In this document: piece after piece, positions 1 to 64,000 of the stretch
How positions within the stretch are numbered: the stretch's first letter is position 1
How the letters are laid out: every line of letters begins with the position of its first letter
From: Iphione sp. A-MEVVRFRX5
Taxonomy: Eukaryota
Assembly (NCBI GenBank): GCA_976226885.1
Contig: OZ320316.1
Span: forward strand, 62,930,001-62,994,000
Length of the DNA: 64,000 nucleotides
Direction: 5' to 3'
Made by a program: the position numbers and the translations under genes
The notes under the pieces: model-generated
Databases searched by the model: none
Told to the model about the DNA's origin: nothing
What the model saw: only the letters and a program-made list of their open reading frames with translations

Positions 1-3000
1 TAGTATACTCAAGTCAAAGTACATGAGTTGTGCTGCGCTATTACTTGTGCATAATAGTGCTCACATTTCATTACCATATATTTCCCTCCTATTGCAAAGC
101 TATTTGATAGAAGTTCACCTTTTAAATGAACGGTGATCTGTGAAGGAACCCCGGGCCCGTGAGCCCGTGGACCGACTGAGTCGGTTCAATCTTACTGAAT
201 CACCCGGGTTTCAAATGAAAAATAATTTCACACACTGTTATAGAGTGGCAATTGAAGTACCATTGCGGGCAGTACTTTGTGTAGAGTAAATAGAACGTCA
301 CCTCTGCTGGCAGGCTTTCACCGATAGGGGTGATGTCACCGACAGGCTGTGATCATTTTTAAAGAAGCACCTTCTCTGATGTGGTGTACAATCTGTATAC
401 AAGAGCCAGTCACACCCGCCTCGCCCTTAACAATGCTACATATTCCTTGCTAAGTATTGGAAGATAAATTAATAAAAATAAATAAAATAAATCCAGATTG
501 AGACTGTTGAAAGGGGTTTGTAGCTCGTTCCACTCTTTATTATTATCTTTATTCTTTATTATTGGAAGATAAATTCAAAAAAGCTGATCTTCGTGGAGTT
601 GTGTTGCCTTGGGTTCGCTGTGCCTTGTATTTCAGGCAGTTAGGTATTTTGTCGTCCGTCCATATAATATTTTCTCTCGTCCAAAGCAAAGCTACGGCAG
701 TCAGAAGTACATGTATATGAACCGTGAATACTCTTGGTGTGTTGAATTCATTGTCTGTTGGACATTTTATCGTGAAATTCGGAAAGAATTCGGTTCAAAC
801 CAATAACAATGCCTGCACAGGTGTTGTGCAGATACACTTGGGGCATAGTTTTTGCCATAGCCCTCGACGTACGAGATTGAACAGGACTTCACGGCAAGTG
901 GGCACAAAAGTGATATTTTTCTGGCAGTGTACACGAGAGGGCTGTATAACCTTCGGTGTAACCATTGTATCTAATGAGATGCGAAACCCTTGCGCAAACA
1001 TGGAGCTTTACCTGCCGCCGGCGCCGGGCTTAACTAGGTTCGCGGATCCGTTGTGCACTATTGGAAATGGACTCTTGACGTGCTCCACGTGGAAATTGTT
1101 AAACAAACTGCTTTTTAGTTCGGAACAGATTTCGAAGTTGTGACTGGGTCTGGAGACAATGGCAAGGTTTTCCTCTCGAGTCCCAACACTAATGTGGCAC
1201 TGGATTAGTTAAGTACACTTACAAGTCCTGTTGGGGTGGTTTAGCTCTAGGCCCCACCTGAGACTACTTTCGGTGAAGTAAACATGAACCAAAGGGGCTT
1301 ACTTTTTCGTTTGTTAGGCATGAAAGCCAAACGATGTCGAGGTTTTCTTGTCGGCACTTACGCGCTTTACCCCAAATCCAAGTTTTCCTTGTAGTATCCC
1401 TTTTCCGTGCACACGTCAATGTTGTGATATGCAATACCTGGCTAATGAAGGTAGCTTTGTCATTTCAATTCGTTACTTGATCGCTGATGTCAATCTGTTT
1501 GACGTAAAAATATATGCTTATTCGTAGTCATGTGACCTTGCGAGGCGAAGCCGTGGCTGTCAGCGCGGGCCGTGTATACATGTATTTAGGAGAAGCGTGG
1601 CACACCTGGTCGATCGAACAGTGGGATCTGTCATCGAACAGTCACCGAACCTAGCCATTGAATATGGTGGTGAACATGAACTAGTGTTTCTATCCCCCCC
1701 CTCGCCACCCCCCCCCGTCCAATACTTCCCTTATGGCGTACTTCTTTCTGACTCATGTGACGTTGCCAGTAAGACTGAGACTGTGTGTAATGAATCGACG
1801 ATTGAATACAGTCCCCCAACTTGGCAGAAAGGAGGCACGGCTTGAAGGGAAACGCGGATTTCTGGTCATTTGGGGTGGTTGCTGGAATTGATCAAATATT
1901 GGTAAAACAGTGACATCACGGTGCATTAATCCTGAGACGCTGGCCAGCGTCCATGTTGGCATGCCCCTTGTCGGCACGCCTGCTGCCAACTGGGCATTAT
2001 CCTTTAACCTGCGGGGCCCTCCCCGCTGGACACTTGCACAGTCATGGCCGCTTCAACCCCAGTACCAACACTCCACTACAACAGGCCACCTTATATGTCT
2101 GCCCTGCGGACGCCTCCTTGGTAGTTCCTGGTGTCATTCCAGCCATCAGTGTCATATACACTGTGTTGCTGGCCATATTAACAGATCTGATTTCTCTTGA
2201 ATGGGAAGATAGTACCAAGAGGTTACTAGAACCTCACCTGTAGTAGCACCTCACTGGTCATCTAGGGTCACTGGGACTTCATTGACCGAACAGATCGATC
2301 CAGGGTCACCGGGTACTGTAGCGCACAGCGGCCAGATCCATAGAAAGAGAAATTGGTGGCCATTGATTGTACCTCCTCCTGGTGCTTACCCCTTGGGCGA
2401 CCACAGGAGTCATCAATCACTATCTAAATGCGGTTTTCGTCCATTTTGAACGGTATATTTGCACTAGATGTTCACCTGCAATTAAAGCCTGAATAAAGGT
2501 ACCACGGAAGGGGGCAGGATCCAGAAGCCAAGGACTGGTATGTGTGCGGTCATCCGTGTGCAAACCGCCCTCCTACGCCAGGTCTTTGTCGACGCGTCGG
2601 GACCAGAACCCATTGCTTTTCTTGGTTTAACACAAAATTTAATCTTTTTGATCGAGGTGGCAACAGTCGCAGCTGCCTCCCTAACTGGACCAGCCATAAC
2701 GCTAGAAAGTAGTCGATATATGTGAGAGCATGCCTGTCGCTTTATAGTAATTTTCATTTGATCAATTTTTAATCGTTAACCCACGGAAGACAATTTATAA
2801 TTGATTTTGTCCCATTTCATCCCTTGTGCCGTATCCAACATGCACTGTACTTCTTTGTGATCTACTTGGAGGACTGTAGGGATTTTTGGAACACCTGTAA
2901 TTCCTGGGGCTGCCTCCTTTGTGATACGTCTACTCTTATTTTTGTATTCTACACGTGTCCTTCGCCTGGCGCCCTCCCACCCTTTTCCTAACTGATCTGT

Positions 3001-3216
3001 AAGCAATACGATTACCTTGCCTCCTCCAGGATGAGTAGGCGCTTTTTGATCTAGCCGTGCCTGGCACACGCTGAGATGAGGCCAGCTGCGCGAGATGTTC
3101 CTCTAGTATGGCGCCATGTGGCGCCCCCTGTGAGGGTCACCTCCAGCTAGCTTCAGTAGGAGCCATTTCAACCCCCCCCCACAAGCTCCTGCGCCCTACC
3201 GCTACTCTCATGCGCG

Positions 3217-3291
3217 CACACACACACACACTCACTCACTCACTCACTCACTCACTCACTCACTCACTCACTCACTCACTCACTCACTCAC
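3217..3291. repeat. Compound microsatellite (CA)n(CACT)n
   Basis: Directly visible. Confidence 0.97.
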
Positions 3292-4001
3292 GTCTATATA
3301 TGTACATACGTCCGTCCCTCTGCTTTTCGCAGAGGAAGGTCGTCAACCATCGATCGGTACCCAGTCAACAGTCAACCGGCTGGTTGTATAGCTGGTATTC
3401 TGAAATCAGCCACCACGATTCCTGTCATTAAAAGCGATTCATTTCAACTAACCCAAGGTCTGTACCGGTGACACACCTAGAATGTATAGCAGCGCCTTTA
3501 ACAAGAAAAGTTAATCTTTATTATAATCGATCGTCTCAAATGTATGGGCGTCGTTCGGAGATGCGTATATCTTCCTTAGCTGGCAAAGATTTCCAATTAG
3601 CGTCAGATGTTCAAGTTGGGGGTGCACTGTTAAACGCTGTCTGTGCACGGATGCCAGCCCACTTTGATTGGTACATCTGCCCCTGTGTCCCATGCCAGCG
3701 TGAATGGCCACCCGTTATAGGCTCCGTTGAGAGGTTTGCGTGTATGTAGGCCTGGGGTGAGGACGGAACGGTCACTGGCGCGTACACCGGCTTGCATGTC
3801 AGTAATGGTCTGCAGAGCTAAAGGGACATTTAGGCGGAGGCGGGGGCGCCCTCAAAAGAGACACTCATGCGGAACGGGAGGGGGGGAGGGGCACAGGACC
3901 CAGTCCTTTATCTCATACATTCAATTCCTACAGACAAGCTTTCTTTAAAATCTTCAACATCAAACGACTAAGATGACTGTAATATTGAGGAGGACATCGA
4001 A

Positions 4002-4038
4002 TAACGTACTTGTTTGCTTTGTTCTATTTCAGGTGAGT
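4002..4038 (+). other. Candidate recursive splice site RS1 (3'SS immediately followed by 5'SS)
   Basis: taac-gta-cttgtttgctttgttctatttc-AG|GTGAGT; AG at 4031-4032. Confidence 0.65.
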
Positions 4039-4993
4039 CTTGTGATCTATCTGGTATCTTTGCTGTCTGCCGCCACGACCTTCTCCGCTCCTATCACCAG
4101 GTAAAGTAGGTCGTCTCAGACGGCACCGTCCGCCGTTCAGAGCAGTAAAAGCCGGGCTGGGCGTGGTTGTCAAGATCACAAGATCACAGTCGTCTCGGGC
4201 CTCTGGAAGCGGGCTGTCCACGCGTCACGGTGCTTCCAAAGCGAAGCCCTCTCGTCCGACTCACACCCCCAACAACCTCCATCACCCCGCCACCCATTGA
4301 TACAAACACCAAACTTACCCGTTCGTACCATCCACAAATTGTGGCTTCGTGACCGGGTAGTGCTGGGTGACTTTTCCCACGTTAGGTATTATTGATAGGC
4401 CTACCCACATACATAAAATGGGGATGTCCCGCAGGCGTAGAATTGCTATTGTAATACGCAAAGTGATGCATAGATTAACCGTTTTTTTTAACCTTATGGT
4501 GGATGGCCAATTGTACATGTCCCAAAGATCAAAGCAAGTTGCACCATTTAGCATAATTTAGTAATTCTGAAGTGTGACTTGATCCAGCAGCACCGATATA
4601 CGATGGGGTCGCTTATAAGCAGCTATTTTACCGTCTTTTTTACAGTCAAAAAAACTAACCTGTCCATGTAGAACACATAAAACACATGGGGTCCACGCGA
4701 TTGACCTCCAGGCTTATTTCGATCAGTTTTATTTGACAGTACATGCATACATTCGGAAGGAAAGAGAGAGAAAAGTTGAGAGAAATATACTGAGTCACCC
4801 TTCCTCGTCCTTCCTCTGACTGAAGTGATATGATAAACAGGTATGAATGCTAAGTTGCTTCGTTGTTCTATATTTAGTACTTTTTGTTATCGTTGCTATG
4901 GCAATCACTGGTGCCCCCTCATCCTCCCCCAGCCTTTCTCCTTGAAGCGTTGGATGGGGGCGGTTTATAAGAGCTGTTGATTATTGACGAATA

Positions 4994-5008
4994 TGGCGGC
5001 CTTTGATC
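4994..5008 (+). promoter_or_regulatory. Candidate composite TCF site (helper + HMG)
   Basis: TGGCGGC (rc GCCGCCA helper) abutting CTTTGATC (CCTTTGATC with the shared C). Confidence 0.35.
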
Positions 5009-7096
5009 TCACATCTTCTACCTGTCATACCATGCTGAACCTTGCCAAGCTAAGGTGAGATGTACCGCCTGTACCACGCTGGGTCGCTTAACCTGGCGAC
5101 GATGGAGCCAACCCGTTGCCATGGTGACCGTGACGCTGGCGAAGCCGTCATCTCTAGTTGGTGGGGAGGGGGAGGGGTGTGTTGGTACCTGGGTGCATGT
5201 GCAGAGGTCAACCTCTCGGCCCGGGATAGCAGCAGTACCATTGCACTCTCGTGCCCTCCATTGTATGTGCTTCCAGCACGAGTTGTACCACACTTCTGCA
5301 CGATATGCATGCGCCTGCCTGCCTTGCCTACCTGAAGGGTCCTATAGTTGACCACGACCCTCCAAGTTTCGCTCAGTCCTCAAAGTTCCTCTGAAGAGGA
5401 CGTATTTTAACGGAGTGCTGGTCAAAGCAGGCCTGAAGATAAGTGGAACTACTTCATAGGGGGTACCAAAACGCTGGCGATTTTTTCCCTGCTTTGTGTG
5501 TTTTTGCCACCATTGATTCCGCACTTTTCCGGTGGGCTGGTGAAATAATTAGCCCCCTAAGGCATTGATCGCGCCTCTAACGGTGATAGCAAACGTCGCT
5601 TATTACCCCCTTCAGAAATGGACAAAGGGAATCGTGCGGTTTTCTTGTCGAGATGGAAATGTCTGATATTTCCTGTCTCACCCGTTCGAACCTCGTCCCA
5701 TGCCATGCGTGCGTTCACATATTTCTGATATGGACAAAAACTGCACCGCCGACCCTCTCGCCCATCTTGTCGGCCGCGTCCTTTGGCCTCAGCGCTTGGC
5801 CGTACCGCCCCAATCTTGAGGACCGCCGCCCTAACTACCAACTATGTCAATCATCTGCTACCTTTTCTATGTGTCCACCTTCCTTTCGTGGTTTTAGTGT
5901 CTTTTGTTGATGCATATTCGAGTACCGCTAGAGGAAGAACATTTTCGCCTCGTACCTAAACTGGCGTCTATCGTTTATATAGCTTCGTGTGACTTACATA
6001 AACGGACGCTTTTACTGCAGACTACAAGATCTATACGCGCTCCCTTTGTCGTTTGTTTTCTCTGAAATTGCTCGTCACGGTGACAATTGGAAGGAAACAA
6101 TTACCAGGGCAGGGCTCATTGCAAGCAGGCCTGCACGTGGACCATAACTTCTGACCCAAATATCTGCCGACCATTCGGCCATGGCAGGTATGCTACGTCT
6201 AGAAAATGCTTCCATTGATACATTTTTGGCGCAGGACTCACAAAAAGGAAGTGTGCGCATTGTGACGACATCTGATGGTCCTACCTGACTACGCTACCTG
6301 AATGGCGGCCGATGTTATCGGCTTGAGATTCATCAGCGGTGCCATTCTATCCTTTTCTGGAAGAGGTAGGGTATTTAGTGGCGTTAGATCACGCAGGTGC
6401 AGCTCTGAAGAGAGGGAGAGACTCGTTCGAACGAAACGTTGGCGTGTATGCGTCATTGGCACGAGTGCAGTATGTAGTACTTATGTGCTGGTCACCTGGT
6501 ACCTGTTCGGCCCGAGTACAAACCCAGTAACCATCGTCGCTGTTATTTCTTTCTTGGCAAGAGCCGTAGCCTACGTGAGGTCATGACCCCGGGACCAGAC
6601 CGGACGTGGACGCAAAGGGAGGGGGCTGATGATGACAGGCCAGCGTAACCAGAACAGCCGGGTCTTTCAGCAAGCATAGGTTAGGCATCAATATTGAACA
6701 AGCACAGACGACTCGTGGGCTGAGCACGTCGAAACCGAATGAATAAGAGCCAAAATGAGAATCTCTTTGAAGTGGAGCGGATTGAACAAAGAGGCTTCTT
6801 GGTGGAATTCGGAATACGTGACCGCACTGTGCTATGAATCGTTGTCACGTGACTCAATGCCACGGCATTACTGCCGTCGCATATCGGGTATGGATTCGAC
6901 CAGAATTGGGAAAGAATGGACAGTGTGGGTGATGCACATGCAACGAACATAACACCACTTGTTCAAAATAGAAATGATGGGCGTTGTTTTGATGTCAGCG
7001 AGTGGAAGATATTATATACACATACACGTGTAAATGCACATGTATTCCAACTCCCTTTACAACAGACAGCTTCATTTCTATAGATTTTTTTTTTAC

Positions 7097-7255
7097 NNNN
7101 NNNNNNNNNNNNNNNNNNNNNNNNNNNNNNNNNNNNNNNNNNNNNNNNNNNNNNNNNNNNNNNNNNNNNNNNNNNNNNNNNNNNNNNNNNNNNNNNNNNN
7201 NNNNNNNNNNNNNNNNNNNNNNNNNNNNNNNNNNNNNNNNNNNNNNNNNNNNNNN
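7097..7255. other. Assembly gap (N)
   Basis: 159 N. Confidence 1.
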
Positions 7256-10200
7256 ATATCCTTGTTGCCTTGGATCTGCTCCCCCGCCGCCTGGGCAGCA
7301 TGTGTAGAACTGATGGTTGTAACTGAATCGTCCTCTCGGGTTTGGCTTGGAAGAGCCCTTTAACTGCGTGGAGAAAAGCGAGACGTTTTCCACAGGTGTC
7401 TCTGGTTAGTGGTCACTGGTGGGGAAATGATGGGTCGCCAGTCAGAGTAACTGCAGACGTGCTTCTGTCCGTCTAGTTTACCACCCAGGATTGGTTTTGT
7501 GCCATTTAAACTGCCAGTTAGAATTCCATGTACTCAGGTCCCTAATACCCAACGATAACCATCCCCCCCATCCCACCACCACCAGGGACACACGTCCTCA
7601 CTGCAAGATTGAACCTACTGTCAGGAAAGAAGATACTTAAGTACCACGACTAGCAAGTATATGAAGCAGGTTACGTGTGCTTTTGATATGGGAAGATCCT
7701 TAGCCAGGGCTGCTTGGTAGTGGGAAAGTTGGGTCTGATGTTAGATACATAGTAACACACCTACGCCTGCTGGATCGGCAGACACGCCCATAGCGCGAGT
7801 GTGTGGCAACCAGGCGCTGTTGTGTGGCTTCCACGAATGTCTCCCAGCTGGGTCGCGTCTTCTAGAGAGGTTGCGTTCAGAACTCCTCCAAAACACAACC
7901 AAAAACATTCATTGCTTTAAAAATCATGGTTTTCTTATCAGTCGGGTGTGCAACAGAATACACTGGCGAATTCCGATATCGCCATAGGCGCCAAGTGAAT
8001 GGGTTGGTCGGAGTCGGTCACCCGTAAAGGCACCCCCCTCAGGCCCTGTGCTGATAGAGGAAGGGCCCACAGCATGTGCCCTGACCCCGTCCCTGGCCGT
8101 GGCTGGGAATGACTGGGAGTTAGATCATTGTTCGAATAGGAGAAGACCCCTCTCTCCTTCTGCCTCTATTTCGCCGTGATGAATATGTCACAAGACATGA
8201 TGGACCGCATGTAGAACCTTCGGTTTCAATTTTGTCCTAGCCCGCTCCAGAAACATATAGAACAGACTGATTAGACTATGCAGGTTAGAACGAATACAAA
8301 AGGTTGACGTTGTTGCGGCGGGGTTGTAGATATTTGGGATTAGAGCATTCGGAAAGATCTGAACGTTTCAAAAGAAGGCCGATGTGTGCGTCGATTAAAT
8401 CCTTACCCCGCGAATAGTGGGGAGCAATTATAAAGGCCAACTTTATCCGTTTGGCTTAAAATGCCGCCGTATCCGGTCCATCTACAGAGCTAATTTGTGT
8501 TAAGGATTTTACTCAGCCGGACGACGCTCTCTATACATTTCATTCCGGCTGGCAATCCTGTCTTATTAAAGGTCATTAGTGTACGTAGGTGTGTGGGCGT
8601 GTTCAAAGTTAGGTAGGCGATAAGGTTTCTGTCGCTCTCCCTCCTTGTCTAGGGGGTGACTTTTATGTCTGATTTTTTTAGTTGGAGCTATTCTGTCTCG
8701 AATAGTCGTCCGCAAGTTTGCCACTTGAATCCTGTAAACACCAGTAGCTGTTGTAGATCTCCGGTTTGTTTCCTGTATCCACACAGTGCGGTGGTCTTCA
8801 GTTCTCCTGCCGCCTTTTTATGTGATCAGTGGATTTTTCCGGTTTATACTCACAACTGGTATGGAGGTCAGTATGCTGGCAACAATAAAGGGAAGGAAAT
8901 CAACTGAGTTGATTTAATGACTGCTATACATAGTTGTGGCAGTCAGTCTTTCTAATAAGTACACGTCTAATATACGACCTCGGGACGATGTATAGTTATA
9001 AACTATATACAATGTACACTATCTCTACCTGCTTGTAATTATTATAAAATCTTCATTTATAAATTGATGATTTGTGACCCACCTTAAAATAGATGGTATT
9101 TGACATCAATTTTTGATAACTGGAGACATTTTTAGGTAACGTTCTAAAAATAATATCAAGCAGTCCCAATATCTAACCCAGTGTAAGTTGGTCGCAAAGC
9201 AAAATTTCGATCAAATATATACATAAATGTATATTTCATTCGATGGTGTTCATTTCTAAATTCTCAGATACCAAACATTTTTAGGATAATCAAGCAGAAA
9301 ATGAACACGTCCTTTACCTGTTAGTCGTATTTTTATTAGTTTAGAATGCAGCACTCTTTCAAATGCTATTAAATATATACCTATGACTTTGGCCAAATCA
9401 TTGCGACTTTCCAGGATGGAGTCACTTTGGGCAGTTCGTTGAGCTGTGGTCAGTCGAAATCAAGAGGGATGTTTATTATTAGACAGCAGCCTACCAGACC
9501 TATACCGGTCTATCACAGGGCTAATCCTGGCCGTATGTGGCACCAATAAAAATGTATTGATTCAAGAACCAGCCATAGAGACGCTATCTCTCAGTAATTC
9601 ACCCACTTTGATGGTTTAGTTGTAACGTAGTCAAACCATAACACCTCAGTACACGTACACCTTGGTTCCTGTAGCTGAAAAAAGTAACGGATGTGGCGTT
9701 GTAGTTAACAACGCCCTCAACAGTCTTGAGGTTATTGCAGACAGGCGACAGACAGATTTGCCTTCAAACATTGACCAACACATAACAAATTCTCAAGAAA
9801 AATCATCACAGAATATCAAGAAGTATCAAACGACAGTTATTATGTATACATGTACATATGTCATCGTTATGACGAACATGCTTGAAGCTCTTCCGTGCGC
9901 AAATTGTCGGTACCCCTCTAACGGTAGCGATGATTACGAAGTGGATGTCATTTGAGGCCCGTATACAAAAATAATACGTGTTTTCAAATCTATGGCCCGA
10001 CACATCCACCCATACAGTTGATACCGAGTTCTGTCTTCAGTGCTGAGCTGTTCAAGCCTATGCAAGTAATGCCGAAGTATGGCAATGCTAACGGAACTCA
10101 AATTCCAAACCATGTCAGTCTTTTAAAATAGTTTCGCACGTCTTCATCTAACTGGGCCATTAGATTGAAGTTGTAAGATTAAAGGGTGTAAGAAGTGAAA

Positions 10201-13200
10201 TGTTTCCTCTGTATATGACAGTCTCGAATACGGAGCCATCAACAGCAATAGGAGCCTGAAAATGTGTGTCAGGCATTAGATGTAGATGTGTAAATGGCGG
10301 GAGAGCTAGACGGAAAAATAGAACCAGAGAGAGCACCGCCACCCATTTATAAAGCTTTATAGTCAACCTTTTCTAAAGATCATATTTCTCGCTTATAGGT
10401 CGGGTCTCTTTGGGTTGTCAGTCATTCCGTAGAATGGCGGCTTTCATAGGTAACAGCGCTTTTAGCGAACGCATTAAAGGTTTATCCAATCTGTGCCCAG
10501 TGACTTTCAAAGCGCCGTGGGTATTGAGAAGGGACCAGCTCAGTGCCTTTCATGCGTGCATTTGTTGGGGTAACTTGACTCCATGTCTTTCAGAGGTTCG
10601 CAGTGTCTTTTGACGCAGACGACTTTTTAATCGCGGCGTAGTCTCATAGAATGGCGAAGAGTGGAGGTTTTCCGTGTCCAGTTTGAGTGAATTACATGGA
10701 CATGCAGCGAGACCGGAGCCTTGCTCATGTACCTCACCGCTCAGTCGACAATCAGTGGCCGTGCATGTGGCACAGTGGGAGCTCTCGTCCCATTATAGAA
10801 CTCCACATTCAGTCGGCAGAAAATAAGTTATTTTTTACTATGATACTTTTTCTGCTTCAGACAATTTTAACGTCTTCCAGCAGAAATACTGTACCGACAG
10901 AAATGGAATGCGTCGTGCGTCACAGAGCAGAAGAGAAAGTTTGAAGCTCCTTACGATTGACAGCCAATTAAATTTCTTGCGTACAGTTTTATTCTGTTTA
11001 TTCTGTTTATTTTACAGCACCACATATATGCAATAGCAAACTGGACAGTACGTGATGGCTCCCCTCCACTAGGTACTGGGGAACAGCAGGAATGCACAGG
11101 ACATAAAGGTTCTTGCTTTTACTGCTCTACAAAGTATTGTGTTACTCCCTGCATTTGATAAGACGGTTGAAAAGGGAAAGAGGATCCCATTCATCACGAT
11201 ATTGAAGCGAATGAAGGAGGAAGTCCTGTCCTTGAACCCGATTTTACATCACCATCTTTTCAATAGCTTGAGTGTAATAACGTTGTCTGAATTGTAATGG
11301 CCACGTTACATAAAGGGAAATACACTTAGCTTTGATAGCGTTAGTGTCGTTGGATTACAGTGTTCACGTTTCTACATTTTGCGATAGTAAGTCGAGACTT
11401 GAATATATAAACAGTAAAACTATTAGCTGGCCTCATTCAGTTCGGGTCGCGTTAGTGATTGTAGCATGTGTTTTTTTTGTAGTAAAGAGTCCGTCCGTTG
11501 GACCCCCTGCTGTTTACTGTTGCTCATCACTTCCAGACACTGCGCTTATTGCCTCCATACTGCACGCTGGGGCAGCCGGAACAGTAGGCGGGGATTCTGC
11601 CATGGGAATCAAGAGGGCACACCGTACATTGACCTATGCCACTCAGCTAGTAGACCAACAGGAATAGTAACAAGTGATTTCAGGCAGTCATGGATTCTTG
11701 AAGAGTGACTCTGATTTCACCTAATATAACCAAAATTGTCGGGGGTGGGGCGGAGGCTAGTTATCTGGACTTATGTAGAGGAAAAGGAAAGCAGTGTTAA
11801 CATCTTAATATTACCCTCCACTTTATGCATTATGCTTACCAAAACAGTCAGATGTTCAGTGAATTTTCCCCCTGGCGTTCGTGTTGACACCTTCACTTGT
11901 ATCGATTAAAGTGACATCGTTCTGTATCAGAAGGTCGCGTTTTGGTAATTCTGGATTTTGTAACCCCTTTTACCGTGAACGTAGTTAGGACCTACGGACA
12001 CTCACTACCCAAGACATGTGTGCGTAAAACGCCGATGACTCGAAAAAGGAACCTGCTACAGGGTCCAGGTATAGCGAGGTCCCCTCAATAGCGTCTGATT
12101 AGCTCCCATCAACAGCTCGATATCGAAGAACTTCTTTTTTCATTTATCATTTTTTATATTATTTTGTACGGAGCATGCTAACATTGAAAGGGGAAAAGGA
12201 CCCACCATTGGGTGCATAAGTATTTGCCCATGTACCTTGCGGGCCGCTTAATATATGTCTGGCGGGCCTAGAAGTTATATGTAACGTCAGTCAGTATTAT
12301 GTGGTGTTAAGTATTAAGCGAGTTGTGCAATGTTTACTTGGAGGAATTATCGGTAGAGCATCGGATGGTCCCAAAGCAATTATCATGATTATCGATGTAA
12401 TCTTCGCGACAGTTAGCACATAAACATGTACCGATCTCCATCGCTTTGGTCGTCTGATTTCCTCGCTCAACCGTACCACGCAATAAACAGACTCCGCCTT
12501 TGCACCGATTGAGACCCACGAGCATCAAGCGTACATTCCACACAAACAGGTCTTTCTTCCTTGATTTTCCATATTTCACCGTACCATGACCCTCTGATAG
12601 TATATATTTATTATGTATATATATGTACTAAATATAGAGAAAGGTTGGTATTCGATGTCAAGCCTCGCTGGACGACCCGAGCTGTAATTGTTCTATTAAA
12701 TTGTTAAATGGTCGCTTTAAATAAGAGTTTATTGCTGCCCCGATAAGCGAGCCCTCTAGCGGTGGCGGTGTGCGGGTGGGTCCATCAACTGTCATGGCCC
12801 TGACACTAACGGGTGGTCACTAATTTGAAAGTCAGCCCAATCAGAGCATGTCCTGTAGCATGGGTGCCCCGTCGGTCACATAGAGTTAATGACAGCTAAG
12901 CTCATTGTGCACTTCTGGGTAAAATCGATGGGCAACATGCAGACGGGCTTTCACCATGGCTGACATCGTGCGATATCTTCAACATGTCTGGCACACCTCG
13001 GCATCTCTGACACCGGACACCCAGTGTTTCTAGTGGCTTTAGAGGTTCTGTTTGTTTTTACTCCCAAAAGTATTTTACACAGCGTCCATGTTTTTTTTTA
13101 TGTAGGCGGAAATTTGTGCCTGGGAAGGTAGACAGACACGATTAGGACCAATATATGCAAAGAAATTTGTATTCATTGCGACTCATCTGAAGTTATGAAA

Positions 13201-16200
13201 ATATATGCAAGTCGATGGGATGCTGCTTTCTTTGAAGCGAGTGGGTGGATATGTGATGTGAAAGTACGATATGAGTTTCTTCAAACTCAGTCGTCATGAA
13301 AGTGATCCATGAGGGGGAAAAAACTCGACCAGCATACGAGAGAACATACCAGAGCGGCTTTGGCGGGAAGCAGTGTAAAACACTGGAAGTTCAACAACAT
13401 GCGCCACAAGCTTAGCGTATTTTGTTATTCACGTACGTTCCCATGCGAAACAGGCGTCCCACAGCGCATAAAAGTAGCTAGAGGAGGGAAATTCTAGGAG
13501 AGTCTGTCTTCCTTTCACTCTGGAAAATTCCAGTTGTTTGCTGGTATGTATGTAAAATGTACATGCTACGGTCCTTGGGTCATTTTTGCCCACCAACAAC
13601 AGCAAAATTGTCAACTGTTCGTTTTTGATGGTGTATACAGGTACATATATACGAAGTCGGGGATTTTAATTGTACATACAGCTGTTTAGATTTTGATTGA
13701 TCTTTAAGATATGATGGTTTTATTGGATGTTTGGATAGATGGAGGTTGGTGGGGAGGGGGGCAGGTTTGACCAGCGGTGGTCGTGTGATCATTGATGGGT
13801 TTTGAAGGTACCGTACACTGCGGCGACATTTTCAGCATTGGCCAACATGTCCGACAGGTGCCCACAGCACCGCACTCATGCCGGCTCATTGAACCAAACA
13901 AGGTTGTTGATGAAGACCAGACCTGGCCACTACACCTCCCTCCAGGGCCGCATTCAGGACTGCATATAGCAGCAGAGATGGGAAGCTATAACCCTGAAGC
14001 CGCCGGACGTCAGTTGACTGAAGGCCGCGTGAAGGGGCTTCCCGGAGACTGCGCAACAGCTTGCTGGCTGTGCTCTATTTTAGTTTTTATTTGAATGAAT
14101 TTTGTTTGCTTCTTGGTTTGTTTGCTTGTTTTTTATCTACCGAGATGCTTTATAGATATAGGGGGCGACTGTGGAGGTGAGTAGAGAGGGGGAAGGGAGG
14201 CAGAATTAGCACTGGTTGTTCGATATATCATGCAGCCATCCTCCCGCTTTGTCCTGAAGAGGATCTAGTGATGTCTGTGAACGCATGTCAAGACTGCCTG
14301 CGACCAACTAATTGCCCGGCATGATTACCATTAATTAGTGGGATTAGACTGCCGCTTAGTGAATGACTTCCCTTCAGGCGCATTGAGCGCAAACAGAGGC
14401 ACATTAAATAATTCTTTATTTTCTTGTTTAAGTAGGTGGTTTATGTCTGTGCACTCAGTACCAACAGGTATGTTGGCCATCATACACCAAGTGTGATTTT
14501 TGTTGATTTCCATTATGAATACGGGGGACACTGCTCAATTTTCTTCTCGACTCGGAATAAACACACATCACCCATTGGGGGAGAAGTACTAGAGGTATTA
14601 CTTGTAAGAATTTAGTCTTTGATGATCGCGCGCCTTCATGCATGCTGACAAACAGATTGTCGTTAGTCTGTGTCTTCTCTAGTGGTGGCTTTACAAGGTA
14701 GAGCAAGGGTAGAGACACTCCCCTGGTAGGTATACTGGCGCCAGGCTGTCTCTTGGTGATGTCTAGACGAGCCCGCCCTGTGTGCCAACCTACAAGGGAC
14801 GGCTTTAACTTCGAACCCAATGACGCACAGTGAGCATATTACACGTACCGTACATATACATACTAGAGTCATTTGGTTTGATGGCGACGGTTGCAGTTTC
14901 GCATATGTTCGCACTTTCCCTAACCCAGGTGAACTGTTTGCATCTCCTCCACCAACCCACCCACTCACCCACCCAGCTACAGCCGTCACCACCGCCTTCC
15001 CTGTGGGGTAACTGAGTAAACACAGTGGGCCTCTGGGAACGTGTGCAAATTTCTCGAATTTGTGTATGGGAACTGTTCAGGAATGGAGCCTTTTAGTCAA
15101 GGGTCTTCTCACACCACTGGTACCCACTAGTCTCTGATAAATCGGTATCTAATAAAACACTATTGTTGTGTGGTCTCTGCCGGATACCCCCACGGCGACC
15201 GTCATTGAGACACCAGAGGCACTGCACAGTGGTGTCGTCCGTGGTGGAAGGCATTAATGGAGTCAGAGCACCAACGGGCTGGCCGTGAGGGCCGGTGCCT
15301 CCAGTATCTCTCTGGTTGAGGCCCAGTTCAAAAAGGGCCGAACAATGGCGGCACACTGGACACAAATCTTGTTAACTGCGTGACAATGGGTTTAGCATGG
15401 TCCTCGTAGCTATAAAGTCCGGAGGTTGGACGGAGCAAAGCAAAAAAGCACACCTTAGATTTTGGCCTTACCCTGGGGGGTTTGACTGCAAAGGAAGGTT
15501 TCTTTTAATTTGTCTCCTTAGTTAATTTCCTCCCCAAAGGCATTCATTAAGGAGACGTACCTTCGACCCTCCTTTAACGTGAGCGGTCCATAGGAGAAGC
15601 CTAAGCTCAGTAGCTCCACATAATGACAAGAACACAGTGCATGTGACGCCGTCCGAAGTAAGTAATCTCCGTGTAGGTTTCACCGATGAATCACGAGGTC
15701 CAATATCTGCCCGGTGTGTTTGGTCAGGCGTACGGGTAAACACACAGTGAGAGTTCTGCTCATACTCTATAGCTGCAAGGATTGCATTAGGTCACGAATA
15801 GCTCAGAGCAGCCAGGTCTGAATTAATCAACTCATATCAACTAATGTACCATGGTTGACAGTGCTCTAGACAGTAGTTGATGTGGCCTCTTACCGAGCTG
15901 CTATACGTAGTAAGGGTTTATTGGTAGTAGAAATCAGTTCGCCTTTGCTTTCCCAACCTCCCTGTAGATATCCTGGAAATAATTGCTTATTTCCAAGGTG
16001 ACTACTGGTGTCACTTGTTTGGTAATCATAATATACTCTATAGTGGTACAGATCATTACTAATGTGGCATTCCCTCGTGACGGCAAGGGGCACGCCGGCG
16101 CGATGTGGTGGTGGTCTCTTGAACCCCCCCCCCCCCTCCTCCGCCGACAAAGAGGAGGTCCCCTCCCCTACCTAGCAGACGTTTATGCCAGTCGGTTCTG

Positions 16201-17491
16201 TCAGGCTAGTCTAGGCATGCCCGACCGAGCTGTAAGTGCCCCCTCCCCTCCCTAGGCGCCCAGGTATGCGCACCGAGAACAGGTATGTATATAAGACAGG
16301 AAACTTTGTAGACCAAATATATATGGCTTCCGTCGATTCGAGTGTGAATAGCGTGTCCCGACTAAACAATATGAATTGTGTCGAGTGAAAATGTGCTGAT
16401 TCGATAATTTATGAAACAGATGACACCAATTCAACTGTGCTCTAGTCAACGGAGTGTATACCAAGACGGACTGTATAGAATGTGAGATTTTCATGATTGA
16501 CAGCTGTTTTTCTTTTTTTTTTTTTAATTCGAACTGTTTGACATAATCAGGCGAATACAGCTGCCAGGTAAAAAGGTTTCCTCGATGAATTTTCAAAGGG
16601 ATTCGCTTTGGGTTTTCTAGAATTACTTCCACCCGCTCGGGGCTTAGCTTCATTGTTCGTCGCTCGTTAACTATACAGTCGTTTGTCCTAAACTGAGCAC
16701 TGTCACTCAGGGTCGCAGCAGGCCACGCCCTGTTACACGCCCCGTGAGAGTGATCCGCGGCAACTTCAAAGGACTCCAAGGTGGTTTACCTTCCAAGGTT
16801 TGCCACCCGCATTGGGCCAACTGACACCCCTGAACGTTGTTCCTTGTGCGCCGTGGCCCCGACGTGTGATTTGATGATACGTCTAGGTGTACGGCGGTTA
16901 TTTCCCCGGCTGACTGTAGTATAGCTGAATTTATCCTTGTGGTCCATTGCTGGAGGGGATGGGAGCGTTAGCCATTTCGTTTTTAGACCGAGGCGATCAA
17001 AAATGCTCTTGACAAGAATGAGAAAAAGCCTCTACGAATTAAGTTAGAAGTTGTAGCTGGAGGCTACAATAACGCCTCCTAGTGACAAACTTGTCAGCAG
17101 AGAAGCGAGCAGCGTAGCTCGGCCGCCACCTATTTCTAAATTCATAAGTCTGGCCGGTGGAAATGACAGGGTGCTGAAGAACACCATGTCCAGATGTCAG
17201 GGCTGTCCATTGGGTCCTTGTCGCACTCAGCACGGTGCCTGATGGCAGTTTGTCCATCATACTTGTGTAGAGGGACAGTCCCACGCTCTAAAACCACTGC
17301 CCTGTAGGACGATCTTACCGACCATCGATGGCTTAAATCTGCAAGGAACCATGTCTGTGTGAATCTGCTTTCTCTTTTCGATAAAATGCATTCGGAAAGA
17401 GGGTTAACCTTCACTTGTGTTTTGTTTTTAATCGCTCATTATTACTGTTCACTGTTTAAATTAAAATGATTTAGGCAACACGTTAAAGCTA

Positions 17492-17515
17492 TTTTTCTTC
17501 TCCTTTCAGGTAAGT
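17492..17515 (+). other. Candidate recursive splice site RS2
   Basis: 16/16 pyrimidines tttttcttctcctttc-AG|GTAAGT; AG at 17508-17509. Confidence 0.72.
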
Positions 17516-20447
17516 TAACGCTGCCAGATCGTATAGAGTGGTCCAAATCAAGCGAAGGTAATTGCTATTTTTAGTACAGACGGAGAGGGAAAATTCAACT
17601 CGGCCTGAAAAAAAACAACATATTTTAGTGCAGTGTCAAATGCACAACATACCATGGGAAGGACGACGGTGCTTTGCCCTCACCATTATTTCAGGGAGAG
17701 AATGTTAAGGCCTGTCAGCGAGTGTTATTTCAGCAAATCATCTGTATGTTCTCCTTATGCTCGTGGCGTTTATGGCAGGTCACTGTGAAGTTTGAGTGCC
17801 ACTTATGTTTTGAAATAAGTAGGATTGTATGTGGCTGTGCTTCCCTGGTTAACAGTTCTAGACAAACTATTTGTGCAGTTATGGTCCTTACCTTTGGGAG
17901 GAATGAGCTGAAATATTCCCGACAAGGGCGGTCGCAGGAATGTTAATCTTCAAATCATTATTATATTTTCACCTGGGCCAGTCGTAGTGCTCGAGATTGA
18001 CCAAAGAACTGCATGCTTACCGATGGCAATATTTTTCATGGGCCAGTTTTTTCTTCGTTCCGACTCATAATTTGAGCACATCACTTAAACTGGTTAGACT
18101 TTCTAAAAGTAGATAAGTTGCCATGTGAATGATATATATTAAGTACAGGAATATTAGCTTTCTCGTGAAGATTAAAATTGTTAAAAACAGGGGCAGTTCT
18201 TTCCCAAAGGGTGCATTGGTCGGACCACACCTCCTTTTATGGCAATAACTTGCTGTGCAAGAATGCGAGTAAATGCTAAAAGAGTTTTGATCGTATCTCT
18301 ATAATTACAAGTCGTTATTATTATATTTTTGTAGTGCATGGGTGCCACAGAGATAAATCTTGATTATCTTTGTCTTTTTTGGTTGAACAATTACGGTTCA
18401 TTTTTGAAATGATTTCTTCCTCTTTACAGTACATGATCTGCGAACATTTTCACAAGCACATGGAGATTATGTTTCAGTAGAAATAACTCTAGCCATAAAT
18501 GATCGAAATGTTTAATATTAATGGCCCCAAAATACAACAATTCTGTTGCTAGCATCTTTCTCTTAGTGAATGCTTGTCTCTCAGATAGCCATATTCTCTC
18601 AGCTATCACTTATCTTTTTGCACACATGTACTTTTGATGGTTCTACTTGCAACTAATTTTTAGAAATTCATTCTGGTAATCATCCAAAAATGAACGGGAA
18701 TAGCGTCTATGGCCGGCAATTCAGTTTGCCTCACACGAGACGTCGAAAAAATATAAAATATAGAACACCTTTACTCCCCTTGTACAATACATGTACTATA
18801 GTGATGTTTTGAATTAAGGGTAAGGGAAGGCAGCGCTATTAGAATTGATCGCATTCAAGAGTTGAAAGATGATGCGTGAAAAGACGTGTACAAATATCTT
18901 GTAACACACACCATCTCGGTGTACGTTTGCACACAGATCGCTGTAGCAAAAGAGAAGGAACGACGTGCGTGTGACCTACTGAACCCAAGCGACGTGGTAA
19001 AGGTGGATGAGTTACCCTCGTGTACCTTCAGGTAAAGATCGATACTTTCCTGCAGGTACCGAAGTGGCGAACAAAGTGTTACTGCTGGTAGAGAGACACG
19101 GGTGACGCCATCCTTTCATTCTTGTCTATCGGTTGGCTTAGCTAACACACCTTGCCCCGCAGGGTTACGGGCTGTGAACACGCCTGACGTGCCCCCTGAA
19201 CAGACATTTTGCTCTTTTGTTCTGTGTTCTTTGGCCACAGCGTTTCGTTACGTTGGCATTGTAGAGCTGCCGCTACAGGCATGACCTGGCAGAGCAACAG
19301 AGAGCAGAATACGAGGCACCTTAAAGGCCAGCTCACTTCAACCCACTGGCCGAGGCTAGTGATGTTTAAAACGCACTCATTTATATTGGCATGACAGGAG
19401 ATGTAGGGATTATTTATGCCTCATAAATTTATATACTGCTTAGTAGGGTGGTCTATGACCTTATGCCCGCGGTACAAGTCCTATTTTAAATTGACGTGAG
19501 TCCTACGTGATTCTACTTACCTCAACTCCAAAACCCATTTCAGGTACAATAGTGTGATCACAGAACGCCACAGGGCAAGAGCTGAAACGTCACTACATGT
19601 ATATCTTTCTGGGACCATATGAAATTTTGTCCGTCTCCGTGCTCCGCTGCTCACAGTAATAGCATATCATATTTGCATTTCCAAATATGAACACTGTTCA
19701 TACTTTGAACATTAGGTGGATTTTGGAATGCCTTGTCGCTGCGTTCTTTCCACCACAATAGAATATGGACTGTGTTTCTCTATGATATGAGAGATGTAGC
19801 ATTCTGTATTTCCCTGTTGATTTTATGGAGAATGAGCTTCTGATACTTTCACATTCTTGCACACTGACATAGACATGTCTGTCATACCCCACCCTTAACA
19901 ACCTGCTTATCCTTCTCCAGCTACCTCACTTACCATAACTTACATTACAACTGTCAGTGAGGAGCAAGGGGCGTACCCTGTGCCAGGCCATGGTCTGAGG
20001 CCTTCTCATTAAGCCTGGCGAAATATTTCGTGTTTGTGAGCACCAGTGATACATACAAAACCCTCCCTGTCTAATGCCCCAGTGGCAAAAAGAGAAACAG
20101 ATGGAATCGGCGTGTCGGATGTCATACAGAATACTCTCAGCGCCTCGTACATCTCAGGGCTTTCGAGGACGTTTGGCTAATTCAGTGCATCCTGGCAAAG
20201 AAGGTCTCTTACTGGAAATCCGAAGATATACGGCAGGAACGTGTTTGCAGCTCCTGTTTTTTTTTCACTTTGGGTACGTGTATATCACGATGCTGGGCCT
20301 GTGGGTGTGAATTTCAGCAGCTCACACAACGACTGTCTTGATACTGTTGAAGCCGCCGTGGGAAAAGCCATAACGTTCTAGTGAGGGATCAAGATAGAGA
20401 TTCTCTAAATATCCAGACTGGTAGTCGTATACCCTCATGTGTCTATC

Positions 20448-20657
20448 NNNNNNNNNNNNNNNNNNNNNNNNNNNNNNNNNNNNNNNNNNNNNNNNNNNNN
20501 NNNNNNNNNNNNNNNNNNNNNNNNNNNNNNNNNNNNNNNNNNNNNNNNNNNNNNNNNNNNNNNNNNNNNNNNNNNNNNNNNNNNNNNNNNNNNNNNNNNN
20601 NNNNNNNNNNNNNNNNNNNNNNNNNNNNNNNNNNNNNNNNNNNNNNNNNNNNNNNNN
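20448..20657. other. Assembly gap (N)
   Basis: 210 N. Confidence 1.
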
Positions 20658-23600
20658 CACACCAGCAGCTAGGACGGCACGGCTGGCTGAGTTTTCTGGG
20701 TTTATCGTAAGTGTAGTCCTCTCTAGGTCCACGGGTCCGACCTGTACCTGTGCACACATATCTGGCGGCCACATCCTGACGAAACGGCTAATCCCAATGA
20801 CAAACACAGCCAGGCATAGAGTGTTGGGCAGACGGAACGAACAACTTGGCAAGAAAACCGGGACACATTCTGCAAGCATCTGGATCGCACAAAAGCTTCG
20901 GTTCCGTGCCTGCTGAGTAATTAAGACCTAAATAAACGTACATTTTTGGATGTATGTAATTAGATCATTGCTACTCGATCTCTACACTATTTGTCACCCG
21001 GTAATATATGTATTCACGGCATGGCGCGAATCGTCCACTATGAATAGTAATGATCATATTGTGCATACCCCCAATCTGTGTTGGACAGCAGTCCCAGTAT
21101 GCGGGTGACACATTTCATGACTAACTGTGAAACTACTGCACGTAGCACTCCTCACTGCATGTCTTGTCACCGCCTCTTTACTGTCATGCTGAAAACTGGT
21201 GTGCGTACGAAAATGAATGCTTCAATCATGAGTGTGGTATATAGGCCCCGCCATATGCCGAACATTTGTCTTGTACGACTTTGGGTAGGCAGGCGGGAAG
21301 GTCACTATGCTTGTAGAAAATGTTTAATAGATAGGTAACCCTGCATTACCAAAGTCATCATGTCATTGGTGGTAAAGTTAGATAGGTCATCGCTATTTTT
21401 TCACGGGGGTGGGTGGGTAAGTAGCCAGATCAGTAGGTTACAATGTATGCTGTGCCTGCATGTACATTAACATTAGTAGGAATGGTGATACCCAGTACCC
21501 TGGTTGGCAGGTTATTGCGTATGTTGGTGTGGGATGGTGGGGGTGGGTTACTTAGTACATTCGAGGATTTATCATCAGCGTACCCATATAGGCCGTCGTA
21601 GTCATAGTAAACTATATTAAGTTAACGAGCAAAGGAAATGAGCTCAATCTTTGTACCAAGTTGCTATTAAGTGCTATAGAAGGAACATTTATTTTTCTTT
21701 ATGCCAGTCATTCTTGTGGGCATATATATTTCTGAACGTCTACTTTCAGCCTTCTTAAATTAGTGTCTCGGGTCGCCAATTGATTGGCGAAAGATTCCGA
21801 CTGTAGTCTAGTACCAATAGATTGTCGAAGAAGAACACGAACGGCAGCTACAGGTCTTGGACCTTTTTGCGTGCGTATGCTATTTATTCTTAGCGACGGG
21901 GAATACCTAACATTCTGCTAATCCATCTCGCCAAACCTGCCTGTTTGTGCTAATCAAGAATGACATGCACCACCAACAAGGCCCTAGCAATGAAGCATAT
22001 TTTTATGAGTTGGTTAATTATTCCATATTGTCACATAACACATTCCAGCCGGGCTTGAAGTAACAGATACAGGCGAGAGACATCGTCGTTGATCATCCCT
22101 GATTAATGGCTTCAGAGGAGGACCCTTCGACTTCAAAACATCTTCCATGAAGTTACAAGAAAATCTTCACACATACATATTCCGTAGAGTCGTTTCCAGA
22201 CCTAAATCCAAATCTTGATGAGCGATGTTACAGCTAGTTGCCTCATATTAATGCAAGAGCCCCTCCCCCTCGTCCTCCTTTTTTTTGACGGGAGGATCCC
22301 AATGTACACATGAATGTAGATGAAATAGTGCTTGTATATCTTGTAAGGGTTAATATCACTGGGCCAGTGTTGGGTGGCACGCGTTGCGGGGTGTCCTCCG
22401 GGATCAAGTGTGCCTCGTTTTTCAGGTGAGAACAGTCACCTATGACGAGTCCTCTACCTCATCCATCAAGTTGTCCTCTCTTGTGGGCCCGTTTAATGTA
22501 TGGCTCCAGTCTAATCTATATTGGCGCAGCGTCACAAATACTTACCTTTATCTGTCTCTTCTGTGAAACGGAGGGCATCAGAGGCATGTTGTCAGCTTAA
22601 GGCACGACCAAGCCGTCGGGCGCCCCTGATAACTTATGGCTTCACATAGTGGAGATGGGGACCAACGAGTGGTCTCTTGTCTCCTTCAACCTCTCCCCCA
22701 TCACCATTTACCGCCCATTGGCGCATAATCTCTGAAGGGACTCTTCTTTTGAGGAAGCCGTTTCTTTTGGAAATCATCCGTCTAATTATTCACAGCTCAG
22801 GAATCAAATGAAAATGATAAGATTCTACTTTGTAAAGTAGCCCCTCCCCCCGTTTTAGTGGGCTACAAGAAAGGAGAAGACCCGCCGTTTCGTTCGCTGA
22901 TCACATCGGGATGTGACCCACATGAAAACTTGCATTTTGCAGCGGGTTTTCGGAGTTACGACCCTGTCTGGCAATTCGGCGCGAACATACCGAAGTAAAG
23001 AGTAAATGATCGTATGTGTACAGTTACCAGCATTAACAAATTGTCGCTACTTGATGAAGATAATCCGCAATCGATTGTTTTTATGTCACTATCGGGTCGA
23101 ACAAAACTACTATGTGACACTGAACATTCGATTGCAGTACATCAACGATTGCAGGAGGGTGCGCCTCTGACATAAAGGAGCCATATCGGAAAGTGATGCG
23201 TTTCATATGAATTTGCAAGTCAAAGCTCCTATGACATTATTCAAGTAACCGTGGCTATAAAAGGGTGGCCTCACCTTAAAGGGCCTGTGTACAAGGGCTT
23301 TCGTTCGGTCCCGCGGTGTATGAATGTCAACAGGCAGAGGTTATTTGTTTAACCAGAACCATTGTTGTCACAGGTTTTGTGGTAATTCTAGTCAACTGAA
23401 CTCCAAAGAAAACAAATCATTCAACCGTGAAAAGTAAGAAGAAAATTCCATTATAAGAGAAGGTTTATTTTATTTCTTTTCTTCATTGAAAGAACAAGCA
23501 AAGAGGTCAGAGAAGTTTAGAGTGGCTTTGAGAACAGCTAGTAGTCTACGAAATGCGGAATTGGACGTTTCTTCAACCGTTTTACCAGGCACATGCGCTA

Positions 23601-24584
23601 AAAAGAATAGTATTTGACGAATATCGGGGGACGTGGCAGGTGGCCGTGATCTCGACTAATGCCCTCAGCCCGGCGCAGACGACATTCATTGAACGAGGAT
23701 CCCTTCATCTGGGTCATGTTTGCACAAGTCTATGCATTCCGCTGGTTCTGCACCACTGCCTCGGCCAGGACCTCCTTAACATTGATATGATAGACTATCT
23801 AATGGTAAAGGTATGGAGTGTACTCCCGAGTACAGGCGCAAGTGGAAATGTGCCGGCATAGACGTGGGCGACTGGATTTGGATGTGAAATACAATATTCG
23901 TGTCAACAGGGGGCGCCATGGAATCCTGCTTGAGTAGGAGAAGCAGCGTGCTGTCTGAGGCGCATCATATCTCTGGGGCCTCCAGAAAGGGAATACAACT
24001 TTTCATGACAGTTATGCAGGTGTTGAGCGTGGTGTGAGCCCTGTGCTATGACTCTAGAATTATCTTGTCAGATGTGTGCAGGAAACTGCTTCGAGATGTT
24101 GATTTTAAATTGTGAAACCTGATATTTGCGAATGATTTAGTAGCATTTTGCTCGTAGACCCAACGTAAAGGGAGTATTGTATAAATAATAAGGCCCCTAC
24201 ATTTACCTATTGGTCAGCCCGTTCTGTGACAGTATTAGTTCTCATTTGAAGCTCTCAACTCGAGTATTTGCTTTCGATGGAGCGGTGGCCTTTGGTGAAA
24301 AAAAGAAATAGCTGCATGCCTCAGAGGATTACCAGCATATGAAAGCACGGCGTCTGCGTGTCTGAAATATTACCCATTACTTGACACCTCCAAGTACCTA
24401 CTAATACAAACGTACGGAAATTTAGCTTGTTACTGAGTTTATAATTGGATGTAGCCTTCACAGAGTCAAAGATTACCTTCATACCTTCCACAAGTATTTG
24501 TAACCGTGTTTTCCTGCCATGGGGCAGTTGGGTCTTTCTAGATATGTTTGTGTGTTTCTCACACTTTCCCACAGTGTGAATTAA

Positions 24585-25168
24585 GGCTGGGTTTCCATGA
24601 AAATTTGTAGGTGTGTTTGCATGTTTGTAAGTGCATGCTATGTCCTATGTTTTCATTGTATTTTCATGTTACGTATCTATTCACGACAATAGTCTCCCCA
24701 AAACACACTGCAAACTTGTGCCACTTTCATGGCAGAATTGGACAAGTCCCATTCTGGAAACATGGAGCACAGATACATGGAGCATGTGTCACGGCCCAGA
24801 CCTATGTGGATGCACACATGTATATTCACGCATTAAAAAACATGCTGCAAAAACACCTACACAGCACATGCCTACAAGCTTACATGAAAACCCAGCCTAA
24901 GGGCCTCTTTCCATGGGTACACTATGCACACATGGGGAGGCTGATGATATTATAGTACCTATGGATGTTCATACATGTCCTGTTCTGCACTGCTACACAT
25001 CGCAGTTCGGGGAAACTGGACTACTCACCGATTGATCCACATGTCACATCCTGCAATGTGTAAACTACACACACATGGGTAGGGTGCTGTAAAATGTATA
25101 CTCTCGTTTGTCCCACAGTCCCAGCTCTAGATACATATGCGTAAACTATGTAAACATGGAGAGAGCCC
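24585..25168. mobile_element. MITE, Kolobok- or Harbinger-like
   Basis: TTAA on both flanks (24581-84, 25169-72); imperfect TIRs ggctgggtttccatg / catggagagagccc; non-coding interior rich in CATG/CACAT. Confidence 0.5.
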
Positions 25169-28100
25169 TTAAGGGTAACTACAAAAGCATGTTCACATAT
25201 GTAACAAGGTTGTCATTAGTGTTAGAGGAAATATGTCGTTGTGGATATTTCATTCGGTTTGGTGCCTATTCCTAGTGCAGACGTTTCCACATTCCCCCTT
25301 CAAGTGTCATTCCCCATTCAACGACAGATGGAAATTAGATACATCGCCATATAGAATTTCAGTTTTTTTGCCCTGTCATAATGACAGGCAAGCAGCATCG
25401 GATCACAAGCCTTCATGGAACAATCAACTTCCGACACAAATGACATACTGAGGCAGTGTAATACCGGTATTGTTGTCTAAGATGTCAGCAGAAGGTCGAG
25501 GTCTCGGCAGGAGAACAAGGTAGATACCTGAGGCAGGTAGAAATAATGTCAGAGAGGGGTCGCCCCGAATACCGTGGTTCGGTGTATGGTGACAGCATGT
25601 GCATTATTATTTATAATACCGGCTCTTCTGTTCTCTGTCATAGAATGAGGTCCGCTCCATGCAGTACTAAAGCACAGTCGTCGCGCATGCAGCCTTGTCC
25701 TTTTACAAGACCACGGTTTTTTTTTAAGTAGAAGGTCATTTCACAAGCAAATTTTAACTAATTGTGTCAGGGGCTCGGATATGAAAAGGCAACATTCTCT
25801 GTTGAGCCATGTAATCCGTCTATAGGAAAGTGACTCTGAAAATAGGCGGAAAGCCCCCGCAACAGATCTCCAATGTTGCAGCAGAGGATGATGTGCTGGT
25901 CAGATTATATCGAAAGAGAGGGACGATGATATGGATTGATGTTCCGTTTCCCATTCATGTAAACACCTAGATCAAAACAGAGGCCTTGCGACTTTCACCA
26001 CGGTCGTTCCAATCTCATGATCCTTTTAACATGCAAACACCCATTGATTTGTTTATGTGCATGTAGATAAAAAAATGGTTGAAGGTATTGTGCCTGTCGT
26101 AACCTTCCGTGGGACTCCAAACGCAGATAACCGTTTACTAAGTAATATCAGGTAAGGCACTATCATAGAAAGTTTCTTTCATTGTCATTTCAAAGGCAGG
26201 GAGGCCTGTGTTCATCAAATGTCATCTTCCCATCCATGGTTGATAGTGGAGAAAAGTGTGTTGCCCACCATCTGTTAGTGTCGGCATTTTGCTTGACCAT
26301 TATCTATTCTCATCTGTCACACAGGTCGTAAATGGTCGTGAAAGAACCATTGAGATGTATCTGTATATTAGGTTAAATGTATCTGGCATTCTTCTCCTTG
26401 GAAAAAAAATTTCACGACACTTCATTTTAACCAGTTTATTTTTGACAATATAAATTCCTGTACTAGGCAAAAGTTGTCAAGCAACTGTGTAGACATACAC
26501 ATTTTATTTTACTGACATGTTCCTATCCTTTGCTTAGAGATTTAGTTGTTCTTTGAAGTAAAGTGCCCTGCCCTGGTTTCTATTATTTATTAATAAATTG
26601 CGTCAACATGTATTCCATATACATGTACGTGTATATTTACTATAGATCTTGAAGGGAAGGATGGTTACATTTCTACAAGGCATAATTGCTGGTACTTTTT
26701 AATAATTTTCGACACACTTTTGTGTGTTTGATCAGAATCAAGCATCCTACTGATTATATACATGGAGACCTGGTTTGGATTTGTCTCAGAATGCAAATCA
26801 AAGAAACAATTATCAAGAGGAAATGACGAGGTCGTAAATCATTCTACCCTCATGCAATGCCGTCTGCCATTTTATTTTGCTCCAGTTCTCTCGGTTCTTG
26901 CAGTGCAGGGAAAAACTCCACAAACGGAACGAGCTTTCTATTTTGCTTTTGATTTCTTTGATCTTTTTTTCTAGTTTATAGTGCATGTTCCTCATCCCTG
27001 GTCGAACAGAACTCTTTTATCGCTGCATAAGCGAGCTGCTCTCCAGGGCAGTCCCCCTGGGCAGATATTTGACCCCTCAGAAGGGTTCTGGGCATGTGCA
27101 GGGGCACCGACGCGTTGAACACTGCCAGGACTCGCCGTTACTTTCAGCTCCGGTTTCCCGGCCTGGTTAATTGGAATCAGGCCCCGGCTACCAACACATA
27201 CACATATGTATTCTCTCGACGGTTCCAGAGGCAGGGCTGCAGGGGAGTAGAGAAGAAATGCGGTCAGGGAAAAATAGGTACAATGTAGATCTTTACCAAT
27301 AAATGGCAATCTCCAAATAATCATAATGGGATGATGTCGTTTTGCAATTAACATCGCTGTATCTAGTGTCCTCGTCAGTAAAACACTATACACAGACCAT
27401 GTTTTTAATTCCCCCCCCCCTACTCCCCCGTACGCCCACAGAGATGCTATTGTTGTGCCCCATGTCTGTCTGCGTGGTTAGAATTCATTCAAGTTGGCAT
27501 TCTCGTGCGAGGGCGCACATTTATCGCAGCTGTGTTTTCTGCTTCTTTTTAAGAGCCTTGACAATTTGTACTGCGAGTGGTCCCCATAGATCCTCCTGAG
27601 AAAAACTCCACGTGAGCTATGGCTGTAGGAGGACGGCGACTCTAATGGGCTCTCTTGCACCTTGGGCAGTAGACTTAATGCCAGGGTGCGTGCCTTATTA
27701 TGGTCCACCCGGCACAAGAAGTGACTTCGTCAGACGATGCCTCTTGCCAAACGATTAACTTGGCAATTGTTTCTGATTGCCGAACCCTACGGCAAAGGCA
27801 AGGGGTCCTGATGAGCAGATGATTAAGACTTTTTCTACACCCGTGTGACTTCTTTTTTGTTTGAGATTCAGTTTTCCAGCAACTGCATGCATCTTCTACC
27901 ATCGGAGTTGATCACAAGGTTGTTACTGTTATAGTAGGACTAAGCTTATAGGAGCAGTGGAAAGGGGATCGTTGTATTACACCCTGTTTGTCCTCATCTT
28001 GGATGAAGAAATAAAAAAATATCCTACAGTAATAGGTATACTACTCTGAGTTCGCCTCCACACCTCCCTCAATGGGTTTATTTTGATGCCATTTACAGTG

Positions 28101-28870
28101 CACATTACAATCCCCTTCTTGCCACATTCGCTGGGTGCTTTACCTCTCTCAGCTGTAAGTGTGATATACATGTACGACGTAAGACGTACAGGATTTCAAG
28201 GCGGTGATGCTGACTCACGATATAGCACTTCAGAAGTCGGCTCTGAGTTTGGCAGTTGGGAAGACAGCCGGCCTGTTGGAAGATGAGTATGTTTTGTCGC
28301 TGGCGAAGGTCTGCTGGTCGGAGTTGCCGCCTCCTCTTGGATGTAGCGGCCTCGGTCACGACAGCAGCTCCCCCTGGGGTCGCAGAAGTATAACCGACGA
28401 CACGCCGTCTTGGCAGCCTTCATCTAGAGGCAGGAAACGGGAAGTTGAGGGTGTCATTCAGGGTCAATAGAGGGCCCTAGTAGAAATTCGTCGGAGGAGG
28501 CAAGCATTTCGCTACCCGATGTCGAATTTCCCCTTTTGGTACGCGAAGATAGCGTTTTAAGGTCGGAAACGGCGAGGAAAGAAAGAACGATGAAATTGAC
28601 AGAAGATGTGAGTTTTTAAAATTTCACGCAGTTATAAAAACCGGATTCTTAAAAAGAATTGGGCCATCACATGGCAAAGGTTAGCCCCGTTCAGTAGGAG
28701 AACTGAAAGACTCGCATGTATATGTGAAAGATCCCAAACCACACTTTACTCGATCCCTGCTGGTTGCCATTCTGCTATAAAATGAAATTGAAAAGAGAAC
28801 GTCCCCACCCATATCGTCCGCTAGATAGCTATAATAATTTATCAGGGTCTTCGAGTCAAGTAGTGGTCTC

Positions 28871-29230
28871 ATGGATGAGAAATCTCTTTTCACTCAAAAT
28901 AATATAAGGAATAAAAAGTTTTTCAACAAATTGGTGGAAGTATGTTTATATAACAAAGAACAGCTCATTCATGTAGTAGGGAATTTCACAACAGTAATGG
29001 ATCGAATGCATTAGAAGCCAGCAGAAATGATGGGGCGTGCATAATTATGTGCAAAAATATGATGAATGACAAAATGTTTTGGGCCGTTTGGGACCATTAA
29101 CCGACGTACATACATAATTGTACATGTCTGGGATCGCCCAGTACACTTTTTTTAAACTTCAAATGGAAGGACGTGGAAGTTCTGTCCTGTGAAAGTAATT
29201 TCACGTCTAGTACTACTGAGAAGGATCCAT
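28871..29230 (+). pseudogene. Decayed L1/Tx1-like APE endonuclease fragment
   Basis: 28871-29014 reads MDEKSLFTQNNIRNKKFFNKLVEVCLYNKEQLIHVVGNFTTVMDRMH*, resembling N.YAPN...FF..L.....I.GDFN.V.D. Frameshifted QYTFF and SRL remnants follow. Confidence 0.45.
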
Positions 29231-30351
29231 TGTGATTATATTACCATGGTGTACCGTCGTGTTACAATGTATATTAACGTTACGAAGCCTCACTGGCGCG
29301 ACGGAGCGTCACTCTTTCAGTGAGTGGTGCACAATGCAGTCCATAAAAAAAATCCACCATCGAGGACGACTCTAGATAAGGTGGTCAGGTGAAGGCATTT
29401 CCGACCAGATGTACCACTAGTGTTGGTATCAGGTCGACCTTTTGTAGTTGGTGTGAACTTCCACCCAAGCACAATTGCACTGCATATTCTTTTCAAACGT
29501 GGGAAAATAGCTTCAGTTTTATCTGGCATCAGCGCTGGTATACAAAAAGGTGTACCTAATCAACAGGTAGACTAAGCGTAAAAAAATACTTATCTTAAGA
29601 GCAAGTTGAATGTAGATAATCTTTGCTATCTATGCACGTATTTTTAGTCTTGCATATCCTGTAAAGGATGCACCTATTTCGGAGGTGTTGACCAGTGGTG
29701 CCAAGCCCCCCGCAATCCCCACCCAGCCCGCCCTCTTCAGCCACTGGCTGGCAGGTGGTAGGAGGCGACAGCGTGTGACGTAACGGCACCTATAATGATC
29801 ACGTTGACGTAGCGGCGCCCATCTTTACAGCCCAGCCCACTAGTGCGGCAATTGTCACCGAGCGGCCCTCAGGTTGGAGATGGGGATCGATAGGTCTATG
29901 GGAGTACCTCTCCGGTACCGAGCTCCTTTTGTTGTAACCAGAAAGGTGGAGATAGCGTCAGGATAATATAAGTGCTCCCAGCATCAAACGCCGGTCACTC
30001 TTGATGGGTCTCTGGCTCAAGGTCGTCACTGCTTATCTCTCTGGAGACATATAGAAGCTGCGACCTGCGGGGGCGGGAGCTGGGGGTTGGGGTGGGGGGA
30101 GCCCGCCGATGGCGAGATTATTTAATGGTTGTTTAACTCGACTGCAGGTTAAAACGAGCGCCTATGTGGCACCACTCAAAAGCCTGTCTACCGCTGATGG
30201 AGTCTCTAATTAAACAGGACGATGGCTGAATCTGCACGTTGACCTGCGGAAGACACCATTAAGTCCAATAGTTATATGCCTGTCCATTACCTATGAAATA
30301 CGATTAGTTCTGCGCCGGCCACCCTGTATGATTCACTGGCTGTTTTGCTTA

Positions 30352-30659
30352 GGGGTTGTTCACATATAACCGGATTTGTCCGTTCCGTGTCTGCACATGG
30401 GTGTGGATATTTCTCAAGCCCTCCTATACTATTGAAAGCATTCACATATGTCCGGACATTTGTGCATCCGTGTGCAGACATGGAATATGAACCCATTGAG
30501 CATGGGTTTTGTGTGCACCTGAACGCGGATTCTTATAGACACAGTGGTTAAGACACAGCTGTAGACCATATGGAACCAATTAATGTTCGGACACAGCAGG
30601 GTGTTTCTCCGTGTCCACACAGGGCCGGATTTTTGGTCAGGCTGCATGTGAAAAGCACC
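30352..30659. mobile_element. PIF/Harbinger-type MITE
   Basis: TTA TSD (30349-51, 30660-62); 11/14-matching TIRs ggggttgttcacat / atgtgaaaagcacc; internal CCGTGT repeats. Confidence 0.58.
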
Positions 30660-32200
30660 TTACAGTTATAAAGTGTCCGGCATGTTTGATATGCACTACA
30701 GGTTAGGGTATATTTCCTGTCAGGAAATTGAATAGTACATGTATTTAAGTCTCAAATTTCTTTTTCTCCACAAAGGAAAGTTTTATTTTGCATACTTTGA
30801 TGCTTCACATGTAAAGCGAACAAAAATATTCATCACACTTGCATTAATTGAAGAATTTGTGGTGGACTAGCTCCTTTATTAAGTCGATTTACCTTATTAT
30901 CCTGAGCCAGCAATATCCATGTATAAGATTATTAAGTAATATCAACGAATAACCCGCTTCACACCCAGGCTTATAGTAGATGAAAGCTGGATGCTCGTTT
31001 AGACAGACCGTTGCTGTAGCCGGAGCTAAGAGAAAAGGCGATTAAGAACTGTTGCCTAGGCAGACACCTCAAAGGGCCAGCCGTTCACCGGTTAAGAGCA
31101 TTAGATTTGTCGGGCGGGATTGATCGTTTTGATCATCCAAGATCATCCCAACAAAACTATGATCCACCATGATCAAAAGAGACTGCTGGCCCCTGGCCCC
31201 TCCCTTTGCCACCCCCCCCCCTCTCCCCTACTTCCCACCCACCCTCCGCCCACTAGAAGCCCTCCGTCCTGCCTGCCGCGCTGACCGGGTGAAAGGTATC
31301 GCAGTATATTGAAAGACTTGCGATGGCTTGATAAACCACTTTTCATCAGCTATTGAAGCCTCAGAAAACGTCCGTCAACTGTGGCTTTCTCCACTGACTT
31401 GCATGACCTGCTTACTGCCGACGACCCCTTTTCGGGCACGATTCTTTAAGACAAAAGACACCTTTTATTGTATGTTCATAGAATACAAAGTCCCTCGATT
31501 TCGTCCTATTGTGACAGGGGGGGGTCGGGCTCGGAACCCCGTTCCGTATGCTTTTCCTTTAAGACGTCGACGTATACGGCATTCCTCCTGTAGTAGTCAT
31601 GGTGAGTATTTGACATGGCTTGACTTTGGGTGAAACTTGTGATAAGAGATGCTGAAAGGACTGGCTTACGTGCGGGTGCGTCTATCTGGGCTAAGGGACG
31701 GGGAGAATGGATCCTGATTTGTGACCCAGTGCGATAAGCATAGTATAGATGGCCAGGTTGTTGTGAGGACAAGGTAGCGCTTTGGAACTTAACTCCCTAA
31801 TTACTTTCAAAGCACATAGATATATTGCAACAGTCACAAAACCATTGTGGTTTACATACTGGCTTTACAAAGTCCAGTCACACTCTACTTGAAATTGAGA
31901 TATTTTGACCTACAAGTGTCCTACTTCAAACACAAAGGTCATTGAAAATACAGCCCCCAGCGCCATATAAACTCTAACCAGCATTGTTCATAGATCTAGA
32001 CTCAGTTGGGGTGAATGATGTTGCCACCGTTTGGAAACGGGAAAAGAAGGGAGTGAGGTCGTTTTGAGGGGTAGGCAGTCAGATGCTTAGAGGTACAGTT
32101 AAAACTGCCCTGAGCACGAACTGATGATATTCTTCAGGCTGTTCCCATTATGTCCCTCCTAGCTGATAGTTGTTGGTTCGAGTATAACCCATTCTTACCA

Positions 32201-32201
<1 letters not shown>

Positions 32202-32236
<35 letters not shown>
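32202..32236. repeat. (TA)n microsatellite
   Basis: Directly visible. Confidence 0.97.
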
Positions 32237-32242
<6 letters not shown>

Positions 32243-35200
32243 CGGCTACAACTTGTACCTGACAAAGACGGATATGACCGTCGGAGGCTTGTATACACTG
32301 GTATCTTCGCCTCTTGATAATAGAAGACACCTGTTCACTCCTCAGAGTTTGTAGCCTTTTACACATTTAATTCTCAATTCTGCCTCTATGTGGATCAAAA
32401 ACCTTTACATGCTCCAAAGTTATAAATACGAGCTGTACCTCAAAGTTGAGAGAAATTATAAGAGAATAGCAGGGAATGTTTTGTGTTCCATAAAACCTTA
32501 AATTCGAATAATCTGCCATGACTTGCAGTCCTACCCGCCTTGTCTATTGATGCACATGTATATATGAGGAGAGCTGAGTATGAATCCTTGGGTGGAGAGC
32601 GGTTAGTCAAGTGGGTACAGGCTGTTACAGCTCGGCCTGCCGTCAATAACGAAGTACTCATTCCCCATTGATTCGACGCTCCCACCCAGCACGTGCCTCA
32701 ATAGACTTGAGGCCGATGGGAACCTGAGACGGACAGCTCCGCTACTGAATCCAAGTTGACCAAAAGGAGGCATCCTGTGTAGAACTACAAAAACAGACTC
32801 CCGCTTCCTTGGACACAGTCGTTGAGAATCAGGTAGAACTATGATATTTAATCCATAGAAAAGGAAGCTGAGGGCAATTGAGAGCTCGAGCTAATGGAGC
32901 TGTGAGGTCTAGACGTGCAGTCTAGACTGGAGGCTTAAAATGCAATTTCCCTTGTCGAACTCCAAAGTAGAACTCTTGGTTGGGATGGTGACGTGAATAC
33001 CGAATGTTTTGTATCTGCTGCTTGGCACAATTTGAACTCGTATGCTGAAACTATCTGTATCATCCGAATCATTAATCATATTTAGATGCAAGGATGATGT
33101 ATGGTCTTAACAAAGACCATGGTGGTATCGGCAATTTGGATTCATATAAAGGTAATATGAAGGTAAAAAATATAGGTGACTCACGCTAACATGCCCAGTA
33201 CGTCGGTTTTAAACCAAGTTCTTCCACAGAAGCCAAGTTGGCAAACTCAGACTTTTAAAAAGTATATGTAATACAGTTTATACCGCAGCTTTAGTAAAGG
33301 AACAAAGTTGTAATTGACGAACACGTTGTAGTCTGTCAAAGAACGGTGTTCTTTTTTTTAGTATTGATTTTTCTTTTCTTGTAGCGTTTAAGCTCTCAAA
33401 ATTGAAGTTTCCATTTTCCACCGTTTCCTCCCCCCCCCCCGTACACTTGATTTAAAAAATCGACCGCAAATTCTAGCAAGGGTTTTTAATTCGCTACATC
33501 TGTGATTCCACGTCAGGGTGTGGTTGGCAAAAGCATGTTCCCGCGGGACCCCAATGTTGATGCATACCATTGAAACTTGCCGTCAAGAGTGACGGTTAAG
33601 AGAGATCGCGCCCATCGCCACCAGTGTAGGCACGAAATAGGGTTGCCCATCGCACTCGTTCCGAATTGGACTGAACGCAGCGTCAGTGAACAAAGTACTG
33701 CCGATCGCAGCGCCAGTAGACACTCTAGATGTGTTGAAATATACAACGCAACCTGAGTGAAGTTTTGTCGTACAGTACAGCGTACTGTGCATAACTGGAA
33801 ATTGCGTAATTTACCTGCAGTTTGACATATTTATTTCTGACATTATATGTATTTGTACTGAATGGTGAAAAACATTTAACATGCCTATTTATGTTATAGT
33901 TCCACTGAGTCTGTTCTCTTTTATTTCGGCGATAGTTACGCTCGTTCATCGTAGACAAAGTAATGATCACTTAAATATATAAAGACACACGTGTGAGGAA
34001 TCCCTGCGGGTAGTAAAGAGACTATCTAGGTCATGATAATCACTAATAATTATATTGTTGGGAGAAGTATTTTGCCCCTCTGTAAATCATCGGCTCTGAG
34101 GTACTGTATATTTAAGGGAGAAAAACATCCCACGACGTTTCACATACAACATGCGCAGTGACCTATATTGAGGTACGCTTTCAATTTTAATGAGTTTGAT
34201 GTGTGTCAATCTGCACATAGCATCAAATTAGGTGTTTCCTTGACCGTCGGTATGCAATTGGTAATTGGCTCCTAGCCGAGTTTTCCCATTAATTTTCGCC
34301 CGAGTCCTTCAACTGAGCAGTGTGTCGGGTTCTTGGTGCTGTCATTGACACTACAGAGATATCAACTTTTTCCCCGAGGGGTACGGATACGTCCTTTTAT
34401 CGATGGAAGTGACTTTGCGGACGCTGCTAGTTGAACATTCGTCCGGACGCCGACAGCTCAACGTTGAGGCGTGACGGCCAAGTGATTTGTTATCTGCCAG
34501 CGCTGTGTTAAGTACACCTGCGGGGCTCACCTTAACACATTCGCGCCCACGTCTTTACACTTACCTATAGAATGGCGGGCACTTCATATTTACTGACTAC
34601 CACCGTTGCTCCGCCAGTAAGGTGTTACGTTTTAATAACTGCCCTGACATTCAAACAAAAAAAGAGAAAGAATAGTAGAACTCGCTTGATGACAAGGAAC
34701 ATAAAATATTCTCTTTTAACCTCCTCCGATGACTGGATGTTGTGTATAAAACATTCTCTTTTGTCATTTAGTCTATGGCATAGTTGAAAACGGCAAACAA
34801 CAAGAAGGAAAAAAGAACCAACACAACGTCAGTAAAATACACACTAAATAACTGTGGCCGATTGATTGGGAACTGGTGGGAGGGGTGTTTATTAATTTTT
34901 GAATAAGGACTGTTGGTCCATATGGATAGTGTGCACGTGACAGATAAAATCTTCTGGGGAGCGGCTGCAAGCCGCACATACATGTATGTAATATGATAAA
35001 CCCCTATAGCAGGTACACACTACTGTCTTCTTCGCGGCATAACTCTGTTGACGGGGCTGTTGTTCGTGATGCTGCACATTTACCCATCTTCCAATGAGCT
35101 GTGTGCAGGTGACCATCACTTTGGTCGCACGACTGTGCGGCGTGCCGGGTGGGGCGCTATTCATTGACTTAACTTTTATGTTATTCTCCCGCAGTAGTTC

Positions 35201-36123
35201 AGGTATCCCCTTGAAGGTCCACGTATACTCTTTACCTGCATGTAATACAAAGACTTGACTCACTGAATACTATATCAATCATACTTTGGGGACTTGATTC
35301 ATCGCGAACTTTACATAATTTATGTACACCAATGACGTTTGATTGAATACACTAACACGCAGGGATGTGGCCTACTAGAAAGCGAAGCGTTCTAATTATT
35401 TTGTGGGTTAAAAAAGCCGAGTTCTGACTGATGAGGAGGCGACATGCAAGTAGCCCAGGCGCTGATGTAATCTGTAGCCAGCAAGAAAAGTCCCGTGCGA
35501 TATATTTATAGTGTTTTGGTCTCTGGTTCCCCTGTGGCATTTTTTTTTCTTGTAAGTTCCTGTTCAATACATCTTTTCAGAGAGCCAGTGTTTTGCTACC
35601 GATATTGTTGCAGGTGTTCGTCATAAGCAAATGTCATTGGGTTGTACAGATTTCAACCCGTAAACATTAAGGTGGCGGTTGCGTGCTTTGTTTAAGGCCT
35701 GCAGGCCCTCACCAGCTGACAGTTCGCCTTGCTGTCAATCTCATGGCCAGGAAATATTTAGGTTTGCATCTACACATGTTGGTGGCTTCATGTCGGTGAT
35801 CGACGCCACATTGCTCACAATGTTTATCCCGGAAAGGACCCCTTACTTGCAACAGCTTCTACCATCTCTTTCAATCTCATTGGGGGGGGGGGGGACTCAC
35901 ATCTAGTTACACACATCTCCACTAACATGTTGTTTTGGCTTCAAATAGACGTCCTCGCTTTAAGCGATCTAAGGTTTTGTTCTTGGCGTACCGAAGTGGT
36001 CTTGTTTTTAGGGAGATGCCTTTTTTTTAAACCATTGATGATGTTGGAATTGTATACACCGTCCTATGGTAAAACTCGACGTGTTTCTCGAATTCGTTTT
36101 TCTATATTTAAGGACATGTGAAG

Positions 36124-36160
36124 TCTAAATTCATTTTCTCTCTTTCTCTTCCAGGTAAGC
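36124..36160 (+). other. Candidate recursive splice site RS3
   Basis: tctaaat branch-like motif, then 19/19 pyrimidines ttttctctctttctcttcc-AG|GTAAGC; AG at 36153-36154. Confidence 0.7.
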
Positions 36161-39100
36161 GGGGCCCCTAATCTAGGTAAACTATCGCCTACGCGTACTC
36201 GAGTCACATGTGATCAAGGTAAAACAAGGTTCCTTTCTACTGCCCGTACCCAAAACATAAAATAAACAGCGACAGTAAACAATATGGTGTGTGGTTGGAA
36301 GACCCAGGGAGCATGGCTCGTCCTAGTTCCTTTAATTTTGCTGGATCCCTGTGTAGGTGAGTGTCATTGTGTATTTCGCCTACAAATGCGCTCAGGCGGT
36401 CCTGGGAGAGCATCGAGCTGCCAGCCGACATCCCGACGTTGATAGATCAGGCCGACGATGGGCCCTGCAGTCTGGCGCCCTTCACCCACCGCCCACCCAA
36501 CCACCCACCCAACCTTCCATCCTTACCCCCAACCCACCTCCACGCAGTCTCTCATTCTCTGGTTCACAACAATTACCCCAGTCAGCGATGTAGCTAACTC
36601 CACTCTTACCTGCCTCTACCTGCAGTAGTATCAGCTGTAAGAAAACACCCCATGTTGCCATGCATCTTTAAATAAACAGCCTGGATGCCAAAACATTTCT
36701 AAAGGTGATTTTTGAAGCATATCTGGTTGCTTTACGCAGAAATGCACTGCCCTGAATCTGTACATACAGCTTGTAAGGTGGATTGGCGAGACTAGCCCCG
36801 TGACTAATAAAGATGAATGGGAGGCGTTTAAAGATGTGTAATACCCGTAATTAACATGAGAGTTGGTTTCAAATCTAGCACAGTGAGGAGCGTAGTTGCC
36901 CCTGACCGACTTTCCCTTGAATACACACGTGTGCTTTTCTGGTGAGTTGAGAGCCCACAAGAGGCAAACTTTGAGCGAAGCGCAGAGTTTTCAATCAAAA
37001 ACCTGTTGTCTATGCTTGTTCTTCTCAAGTATGACGGTTGGGTCTTTGGGGAAAGCGACACTTCGGCACGTGAGATTTACCTGGAAAGCTTAGGTGTTCA
37101 GAATCTCACTCTGTACACGGACTGTGTTTTTCCCCTTTACTCGATAACTCCACGGAAGGCTGTGAGTTCTTTGGCATTGCATCATGGACAGTGGATTGAA
37201 TCTCGAAATGTCCAAGGGCCCAGTCATGTAGGCATAAAATCTACAATAATCCAATGCAACAAAACAAGCGTCATTTTTCCGCCCCCGCTTTTGCTCCCCT
37301 TGTTAAAAACAATTACCCTTCGTATTACGATAATAATTATAATCGTTTGAAAATTAGAAGCCCTGGTACAGAATTATGGAATGGACCGCTTGACTCTATC
37401 CTACCAGGATACTCAACAAACGAGTGACCCACCTGTTGTAACACAAACACGCGTTTCACTGGAGCATAAATATGATTCAATTGATGTGCCGTAATACAGG
37501 TGGCAATTGTCCGACATCAGAGGAAAGAATGCGGGCACAATACGTAATAAAATAGGCAATGTCACAAGAATGGAGATCCATGGCATTTATACGTCAGCAT
37601 CCCATGACATTTCCGTGGTGATATGCTCTTAGGTAAATATAGGCTGACAGACAGTAGGAAAGAGGCAGGTAGGCTGATGATAAATAGCATCTAAGAGACG
37701 GGGAAAGGGGAGAGGAAAAACACAGTCTACTTCTGCCCCTGCTTGCATGTATCAGGTAGATAAACGGACAAAGGCAATCAGTGCTTGACCAAGACGACCA
37801 GTGCATCAACACGTACTGAGTAGTCCTCGCCAACACCTCGAGGTGACTTGTACAGACCCAGGCCCCGCCATACGCCGGACGATTTATGTGCGTGATCCAC
37901 CATTGTTGAAGGGTCCATCGCCAACAGCTACTGAATGTCGCTCTATAGTCAAGCTGCAGACACGCTTTGCTGAAAGTCTGCGCGCACAGGCGAGTGTCGG
38001 CAGAACCCCTGCTATTTAATGGTTCTTTAATGGAAAGGGTCTGCGGAGGCTAATGATTGACAATAAAAGTCGTTCTTTTTATTTCGAGAAAGAGTTCGTT
38101 ACCATGTAAATGTACATTGGAGTGCAGGTTTGATACCCAATTATCTCCGTCTGCTGTGGGCAGTTTAAACGCCGCATAAAAGTTTAAATGTCATTTATGT
38201 GCCTCAATTGTATTAACATGTATCTATGTGTTCTCGTCCCAGTATGGATAAGGCATATCAGCCTCAAGGTATGTTTCTTAAAAGGGGGACAGTCGATAAG
38301 CGTCCCGGATTTAATATTTAAAAGATGGGAGCTCTAGATAGCACTGTGTTAATTATTGGATGTATCTGCTTAAGATGGGATGATACCCTCCTTTTCTGGC
38401 AGCAGCCTTATACTCCCCCAAGTGTGTCTTCACTCTCTTAACACCAATAAGCCAGTGGGCCTGCCTAATTCGACTAAACAGTCCCAGCAAGCAGCTTTGA
38501 CAAACAAGCCGAAGAGTTTTAGTGGCTTTTAGACAGAATTCGTACATTTAAAACAGAGTCTTTGGCTATGTGGAATATGTGTACTGTAAAACTACACATT
38601 TGAAAGGATCTTGTAGAAAGGGGATGTTTCAAAGCTACCTTGCTGAGGTCTCAATCTCCTTAATTAATTTCCACCAAGAGAAAAAAAAACGAAAAAAACA
38701 ACGCTTTATGAGCTGGAGCGGGTGAAGGTTCTAAAGGGAATAGCTTCATTTCCTCAGCGGTTTTGGTGTAACTAATGTGTAGAGTGGATGGCTATTAGCC
38801 TACTCCCCTTAGACAAGGCCTGGTCCTGTGCACCTTCCTGAGGGAGTGTGTGCCCTCAGGAAGGAGACGTGGCGGACCGTGGCGTCCGGTCCCTCGTGAC
38901 GTCACGCCTCACATCAGGCACAACGTCGTCGGCAAGAGGCATTCAAGGAGGTCCTGGGAGAGAGGGGTCGTGGGAAACGCTGGCGGCGCTCGATCAGTGG
39001 CTGGGCCTTGTTTTAGAGGTAGCAGTGTAGTCTGGAATGATACCAAAATGGAGGCGACTGACAGCCGTGTAATGATGGAGAGAAGGCACTCGACTGGAAT

Positions 39101-39628
39101 TTGAAATACTGAACGTAGTTACTACCGGGTTCAGAACATAAATGAATGCTATTCTTTTATACTCATAATACTTGATATACATGTACAGTCAATTCTCAGT
39201 TAAAAACCGGATGGCAGATGAGACCAGACGAGAGAAACCAAGTTTGGATAGAATCAAAAGTATCATTTGTTTATAAAATGGTAATCATACGGGAGACCAG
39301 ATTGCAACAAAGACGAGATTTCTCCATTCCCACAGTGTGTCTCCTTTAGAGTCCCCTTAAACACCATTTCATTCAAAGTGCTTCTTCGAAACTGCTTTTA
39401 CAAGCCGCTATATGCACATCTGTGTACACATAGTTCGTGCATTGTTGATCAAGATATACAGTACAATCTGTTTGGCTAACCCCACCCTCATTGAAGGATC
39501 GATCATCTAGATGGGGTCATCGGTCTTGCAGACAGATCCCAACTGCATATGCAGTTCAGCTACGTACGTGTTTACCATTACCGATCTCCCTACAGGTGAC
39601 AAGTCCCACCAACGACTGCGGTGACAGC

Positions 39629-39708
39629 GCTGCCCTCTACTGACAAGTCTGGGTCCACCGGGCGCGCCACCTGGTGGACGCCGTCCCGGGTTACACACCA
39701 GAGGGCGC
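39629..39708. promoter_or_regulatory. Cluster of three CTCF-like motifs (minus, minus, plus)
   Basis: rc TCAGTAGAGGGCAGC (39629-43), rc CCACCAGGTGGCGC (39664-77) and ACACCAGAGGGCGC (39695-708), compared with consensus CCASYAGRKGGCRS. Confidence 0.5.
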
Positions 39709-39884
39709 CCCTCTTGAACCATACCCCTCGGCCAGCCCACGCTCGGCCCACGGTCGAAAAAAAATCCAATACTTGCCTTGATAGGCCGATCGTTTAATGA
39801 CTTTTGTGGTTCGACATGCGGCTAGTGTTACCCGACATCGTCCTGCTGTGATAGGGTCGGTGTTAGCTTGATGTTGACCTGAGG

Positions 39885-40320
39885 TGTTCTGTTCGGTGAG
39901 AGGAAGAATAGATGTCGCTGGTAGGCTATATAAAAGTCGTCCGAAGTGTTATTTGCTCTTATCGAAGGCACCACAGCATAGATCGACGCCGGTCGGACAC
40001 CATCNNNNNNNNNNNNNNNNNNNNNNNNNNNNNNNNNNNNNNNNNNNNNNNNNNNNNNNNNNNNNNNNNNNNNNNNNNNNNNNNNNNNNNNNNNNNNNNN
40101 NNNNNNNNNNNNNNNNNNNNNNNNNNNNNNNNNNNNNNNNNNNNNNNNNNNNNNNNNNNNNNNNNNNNNNNNNNNNNNNNNNNNNNNNNNNNNNNNNNNG
40201 CGCGTTTATAGTTATCTTGTTCTCTACTGAGCCTCTGTTGCTAGGCGGTGACAGGTACATGAAGAATAAATGTGTTTAGTTATTTACCCAAGCATTCATT
40301 GAAATGACTTGGTCAGAACA
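39885..40320 (+). mobile_element. Possible solo LTR spanning an assembly gap
   Basis: TGTTCTG...CAGAACA inverted ends, TATATAAAA at 39927-35, AATAAA at 40265-70. No TSD found and the middle is N. Confidence 0.28.
40005..40199. other. Assembly gap (N)
   Basis: 195 N. Confidence 1.
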
Positions 40321-41578
40321 TTTATTATTGTCACGCGCGTACTCTACATTACACTGTAGGCATGTCCCAGTCGACTGCTCTGCTCGCGCCCCGAAATGAT
40401 AAAGTATGGCCACCTCGAAGAGCACTAACATTGACATTTTCGCCCTGTCAGCCCAAAGTACATTTACTTGGGGTATTACCCCTTCTGCTATAACCCTCGA
40501 CAAGCATTGCAATGCGGGATTCAATCCCTGCTTTAGATCCAGGCCGTCGGGTGGACAGCGTGCCTCGCTGCGCTGATTTATTCAACCGGTAGAGATCGAG
40601 TTTACAAAAGGGACTAGCCCTTCGCCGAAATAATGGGCCCTGAACGAGATCCGGCGGTAGAGCTGTCAGGCATGCCGGAGCTCGCCTATAGAGCACGTCG
40701 TCGCGGCCGCCGAGTTTGTTCTTAATAACGCCCGGACAACTTGTATATGAGGCCGGCCCTCTTGCCTCGACATATCTGATCGACTCACATTCCATTCATT
40801 TTCAATCACATTGCCGCGCGCTGAATGAGGCTCATGTGAAGAGAGACTGACAGCTTGTGGGAAAGGTCGGCGTGACGCCTCTCAGATTTAATTTGATCTA
40901 GATGCCTGCCGCTTCTTTATGTTTGTTGAACCTGTGGACAGTGCCCGTATCTTCGGCAGCCTCGCACATGAACTCTATTCACAGGAAATCCACTTACCAC
41001 AACTGAAAAATATCCCATGCATGAAGGTGTCCATACTTCTTTACCTTTTAAAATGCCATCCTTCGAAAAGGCAGTGTTTCACATACCAGACCAGCATGTC
41101 GTTCCTCCCTTATGCCAGGATGAAGTTGTTGTTAATTCATATGCATTAGTGTAGTTGACACATGAAACATCTTCCAACACCAAGTTAATCATAGCGATTT
41201 CTTGCACGCATGTATGCAAATGAAATGACAAGGTCAAATGTGATGTCGTGTTGGAATGAGAATTGATGCAGACAGGAGTGTTTTTAAGCCACTTACGGAA
41301 AGGAGCCAGAATCGATCTACATGCAATGATATAGTTTGACATGATGTATCTCCTGTACTCTGAATAGTAGCAGTAGCGTTGACTAAATGTTGAACTTTTT
41401 TATGTCCCCTTGTCACTTTGTATTTGTACATAATAACCCTACCTCATTGATTTGACGCTGCTTTACATTGAGACTTGTCACTCATGCTGTCGGCACCTGT
41501 CCTCTTTTCCTTACCCCCTCTGCCCTCACCTGCACGAGGTTCCCGTACCTGATGTGTGTTCTCTCTCCTCCCTTACAG

Positions 41579-41765
41579 GTGGCCGCCTCCGACCCCGACT
41601 GCGGTGGTAGTAGCCAGCTCGTCTACCAGGTGGCGTCGAGTCGCGGCTTTGGGCATCCCCGCGACCTGGAAGTGCGCGAGCGGACGGGCGAGGTGTGCGT
41701 CGTGCGGACGCTGGACTTCGAGACACGCCGCTCCTACGAGTTCTCCATACTTGCCAAGGATCAAG
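41579..41765 (+). CDS. ds: ds exon 1 in window (VAASDPDCGG...LDFETRRSYEFSILAKDQ), phase 0 to 1
   Basis: Acceptor ttctctctcctcccttacAG; donor G|gtaatt. The DPDCG...GEVCV..LDFE repeat with a cysteine pair resembles Ds repeat ~6, so earlier exons lie upstream of the window. Confidence 0.93.
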
Positions 41766-44700
41766 GTAATTAATGCATCCAAACCTTGAAGTCTCCAACA
41801 TACATCAGTGTTACTTATTTACATGATGCTGAGTTAGATGTTGCCCATCACTGTTGCTCGGTATTGAAGTGACCCTTAAAAAACCAGAATGATACAGTAT
41901 ATCCTTTTGCACCATTAATTTCTAATCTGTTATACTCTATGTAGCAGTTCCATCTTTTTATAGTCGTTACGGTACACACGTTTTGAATAGCAGTTTGTTT
42001 TCCGTTCCACATAAAATGCATGTATTTTCTTAAGCAGTCATCATACGCAGGTTTTTCTCTACGTGTGCGTAGCGCGACTTTACGCACCAACAATACATTG
42101 GTTGAATTTTCATGACACTTTAGAATTCCGAAATGTTACTGGAAGTAGGATAAATTTGAAATAGTGATATGCACATCCAATTGTTCCCTCGTCGTTATCA
42201 AGGGAAAATAGGAATGCAACTGTCTGACCCTTCTTCTTTTATTTTTTTAGATTTGGGTATAATAAAACAAAATAAATATCGGTAAATCTCTCTTTGTATA
42301 CATCTTGTATTATCGATAATACTACGTTACAACATACTGCTGATGGTGAGAGAACATGTACCGTGTTGTAATTTGGAATTGATGTGTCATTTCATCATCA
42401 GCCACCTTACTAGCATGAAACAAAGGAAAACCTTTATCACAGGGAAAAAGATATCTGTTTTGCACTGTGATCTAATGATATTTAAGCAAAGACCCATTGT
42501 TCAAGTCGCTTTCAGGGGCTTGTATTGGAAAGCCACTGTTCTTTATAACTGTCTCTATAGTGGCGAGACAAGACGCCCCCACTAAAGCATGATTGACAAG
42601 CCTGGCGCCGACCTCTGCCAGATACCCCGCCGTAACCTGTCCGACCGAAATACCCCTGTCCCTCTGCTGAAGACGGGAAGGAGGTTTGTCATTGTAACTC
42701 CCCTGTAACCTAGTAACGGAGCAGCATCTACAGGCTCGCAGTCTCATCGCCTTGCCGCCTGTAAAACTACAAGTGTAGAGACTTTTATGTTTAAAAAAAT
42801 ATCCTTAACACAGCGGCCTGTGGTAGCTCAATGGTCTGTGTGAGATATTGAGTACTGCTTAGCCTTTGTTTACCAGATTTGTAGGTGTCATCATCTAGAA
42901 TAGAAAAAGATATATTCGAGCGATCTGACAGAGAAAGCGTGGGCGATATCTAGCATCTACTCAGGGGCACTCGATGGACCGGTCTGCCTTTCCCTCTTCC
43001 TCAGAATGACGTCAACCAGTAGGCATCAGGTCTGGAGGGTGCCGCCGGTGACTGCGGTTACATGAGCCGCCACGAGGGGGAGGGCCCTGTTCGTTATTGT
43101 TCTATGAGCCCCCGACCTCACAGACGTGCCGATATACGGGCGGCGGCCGGTCTGCACACCAAATCTATGTTTATAAATGAGCTGCGACCTTAATATATAT
43201 ATGAATACCTTCCCAAATGAGTTTGCATGTCCGTCATGCGTTGAATGAGGCAGTTATACGTTTTCCACGGTTTTCCTGGTGATTTTTAAGAGTATCATTC
43301 CTAGCGTGCCTACTGAGATAGACACGGGAGTGTGTTAGCTGTTTTACGTGTTTTTATCATTGTTCCTACCACATGTTGCATCAATCAGCGTTCTGAGGAG
43401 CACCCCTCCTTGCACGACTTGGACTATTATCACATTGACAAGTTAGTTTTTAGTTTACACTCCTCCGAGGGCTGTTAAACTAAACAGGATGCTTCTATGA
43501 CAGATGCTTAGCGTGAAGTAACTTTATACAGAAGTTAAGGACCTTAATTCCAGATGTCACGGGGAGCCATATCTCACGCATCCTCTGTAGATTAAAAGTG
43601 GGCATTATCAGAACAGTTTTGAATGGAATTATGAGATGAAGGCTGCTCTAGAGTCCATCTACGTCCGTTCGTCTGTTTATTGAGTGATTTTTTTCATACA
43701 ATGAAGTCTGTAGGAAGTCACATCAGGTGGACTAGGACAGACCATTGCCTGTCGAGTCCCTCGTATGTCATGTAAATTGTGTCTTAACCGTATCTCCTAA
43801 AAAGATTGGCTGTCTTGTTGATTTGCTTTTAGAAATGCTGCTGTTTGACCCTCCACACTTCCAGTGTGCACCAGCACGCGCGTACATACACGCACACATA
43901 CACGCAGGATTTGTTCAGTAAATGCAGTAGATGTATCCCCGGTCATGTATCCACGTGTCTATGTTTGCCTTTGTCCCCACCTGCCCCTCCAGATGACCTA
44001 GAGGCTACGACAATAGTGAAGGTCACGCTACGAGACGTGAACGACAACCGTCCGCGATTCGAGCCAGCACAGTACAACGTGAACCTCGCTCAGACGACGC
44101 GCCCGCCCGCCTCCGTCGTCGTCGTGCGCGCTACTGACGCTGACACTGGTACGTTCGGTCGGCTGAGCTACTCGATCGTGTCCGGCAACGAGCTCAATAT
44201 CTTCAGAATCGATTCGACGACCGGTACGTGAGAGTTTGCACCCACTTTCTTGTTATGAGGGATCGCTTATTTTAAGGAACTCCAATGTGAAGTGTATTTC
44301 GGTATGGATAGTCATCTATTAAGATGCTCTCAAAATACAACGAAAAAAATATTGTCAATCTGCGATAAAACTTTGACAAGCTCTGAATGTAGTACATGTA
44401 TATGAATACATTATATATGGATGTTCTAATGTACCTCTATGGCGAACTAACAATACTAATCTTGGTGTCTAAAACTGAGCCTATAACTTATTTTTCTTTA
44501 GGAAACAATGAACTCTCTTAAGAGTAACCAACTCACTTTCTTATTATTGAATTGCAGAAGTGTCAGAAACAAATTACTGGAAATCGAAAATAATTTCAAA
44601 AAATTCCAAACTACTGTGGCAATCTTAACAGAGACGTGGTTAGACGAATCTATTCTAGATGCAATGATATTTATTGAAGGGTATCAATTAGTCCGTCTTG

Positions 44701-47700
44701 ATCGAAAATTGAAAAGAGGAGGTGGGATAGCAATATACTGCAAAACTGACTCTGTTAAGATGGAAGTCCTGGACAATTTCACAGAGTTAACTCCCAATTT
44801 AGAAATAATTACCACCGTGTTAGATGCAGGGATGAATCAGAAACTGATCCTGTGTGGGATATATAGACCACCAAATGGAAATGTAACAAGGGCACTGGAG
44901 AAGCTAGATGAGATAATCGAAAATGCATTTTTAATAAGCGAAAATATAATTCTAGTAGGGGATTATAACATAGACCAATTAGATAGAAAATGCAGGGATA
45001 CACTTGAATTACAACATCTACTTTCAAATAATAACTTAACACAACATGTGAGAAAACCAACTCGACGAGGAAGATATAAAAATAGTTGTCTTGATTTAGT
45101 CATATCGAGTTCACACTTAAATGGTAACACGTTAATTGAGGAGTCACATATCAGTGATCATGAAATAGTGATTTTTAAATTAAAATGCCCCCAAAAAACA
45201 AACAATGTAGCTAGTTTTACTTTTAGGAAATGGACTGAAGAAACTATATCCACTGTATACCGAGAGATTGATATGGTAGACTGGTCTCAGGTAAATCACA
45301 ATCGAGACCCAAACTATCAATGGTCGTATACAAAACAAAAACTCTGGTATATAGTAGAAAGCCATGTTCCTTATAAAACATTGTCAGATAAAACACAAAA
45401 ACAGTGCTACTTATCAAATAGAACTAGACAGTTAGTGTCAAATAGAAACACTATATCAAAAGCCATCAAGATGTATAACAAACCAGGGCTACACAAAATT
45501 ATCAAAGATATGAATGTTAATATCAGAAAGAGTATGACTGAAGACAAGCGTACTTACTATAGAAATATTTTCGAAAAATATAAAGGAGAACCAAAAAAAT
45601 ACTGGGCTACAATAGGAAAATTAGTAACACCAACAAAAAAAGACAGCACGTTTACTAATCTCCAACAGAATGAGAAAGAATTAGATGATCATGAAACGTC
45701 AGAAGCCTTCAATGATTTTTTCATTGAAGTTGGACAGGCAGAGCACAACATACATGGGAAGTGGATAACGTATGGAATAATGCATGGTGAAACGGCTTTT
45801 GAAATTAAATTGGCCAAGGTATCAGACATAATTCAATTATTAAAAAAGCAAAAAGATACAAAACCTAGTGGCTATAAAGAAATCCCAAATAAAATACTCA
45901 AAAAAATACTCATACATACAGCAGCAACTTTCACAGAGATAATTAATTCATCACTTAAAAATCAGATTTTTCCGAATGATTGGAAGCATGCAACGATTAC
46001 TCCTATATTTAAGAACAAAGGTAGTAGAAGAGATTGTGTCAATTATAGACCAATCTCTATCCTACCTATGCCAGCAAAAATCATAGAACAACTAGTACAT
46101 AAACAAGTATTCGAGTATATCACTAAAAATAATCTTTTGTCGGAACGTCAGTATGGATATAAGCCCGGGTCTTCTACAATACTAGCAATTGCAGATCTAA
46201 TGGACTATATTTATAGAGCTTTAAATAAAAACATGATAGTAGGGGCACTTTTTGTAGATTTTTCTAAAGCTTTTGATTGCATACAACATACTATAATTCT
46301 AAAAAAGTTAAATTTAATGGGTTTTTCAAATTTTTTAAATTGGTTCCAGTCATACTTAACTAATAGAACGAGTTGTACGAAATTTAAAAATGTCATTTCC
46401 TCTAAAAAATATGTAAAATCTGGAGTACCCCAGGGGAGCATATTAGGTCCCCTTATTTTTTCTCTCTTTGTAAACAATAGCATAGACATATATAAACACA
46501 GTAGGAGTTATATGTATGCTGATGACACAGCGATCCTGTGTGAAGGTACTGACCCATTTGAAATATCAGCTAAACTGAAAGAAGATTTCGAGACGCTAAG
46601 CAATTGGTGTCTTGAGAATGGATTGAAAATAAATTTTAAAAAGACACAAATAATGCTTTTTACCAGTAAGAATCATAAATATCGTAATGCAAAAATAAAT
46701 ATCACCTCTAACAATATAAAACTTGAACAGGTTACCCATTTCAAGTACCTCGGCTTTATTTTGGACAAACATCTATCACTGCAATATGAAATGAACAACA
46801 AACTTAGGAAGAGTTATCCATTGATAAATCTCCTTAGACACATACGAAGTACTGCAGGAGAGGAAATTGCACTACAAGTTTACAAAAGTTATTTTACACC
46901 ATTACTAGAATATGGGTTGGGTCTAATAATAAATACGACTAGTACAACCTTCAAAAAACTCTACAAACAACAATGTAAGGCATTGAGGATAGTACTCAGA
47001 AAATTTAGTATCACTGAACAAGAACTATTTTTAAAAACAGGAACGTGGCCTTTACACGTACGACGAGATTACTATCTAGAACTGATGTTTCATAGTAAAT
47101 TACAGAAAGAGTATAATGAAGCAGAACAAGTCTCCCTCTTACTTAGAAAAATAAATATTAAACTTCCTCGACCAAGGTTATCATCCCTCAAATTAAATCC
47201 AAAATATAAATCAATAGAAATCTGGAACAAATTACCCACATATCTGAAAACTTTAGATAATAAAACCTTCAAAAACAGTCTCAAAGTATACCTCTATAAC
47301 AGAGTAGAAGCAAACAACTGGAAAGTGAGTTGAATAGGGAACATTATCGTAGTACTATGACTACTACCTGAAGATTAAGAGGATGACCGAATCGATCATT
47401 TATTTAAGAGGGAAAAGAGGACACCAATTAATTCGATGATCTTTTTCAAAACTACTAAGACAACTAACAATAAATGAAGTTAAAGGGCTACTTAGATGTT
47501 GTACAGCACCTGAGTAACCTCAGGGCACCCCTTTTCTAGTCAATAGACTAAAACTGCATAACGTAAGGGAATGTTTATATACTATTCCTATTGTCAACTT
47601 CATGTAATGGATACAAGCCCTGGCTATATTTAGCCAGGTTAAATAAAAGTTTAAAAAAAAAAAATACATTATAGTTGCTTATTAGCGAATTGTTAACGTG

Positions 47701-50700
47701 TTGTTCTGTAACTAAAGGTGACGTGGAGCTGGCAGCACCCCTGCCCTCGTCCCCTCGCGTCTACCAGCTGGGCATAAGAGCGCGTGACGGTGGAGGCCTC
47801 ACATCGTCCATCAACGCCAACGTTAGCGTCAGTGTTCTCAGCGAGCGCCAGAGGCCTCCTCAGTTTAGTGAGCAGCTCTACCGGATGTCAGTGCGCGAGG
47901 ACGCGTCCATCGGCAGCACCGTGGGCACCGTGCGTGCCACCAACGCCAACCCTGGTGAGTATGTCCGACAGTGAAAATATATGGTAGTATCCATATCATT
48001 TTACCCTTTGATATGAGCCGCCCCCATGTGCATGTGAATGAGGTTTTGCTTTTATATTTTTTAGTTACCAATGGAAATACAGACTATTTCCCATCACAGC
48101 TGATTGTCAGTTTGTCTGTGTCGGAAGTCAAAGCATCTTGGCATAGAATCGTTAATTTACACTCTTATTCGACGCACATCCGCGCCGGGTAACTTAAAAC
48201 TTTATTCTAAACCATTATACGGCGCCTACGACTATACGTTTAAAATGCATAGCACATTAAAGGAATAGCAACTGTTTGATGTGTCAGCCATTTGACACTG
48301 CACTCTTTAAACAAGAATACAGGAGGGGGCACAATCCCAAAATGGATCAGGCAACCGAAACTGGTCAGCGTTGTATAAACACTTACATCCCTGTGGGTGA
48401 AACTCGAATTACGTTTCGTTAATTCAGTACCTCTTTTTCGCCCACCAGACGCCGGTGCAATCACCTACAGCCTGGTGTCCGGTGACCCGGGCGGTTACTT
48501 CTCCCTGGACCCGGTCACTGGGCAGCTCATCACCCGCCGCACGCTTGACTACGCCGCGGTCTCCTCCGCCATTCTCAACATCCAGGCGGCCAGCGGCTCA
48601 CCACCCTCCTATGGCAGTGCACAGGTAAGGCTTAGTCGCCCGGAAAACTTATTTTCTCTGACAGCTTCTGTCCACAGGTGCAGCCCGTCCGCTAAAGCAA
48701 CATTCAGATATACACTGTATAGAGCATTACTTTAATATATATATATATATATGGATCACATATATATTCCCGTTCTTCCACATACTAATTCAGAGTATAC
48801 GCACATGTACCAACAACACATTGGTGTTTTGATGTAAACTATGGAAACGCCCTTTCTAACAAGCACATGCTATAGCTAAGATCTAGAATGGATGGTTCTT
48901 TCGTTAACGTCTTTGTATACATGCTTCTCTGTAAACTCACAGGTGAGAATAAGCGTGACTGATGTGAACAACAACGCGCCCGAGTTCGAGGTGAGCTCCG
49001 TTGAGCTGTTAGTGAAGGAGAGCACCCCGGCCGACACTGTCGTCTACATGGCCGCCGCCTCCGACCGTGACGGCGGCGAGAACGGTCGCATCAGCTATTC
49101 ACTCGAGCAGGGCGACCAGTACTTCCGAATCAACGCCAGGACGGGTGCTATCGCACTGAGGCGGTCGCTGGACTACGAGGGTCAGAAGCTTCACACGCTG
49201 CGTGTAGTGGCGCGGGACAATGGCGCGTCAACGTCGCGGCGGGCGACGATGACAGTTACAGTGCAAGTGCAGGACGTTAACGACAATTCGCCCGTTTTTA
49301 GGCAGCCGCGCTACAGTGCCACCATCGTCGAGACGATCGCACCCAACACGCGTTTCCTGCAGGTAAACGCCACGGACAAGGATTCGGGTAACAACGCGCG
49401 CATCACCTACCTGTTGAAGAACGGGCCGCACATCGACAAGTTCGGTGTGCAGGCCGACGGCTACCTCTACAACCGCGTGCCGCTCGACCGCGAGGACAGG
49501 GACGAGTACACGCTGCACGTGGTGGCCATGGACAGCGGCATCCCACCTCGCTCTGCCAGTGCCGAGGTGCGCATCAGTGTACTCGACGCCAACGACAACA
49601 GCCCGGTCTTCCAGGAGGAGATGTACATCTTCCACGTGGAGGAGAACCGGCCGGCCGGTACCCTGGTGGGTGCCGTGTCGGCCAGCGACCGCGACCAGAC
49701 AGATAGTCTGAGCCTGGAGTACCTGCTATCAGGGGCTAACGACGTGTTCACGATCAAGAAGGATTCGGGCCATATCTTCACTAAAGGCCCCCTGGACCAC
49801 GAGGGTCAGAACGACTACATGTTGTCAGTGCAGGTAACTGACGGAGGATCGCCACCGCTGACAGCCTCAGTCAATGTGCGCATCCTGGTGCTCGATGTCA
49901 ATGATAATAGCCCCACCTTCGACCACCAGGGGGCCTACCGCGCCACAGTCGACGAGAATCAGCCGAAGGGTACGGTGGTTACCCAAGTGTCGGCGCATGA
50001 CCTCGACAAGGGTGAGAACGGAACCGTCACCTACCATTTCGCCGATACTACCGCTGGTGAGGACGCCGCCATCTTCACCATCCACGCCACTACCGGTCGC
50101 ATCAAAACGCGTGAGGTGCTGGACCACGAGACGCGGCGAGAGTATACGTTCAAGGTTATCGCGCGCGATGGCGGGTCGCCGCCGCTAGAGACGTCCAAGA
50201 CGGTGATCGTTACCGTCAACGACATCAACGAGAGCCCGCCGCTCTTCACCCGGAAGGAGATCACCTTCAAGATCAAAGAAAATACGCCGCCGGGCCGCGT
50301 CGTCGGTAACGTCAAGGCTAACGACACAGACTCGGGAGAGAATGGTCGCGTCGTGTATTTCCTAGTGGAAGGCAACCTCTTCGGCACTTTCAAGCTCAAC
50401 GAGACCACAGGCAGCATCCTCATCTCCAAGCCCGTCGATTACGAAGTGTCCTCGTCCTACACCCTGATCATTCGAGCCGTTGACAACAGCGTCAACCCCA
50501 TGAGCAGTAGTATCGTCGTTCACATTGAGGTGCTCGACGAGAACGACAACGCGCCTGTCTTTGAGCAGGACCCACTACTCATCCTGGTCCGCGAAGACAC
50601 CGCCGTAGGCAGTGCCGTCCACACGTTCCGGGCCCTAGACAAGGACAGCGGGGCACGCGGCACGGTTCACTACACCATCGTCTCCCAGTCGCCCGACACG

Positions 50701-53700
50701 GCCGTCTGGTTCAACATTGACCTGGTGACGGGAGTGCTCAGGGTAAACCAACCGCTCGACTACGAGCAGCTCCAGCAGGTCTCGGTACAGGTACAGGCGA
50801 CGGACCAGCCCGGCGCCGGCGGAGGCAAGCCGCTGTCGTCGAGCGTCACAGCACTAGTGCGGGTACAGGACGTGAACGACAACCCGCCGGTCTTCCAGAC
50901 GCGCGCCCAGCTCGACTTGCTGGAGGACGAGCCTGTCGGTTTCCCTATCGAGCACGTGTTCGCCACCGATGCCGACTCGCGCGAGAACGGGCGAGTGAGC
51001 TACGCTCTGGTTTCTGGAAACGAGCGCGGCCACTTCCGGATTGATCAAACTACGGGTAAGTCAGCTTCTTGGCCCTGTTTGGGGAGATTTGTTTCGTTGC
51101 AGTGTAATAAACATAGTAAACATTCATTATTGGAGGCGAGGCATGAGTTTAACAGTGTTTTTTTTATTCACGTCCTGTGTACATGTATGTCGTTCGCCCA
51201 GGTCTGCTGTCCATCGCTCGCAGTCTCGACCGTGAGGACGTGCAGCTGTTCCGACTCAACGTGACGGCCCGTGACCATGGCCACCCTCAGCAGTCGAGCT
51301 TCATCATGGTACGTATCCATGTCATCGACGTCAACGACAACCCACCCGCCTTCCGCAAACGTGTCTATAACGCCACCGTCGTCGAGAACGGATCGCCGCG
51401 CACCTTCGTCACCAACATTCAGGCTACCGACCCCGATACAGGTAGGGTTTTCCCCCCTCAGCTATACCTGCATTAATGATTCATTGAATAAATGCCGCCC
51501 AGCCAATCAGGACATAGAGAGTTTCAAAGTTCAGCATGAGATCTCTGCTCAAGCATAAAAGAAACTTGTGCATCTAGTCGAGGCATAAACATGCAAGTGC
51601 CTGACTGCTTCTTGGAGTAGATTTACATGGGTAACATATTTCTGGGTATGAAATGACAGATAACCCACAGATTTCGAGAATAATATACATGTACATAGCT
51701 CGCAAAAAATTTTACATGACCCGGGCGAAGTATGTATACATTGTTTGCATTTCTCCCCTCAGGTAAAAATGCTCAACTGAAGTACCTCATCCCACATGGC
51801 ATTGCCGACAACCGATTCGTCATCGGGGCGAGCTCCGGGGACATTGAGACGAACGGGACACTGGACCGTGAAACCCGCTCTGACTGGGTCATCACAGGTG
51901 AGGCACAACACCCAACTGTCACAACCGAAGCAGGTAGCTTAATAATCAATATTATCATGACAGCGTCATGATTATTTACTGTCAGTATATTTATTGCACG
52001 GTAACGTATGAGTTACTATCTATAAGTATTTTTCTAAGACCTCAGATTGCTGTTTCACAGGAACACTTCTGCATGTTATACAAGTACACTTAATTCGATC
52101 ACAGTCCCCAGACCCTTTTCCGTCCGACGTTCCAACTGAATTGGTGTTTTCTTTTTAGCCTACGTTAAGGACAGTGCCTTCCCGGCTTTATACGACACAA
52201 CGACTGTGCTAGTGACGGTAACGGATGTAAACGACAACGCACCAGTCTTCAAGCAGACACACTACAGCCTGGAGGTGCCGGAGAATGCGCAGGAGACGGT
52301 CATCCACACTGTCGTCGCTATGGACGCCGACGCCGGCGAAAACGGCCGCGTCACATACTCCATCGTCGGTTCGTTTAATTTTGTTATAACTTCGAAATTC
52401 AGGGAGAAAATCTGGGCTTTCCCTGTCTTACGTAGACAGCTGATTATTGTTGTTTTGTAGCGAATTGGTGGACGGACAAGAGTGCCAATGCATGAGGATA
52501 CCTAGGAAACGAAAATATTTTTTGGCTATTGATTTATCATATTACCCCACATATTGCTCCATTCCTCAGACAAGCATGTCTCACACAACACAAGCATGTA
52601 CATACATGTATGCAGTTACAGCATTGAAGTCAGAAATGTCTTTAGTTCATCTGCTACACACTAGAGGGCCAGGTGAGATATATTCGCTGCGTATAGCAGA
52701 CTTGAAGCCGAGATGACATTTCGGAGGTTCATATAATCTTCTCATTGTCCTTTTCACTCGTTCCTCCAGTGGGTGACTGCCACGTTACATTATTTATGAG
52801 ATGAAAATGTTGGTACTCTTTCCCTCATATATTCCTCATGCTTGTACTTAACGCAGATGGTAACGAGGACCGTCGGTTCGAGCTGAACCCTGTGACAGGT
52901 GAGCTGTTCTGCCTGCCTCTGGACCGCGAGCGGTCGTCCACCTACCGCCTGACCCTGAGGGCGGCGGACGCCGGCACGCCGCCGCGCACCGGACAGGCCA
53001 CGCTGACGGTGAGGGTGCTCGACGAGAACGACAACAATCCGGTCTTCGAACGGGCCCACTACGAGGCGATGATCGCGGAGAACGTGACTATCGGTACTGA
53101 GGTGGTGGCCGTGACGGCTGAGGACGCGGACGAGGGCGCCAACGCGCGCATACTCTACTCCATCAGTAACGCCACTGAGGGACTGTTTGTTATCAATAAC
53201 AGCACAGGCGTCATCATCACGGCCGGGTAAGTTGTCTCGACCTGTCAAGTCCCTGAGCAAGTGATTCTAAGACCAGGGGAACCATCGTTAACATCAGTCA
53301 GGGCCACCATGTGTAGTTGGAACTGATTATAATTTCCGCCGTTTTGTTTTTCTTAATAGATACATCCGCACAGGTATCCATGACTGTATTCTCACCGTTT
53401 TTGGTCCACGTTTGTGGGATGGTATATATGGTTTTTGGTATCTTATAGTGAATTCGACCGTGAGAAGAAAGACCTGTACACGTTCGAAGTGGACGCCACA
53501 GACGGCGGCCAGTACGGCCCTCGATCCCGCAAGGTGCGCGTGTCGGTACGAATCACCGACGTCAACGACAACGCTCCCGTCTTTACCCAGATCCCCTACA
53601 AGGCGAGCCTGTCGACCAGCGCTGCCGTCGGCCAGTACGTGGTGAGTGTCTCCGCCACCGACAAGGACGAAGGTGCTAACGGCCAGGTGTTGTACAGCCT

Positions 53701-56700
53701 GGTCAACCCGTCCGCTTACTTCGAGATCAGCGCCGATCAGGGCGTCATAGTCACCAAGGCGCCCCTGGGCCAGGACGCCGTGGACATCCACACGCTGGAA
53801 GTGAAGGCGCAAGACCGGGGCAGCAGACCTCAGACTGCCAGAGGTAGGCGACACGCTCCTCTTTTAATGGGCGCTCCTTATGATGGTCCAACCACGTCAT
53901 ACACACAACCAAGTCGTTCTGGAAATCCTTAGGGTGCATGTATTTAAGCAAATTCTCGAAATGCCTTCTCTGAAACTAAAAATGATCGAGGTAATTCAGA
54001 TGAGATCGAAGAGTGCTCATGTATAGTTGTATATCACTGCAGCAGTATCATTACATCAATCATGTTACGATCACTCGTACCTGTACATGTATGATGCAAT
54101 CAAATAGAATTTCCTGTGGGAACGAGAAGGTCGCTTTACTTTTCTTCTCATACTTATATCTGACTAAGTGATGTCTGCGACCACGTGTATCTTAATATGT
54201 ACAGGTGAATTGTTGGTGCAGACACAATGACACTGAGTTTGCTTGCTCGGTCTTGGTCCAGGTGTTGTTGAGATCAGCGTTGGAAGTGCCCAAGGTTTGA
54301 GCACGCTACGCTTCAGTAAGTCAAGCTATACCGTGCAGCTGGACGAGAATGCGCCCACGGATACGCCGGTGGCCTCGGTCAGCGCGCGCTTCGTCGGCGG
54401 CGGCTCGGGCGACATCACCTACAGCTTTGCCAGTGGCAACGAGGATTTCACCTTCAACATCGATACAAATACAGGTAGCGACGGCCAATCACCTCAACAT
54501 ATCAAGTCATGTACTTAGCTTCCCTCGACGGCTAGTCGGTTGCATGACTAGACACCAGTTTACCCTGTTCGGATCATAATAGTCAGCACTTTGTTTTCTC
54601 ATAGAACATGTGTATATCCAGTTTGGTTCGCACGACACTAAAAGGCACTATTTCAGTGGGAGGGAAATAACACAGAGGCATACATGACTGTGACTTTCTT
54701 CATAACGAGCTGAAACTTATGGGTTTCAGGTTCTATCACCGTTAACGACCCTCGCCGCTTGGACTTTGAGACGACGCCGCGCCTGCGACTCATCGTCGTT
54801 GCCACGTCGGAGGCGGCCTACGGCTACAGCACCGTGTGGGTGGACCTGCGCGACGTGAACGACAACCCGCCGCGCTTCACACAGGAGCGCTACGTCTCCT
54901 CCGTCTTCGAGGGCAACCGTGACGGCACCTACGTCACGCAGGTGTCGGCCGCCGACGCCGACTCGGGCGCCAACGGCCGCGTCACGTACGCCATCATCGG
55001 TGGCAACATCCAGAACGCCTTCGTCATCGAGCCTGCAAACACGGGCATCGTCAAGACCAACTTCATCCTCGACCGCGAGATCCACGCCTCCTACCGGCTG
55101 GAGATCGAAGCTGTCGATGGAGGCGTACCACCGCGGACCAGCCGCTGCACGCTGAAGATCGCTGTGAATGATATCAACGACAATGCACCTTTCTTCCCAT
55201 CCTACCCACCAAGGAGTCTACCTGAAGGTAAGTTACGCTTAGACTGCTATCAGCACTTGTCAGAGCTTATGTTGCAGAGGCTTGAAGAGAACAGGAACAG
55301 AGTGTTTCCTGTTTTCGTAATTCTGAGAAGTTTGTATTCTGTATGTGACGTCTTATACAAGAATGACTAGTGATGAAGAGCAACCATTAAATACATCCTC
55401 CTGATTGCTCTTGTGGATGTGGTTGTCCAAAACGTCCATCTACTACACCACAGTAGCTCCTTGGTGCAGCCATCGCTTTGTTGGGATACGACGGAACTAC
55501 AACTGTGAAAAAAGAGCTAAAAGAGGTTGTATTTCTTCGTGTTTTAGGCCAAGAGTTGGGGACAGAAGTGCTGCAGGTGACAGCCAATGACAAGGACCTG
55601 GACCCAGTGCTCCACTATGGCTTCACCGCCGACGGTAACCCAGGCGGTGCCTTCAGCATCGACCGCTACAGCGGCCGCATCACGCTCGTCCGCCGCCTCG
55701 ACTACGAGCGTCGCTCCCAGTACCTGCTCAGAATTAAGGTGAGCTGCTCAATGAATCATTAGTAATTGAGAATTGTTTTTTTTTTCATGATAAGATCGTA
55801 TTCAAATATAGACGCGGAAATACGGCATACGGTGTGATGTCAAAAGTAACATTTGTGTGGATCAAAAATGTACATTTGTATACGTGTTTTGTTGTACAAC
55901 ACTTTCAGGCCGCTGACGGCACGTATAATGCCACAACCAGTGTGACCATCAACATCATCGACCAGAACGACCACGCACCGGAGTTCTCCCAAGCTGACTA
56001 TCAGGTGGAGCTACCGGAGCTGACGCCGGCCGGCCACCCCGTCCTTACTGTCAACGCCACCGACCGTGACTCCGGCGACAACGCCCGCCTCACCTACACC
56101 ATCTTCACGCAGCACGCCTTCAGCATTGATGCCGCCACTGGTAAATAGAATCCCCCAAAAGACCGCTCTTGAAGGGAGTCCTGTTTTTTTTCGTGAAGAT
56201 GTGCATTTCCCTTTTTCCAGTTGACTAATACCGTCACAAGTAACAGAGATGTTAGTAGTTAATGATGGGTTGTAGTTTGTACGCCAGACTGGAGAAGAGT
56301 TTTTCAAAATGTAAATACATGTAGCTGTCCAGACGTCAGCGTTTGGCAGCAGAGGTATGGCTGGTAGACGTTAAAAATAAACGTACATGGGCAGATGTAT
56401 AAAGTCGAAACTTTACCTGAAAAACTGCTCATGAAAAAGTACATTCTAAACCGACACTGTGTCATTCGTAATTCCAGGTACCATTTACACCAACAAAACC
56501 GTGGTGTTCAACCAAGGAGAGCGCATTATCCAACTGGTGGTTAAGGCCGCCGACCACGGTAACCCGTCACTGTCACAGGCCGTGCCAGTTCGCCTCCAGG
56601 TCATCGACATAAACAACAATGCCCCAGTGTTTGAACGGCAGTCATACAGGTGAGTCCAGCAACCCGTCTCCAGTCTGGACAGTATGCGGTTATATTACAC

Positions 56701-59700
56701 GTAACAGACAGTCATTTTTCGCTCGCGATTGTAATTTCAAATCCAACCACCATCTAAGTACTTTTTATTCCGTTGACATTTTTTTTTTAAATGTGATTCC
56801 AAGTTGTTTATCGGACGATGCTAGAAACAAATGTATCCCTTTTGATTTAGTCTTTTCATTTTTACTCAACCTCATTGACTCTTTTCTTTAAAGTTCAGTT
56901 GTTACAATCTTCGTAACCGACACATCTGATACATGTACATCGTATATGGAAGTTGCTTAAATACATGAATCCAATTGATTTCTTTCTTTCAGGGGCTTTA
57001 GTCGGTGTAAAATTATTTCCCTACTCACAAAGAGTTCGATAACACTGAAATCTTTGTTTTCCTGCTTTCTCTTCAATTCAGTCGTTAGTCACTTAGATGT
57101 ATGAACAGTTAACAGACCTCTGGATCATCATCATGTGTTCTCTTCATTTCTAGTGCCGAGATCCGCGAGGATGCTCCATCTGCCATGACTCTCCTGACAG
57201 TGGCGGCCACTGACGATGACTTTTCGCAGGACAACAGTAAGGTCGACTACAGCATCATCTCAGGCAACGAGCACGGCACGTTCCGGATGACACACATGGG
57301 CCAGCTGGTGCTGCTCGGTCAGCTCGACTACGAGCAATTGACGAGCTATGAGCTGCTCGTCATGGCCAAGGACCGCGGAAAGCCGCCGCTCAATTCCACC
57401 GCCAGGGTGACCATCAACGTGGTGGACGTCAACGACAACGAGCCAGTGTTCGGTCGGCCGAACTACACGGTGCGCGTCAATGAGAGTGTGGAGGTGGGCA
57501 CCGTCGTTGTGCGGGTGTCTGCCACCGACAGCGACACGGGGGATAACGCCCAGATTCGGTATTTTATCACCTCCGGTAATGACGCTGGACTCTTCATCAT
57601 CCAGAGGCAGAGCGGAGTCATCACGCTAGGGGCCAGCCTCAACTATGAAGTGGCCTCTACACACAGGCTGGTGGTACGCGCCGAGGACTCGAGCCTGAAC
57701 TTCGACCGCCGCTCGTCCCTAACCAGCGTGGTGGTCAAGGTTTCAGATGTCAACGAGTTTAACCCCCACTTCCCGGTGATGATGTACCTGGAGTCAGTGC
57801 GTGAAAAGAAGCCCATCAACACCATGGTCTTCACGGCGCACGCGAACGACCAAGATGGCGGCGAGTTTGGCATAGTACGCTACTCTATCCGCGATAGCTA
57901 CAACAGGTTCCGCATTGACCCCAGTACGGGGGTGGTAACTACTACTACAGTCTTTAACTACAGCGCCCCCGGACAGAGAGACAACTACCGCTTCGACGTG
58001 ATCGCCACCGATAAGGCGGGTAAATACGACACGGTACCCGTGTCGGTGAACGTGCTGCCCGAGGTAGAGGCACTGCCACAGTTCACCCACCGCACGTATC
58101 AGTTCACCGTGCCTGGCAATGCCACCGTCGGATATGAGGTAGGCGAAGTGCGAGCTGTAAATCACCACGACAGCCGCGCCGGTCGCATCAACTACTTCTT
58201 CAAGGAAACGAACGAGTACTTCGCCATAGACAAGAGCTCAGGTCTGATTGTGGTAACCAAGGATCTACAGGAACAGAGCGTGGTGGCACGACGCCGGCGA
58301 GCAGTGGAGAGCACTGACCATGTCGGGCGTTCCAAGCGCGCCCTGGAGGAAGACCTGGTGGAGTTGACGGTGGTGGCCAGCTCCAGCCTGCCCTCCCTCC
58401 AGGGCAAAACCGTGGAAGCCAAAGTAGCACTGACCGTAGACCGAACGTGTGCCGGCTGTCAGATGGCGGCCGTCGGTCAAGGCGACGCCAGCGGCACGGT
58501 GCTGGTCATTGTTGTCGTTCTCGTCATCGTCGCTGTCATTGTCGCTGTCGTACTTATCATCATCTATCTGCGCAATCGTGACCGGAAACGTCGACCGCCA
58601 GAGAACGTATACGACAGTTCGTACGACACCTCGGAAGCGTTCCCTCCCACCATCGGCCGCGACATGCCGCCCACCTACAACGAGATCGAGCACTTCCCGT
58701 CGACGCGGCACCACGCACGCCCCGACCACAACATAACAACGTCGGAGATCTCGGAGCAGTCGCACTCGGCTTCAAGCGGGCGCGGGTCGGCGGAAGACGG
58801 CGACGATGTTGACGAGGAAATCCGCATGATCAACGAGACGCCGCTTCAGTCGCAGGCGGTGCGCATGCCGGATTCGGGCATCCAACAGGACGACGACACC
58901 GTGTCGGAGCATTCGGTACACACGCACCAGGAGTATCTGGCGCGGCTGGGGATCGACTCGACCAAGCTCAACACCAAGGCTCCCCCGCCGGGACTGCGTC
59001 ATGGGCCCCTGCCCCATGTCACCGCCGCCCCCCGCAAAGGTGTGCCGACTAGCGGCAGCTCGGTGGAGAGCATGCACCACTTCTCGGATGAGGGCGGTGG
59101 CGAGGGTGTGGGCCTCGACCTGCCCAGTCTTGTCTACTCCAAGCTGACGGAAGTGGCCAGCGAGGAGAACATGGCCATTATGGACGGCACACGGCGCTTC
59201 CGGCACGCTGAGACGGCTACCGAGCCGTCGCACGCCGGTTCACTCTCCAGTGTCATCAACAGTGAGGAGGAGTTTAGTGGCTCCTATAACTGGGACTACT
59301 TGCTGGACTGGGGCCCGCAGTACCAACCCTTAGCGCACGTCTTCGCCGAGATAGCGCGCCTCAAAGATGACAGTATTAAACCTAAAAAGCAGCCGACGCA
59401 CATAGTGCCACAGCGCCCCAATATCACGGCCCTCAACTCCCAAGCGGCCGGTAAGACGGGCGGACCTCCGCCCTTGTTGACTAACGCGCCACCTATGGCG
59501 GTCCCAGTCCAGCCGACATCGAGCGGGTCCTCGTCGTCGGCGGCATCGTCGGCGGTAACCGGAAGCAGCTCAGCAGGCGGCGTGCACTCATCACGCACCA
59601 GTCAGATGACCTCGCTGCCCAGCCTGCCGCGCTCGCCTATTAGCCATGAGTCCAGCTACACGTCGCCGGCGCTGTCACCGTCATTCACGCCCAGCTTGTC

Positions 59701-59854
59701 GCCGCTGGCCACGCGCAGCCCGTCCATCAGCCCACTCGTCACGCCACAGGCACGCACCGGTTCGGCGCACAACACGCCGCAACGGCAGCGGCCCACACAT
59801 ATCACACTCGCCAGCACCGGCTCCTCCGAGTCGGAGCAAGAGATCCGTATCTAA
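41579..59854 (+). CDS. ds: Dachsous-family giant protocadherin, 5'-incomplete; join(41579..41765,43993..44223,47718..47954,48449..48624,48943..51055,51202..51441,51763..51897,52159..52368,52857..53226,53449..53843,54262..54474,54730..55227,55548..55738,55909..56140,56478..56649,57154..59854)
   Basis: 16 exons with GT-AG ends and matching phases give one open frame of 2766 aa. It has about 22 cadherin repeats (DxNDNxPxF, LDYE/LDRE, A-x-D-x-D) and a TM helix at 58499-58570. The tail carries the Ds-type motifs SGRGS..DEEIRMINE and GSYNWDYLLDWGPQYQPLAHVFAEIARLKD. There are no EGF/LamG domains, which argues against Fat or CELSR. Confidence 0.95.
43993..44223 (+). CDS. ds: ds exon 2 (DDLEATTIVKVTLRDVNDNRPRF...IDSTT)
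   Basis: cccctccAG acceptor, G|gtacgt donor; phases 1/1 fit both neighbours. Confidence 0.92.
44416..47662 (+). mobile_element. Non-LTR retrotransposon (CR1/L2 group), single ORF, intact, in ds intron 2
   Basis: 11-bp TSD AATACATTATA at 44405-44415 and 47663-47673. AATAAA at 47642-47647, A-run at 47653-47664, and a 3' hairpin at 47619-47638. Clade assignment is less certain than the LINE call. Confidence 0.93.
44508..47333 (+). CDS. LINE ORF2: APE endonuclease + reverse transcriptase, 941 aa
   Basis: APE motifs LLNCRS, LTETWL, GIYRPP, GDYN, LDLV, SDH. RT motifs YRPISIL, QYGY, DFSKAFD, GVPQGSILGP, YADDT, KYLG. No stops or frameshifts. Confidence 0.96.
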   Translation: MNSLKSNQLTFLLLNCRSVRNKLLEIENNFKKFQTTVAILTETWLDESILDAMIFIEGYQLVRLDRKLKRGGGIAIYCKTDSVKMEVLDNFTELTPNLEIITTVLDAGMNQKLILCGIYRPPNGNVTRALEKLDEIIENAFLISENIILVGDYNIDQLDRKCRDTLELQHLLSNNNLTQHVRKPTRRGRYKNSCLDLVISSSHLNGNTLIEESHISDHEIVIFKLKCPQKTNNVASFTFRKWTEETISTVYREIDMVDWSQVNHNRDPNYQWSYTKQKLWYIVESHVPYKTLSDKTQKQCYLSNRTRQLVSNRNTISKAIKMYNKPGLHKIIKDMNVNIRKSMTEDKRTYYRNIFEKYKGEPKKYWATIGKLVTPTKKDSTFTNLQQNEKELDDHETSEAFNDFFIEVGQAEHNIHGKWITYGIMHGETAFEIKLAKVSDIIQLLKKQKDTKPSGYKEIPNKILKKILIHTAATFTEIINSSLKNQIFPNDWKHATITPIFKNKGSRRDCVNYRPISILPMPAKIIEQLVHKQVFEYITKNNLLSERQYGYKPGSSTILAIADLMDYIYRALNKNMIVGALFVDFSKAFDCIQHTIILKKLNLMGFSNFLNWFQSYLTNRTSCTKFKNVISSKKYVKSGVPQGSILGPLIFSLFVNNSIDIYKHSRSYMYADDTAILCEGTDPFEISAKLKEDFETLSNWCLENGLKINFKKTQIMLFTSKNHKYRNAKINITSNNIKLEQVTHFKYLGFILDKHLSLQYEMNNKLRKSYPLINLLRHIRSTAGEEIALQVYKSYFTPLLEYGLGLIINTTSTTFKKLYKQQCKALRIVLRKFSITEQELFLKTGTWPLHVRRDYYLELMFHSKLQKEYNEAEQVSLLLRKINIKLPRPRLSSLKLNPKYKSIEIWNKLPTYLKTLDNKTFKNSLKVYLYNRVEANNWKVS
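47718..47954 (+). CDS. ds: ds exon 3 (GDVELAAPL...VRATNANP)
   Basis: actaaAG acceptor, G|gtgagt donor, cadherin motifs. Confidence 0.9.
48449..48624 (+). CDS. ds: ds exon 4 (DAGAITYSLVSG...SYGSAQ)
   Basis: cccaccAG acceptor, CAG|gtaagg donor. Confidence 0.93.
48943..51055 (+). CDS. ds: ds exon 5, 2113 nt, about 6.5 cadherin repeats
   Basis: Long GC-rich ORF with repeated DVNDNxPxF linkers; actcacAG acceptor, G|gtaagt donor. Confidence 0.97.
51202..51441 (+). CDS. ds: ds exon 6
   Basis: GLLSIARSLDRE...ATDPDT; cccAG acceptor, G|gtaggg donor. Confidence 0.93.
51763..51897 (+). CDS. ds: ds exon 7
   Basis: GKNAQLKY...LDRETRSDWVIT; ctcccctcAG acceptor, G|gtgagg donor. Confidence 0.93.
52159..52368 (+). 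CDS. ds: ds exon 8
   Basis: AYVKDSAFPALYDTTTVLVTVTDVNDNAP...YSIV; ttttctttttAG acceptor; weaker donor G|gttcgt, but the phase fits. Confidence 0.88.
52857..53226 (+). CDS. ds: ds exon 9
   Basis: DGNEDRRFEL...GVIITA; phase-2 donor GG|gtaagt. Confidence 0.93.
53449..53843 (+). CDS. ds: ds exon 10
   Basis: EFDREKKD...GSRPQTAR; tcttatAG acceptor (phase 2), G|gtaggc donor. Confidence 0.92.
54262..54474 (+). CDS. ds: ds exon 11
   Basis: GVVEISVG...FNIDTNT; tccAG acceptor, G|gtagcg donor. Confidence 0.9.
54730..55227 (+). CDS. ds: ds exon 12
   Basis: GSITVNDPRRLDFE...SLPE; tttcAG acceptor, G|gtaagt donor. Confidence 0.94.
55548..55738 (+). CDS. ds: ds exon 13
   Basis: GQELGTEVLQV...YLLRIK; gttttAG acceptor, AAG|gtgagc donor. 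Confidence 0.93.
55909..56140 (+). CDS. ds: ds exon 14
   Basis: AADGTYNATT...FSIDAAT; ctttcAG acceptor, G|gtaaat donor. Confidence 0.93.
56478..56649 (+). CDS. ds: ds exon 15
   Basis: GTIYTNK...FERQSY; attccAG acceptor, phase-2 donor AG|gtgagt. Confidence 0.93.
57154..59854 (+). CDS. ds: ds terminal coding exon: last cadherin repeats, TM and entire cytoplasmic domain, ending EQEIRI*
   Basis: tcttcatttctAG acceptor (phase 2); 899 further codons to TAA at 59852-59854; Ds cytoplasmic motifs. Confidence 0.96.
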
Positions 59855-62290
59855 ATGTGTGTGTGTGTCGGGGTGGGAGGGGAGGGGAGCCTGGGACTGT
59901 CAGCCACAGTGGCGGCTGTGGATGGCGAATAATCACCATCACCAGTAGTTTTTAGATTGCATTATGGTGATGTGTCATGTTACATATTCTGTAACGACTA
60001 TCTTTAGAATTGTTCCATTGTGATATGCGTCTGATAGTGTGAATGTATCGGGATGTGAAAAATAGAATAAAAATCAGTCTACTTCACTGAGCAATACGTT
60101 TGTGACCACAGTAGGAGTGGTCGCACTTTGTGTTCATTTGAATCCTATCCACTTAACCATAACAAATGCAAGAAGAGCAATATATATATACGGTGGTCAA
60201 GGATACCACAGGCCGTCCATCAGTACATATCAGATCGCCTTGTGTCACGGCTAGTGTTTAAGTTGTACACATTTTACATCTAGATAAAGAAATGATATTT
60301 TTTTACACGTTCACATGTAAGGCTCGTTTTATTTCACTCATGTGTCATTGGCTCACCCAAGCAACATACTGTAGATAGTCATCAAGTATACATCTGTATT
60401 CATCACAAGCTTTTGTATATTGATAAAGTCATGCTGTCAACTTTTAACAATGTTCTTATTTTATTCACAAATGTATCACAAGTGATTGCGAATTCTACCA
60501 AAAAGAAAACAAGTCCACCCAAAGGTTAATTGTGTTGTGGAGATGCATTGAACAGTGAATCATGAGTAATATTTAATCATTAAGAAAAAGCATTAAGACC
60601 AATCTTTGTTGATCACAAATGGTCTTCAAATGGAGCAGTTGCCTGCCAAATGTTTTTATTCACCTACACTTGAATATTTTAAAAACGAACTGTATAGATA
60701 TATATATATATATCTATTTTTAGTATCCATTTTTATCTGGACAGTGTATAGTAATAGGGAAATGTCTTAATCAAATTCTGTACTTCAGCTCCTTGGAAGG
60801 CAATTTTGTACAGGCTTCGCATAGAATATTTTTCGTGAGGAATCTTACAGGACGCCTTATCAGAGAAGCCCTATCTTCCCAATAGCAAGTTATTTGGTTT
60901 ATATATATTCTCTGCACATACCATCACTCAAGTCGCGAAGCACCATAGAACATTAATTAACTTTGTGGTGAGATTTTTTTCATAATTCTGGAACATATCT
61001 TTGTATATACTATATATTCGTCCATCCACAAGGTTTCATTGACATATGCTTTTCTTTATTACTCTTAAACGTCTGTCAGTAAACGTTATGTTATTTTCTA
61101 CTTTAGTAGAAGATGTAATTCGTTAAAAAAAAATGGAATCAGTCGATTTGTATGGCGCTGCGCATGTCCACTTGTTTGCTTCTTTGTTTAACAAATCTAT
61201 TTATTACCACAGTGTTGTACATACTATTTCTGTGTTTTTTTCCTCTGACAAGGCTGATTCATATAACCTCAAATTTTATGGGGAAGAAATGTCCCTTTGA
61301 TAGGTTCCTCGAAGTTTAGCTTGCCTGCAAGCATTAATCATTTCCTTCGGCGACAAAATGCTTTCTCAAGCTAGTCGCCTGAACGTCTCTCTATAGCGAC
61401 CCAGTTTCATTATCCACATGCGGAGTTTGCTCCCAAAATAATACCGTTTCCGCTTACTTGACTTGGCCTCGTCTGTTGGCTAAATACAAGATGTGATGGA
61501 CAAATGTGCAGTACATAAAGTACAGGTGAATGTATTAACGTCCACAGACCAAGGCCTTAAAGAGACCAATATACAGGGTGAAAATAAGCCAGAACTGGTC
61601 AGAAATGACAGTGTGCGAGGTCATTTTGAAGGTTAGTAAGTGAATGGATAGGAAAGGGATGATAAGTAAATTTGGATATGAGATGGACAGAGCCAGGAAC
61701 GATAGGAAACGGTAAGATTGGATGCATAACTGCACGTCGTTTGTAATGTTAGATTTTGTCATTTGAAAGTTTACTATCTGCCGAATACATGTATACAAAA
61801 TACCGAGATGCTTAGACCGGAGGAGGTTGTTCTTAATAAAAAAAAACACTTAACCGTCTATGAATGATATCGTTTTCTTTGTAAAAGCATTGTTGAAGGA
61901 AATATTCGGTGTAGCTGGGTATGCAGATAAGGTTGCGTAGAAGTGATTTGACAAGAGAAGCATGATGGATGTGTTGTTGCAGTGTATTGCTATTCAGACA
62001 TAAGGAACGTATTTTTCTCCGATGAACGTTATTATATACCTCCAGTTTTATACTTTCGGTCGAGCATGTTCAAGAAGCATGAGTTGTGCATACTTAGCAA
62101 ACGCCCACTGGAAACTGAGTGTCACCGATGCAAACCTGTGTATAGGCGAGAGATAGATTCATGACTGCGTTAAATGGCAGCCATGTTTTTTTTTTTATTC
62201 TACGGCATGTAAATAGTTGTTTCATAGTGGAGAGAGCCTGGAGCAGCTGCAGACTGATCCTTACAGGTATCAAAACTGACATGAAATAAA
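59855..62290 (+). other. ds: Probable ds 3' UTR with alternative poly(A) signals
   Basis: AT-rich sequence after the stop; AATAAA at 60066, 61835 and 62285. The true end cannot be determined from DNA alone. Confidence 0.5.
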
Positions 62291-62910
62291 GAGAACTATG
62301 CAAACTATGTATTTACTTGTTTTTTCCTGTCAATATTGGATACGCATTTTTACGAGAAATCTTCTAACTGCAGATGTGCATAAGTACAGAAGCTTTCACG
62401 GTAGACGTTTTTCAGAATGAAATATCTGTCAGAGGTATGGCTTCTTTTTGGTTTCTAATAGACTGGGGAGCAAACTTTGCTATCAATCGACTCCTTTTTT
62501 CTAATCGATAAGGATGCTACCACTGTGTAAAAGCCTCAATATCCCCTACCAGTGCCAGTCCGAATGGCCGGTGTAACTTATGGCCAGGGTGGTTGGTCAA
62601 TATGCCCGGCAGTGGTTAGGGTAAGGGTTAGAGTTAGCCATATTTACAGAAAAATACCAGCCATAAATGACCATGGATGGCCATACAGATCGTCGGCGAT
62701 CAAGACGGGCGGCCATTGCAACCATCAAGCTCCCCTACTATCTCCATGGTGATTTCTGCATAATGGGCTTGAAATCTAATCATTCTGATGTGAAGATATG
62801 AGGTTGATTTATATACAACATACAGTGAAACCCCTCTACAGCGAACATCAGTGGGACTGTACTCAAACCGTCCGTTGTCGGCGGTGTGTCTGCTGTGCCC
62901 GAGCTACCCC

Positions 62911-62914
<4 letters not shown>

Positions 62915-62992
<78 letters not shown>
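62915..62992. repeat. (CT)n microsatellite, about 39 units
   Basis: Directly visible. Confidence 0.97.
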
Positions 62993-62996
<4 letters not shown>

Positions 62997-63032
62997 CTCT
63001 CTCAATATGGTTCAATAATTATAGATCTCCCG

Positions 63033-63330
63033 GTGTGGAGAGTCATCAAAGGAGGGTCGGTCCAGGGTGTCGGGATGGGGTCGCACCTCTCCTGGGTGTG
63101 GAGAGTCATCAAAGGAGGGTCGGGAGCGGTTCCTCCAGGGTGTCAGGACGAGGTTGTGCCTATCCAGGTGTGGAGAGTCATCAAAGGAGGACCGAGAGGG
63201 GTTCCTCCAGGGTGTCAGGACGAAGTTGTGCCTCTGCTGTGTGTGGAGAGTCATCAAAGGACGGAAGGCGGGCAGCAGTAGAGGGAAGGTACCCTTCAAA
63301 GGGAGTGGACGAGAGGCCTTCTCCAGGGTG
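63033..63330. repeat. Minisatellite, four 63-73 bp units with an invariant 21-nt core GTGTGGAGAGTCATCAAAGGA
   Basis: Cores start at 63033, 63096, 63168 and 63241; the spacers are homologous (shared CTCCAGGGTGT-like motif). Confidence 0.92.
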
Positions 63331-64000
63331 TGTGTCTGCTGTAAGCCCTGTAAAATCACTGTATGGGACTGTGAAGTATCTGTGTGTGGGTGTCCACTGT
63401 AACTGAGTGTCTGCTGTGTCCGGGCTGTTGTAAACATGTTATTTACTGTTCATGTTCGGGACTATCCTTCAGACGTCCGGTGCAGGGGGTGTCCACTGTG
63501 TCCAGGCGTCCGTTGTCAGGGTCTCCACTGTATATATATGTTACTGAGTAGATGTTAAAATGAACCTGGAAACGAAAGCGGTTGAGCAGAAAAGATAATA
63601 GTGCCTACATTTGGCGTATGTATACCTAAAAATGAAAAATTAACCAGTTACTATTTGCGTAACGAAAGTATTTGCTAGGTCGATTGAAAAATGTTTTTTT
63701 TAGTGTCTCAATAAGAAGTCAATTACTCCAAGGGAAACCAAGGATGGACGTTCTAGAGATTATTGAATGCTGGAGTTTTGTAAAGATCTGTAATTTGACC
63801 CAGAGCCTATTTATGTAGCTGGAATACAGAACCCTAAGAGAGATCAGTTGGCCACAGATGAACATCATGTGGTTTCAAAGTACAATTGTGGTGATTTGAA
63901 TGCTATAGCGATGAGTACGCCACCTAGAGTATAATGTGTAAATTTGTCCTAGAAAATTATTGGTTAAAAATCCGGCCTTCAATAGAACTCTTTGCCTTCA

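Follow-up and report, generated by a model that had tools for sequence, protein, structure and literature searches.

Candidate recursive splice sites in the giant intron of a Dachsous-type cadherin gene

Results

The window analysed here is a 64,000-nucleotide stretch of DNA, the + strand of which is the sense strand of a Dachsous-type cadherin gene. The gene's 5' part lies upstream of the window and its rest follows a giant intron (a slash marks splice junctions throughout):

41579-59854, + strand: rest of the Dachsous-type gene, encoding about 23 cadherin repeats, then a transmembrane segment and a tail that matches PF01049
41558-41765, + strand: true acceptor (junction 41578/41579) and next Dachsous exon (41579-41765, 187 nt, start phase 0)

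When the cytoplasmic tail alone was used in a protein search, it retrieved proteins named protocadherin-16/23, protocadherin-16-like and Protocadherin-16, the best named matches coming from an annelid (Paralvinella, 56%) and a bivalve (Tegillarca, 55%); the PF01049 match in this tail exceeds the cut-off. The proteins P0073 and P0076 are N-terminal fragments and hence of no use in the tail comparison. The last exon encodes four cadherin repeats followed directly by the transmembrane segment, and no EGF or LamG matches (Fat-type modules) were found in the gene. About 23 cadherin repeats can be counted within the window versus about 27 in Dachsous/protocadherin-16, and the remaining repeats (up to about 27) would lie upstream of the window. 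The lineage of the host is likely spiralian.

The exon at 41579-41765 encodes cadherin profile positions 18-78, i.e. it starts in mid-domain, and has orthologous counterparts in relatives (L003:7102-7290 and L004:7108-7296). A tblastn search with the gene's own repeats found no cadherin exon hidden in 1-41572. Together with the tail matches to protocadherin-16/23, these data bear out the assignment of 1-41578 to a ds intron in a preliminary description of this DNA. The intron is internal, in phase 0 and longer than 41.6 kb.

Three motifs that join an acceptor to a donor lie in this intron, all on the + strand and all exactly where the preliminary description had placed a pyrimidine tract followed by CAG/GTRAG on the ds sense strand (4032, 17509 and 36154):

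4010-4038, + strand: RS1, candidate ratchet point, pyrimidine tract and CAG/GTGAGT, junction 4032/4033, score 12.9, TT at -5 and -6
17489-17515, + strand: RS2, candidate ratchet point, pyrimidine tract and CAG/GTAAGT, junction 17509/17510, score 16.0
36130-36160, + strand: RS3, candidate ratchet point, pyrimidine tract and CAG/GTAAGC, junction 36154/36155, score 15.6
22405-22431, + strand: weak fourth AG/GT, tttttcag/GTGAGA, junction 22425/22426, score 5.2

The letters at the three junctions are tgtttgctttgttctatttcag/GTGAGT (RS1), gctatttttcttctcctttcag/GTAAGT (RS2) and attttctctctttctcttccag/GTAAGC (RS3), and 16 to 19 of the 20 upstream positions are pyrimidines. The fourth AG/GT is probably not a ratchet point: its tract is weak, there is no AG/GTA donor within 110 nt downstream, and the relative described below has no strong equivalent. 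Neither protein domains nor cadherin exons were found near RS1-RS3, and a known RNA family was found neither there nor elsewhere in the window. A transposon or repeat origin of the sites was rejected; their flanks have no further copies, either in the window or in the relative, and the neighbouring open reading frames have no Pfam match.

Scores were computed with a generic splice-site matrix drawn from general knowledge, with no training on this genome. With scores of 12.9-16.0, the three sites are outliers on either strand of the window intron: the next sense AG/GT scores 6.9 and the best antisense AG/GT 5.0, in agreement with the earlier remark, made by eye, that there was no equally strong minus-strand equivalent. 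The string TTYCAGGTRAG occurs four times in the window, each time on the + strand and within the intron; the shuffle expectation is 0.11. Per intron, dinucleotide shuffles (also when confined to blocks of 300 or 1000 nt) yield about 0.003 sites with a score of at least 12.9 and about 0.03 with a score of at least 9.9. In real DNA, one site scoring at least 9.9 occurs in 263 kb of control sequence (antisense strands, the rest of the window and the relatives' loci), whereas the giant introns of two species, 98 kb on the sense strand, contain seven.

The three sites divide the visible intron into pieces of 13.5, 18.6 and 5.4 kb before the acceptor at 41578/41579, as initially described; however, each segment contains one assembly gap (7097-7255, 20448-20657 and 40005-40199, all at least 1.4 kb from any site), so these lengths are estimates. 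Order and orientation across the gaps agree with the relative's gap-free contig, since collinear conserved anchors flank every gap.

Each site is followed by a putative cryptic RS-exon:

4033-4106, + strand: RS1 cryptic RS-exon (68 nt, 4033-4100) and weaker donor CAG/GTAAAG
17510-17563, + strand: RS2 cryptic RS-exon (48 nt, 17510-17557) and donor AAG/GTAATT
36155-36224, + strand: RS3 cryptic RS-exon with two candidate donors, TAG/GTAAAC at +22 and AAG/GTAAAA at +64

The second donors reported earlier at 68, 48 and 64 nt are thus present, and RS3 has in addition the donor at +22, which was absent from that list. An AG/GTA donor 22-68 nt downstream is found at all seven sites (three in the window and four in the relative) against a background of 7.5%; at the relative's four sites this donor was predicted and played no part in their selection. 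The RS-exon donor is always weaker than the donor of its ratchet point (in the window, GTAAAG, GTAATT and GTAAAA versus GTGAGT, GTAAGT and GTAAGC). Inclusion of the exon would shift the frame at RS1 (68 nt) and RS3 (64 or 22 nt), and the 48-nt exon of RS2 is in frame but has TAA as its codon 3. The 68-nt exon of RS1 was also considered as a signal-peptide exon; its frame-0 translation is hydrophobic, but the exon lacks an ATG, does not share the frame of the exon at 41579 and is not conserved.

Conservation of the sites, proposed earlier as a check, was examined in a relative with 72% protein identity, in which the orthologous intron spans 56 kb and is otherwise almost unalignable. Position and order of the three sites are kept. 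The only sense outliers in the relative's intron are four sites, three of which are positional orthologs of those in the window:

L010:8690: ortholog of RS1, gatttcag/GTGAGT, score 9.9
L006:2663: ortholog of RS2, ctttgcag/GTGAGC, score 11.9
L006:17829: ortholog of RS3, ttttccag/GTAAGC, score 14.8
L011:2330: fourth site, upstream of the point matching the window start, score 10.9

The first three match RS1, RS2 and RS3 in order and in the intervals between anchors. By our own arithmetic, three random sites would land one per matching interval with a probability of about 0.09, so that the positional match alone is only modestly unlikely. TT at positions -5 and -6 is present at all seven sites, and the donor variant is common to the members of the first pair (GTGAGT) and the third (GTAAGC). 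RS3 and L006:17829 share a local match of 28 nt (82%) that covers the motif only; outside the motif, neither the site flanks nor the RS-exon bodies can be aligned between the two species. The relative's four cryptic exons are 48, 42, 48 and 51 nt long, all multiples of three and open in phase 0; its RS2 equivalent is, like that of the window, 48 nt long, and its RS3 counterpart ends at CAG/GTAAAC at +51. A second relative (63% identity), whose contig ends 9.96 kb upstream of the orthologous acceptor, has no strong site in that stretch.

The collinear anchors in the window intron are conserved non-coding sequences:

222-2316: cluster of four blocks (222-264, 957-1003, 1887-2009 and 2232-2316), 70-84% identity to the relative
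10378-10513: anchor, 69% identity, E about 3e-4
14307-14369: anchor, 81% identity, E about 1e-9
27081-27186: weak anchor, 68% identity, E about 0.05, collinear

The blocks in 222-2316 were rejected as a missing upstream exon; their conservation is at the nucleotide level, and they have stops in all frames on both strands.

Discussion

RS1-RS3 are probably recursive splice sites, or ratchet points, like those known from Drosophila and vertebrates, in the internal intron of a Dachsous ortholog, as suggested by the motifs themselves, by their standing out on the sense strand alone, by their recurrence in a relative and by the layout of the RS-exons. That the spliceosome uses RS1-RS3, and in which order, we infer from known systems, by analogy with which we propose the following mechanism: (i) once the polymerase has passed a site, its strong acceptor would be paired with the weak downstream donor across the cryptic RS-exon (about 20-70 nt), (ii) the AG of the site would be joined to the upstream Dachsous exon, (iii) the GTRAG right after the junction would become a new, stronger donor that outcompetes the RS-exon donor, so that the cryptic exon would leave with the next segment, and (iv) the intron would be removed piecewise, in portions of about 13.5, 18.6 and 5.4 kb and at least one further piece upstream of the window. 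Removal in at least four steps, as initially proposed, is a reasonable estimate from the predicted sites, and it may be an undercount because the relative has an extra candidate site upstream of the equivalent of the window start. The upstream donor exon lies outside the window, and the regenerated donor is therefore not fully scorable.

Among known systems, we compared the sites with the Drosophila ratchet points that have cryptic RS-exons (Ubx, kuz, Bx and luna), as described by Duff et al. (bioRxiv 10.1101/006163 / Nature 2015) and Joseph et al. (PMC8605326). Common to both are the joined Yn-CAG/GTRAGT with a prominent pyrimidine tract and TT at -5 and -6, a cryptic exon of some 50 nt that follows the site and ends in a weaker donor, conservation of the motif and not of the exon body, and introns of tens of kb with several sites each and segments of about 5-19 kb. 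The TT is found in 99.5% of Drosophila ratchet points versus 44% of ordinary introns, and the intron and segment sizes observed here lie within the Drosophila range, in which recursive introns are 11-133 kb long and segments 2.6-64 kb (median 16 kb; bioRxiv 10.1101/006163). The weaker RS-exon donors also fit the competition model of PMC8605326. Unlike those of Drosophila, the sites described here belong to another phylum and are predicted from sequence; moreover, cryptic exons in Drosophila are generally out of frame, but those of the relative keep the frame.

Sibley et al. 2015 reportedly described vertebrate recursive splicing via RS-exons in long neuronal genes. The vertebrate process, summarised in PMC8605326 and PMC13149111, resembles the arrangement proposed here in the exon definition of the RS-exon and in the regeneration of the donor at its 5' end; however, vertebrate sites are few, lie in introns longer than 100 kb and have a weaker consensus, and the sites here resemble the strong Drosophila type. 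In the 230-kb intron of locust NPF1, a recursive site was predicted with the Drosophila matrix and supported by U2AF65 immunoprecipitation (PMC8892266). Like that site, RS1-RS3 are ratchet motifs in a non-model invertebrate with expanded introns; unlike it, they are supported by cross-species conservation and by the RS-exon layout.

Three other explanations have to be weighed against recursive splicing. The intron's + strand is somewhat T-rich, which raises the odds of pyrimidine tracts, and the sites could be functionless chance motifs in this strand. We regard this as very improbable: block-wise shuffles that keep local composition predict only about 0.03 sites, antisense and other real DNA is almost without them, and the same pattern and layout are repeated in the relative. 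The sites could also be conserved for some other reason, either as exon boundaries of an unannotated sense non-coding transcript or as U2AF/U1 decoys that fold or protect the intron without being spliced. The further conserved non-coding blocks in the intron speak for such a function, and the use of the sites in splicing is itself a prediction; yet the conserved part coincides exactly with the joined consensus of acceptor and donor, together with a second donor at an exon-like distance. This is the anatomy that defines a ratchet point, and we know of no other element that has it. We consider this explanation distinctly unlikely.

It is also unlikely, in our assessment, that the sites are acceptors of real short cassette exons in some Dachsous mRNAs, whether expressed RS-exons of the Ubx m1/m2 type or poison exons under regulation. 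A plausible downstream donor at each site is in line with such exons, as are the relative's four candidate exons, all of them multiples of three and open in the phase of the intron, and expressed RS-exons exist in Drosophila (PMC8605326). However, the length and sequence of a coding cassette should be conserved, whereas the exon bodies are unalignable between the two species; the exons in the window shift the frame or carry TAA; and the GTRAG right after the AG is conserved, for which an ordinary cassette exon has no need.

Recursive splicing is already demonstrated in Drosophila and vertebrates and predicted in the locust. A literature search found no paper linking it in substance to Dachsous, in keeping with the preliminary description, the author of which was not aware of its documentation for ds in such a lineage, and no report of it for molluscs or annelids. 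Going by the candidate sites, we lean towards the view that recursive splicing of the Drosophila type, with strong TT sites, several to an intron, and cryptic exons about 50 nt long, may be routine in a spiralian (annelid- or mollusc-like) lineage and that the sites in the Dachsous intron may have been kept as orthologs across a deep divergence. If so, the mechanism would go back to the protostome or bilaterian ancestor and would not be a peculiarity of insects with a parallel in vertebrates. Orthologous ratchet points that have the complete RS-exon layout and are shared by two distantly related genomes from a third branch of Bilateria would speak for an old mechanism of general use in long introns, and they would yield a simple, testable sequence rule by which such introns could be annotated in non-model genomes.

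Dachsous is a cadherin of planar polarity and growth control, and mutations at the sites could cause inclusion of the cryptic exons and loss of function, as has been shown for kuz in flies (PMC8605326). The preliminary description went further and suggested that inclusion of RS-exons would act as a poison switch on the Ds level, an idea that stems from vertebrates, in which an included RS-exon usually leads to a premature stop. This idea is weak: the exons in the window do shift the frame or bring in a TAA, but those of the relative are all in frame and open, and the cryptic RS-exons of Drosophila are constitutively skipped and are not a switch (PMC8605326). A bolder variant of the recursive splicing model is that the relative's in-frame, open RS-exons may sometimes be included and would then add 14-17 residues to a Dachsous cadherin repeat.

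Structure and identity of the host gene

Cadherin-repeat exons are found on the + strand from 41579 onwards, and about 23 repeats can be counted within the window, so that three or four more probably lie further upstream. The last exon (57185-59854) encodes four cadherin repeats, a transmembrane segment (residues 440-460) and a 428-residue tail with a PF01049 match above the cut-off. When searched alone, this tail retrieves proteins named by their sources protocadherin-16/23 or protocadherin-16, i.e. Dachsous, and neither EGF nor laminin-G modules were found in the window gene. From these sequence features we accept the gene as a Dachsous ortholog. The species is a probable spiralian, as the best named tail matches come from the annelid Paralvinella (56%) and the bivalve Tegillarca (55%).

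Exon 41579-41765 opens partway into a cadherin domain (at its position 18), directly 3' of a strong acceptor (41578/41579), which requires a coding exon further upstream. Given that 1-41572 yielded no cadherin exon, the internal intron is longer than 41.6 kb and extends past the window start. Together with the protocadherin-16-type tail, these observations bear out the assignment of 1-41578 to a Dachsous intron in the preliminary description.

Three candidate ratchet points in the intron

Re-reading of the sequence located three joined acceptor-donor motifs exactly at the positions noted earlier, and also the claimed second donor 3' of each (at RS3 the one at +64), which would end a short cryptic exon (RS-exon) starting at the ratchet point (slashes mark junctions):

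RS1, 4032/4033, + strand, candidate ratchet point: tgtttgctttgttctatttcag/GTGAGT
RS1 second donor, +68, + strand: CAG/GTAAAG
RS2, 17509/17510, + strand, candidate ratchet point: gctatttttcttctcctttcag/GTAAGT
RS2 second donor, +48, + strand: AAG/GTAATT
RS3, 36154/36155, + strand, candidate ratchet point: attttctctctttctcttccag/GTAAGC
RS3 second donors, +22 and +64, + strand: TAG/GTAAAC and AAG/GTAAAA

At every site 16-19 of the 20 positions 5' of the AG are pyrimidines. The flanks of the three sites are unique, non-repeat sequence; ORFs near them contain no domain that we could find, and there was no match to Rfam families. The sites delimit intron segments of 13.5, 18.6 and 5.4 kb, which are only estimates because each inter-site segment holds one N run (7097-7255, 20448-20657 and 40005-40199), at least 1.4 kb away from any ratchet site or acceptor. 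Conserved anchors flank every gap on both sides and are collinear with the ungapped contig of a related species, which supports how the scaffold is ordered and oriented.

Could such motifs arise by chance? The string TTYCAGGTRAG occurs four times in the 64 kb, each time on the + strand and within the intron, versus 0.11 expected from shuffles. The fourth match, at 22425, was rejected as a ratchet point: its tract is short, and it has neither a downstream donor nor a strong ortholog. In a scan with a generic matrix drawn from general knowledge (pyrimidine tract from -20 to -5, Y at -3, donor from +3 to +6), scores of 16.0, 15.6 and 12.9 were obtained for the three sites, against 6.9 for the next sense AG/GT and 7.1 for the real acceptor; the best antisense site reaches 5.0, in agreement with the earlier impression that the minus strand has no equally strong equivalent. 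Shuffles that preserve dinucleotides, either of the whole sequence or inside blocks of 1000 or 300 nt, yield per intron about 0.003 sites scoring at least 12.9 and about 0.03 scoring at least 9.9. Real control DNA totalling 263 kb (antisense strands, the remainder of the window, and the relatives' other sequence on both strands) contains a single site scoring at least 9.9; it sits among a relative's Dachsous exons and resembles an ordinary exon acceptor.

The orthologous intron in related genomes

In the first relative, whose last-exon protein is 72% identical, the locus lies on a 706-kb ENA contig, which was walked upstream in steps of about 10 kb to cover 81 kb in gene sense. The ortholog of exon 41579-41765 is at L003:7102-7290 (L numbers denote stretches of a relative's locus), and the intron preceding it exceeds 56.3 kb; no cadherin exon was found there. 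The matrix scan of this intron returned four sense-strand outliers, beyond which the highest score is 5.2 on the sense and 8.5 on the antisense strand:

L011:2330, ctttccag/GTACGT, score 10.9
L010:8690, gatttcag/GTGAGT, score 9.9
L006:2663, ctttgcag/GTGAGC, score 11.9
L006:17829, ttttccag/GTAAGC, score 14.8

The last three have the same order and inter-anchor intervals as RS1, RS2 and RS3, so that in this one relative the check for conservation came out in favor of the sites. Their distances to the acceptor are 40.3, 22.5 and 7.4 kb, those of the window sites 37.5, 24.1 and 5.4 kb, and the donor variant is common to the first (GTGAGT) and third (GTAAGC) pairs; between orthologous sites only the motif itself aligns. 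By our own arithmetic, the chance of three random sites occupying the matching intervals one apiece is about 0.09; what carries the argument is that exactly these outliers occur in both species. L011:2330 is upstream of the point corresponding to the window start, and an additional site may therefore be present in the window species, immediately beyond the window edge. This site has CAG/GTAGGC at +48 and CTAAC about 25 nt upstream.

Nucleotide similarity of the two introns is confined to short collinear non-coding blocks. Apart from 23882-23906, they show 68-84% identity, have stops in all frames and are candidate regulatory elements in the Dachsous intron. In window coordinates the blocks are:

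222-264
957-1003
1887-2009
2232-2316
10378-10513
14307-14369
23882-23906
27081-27186

In the second relative (63% identity) no strong site was found within the 9.96 kb upstream of the acceptor, which is all that its contig offers. Its intron contains tandem repeats of about 37 nt each, running antisense to the gene; this array (L009:4667-5500, equal to L004:1815-2650) is called as a 236-aa ORF and has repeated ccccag/GTGAGC motifs on the antisense strand; we rejected this ORF as a gene and regard it as a satellite insertion.

Comparison with Drosophila and the poison-switch proposal

Drosophila ratchet points consist of a joined acceptor and donor with an unusually strong pyrimidine tract, have TT at -5/-6 in 99.5% of cases versus 44% of ordinary introns, and are conserved in their flanks; their host introns measure 11-133 kb and the segments 2.6-64 kb, with a median of 16 kb (Duff et al., bioRxiv 10.1101/006163). 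Directly 3' of each lies a cryptic RS-exon of about 50 nt, whose own downstream donor is weaker than that of the ratchet point; the RS-exon body shows little conservation and mostly does not keep the frame (Joseph et al., PMC8605326). At Bx and kuz in flies, a weakened ratchet donor leads to the cryptic exon being included. The sites described here share this layout: TT at -5/-6 and an AG/GTA donor 22-68 nt downstream are present in all seven (three in the window, four in the relative), versus a background for such a donor of about 7.5% of equally sized windows in the same introns. The relative's four sites were picked by score first, and the downstream donor was then predicted, not used for selection. 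The RS-exon donors (GTAAAG, GTAATT, GTAAAA/GTAAAC, GTAGGT, GTAGGG and GTAGGC) are each weaker than their own ratchet donor, and the segments in the window and in the relative (13.7, 17.7, 15.2 and 7.4 kb) fit the fly range.

Combining motif strength, conservation and RS-exon anatomy, we regard the three window sites as very probably true recursive splice sites that head RS-exons and are shared with a related genome, and we consider it likely, judging from sequence, that they function in recursive splicing. Literature searches returned no report of recursive splicing for such a lineage or for a Dachsous gene.

The further proposal that RS-exon inclusion acts as a poison switch on Ds level is the weak part of this reading. 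If included, the window RS-exons of 68 nt and of 64 or 22 nt would shift the frame, and the 48-nt one would bring in TAA as its third codon. Against the proposal, fly RS-exons are constitutively skipped, not regulated (PMC8605326), and whereas these are usually out of frame, the relative's four candidates (48, 42, 48 and 51 nt for L011:2330, L010:8690, L006:2663 and L006:17829) are all multiples of three with no stops in the intron's phase 0. Their open frames may be due to chance or, alternatively, may hint at occasional inclusion.

Other features of the locus

A non-LTR retrotransposon has a 941-aa ORF (endonuclease and reverse transcriptase) that looks intact at 44508-47333 (+), in sense orientation in the intron between the Dachsous exons ending at about 44228 and starting at about 47717; the relatives are without this insertion, and the corresponding intron there is shorter than 1 kb. 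The 202-aa ORF at 62798-63406 (+), downstream of the Dachsous gene, did not match Pfam; the downstream region of the relative has C2H2 zinc-finger ORFs on the opposite strand.

What the first reader, a model, noticed from the sequence alone, without database searches (positions are those of the whole stretch)
17492..17563. RS2: consensus-perfect ratchet point with a stop-containing 48-nt RS-exon
Seen: 16 uninterrupted pyrimidines, then AG|GTAAGT, a full-consensus donor. The next donor is GAAG|GTAATT at 17557/58. The intron is phase 0, so inclusion reads GTA AGT TAA, an immediate stop, even though 48 nt preserves frame. This matches the known poison character of RS-exons.
Basis: partly seen in the sequence, partly recalled or inferred. 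Interest (0 to 1): 0.7.

Follow-up and report, generated by a model that had tools for sequence, protein, structure and literature searches.

The report
Probable recursive splice site, Dachsous intron
A 78.7-kb intron of an invertebrate Dachsous cadherin gene holds a perfect intron-end signal fused to an intron-start signal, one of three such sites on the gene's strand, so the intron is probably removed stepwise (recursive splicing), though no RNA data could be examined.

Summary
The stretch is single-copy in the 1.18-Gb genome.

I mapped the host gene. It is a 27-repeat Dachsous orthologue on the + strand, closest to brachiopod Lingula. Its first coding exon lies 37 kb upstream of the window, and the next exon starts at 41579. 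The intron between them is 78,707 nt and phase 0, and the site sits 54.6 kb into it.

Of 2,113 AG|GT sites in 528 kb of strand sequence, the three best acceptor-plus-donor composites all lie on the sense strand of this intron (4032, 17509, 36154). About 0.003 are expected by chance.

Genome-wide, the strict motif is no commoner than a reversed control. It does form strand-consistent clusters: 7 close same-strand pairs against 0.13 expected.

The same intron is long in Lingula, scallop, Drosophila and Anopheles. In flies it carries a conserved ratchet-like site with a 47-49-nt cryptic exon.

No RNA run was listed and no close relative was available, so use of the site is inferred, not shown. 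The scan has flagged similar sites elsewhere in this genome.

Verdict: probable recursive splice site, a new member of a known kind.

The parts
1..41578 (+). 3' part of the 78,707-nt phase-0 intron of the Dachsous-like gene. The intron starts 37,129 nt upstream of the window, at G000:C10:62,892,872.
   Evidence: Exon 1 donor CTTAAG|GTAAGC is at L003:2871/2872. The exon 2 acceptor is at 41578/41579. The two exons are colinear without a gap with Lingula, Drosophila, Anopheles and Argopecten Dachsous. A cadherin HMM finds no exon between them in the DNA held.
17483..17487 (+). Candidate branch point TTAAA, with the A at 17486, 24 nt before the exon start (inferred).
   Evidence: The true exon-2 acceptor (CTGAT, -27) and RS3 (CTAAA, -27) have the same spacing.
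17492..17507 (+). Polypyrimidine tract of 16 uninterrupted pyrimidines.
   Evidence: Acceptor score is 14.6, against 15.4 for the gene's real exon-2 acceptor.
17508..17509 (+). AG of the recursive 3' splice site.
17510..17515 (+). GTAAGT, the 5' splice site regenerated after ligation to exon 1 (AAG|GTAAGT).
   Evidence: The regenerated donor scores 12.0 against 10.9 for the real exon-1 donor.
17510..17557 (+). Putative 48-nt cryptic RS-exon.
   Evidence: The length fits the roughly 50-nt cryptic RS-exons described in Drosophila (PMC8605326).
17516..17518 (+). TAA stop in the reading frame carried over from exon 1 (phase 0).
   Evidence: frame-0 translation VS*.
17558..17563 (+). GTAATT, the weaker 5' splice site that closes the RS-exon (GAAG|GTAATT).
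   Evidence: It scores 8.1. Donor-like sites of this strength occur once per 944 nt in the intron.
4011..4106 (+). Sister site RS1: ttctatttcag|GTGAGT (AG ends at 4032), with a 68-nt cryptic exon closed by ccag|GTAAAG at 4101.
   Evidence: composite 24.2, third best of 2,113.
36133..36224 (+). Sister site RS3: ctctttctcttccag|GTAAGC (AG ends at 36154). Downstream donors lie at +64 nt (weak) and +202 nt (strong).
   Evidence: composite 27.8, best of 2,113.
41579..41765 (+). Coding exon 2 of the Dachsous-like gene (rest of cadherin repeat 6).

Best explanation
Window 17492-17563 is a recursive splice site (ratchet point) with a short cryptic RS-exon. It is the second of at least three such sites that subdivide the 78.7-kb intron between coding exons 1 and 2 of a Dachsous orthologue in a protostome, probably lophotrochozoan, animal.

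Inferred mechanism:
1. The 48-nt unit 17510-17557 is defined as an exon. U2AF/U2 bind the Y16-AG acceptor, with a branch point near 17486, and U1 binds the downstream donor GAAG|GTAATT.
2. Exon 1 ends in CTTAAG. Either directly, or already joined through RS1 at 4032, it is ligated to 17510. This removes 54.6 kb of intron, or 13.5 kb if RS1 was used first.
3. The junction recreates a full-consensus donor, AAG|GTAAGT.
4. That donor outcompetes the weaker GTAATT donor, so the next reaction goes from 17510 to RS3 (36154) or to exon 2 (41579). It removes the cryptic exon with the rest of the intron and leaves no trace in the mRNA.
5. If the weaker donor were used instead, 48 nt would be included with a stop at the third codon. 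That gives an unproductive or truncated message.

Shown here: the motif, its uniqueness, the gene model, the intron length and phase, and the statistical excess and strand bias of such sites. Inferred: every splicing step.
For: - **Motif and copy number.** The motif sits exactly as described. It is single-copy and not expected by chance in the window.
- **Host gene.** It is a 27-cadherin-repeat Dachsous orthologue on the + strand.
- **Intron.** Exons 1 and 2 abut without a gap in alignments to four orthologues. The intron is 78,707 nt and phase 0.
- **Composite scores.** Of 2,113 AG|GT sites in 528 kb of strand sequence, the three best acceptor+donor composites (27.8, 27.1, 24.2) are all on the sense strand of this intron. 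The next best (20.6) is the real exon-2 acceptor. The antisense strand and 200 kb of upstream DNA hold none.
- **Chance expectation.** Markov simulations expect 0.003 such sites per 41.6 kb.
- **Independent origin.** The three sites share nothing beyond the splice signals, so they are not duplicated copies.
- **Cryptic exons.** RS1 and RS2 each have a donor of score about 8 at 68 and 48 nt downstream. Such donors occur once per 944 nt.
- **Donor competition.** The regenerated donor (12.0) is stronger than the RS-exon donor (8.1). This is the condition for skipping in flies (PMC8605326).
- **Genome-wide clustering.** Y12-AGGTAAGT sites form 7 same-strand, non-identical pairs within 100 kb, against 0.13 expected. 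The reversed control forms 0 (my arithmetic).
- **Orthologous intron.** It is long in Lingula, Argopecten, D. yakuba and An. merus. In three Drosophila species the top AG|GT composite of the whole locus is a conserved sense-strand site in that intron, with a 47-49-nt cryptic exon.
Against: - No RNA evidence of any kind: none was listed for this stretch, so no junction reads, lariats or sawtooth profile could be examined.
- No close relative was available, so conservation of the site is untested.
- Genome-wide, the strict motif is not more frequent than its reversed control (56 against 67). A lone instance could therefore be chance, and under the strict pattern this site is a singleton.
- The splice-site scoring matrices were approximate ones written from general knowledge. 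The 11/11 cut-off was chosen after seeing the data, although the rank-based test has no threshold.
- 20 kb of the intron's first half could not be read.
- Argopecten's orthologous intron has no such site.
Confidence: 0.65

Rival explanations
1. Chance occurrence: a pyrimidine run happens to precede AGGTAAGT, and the spliceosome does not use it.
For: Genome-wide there are 56 Y12-AGGTAAGT sites against 67 for the reversed control. Most isolated instances therefore need no function. There is no RNA or conservation evidence.
Against: The site lies on the sense strand of a 78.7-kb intron, together with the two other best AG|GT composites of 528 kb scanned, with 0.003 expected. It also has a correctly spaced downstream donor and a candidate branch point. 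A site this close to consensus inside a transcribed intron would be hard for the spliceosome to ignore.
Confidence: 0.15
2. A regulated poison or alternative cassette exon (17510-17557), not an obligatory splicing intermediate. Its inclusion would terminate the frame after cadherin repeat 5 and down-regulate Dachsous or yield a truncated secreted form. The fused GTAAGT would be incidental or a fail-safe.
For: The in-frame TAA is at the third codon, and the exon has both an acceptor and a donor. Expressed RS-exons exist in flies, and vertebrate RS-exons act as poison exons in some contexts (PMC8605326; PMC6224609, abstract).
Against: The regenerated donor is clearly stronger than the exon's own donor (12.0 against 8.1), which predicts skipping. 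Three such units in one intron fit stepwise removal better than three separate poison exons. About half of random 48-nt stretches carry a stop, so the stop is not evidence of design.
Confidence: 0.12
3. The signals belong to another transcript, such as a nested gene, a long non-coding RNA or an alternative terminal exon, rather than to Dachsous pre-mRNA processing.
For: The intron is large enough to hold other units. In Anopheles the orthologous intron holds a small Kazal gene.
Against: No open reading frame with family matches lies near the site. There is no Rfam family. No AATAAA occurs within 2 kb downstream, and the only ATTAAA is 660 nt away. An ordinary exon would not need a consensus donor at its very first base.
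Confidence: 0.05

Closest known systems
Drosophila intronic ratchet points with cryptic RS-exons (Hatton 1998; Burnette 2005; Duff 2015; Joseph 2018; Pai 2018, PMC6110457; PMC8605326)
   Same: A (Y)n-NCAG|GTRAGT fused acceptor/donor lies deep in a long intron on the sense strand. A short (about 50 nt) cryptic exon is closed by a weaker downstream donor. The ratchet donor is stronger than the exon donor. There are several sites per intron. Inclusion would disrupt the message.
   Different: The host is not an insect: its Dachsous is closest to a brachiopod's. Use of the site is not shown by RNA. The cryptic exon keeps the frame (48 nt) but carries a stop, whereas fly cryptic RS-exons are described as generally out of frame.
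Vertebrate recursive splicing through RS-exons (Sibley 2015; Blazquez 2018, PMC6224609)
   Same: An RS-exon is defined first and a 5' splice site is then reconstituted. The RS-exon contains a premature stop if included. The host is a long gene for a cell-adhesion molecule.
   Different: Vertebrate long introns show little sense-strand enrichment of such motifs (PMC2773006). Here three near-consensus sites lie in one intron, with none on the antisense strand, which is the invertebrate pattern.
Computationally predicted RP-site enrichment in large introns of invertebrates (Shepard et al. 2009, PMC2773006)
   Same: Sense-over-antisense excess of fused donor/acceptor sites in introns over 50 kb. 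It was reported for fly, mosquito, bee, beetle and sea urchin (ratios 4 to over 20).
   Different: That study had no lophotrochozoan and named no Dachsous site. The density here (3 in 58.7 kb held, about 5 per 100 kb) exceeds their fly figure of 2.2 per 100 kb, though under different scoring.
Ratchet-like site in the orthologous intron of Drosophila dachsous (seen here, L024:17129, L025:17377, L026:15888)
   Same: Same gene and same intron position (after the exon that ends in cadherin repeat 6). It is the top AG|GT composite of the locus, on the sense strand, with a 47-49-nt cryptic exon closed by GTRAGT.
   Different: Flies have one site about 13 kb into a 40-kb intron. Here there are three sites in the second half of a 79-kb intron. 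The sequences are not alignable beyond the signals. I could not confirm that the fly site is a published ratchet point: ds is absent from the S2-cell tables of Pai 2018, and the Duff 2015 paper is not held.

Membership tests
Intronic recursive splice site (ratchet point) with cryptic RS-exon | Juxtaposed consensus 3' and 5' splice sites, (Y)n-NCAG|GTRAGT | tested here: met
   Y16-CAG|GTAAGT at 17492-17515. The composite score is second best of 2,113 AG|GT sites.
Intronic recursive splice site (ratchet point) with cryptic RS-exon | Lies on the sense strand inside a long intron of a transcribed gene | tested here: met
   It lies 54.6 kb into a 78,707-nt intron of a + strand Dachsous orthologue.
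Intronic recursive splice site (ratchet point) with cryptic RS-exon | Ligation to the upstream exon regenerates a functional 5' splice site | tested here: met
   Exon 1 ends CTTAAG, which gives AAG|GTAAGT with score 12.0.
Intronic recursive splice site (ratchet point) with cryptic RS-exon | Downstream 5' splice site defining a short RS-exon (about 50 nt in flies) | tested here: met
   GAAG|GTAATT lies 48 nt downstream and scores 8.1. Such donors occur once per 944 nt.
Intronic recursive splice site (ratchet point) with cryptic RS-exon | Regenerated donor stronger than the RS-exon donor, so the RS-exon is skipped | tested here: met
   12.0 against 8.1 by a simple position-weight score. This is a score only, not an assay.
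Intronic recursive splice site (ratchet point) with cryptic RS-exon | Splicing intermediates: exon-to-RS junction reads, RS lariats, sawtooth read density | not testable with these tools
Intronic recursive splice site (ratchet point) with cryptic RS-exon | Evolutionary conservation of the fused acceptor/donor motif | not testable with these tools
   The closest Dachsous available is 54% identical in exon 1 (Lingula), so the introns are not alignable. Only analogous sites in the orthologous intron of flies, mosquito and Lingula were seen.
Intronic recursive splice site (ratchet point) with cryptic RS-exon | Not part of a dispersed repeat | tested here: met
   One match in 1.18 Gb, no local repeats, and the three sites are unrelated in sequence.
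Dachsous (Ds/DCHS1) cadherin, the host gene | 27 extracellular cadherin repeats, one transmembrane segment, and a cytoplasmic tail with a cadherin-type motif | tested here: met
   HMM hits account for 27 repeats across the exons. There is a Pfam Cadherin and CADH_Y-type_LIR match in the last exon. It is colinear with named Dachsous proteins. The Atlas cluster is 'Dachsous-like'.

The most novel reading that the evidence does not exclude
The giant intron that splits cadherin repeat 6 of Dachsous is an ancient protostome feature, long in brachiopod, scallop, flies, mosquito and this animal. It has been handled by recursive splicing since before these lineages split, and this genome keeps a chain of three ratchet points. 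If so, this would be a first lophotrochozoan case, and it would tie recursive splicing to one conserved intron across phyla.
Probability: 0.15. Interest if true: 0.65.

Novelty: new member of a known kind. Interest (0 to 1): 0.45.

Why it matters
Recursive splicing has been shown experimentally in Drosophila and vertebrates. For other invertebrates there is mainly motif statistics, covering insects and sea urchin (PMC2773006).

This site gives a concrete, single-copy, easily assayed candidate in a protostome outside the insects. It sits in a well-known planar-polarity gene, next to two sister sites. It also comes with evidence that such motifs cluster strand-consistently in several other loci of the same genome.

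If RNA data confirm it, stepwise intron removal would be a general animal solution for very long introns. The Dachsous intron, long at the same position in five lineages, would then be a good system for asking whether ratchet points are inherited or re-invented.

If RNA data do not confirm it, the finding is an ordinary intronic motif.

Tried and rejected
- **RNA evidence.** The look-up of sequencing runs listed no run and its cap is one, so read laying could not be used.
- **Noncoding ORF as a handle.** I used a spurious 90-aa ORF beside the site (17674-17946) to fish the same region from related species. No candidate came back.
- **Rest of the intron.** Only alternate 10-kb pieces upstream are held, and 62,900,001-62,910,000 and 62,920,001-62,930,000 were not read.
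- **Closer relative's Dachsous gene.** The representative search, the word search with Lingula Ds and local BLAST found nothing closer than 54% (exon 1) and 48% (last exon). Nucella Ds is not on record, and the Tribolium madens gene range is too long for DNA.
- **Is the fly ds site a published ratchet point?** No ds identifiers appear in the Pai 2018 supplements. Duff 2015 is not held. One paper mentions both terms, but only in passing.
- **High-copy repeat or duplicated module.** Rejected.
- **ncRNA gene.** Rejected.
- **Alternative terminal exon.** Little support, as there is no AATAAA within 2 kb.
- **Vertebrate origin.** Suggested by the Atlas taxa, but not supported by the identity ranking.
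- The N runs (7097-7255, 20448-20657, 40005-40199) were left as they are.

Full report
**1. The observation**

- 17492-17507 is tttttcttctcctttc, 16 uninterrupted pyrimidines.
- 17508-17509 is AG, and 17510-17515 is GTAAGT.
- The next good donor is gaag|gtaatt, with its GT at 17558. The enclosed unit is therefore 48 nt.
- In the frame carried from a phase-0 intron the unit reads GTA AGT TAA.

The pattern Y12-AGGTAAGT occurs once in the window, against 0.00 in 100 dinucleotide-preserving shuffles. A looser pattern also finds only this site, against 0.05 expected. The 301 bases around it match the 1.18-Gb genome only once. There are no local repeats and no Rfam family in the intron.

**2. The host gene**

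The right-hand third of the window holds a run of + strand cadherin exons that ends in a large exon. That last exon has four cadherin repeats, a transmembrane segment and a cadherin-type cytoplasmic motif.

I built a cadherin HMM from the window's own repeats. It finds every exon from 41.5 kb to 59.9 kb and nothing in 1-41.4 kb. It also finds one large exon in L003, 37 kb upstream of the window. That exon starts with a methionine and a signal-peptide-like stretch, and carries repeats 1-5 and the first quarter of repeat 6. The exon at 41579 carries the rest of repeat 6. Altogether 27 repeats can be counted, which is the Dachsous architecture.

Named relatives are Dachsous/protocadherin-16 proteins. 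The closest is Lingula anatina, at 54% identity in exon 1 and 48% in the last exon. Arthropods and molluscs follow, and fish are more distant. The animal is therefore a protostome, probably a lophotrochozoan. My ranking fits the first better, but I did not identify the species.

**3. The intron**

- Exon 1 ends CTT AAG|gtaagc at L003:2871.
- Exon 2 begins cccttacag|GTG GCC at 41579.
- The two exons align end to end, without a missing residue, to Dachsous of Lingula (579/581), D. yakuba (632/633), An. merus (610/611) and Argopecten (579/581).

They are therefore neighbours in the mRNA. The intron runs from 62,892,872 to 62,971,578 and is 78,707 nt long. The site lies 54.6 kb into it and 24.1 kb before exon 2.

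**4. Is the site more than chance?**

I scored every AG|GT in all DNA held, which is the window plus twenty 10-kb pieces upstream, on both strands. That makes 528 kb of strand sequence and 2,113 sites. The score is a simple acceptor plus donor score.
- The three best composites are 36154 (27.8), 17509 (27.1) and 4032 (24.2). All three are on the sense strand of this intron.
- The fourth (20.6) is the true exon-2 acceptor, and everything else is at or below 19.2.
- The sense-strand intron is 11% of the sequence scanned. The chance that the top three all fall there is about 0.0014, before counting the score gap.
- First-order Markov simulations of the intron give 0.003 sites of this quality per 41.6 kb.
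- The antisense strand of the intron has none.
- The three sites share nothing but the splice signals, so they are not copies of one another.

The matrices were written from general knowledge and serve only for ranking. The tool's own shuffles give the same message for this site.

**5. Genome-wide view**

The strict motif occurs 56 times, 30 forward and 26 reverse. The reversed control occurs 67 times. The motif is therefore not enriched overall, and a lone instance could be chance.

The real motif is clustered, however. There are 7 adjacent pairs on the same strand, non-identical in sequence and within 100 kb:
- C1:129.25-129.37 Mb
- C10:31.79-31.87 Mb
- C11:16.10-16.16 Mb
- C2:64.17-64.19 Mb
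- C19:71.18-71.21 Mb

Random placement would give 0.13 such pairs (my arithmetic). In the control, every close same-strand pair is a pair of identical repeat copies. Fused acceptor/donor sites in this genome therefore concentrate in particular loci in one orientation, as expected if many of them are used. Earlier notes of this scan report similar candidate sites in other long introns of this genome, including two Fat-like cadherin introns under 1 Mb away. These notes are unchecked here.

**6. Anatomy against the known mechanism**

In Drosophila a ratchet point is a tandem acceptor/donor with a short cryptic exon of about 50 nt closed by a downstream donor. The ratchet donor outcompetes that donor, so the cryptic exon is always skipped. 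Weakening the ratchet donor causes inclusion (PMC8605326).

Here:
- The acceptor (14.6) is as good as the gene's real exon-2 acceptor (15.4).
- The regenerated donor AAG|GTAAGT (12.0) is better than the real exon-1 donor (10.9) and than the RS-exon donor (8.1).
- A TTAAA with its A 24 nt before the junction is a plausible branch point. The spacing matches CTAAA at RS3 and CTGAT at exon 2.
- RS1 has the same layout, with a 68-nt unit and a donor of 7.8. RS3 has weaker or more distant donors.
- Donors of this strength occur once per 944 nt. Two of three sites having one within 30-100 nt is mildly unexpected, at roughly 1-2%.

The in-frame stop is real. About half of random 16-codon stretches have one, so it adds little.

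**7. The same intron elsewhere**

The intron at this exact protein position is long in all four orthologues read:

| Species | Intron length |
|---|---|
| Lingula | 28 kb |
| Argopecten | 63 kb |
| D. yakuba | 40 kb |
| An. merus | 51 kb |

- **Drosophila.** In D. yakuba, D. simulans and D. rhopaloa the best AG|GT composite of the whole locus is one sense-strand site about 13-16 kb into this intron. It is tttatttcag|GTAAGT followed by a 47-49-nt unit closed by GTRAGT. It is conserved at 84-89% over about 180-230 nt.
- **An. merus.** The best composite (24.9) is also in this intron, on the sense strand.
- **Lingula.** It has one site 1 kb before exon 2.
- **Argopecten.** It has none.

These are analogies, not alignable homologues, and I could not confirm that the fly site is published.

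**8. What could not be done**

- No RNA run was listed, so there are no junctions, lariats or coverage profiles.
- No close relative's gene was obtainable, so there is no direct conservation test.
- 20 kb of the first half of the intron is unread.

**9. Verdict**

The rivals are a chance motif (0.15), a poison or alternative cassette exon rather than an intermediate (0.12), and a signal of another transcript (0.05).

It is a new member of a known kind. Recursive splicing is established in flies and vertebrates, and motif enrichment was already reported in insects and sea urchin (PMC2773006). What is new is the taxon, the gene, and the parallel with the orthologous fly intron.

Noticed in passing
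G000:C1:129,248,027-129,517,708; C10:31,794,275-31,866,107; C11:16,103,310-16,162,134; C2:64,167,772-64,188,416; C19:71,182,433-71,205,233: The strict motif Y12-AGGTAAGT forms same-strand clusters of 2-4 non-identical sites within tens of kb: 7 close pairs against 0.13 expected, and none in the reversed control. These are likely further recursively spliced long introns. The host genes are unknown.
   Followed up: partly
L024:17100-17185 (D. yakuba), L025:17377, L026:15888: The orthologous intron of Drosophila dachsous holds a conserved ratchet-like site, tttatttcag|GTAAGT, with a 47-49-nt cryptic exon closed by GTRAGT. It is the top AG|GT composite of the whole locus in three species. I could not check whether it is a published ratchet point.
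   Followed up: partly
L027:18731 (Anopheles merus); L022:30961 (Lingula anatina): In mosquito and brachiopod the best AG|GT composite of the Dachsous locus also lies on the sense strand of the same long intron. The scallop (L023) has none.
   Followed up: partly
L003:1096-2871 and window 41579; L022, L023, L024, L027: The intron that splits cadherin repeat 6 of Dachsous sits at the same protein position and is very long (28-79 kb) in five distant lineages. This suggests a conserved reason for its size, for instance regulatory DNA.
   Followed up: partly
window 44508-47333 (+): An intact 941-aa LINE ORF (endonuclease plus reverse transcriptase) lies in sense orientation in the intron between the cadherin exons near 44.2 kb and 47.7 kb. 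The region is AT-rich (GC 0.36). It is the subject of another first-reader note.
   Followed up: no
window 17510-17531 vs L024:17130-17151: After GTAAGT, RS2 and the fly site share nnACGCTG...GAT (9 of 16 further positions). RS1, RS3 and the mosquito site do not share it, so it is probably chance.
   Followed up: no
window 7097-7255, 20448-20657, 40005-40199: Three runs of N (159, 210 and 195 bases) lie inside the intron. None is near the site.
   Followed up: no
window 62860-63010: A long (CT)n microsatellite lies about 3 kb downstream of the Dachsous stop codon, followed by short tandem units that give repetitive ORFs.
   Followed up: no
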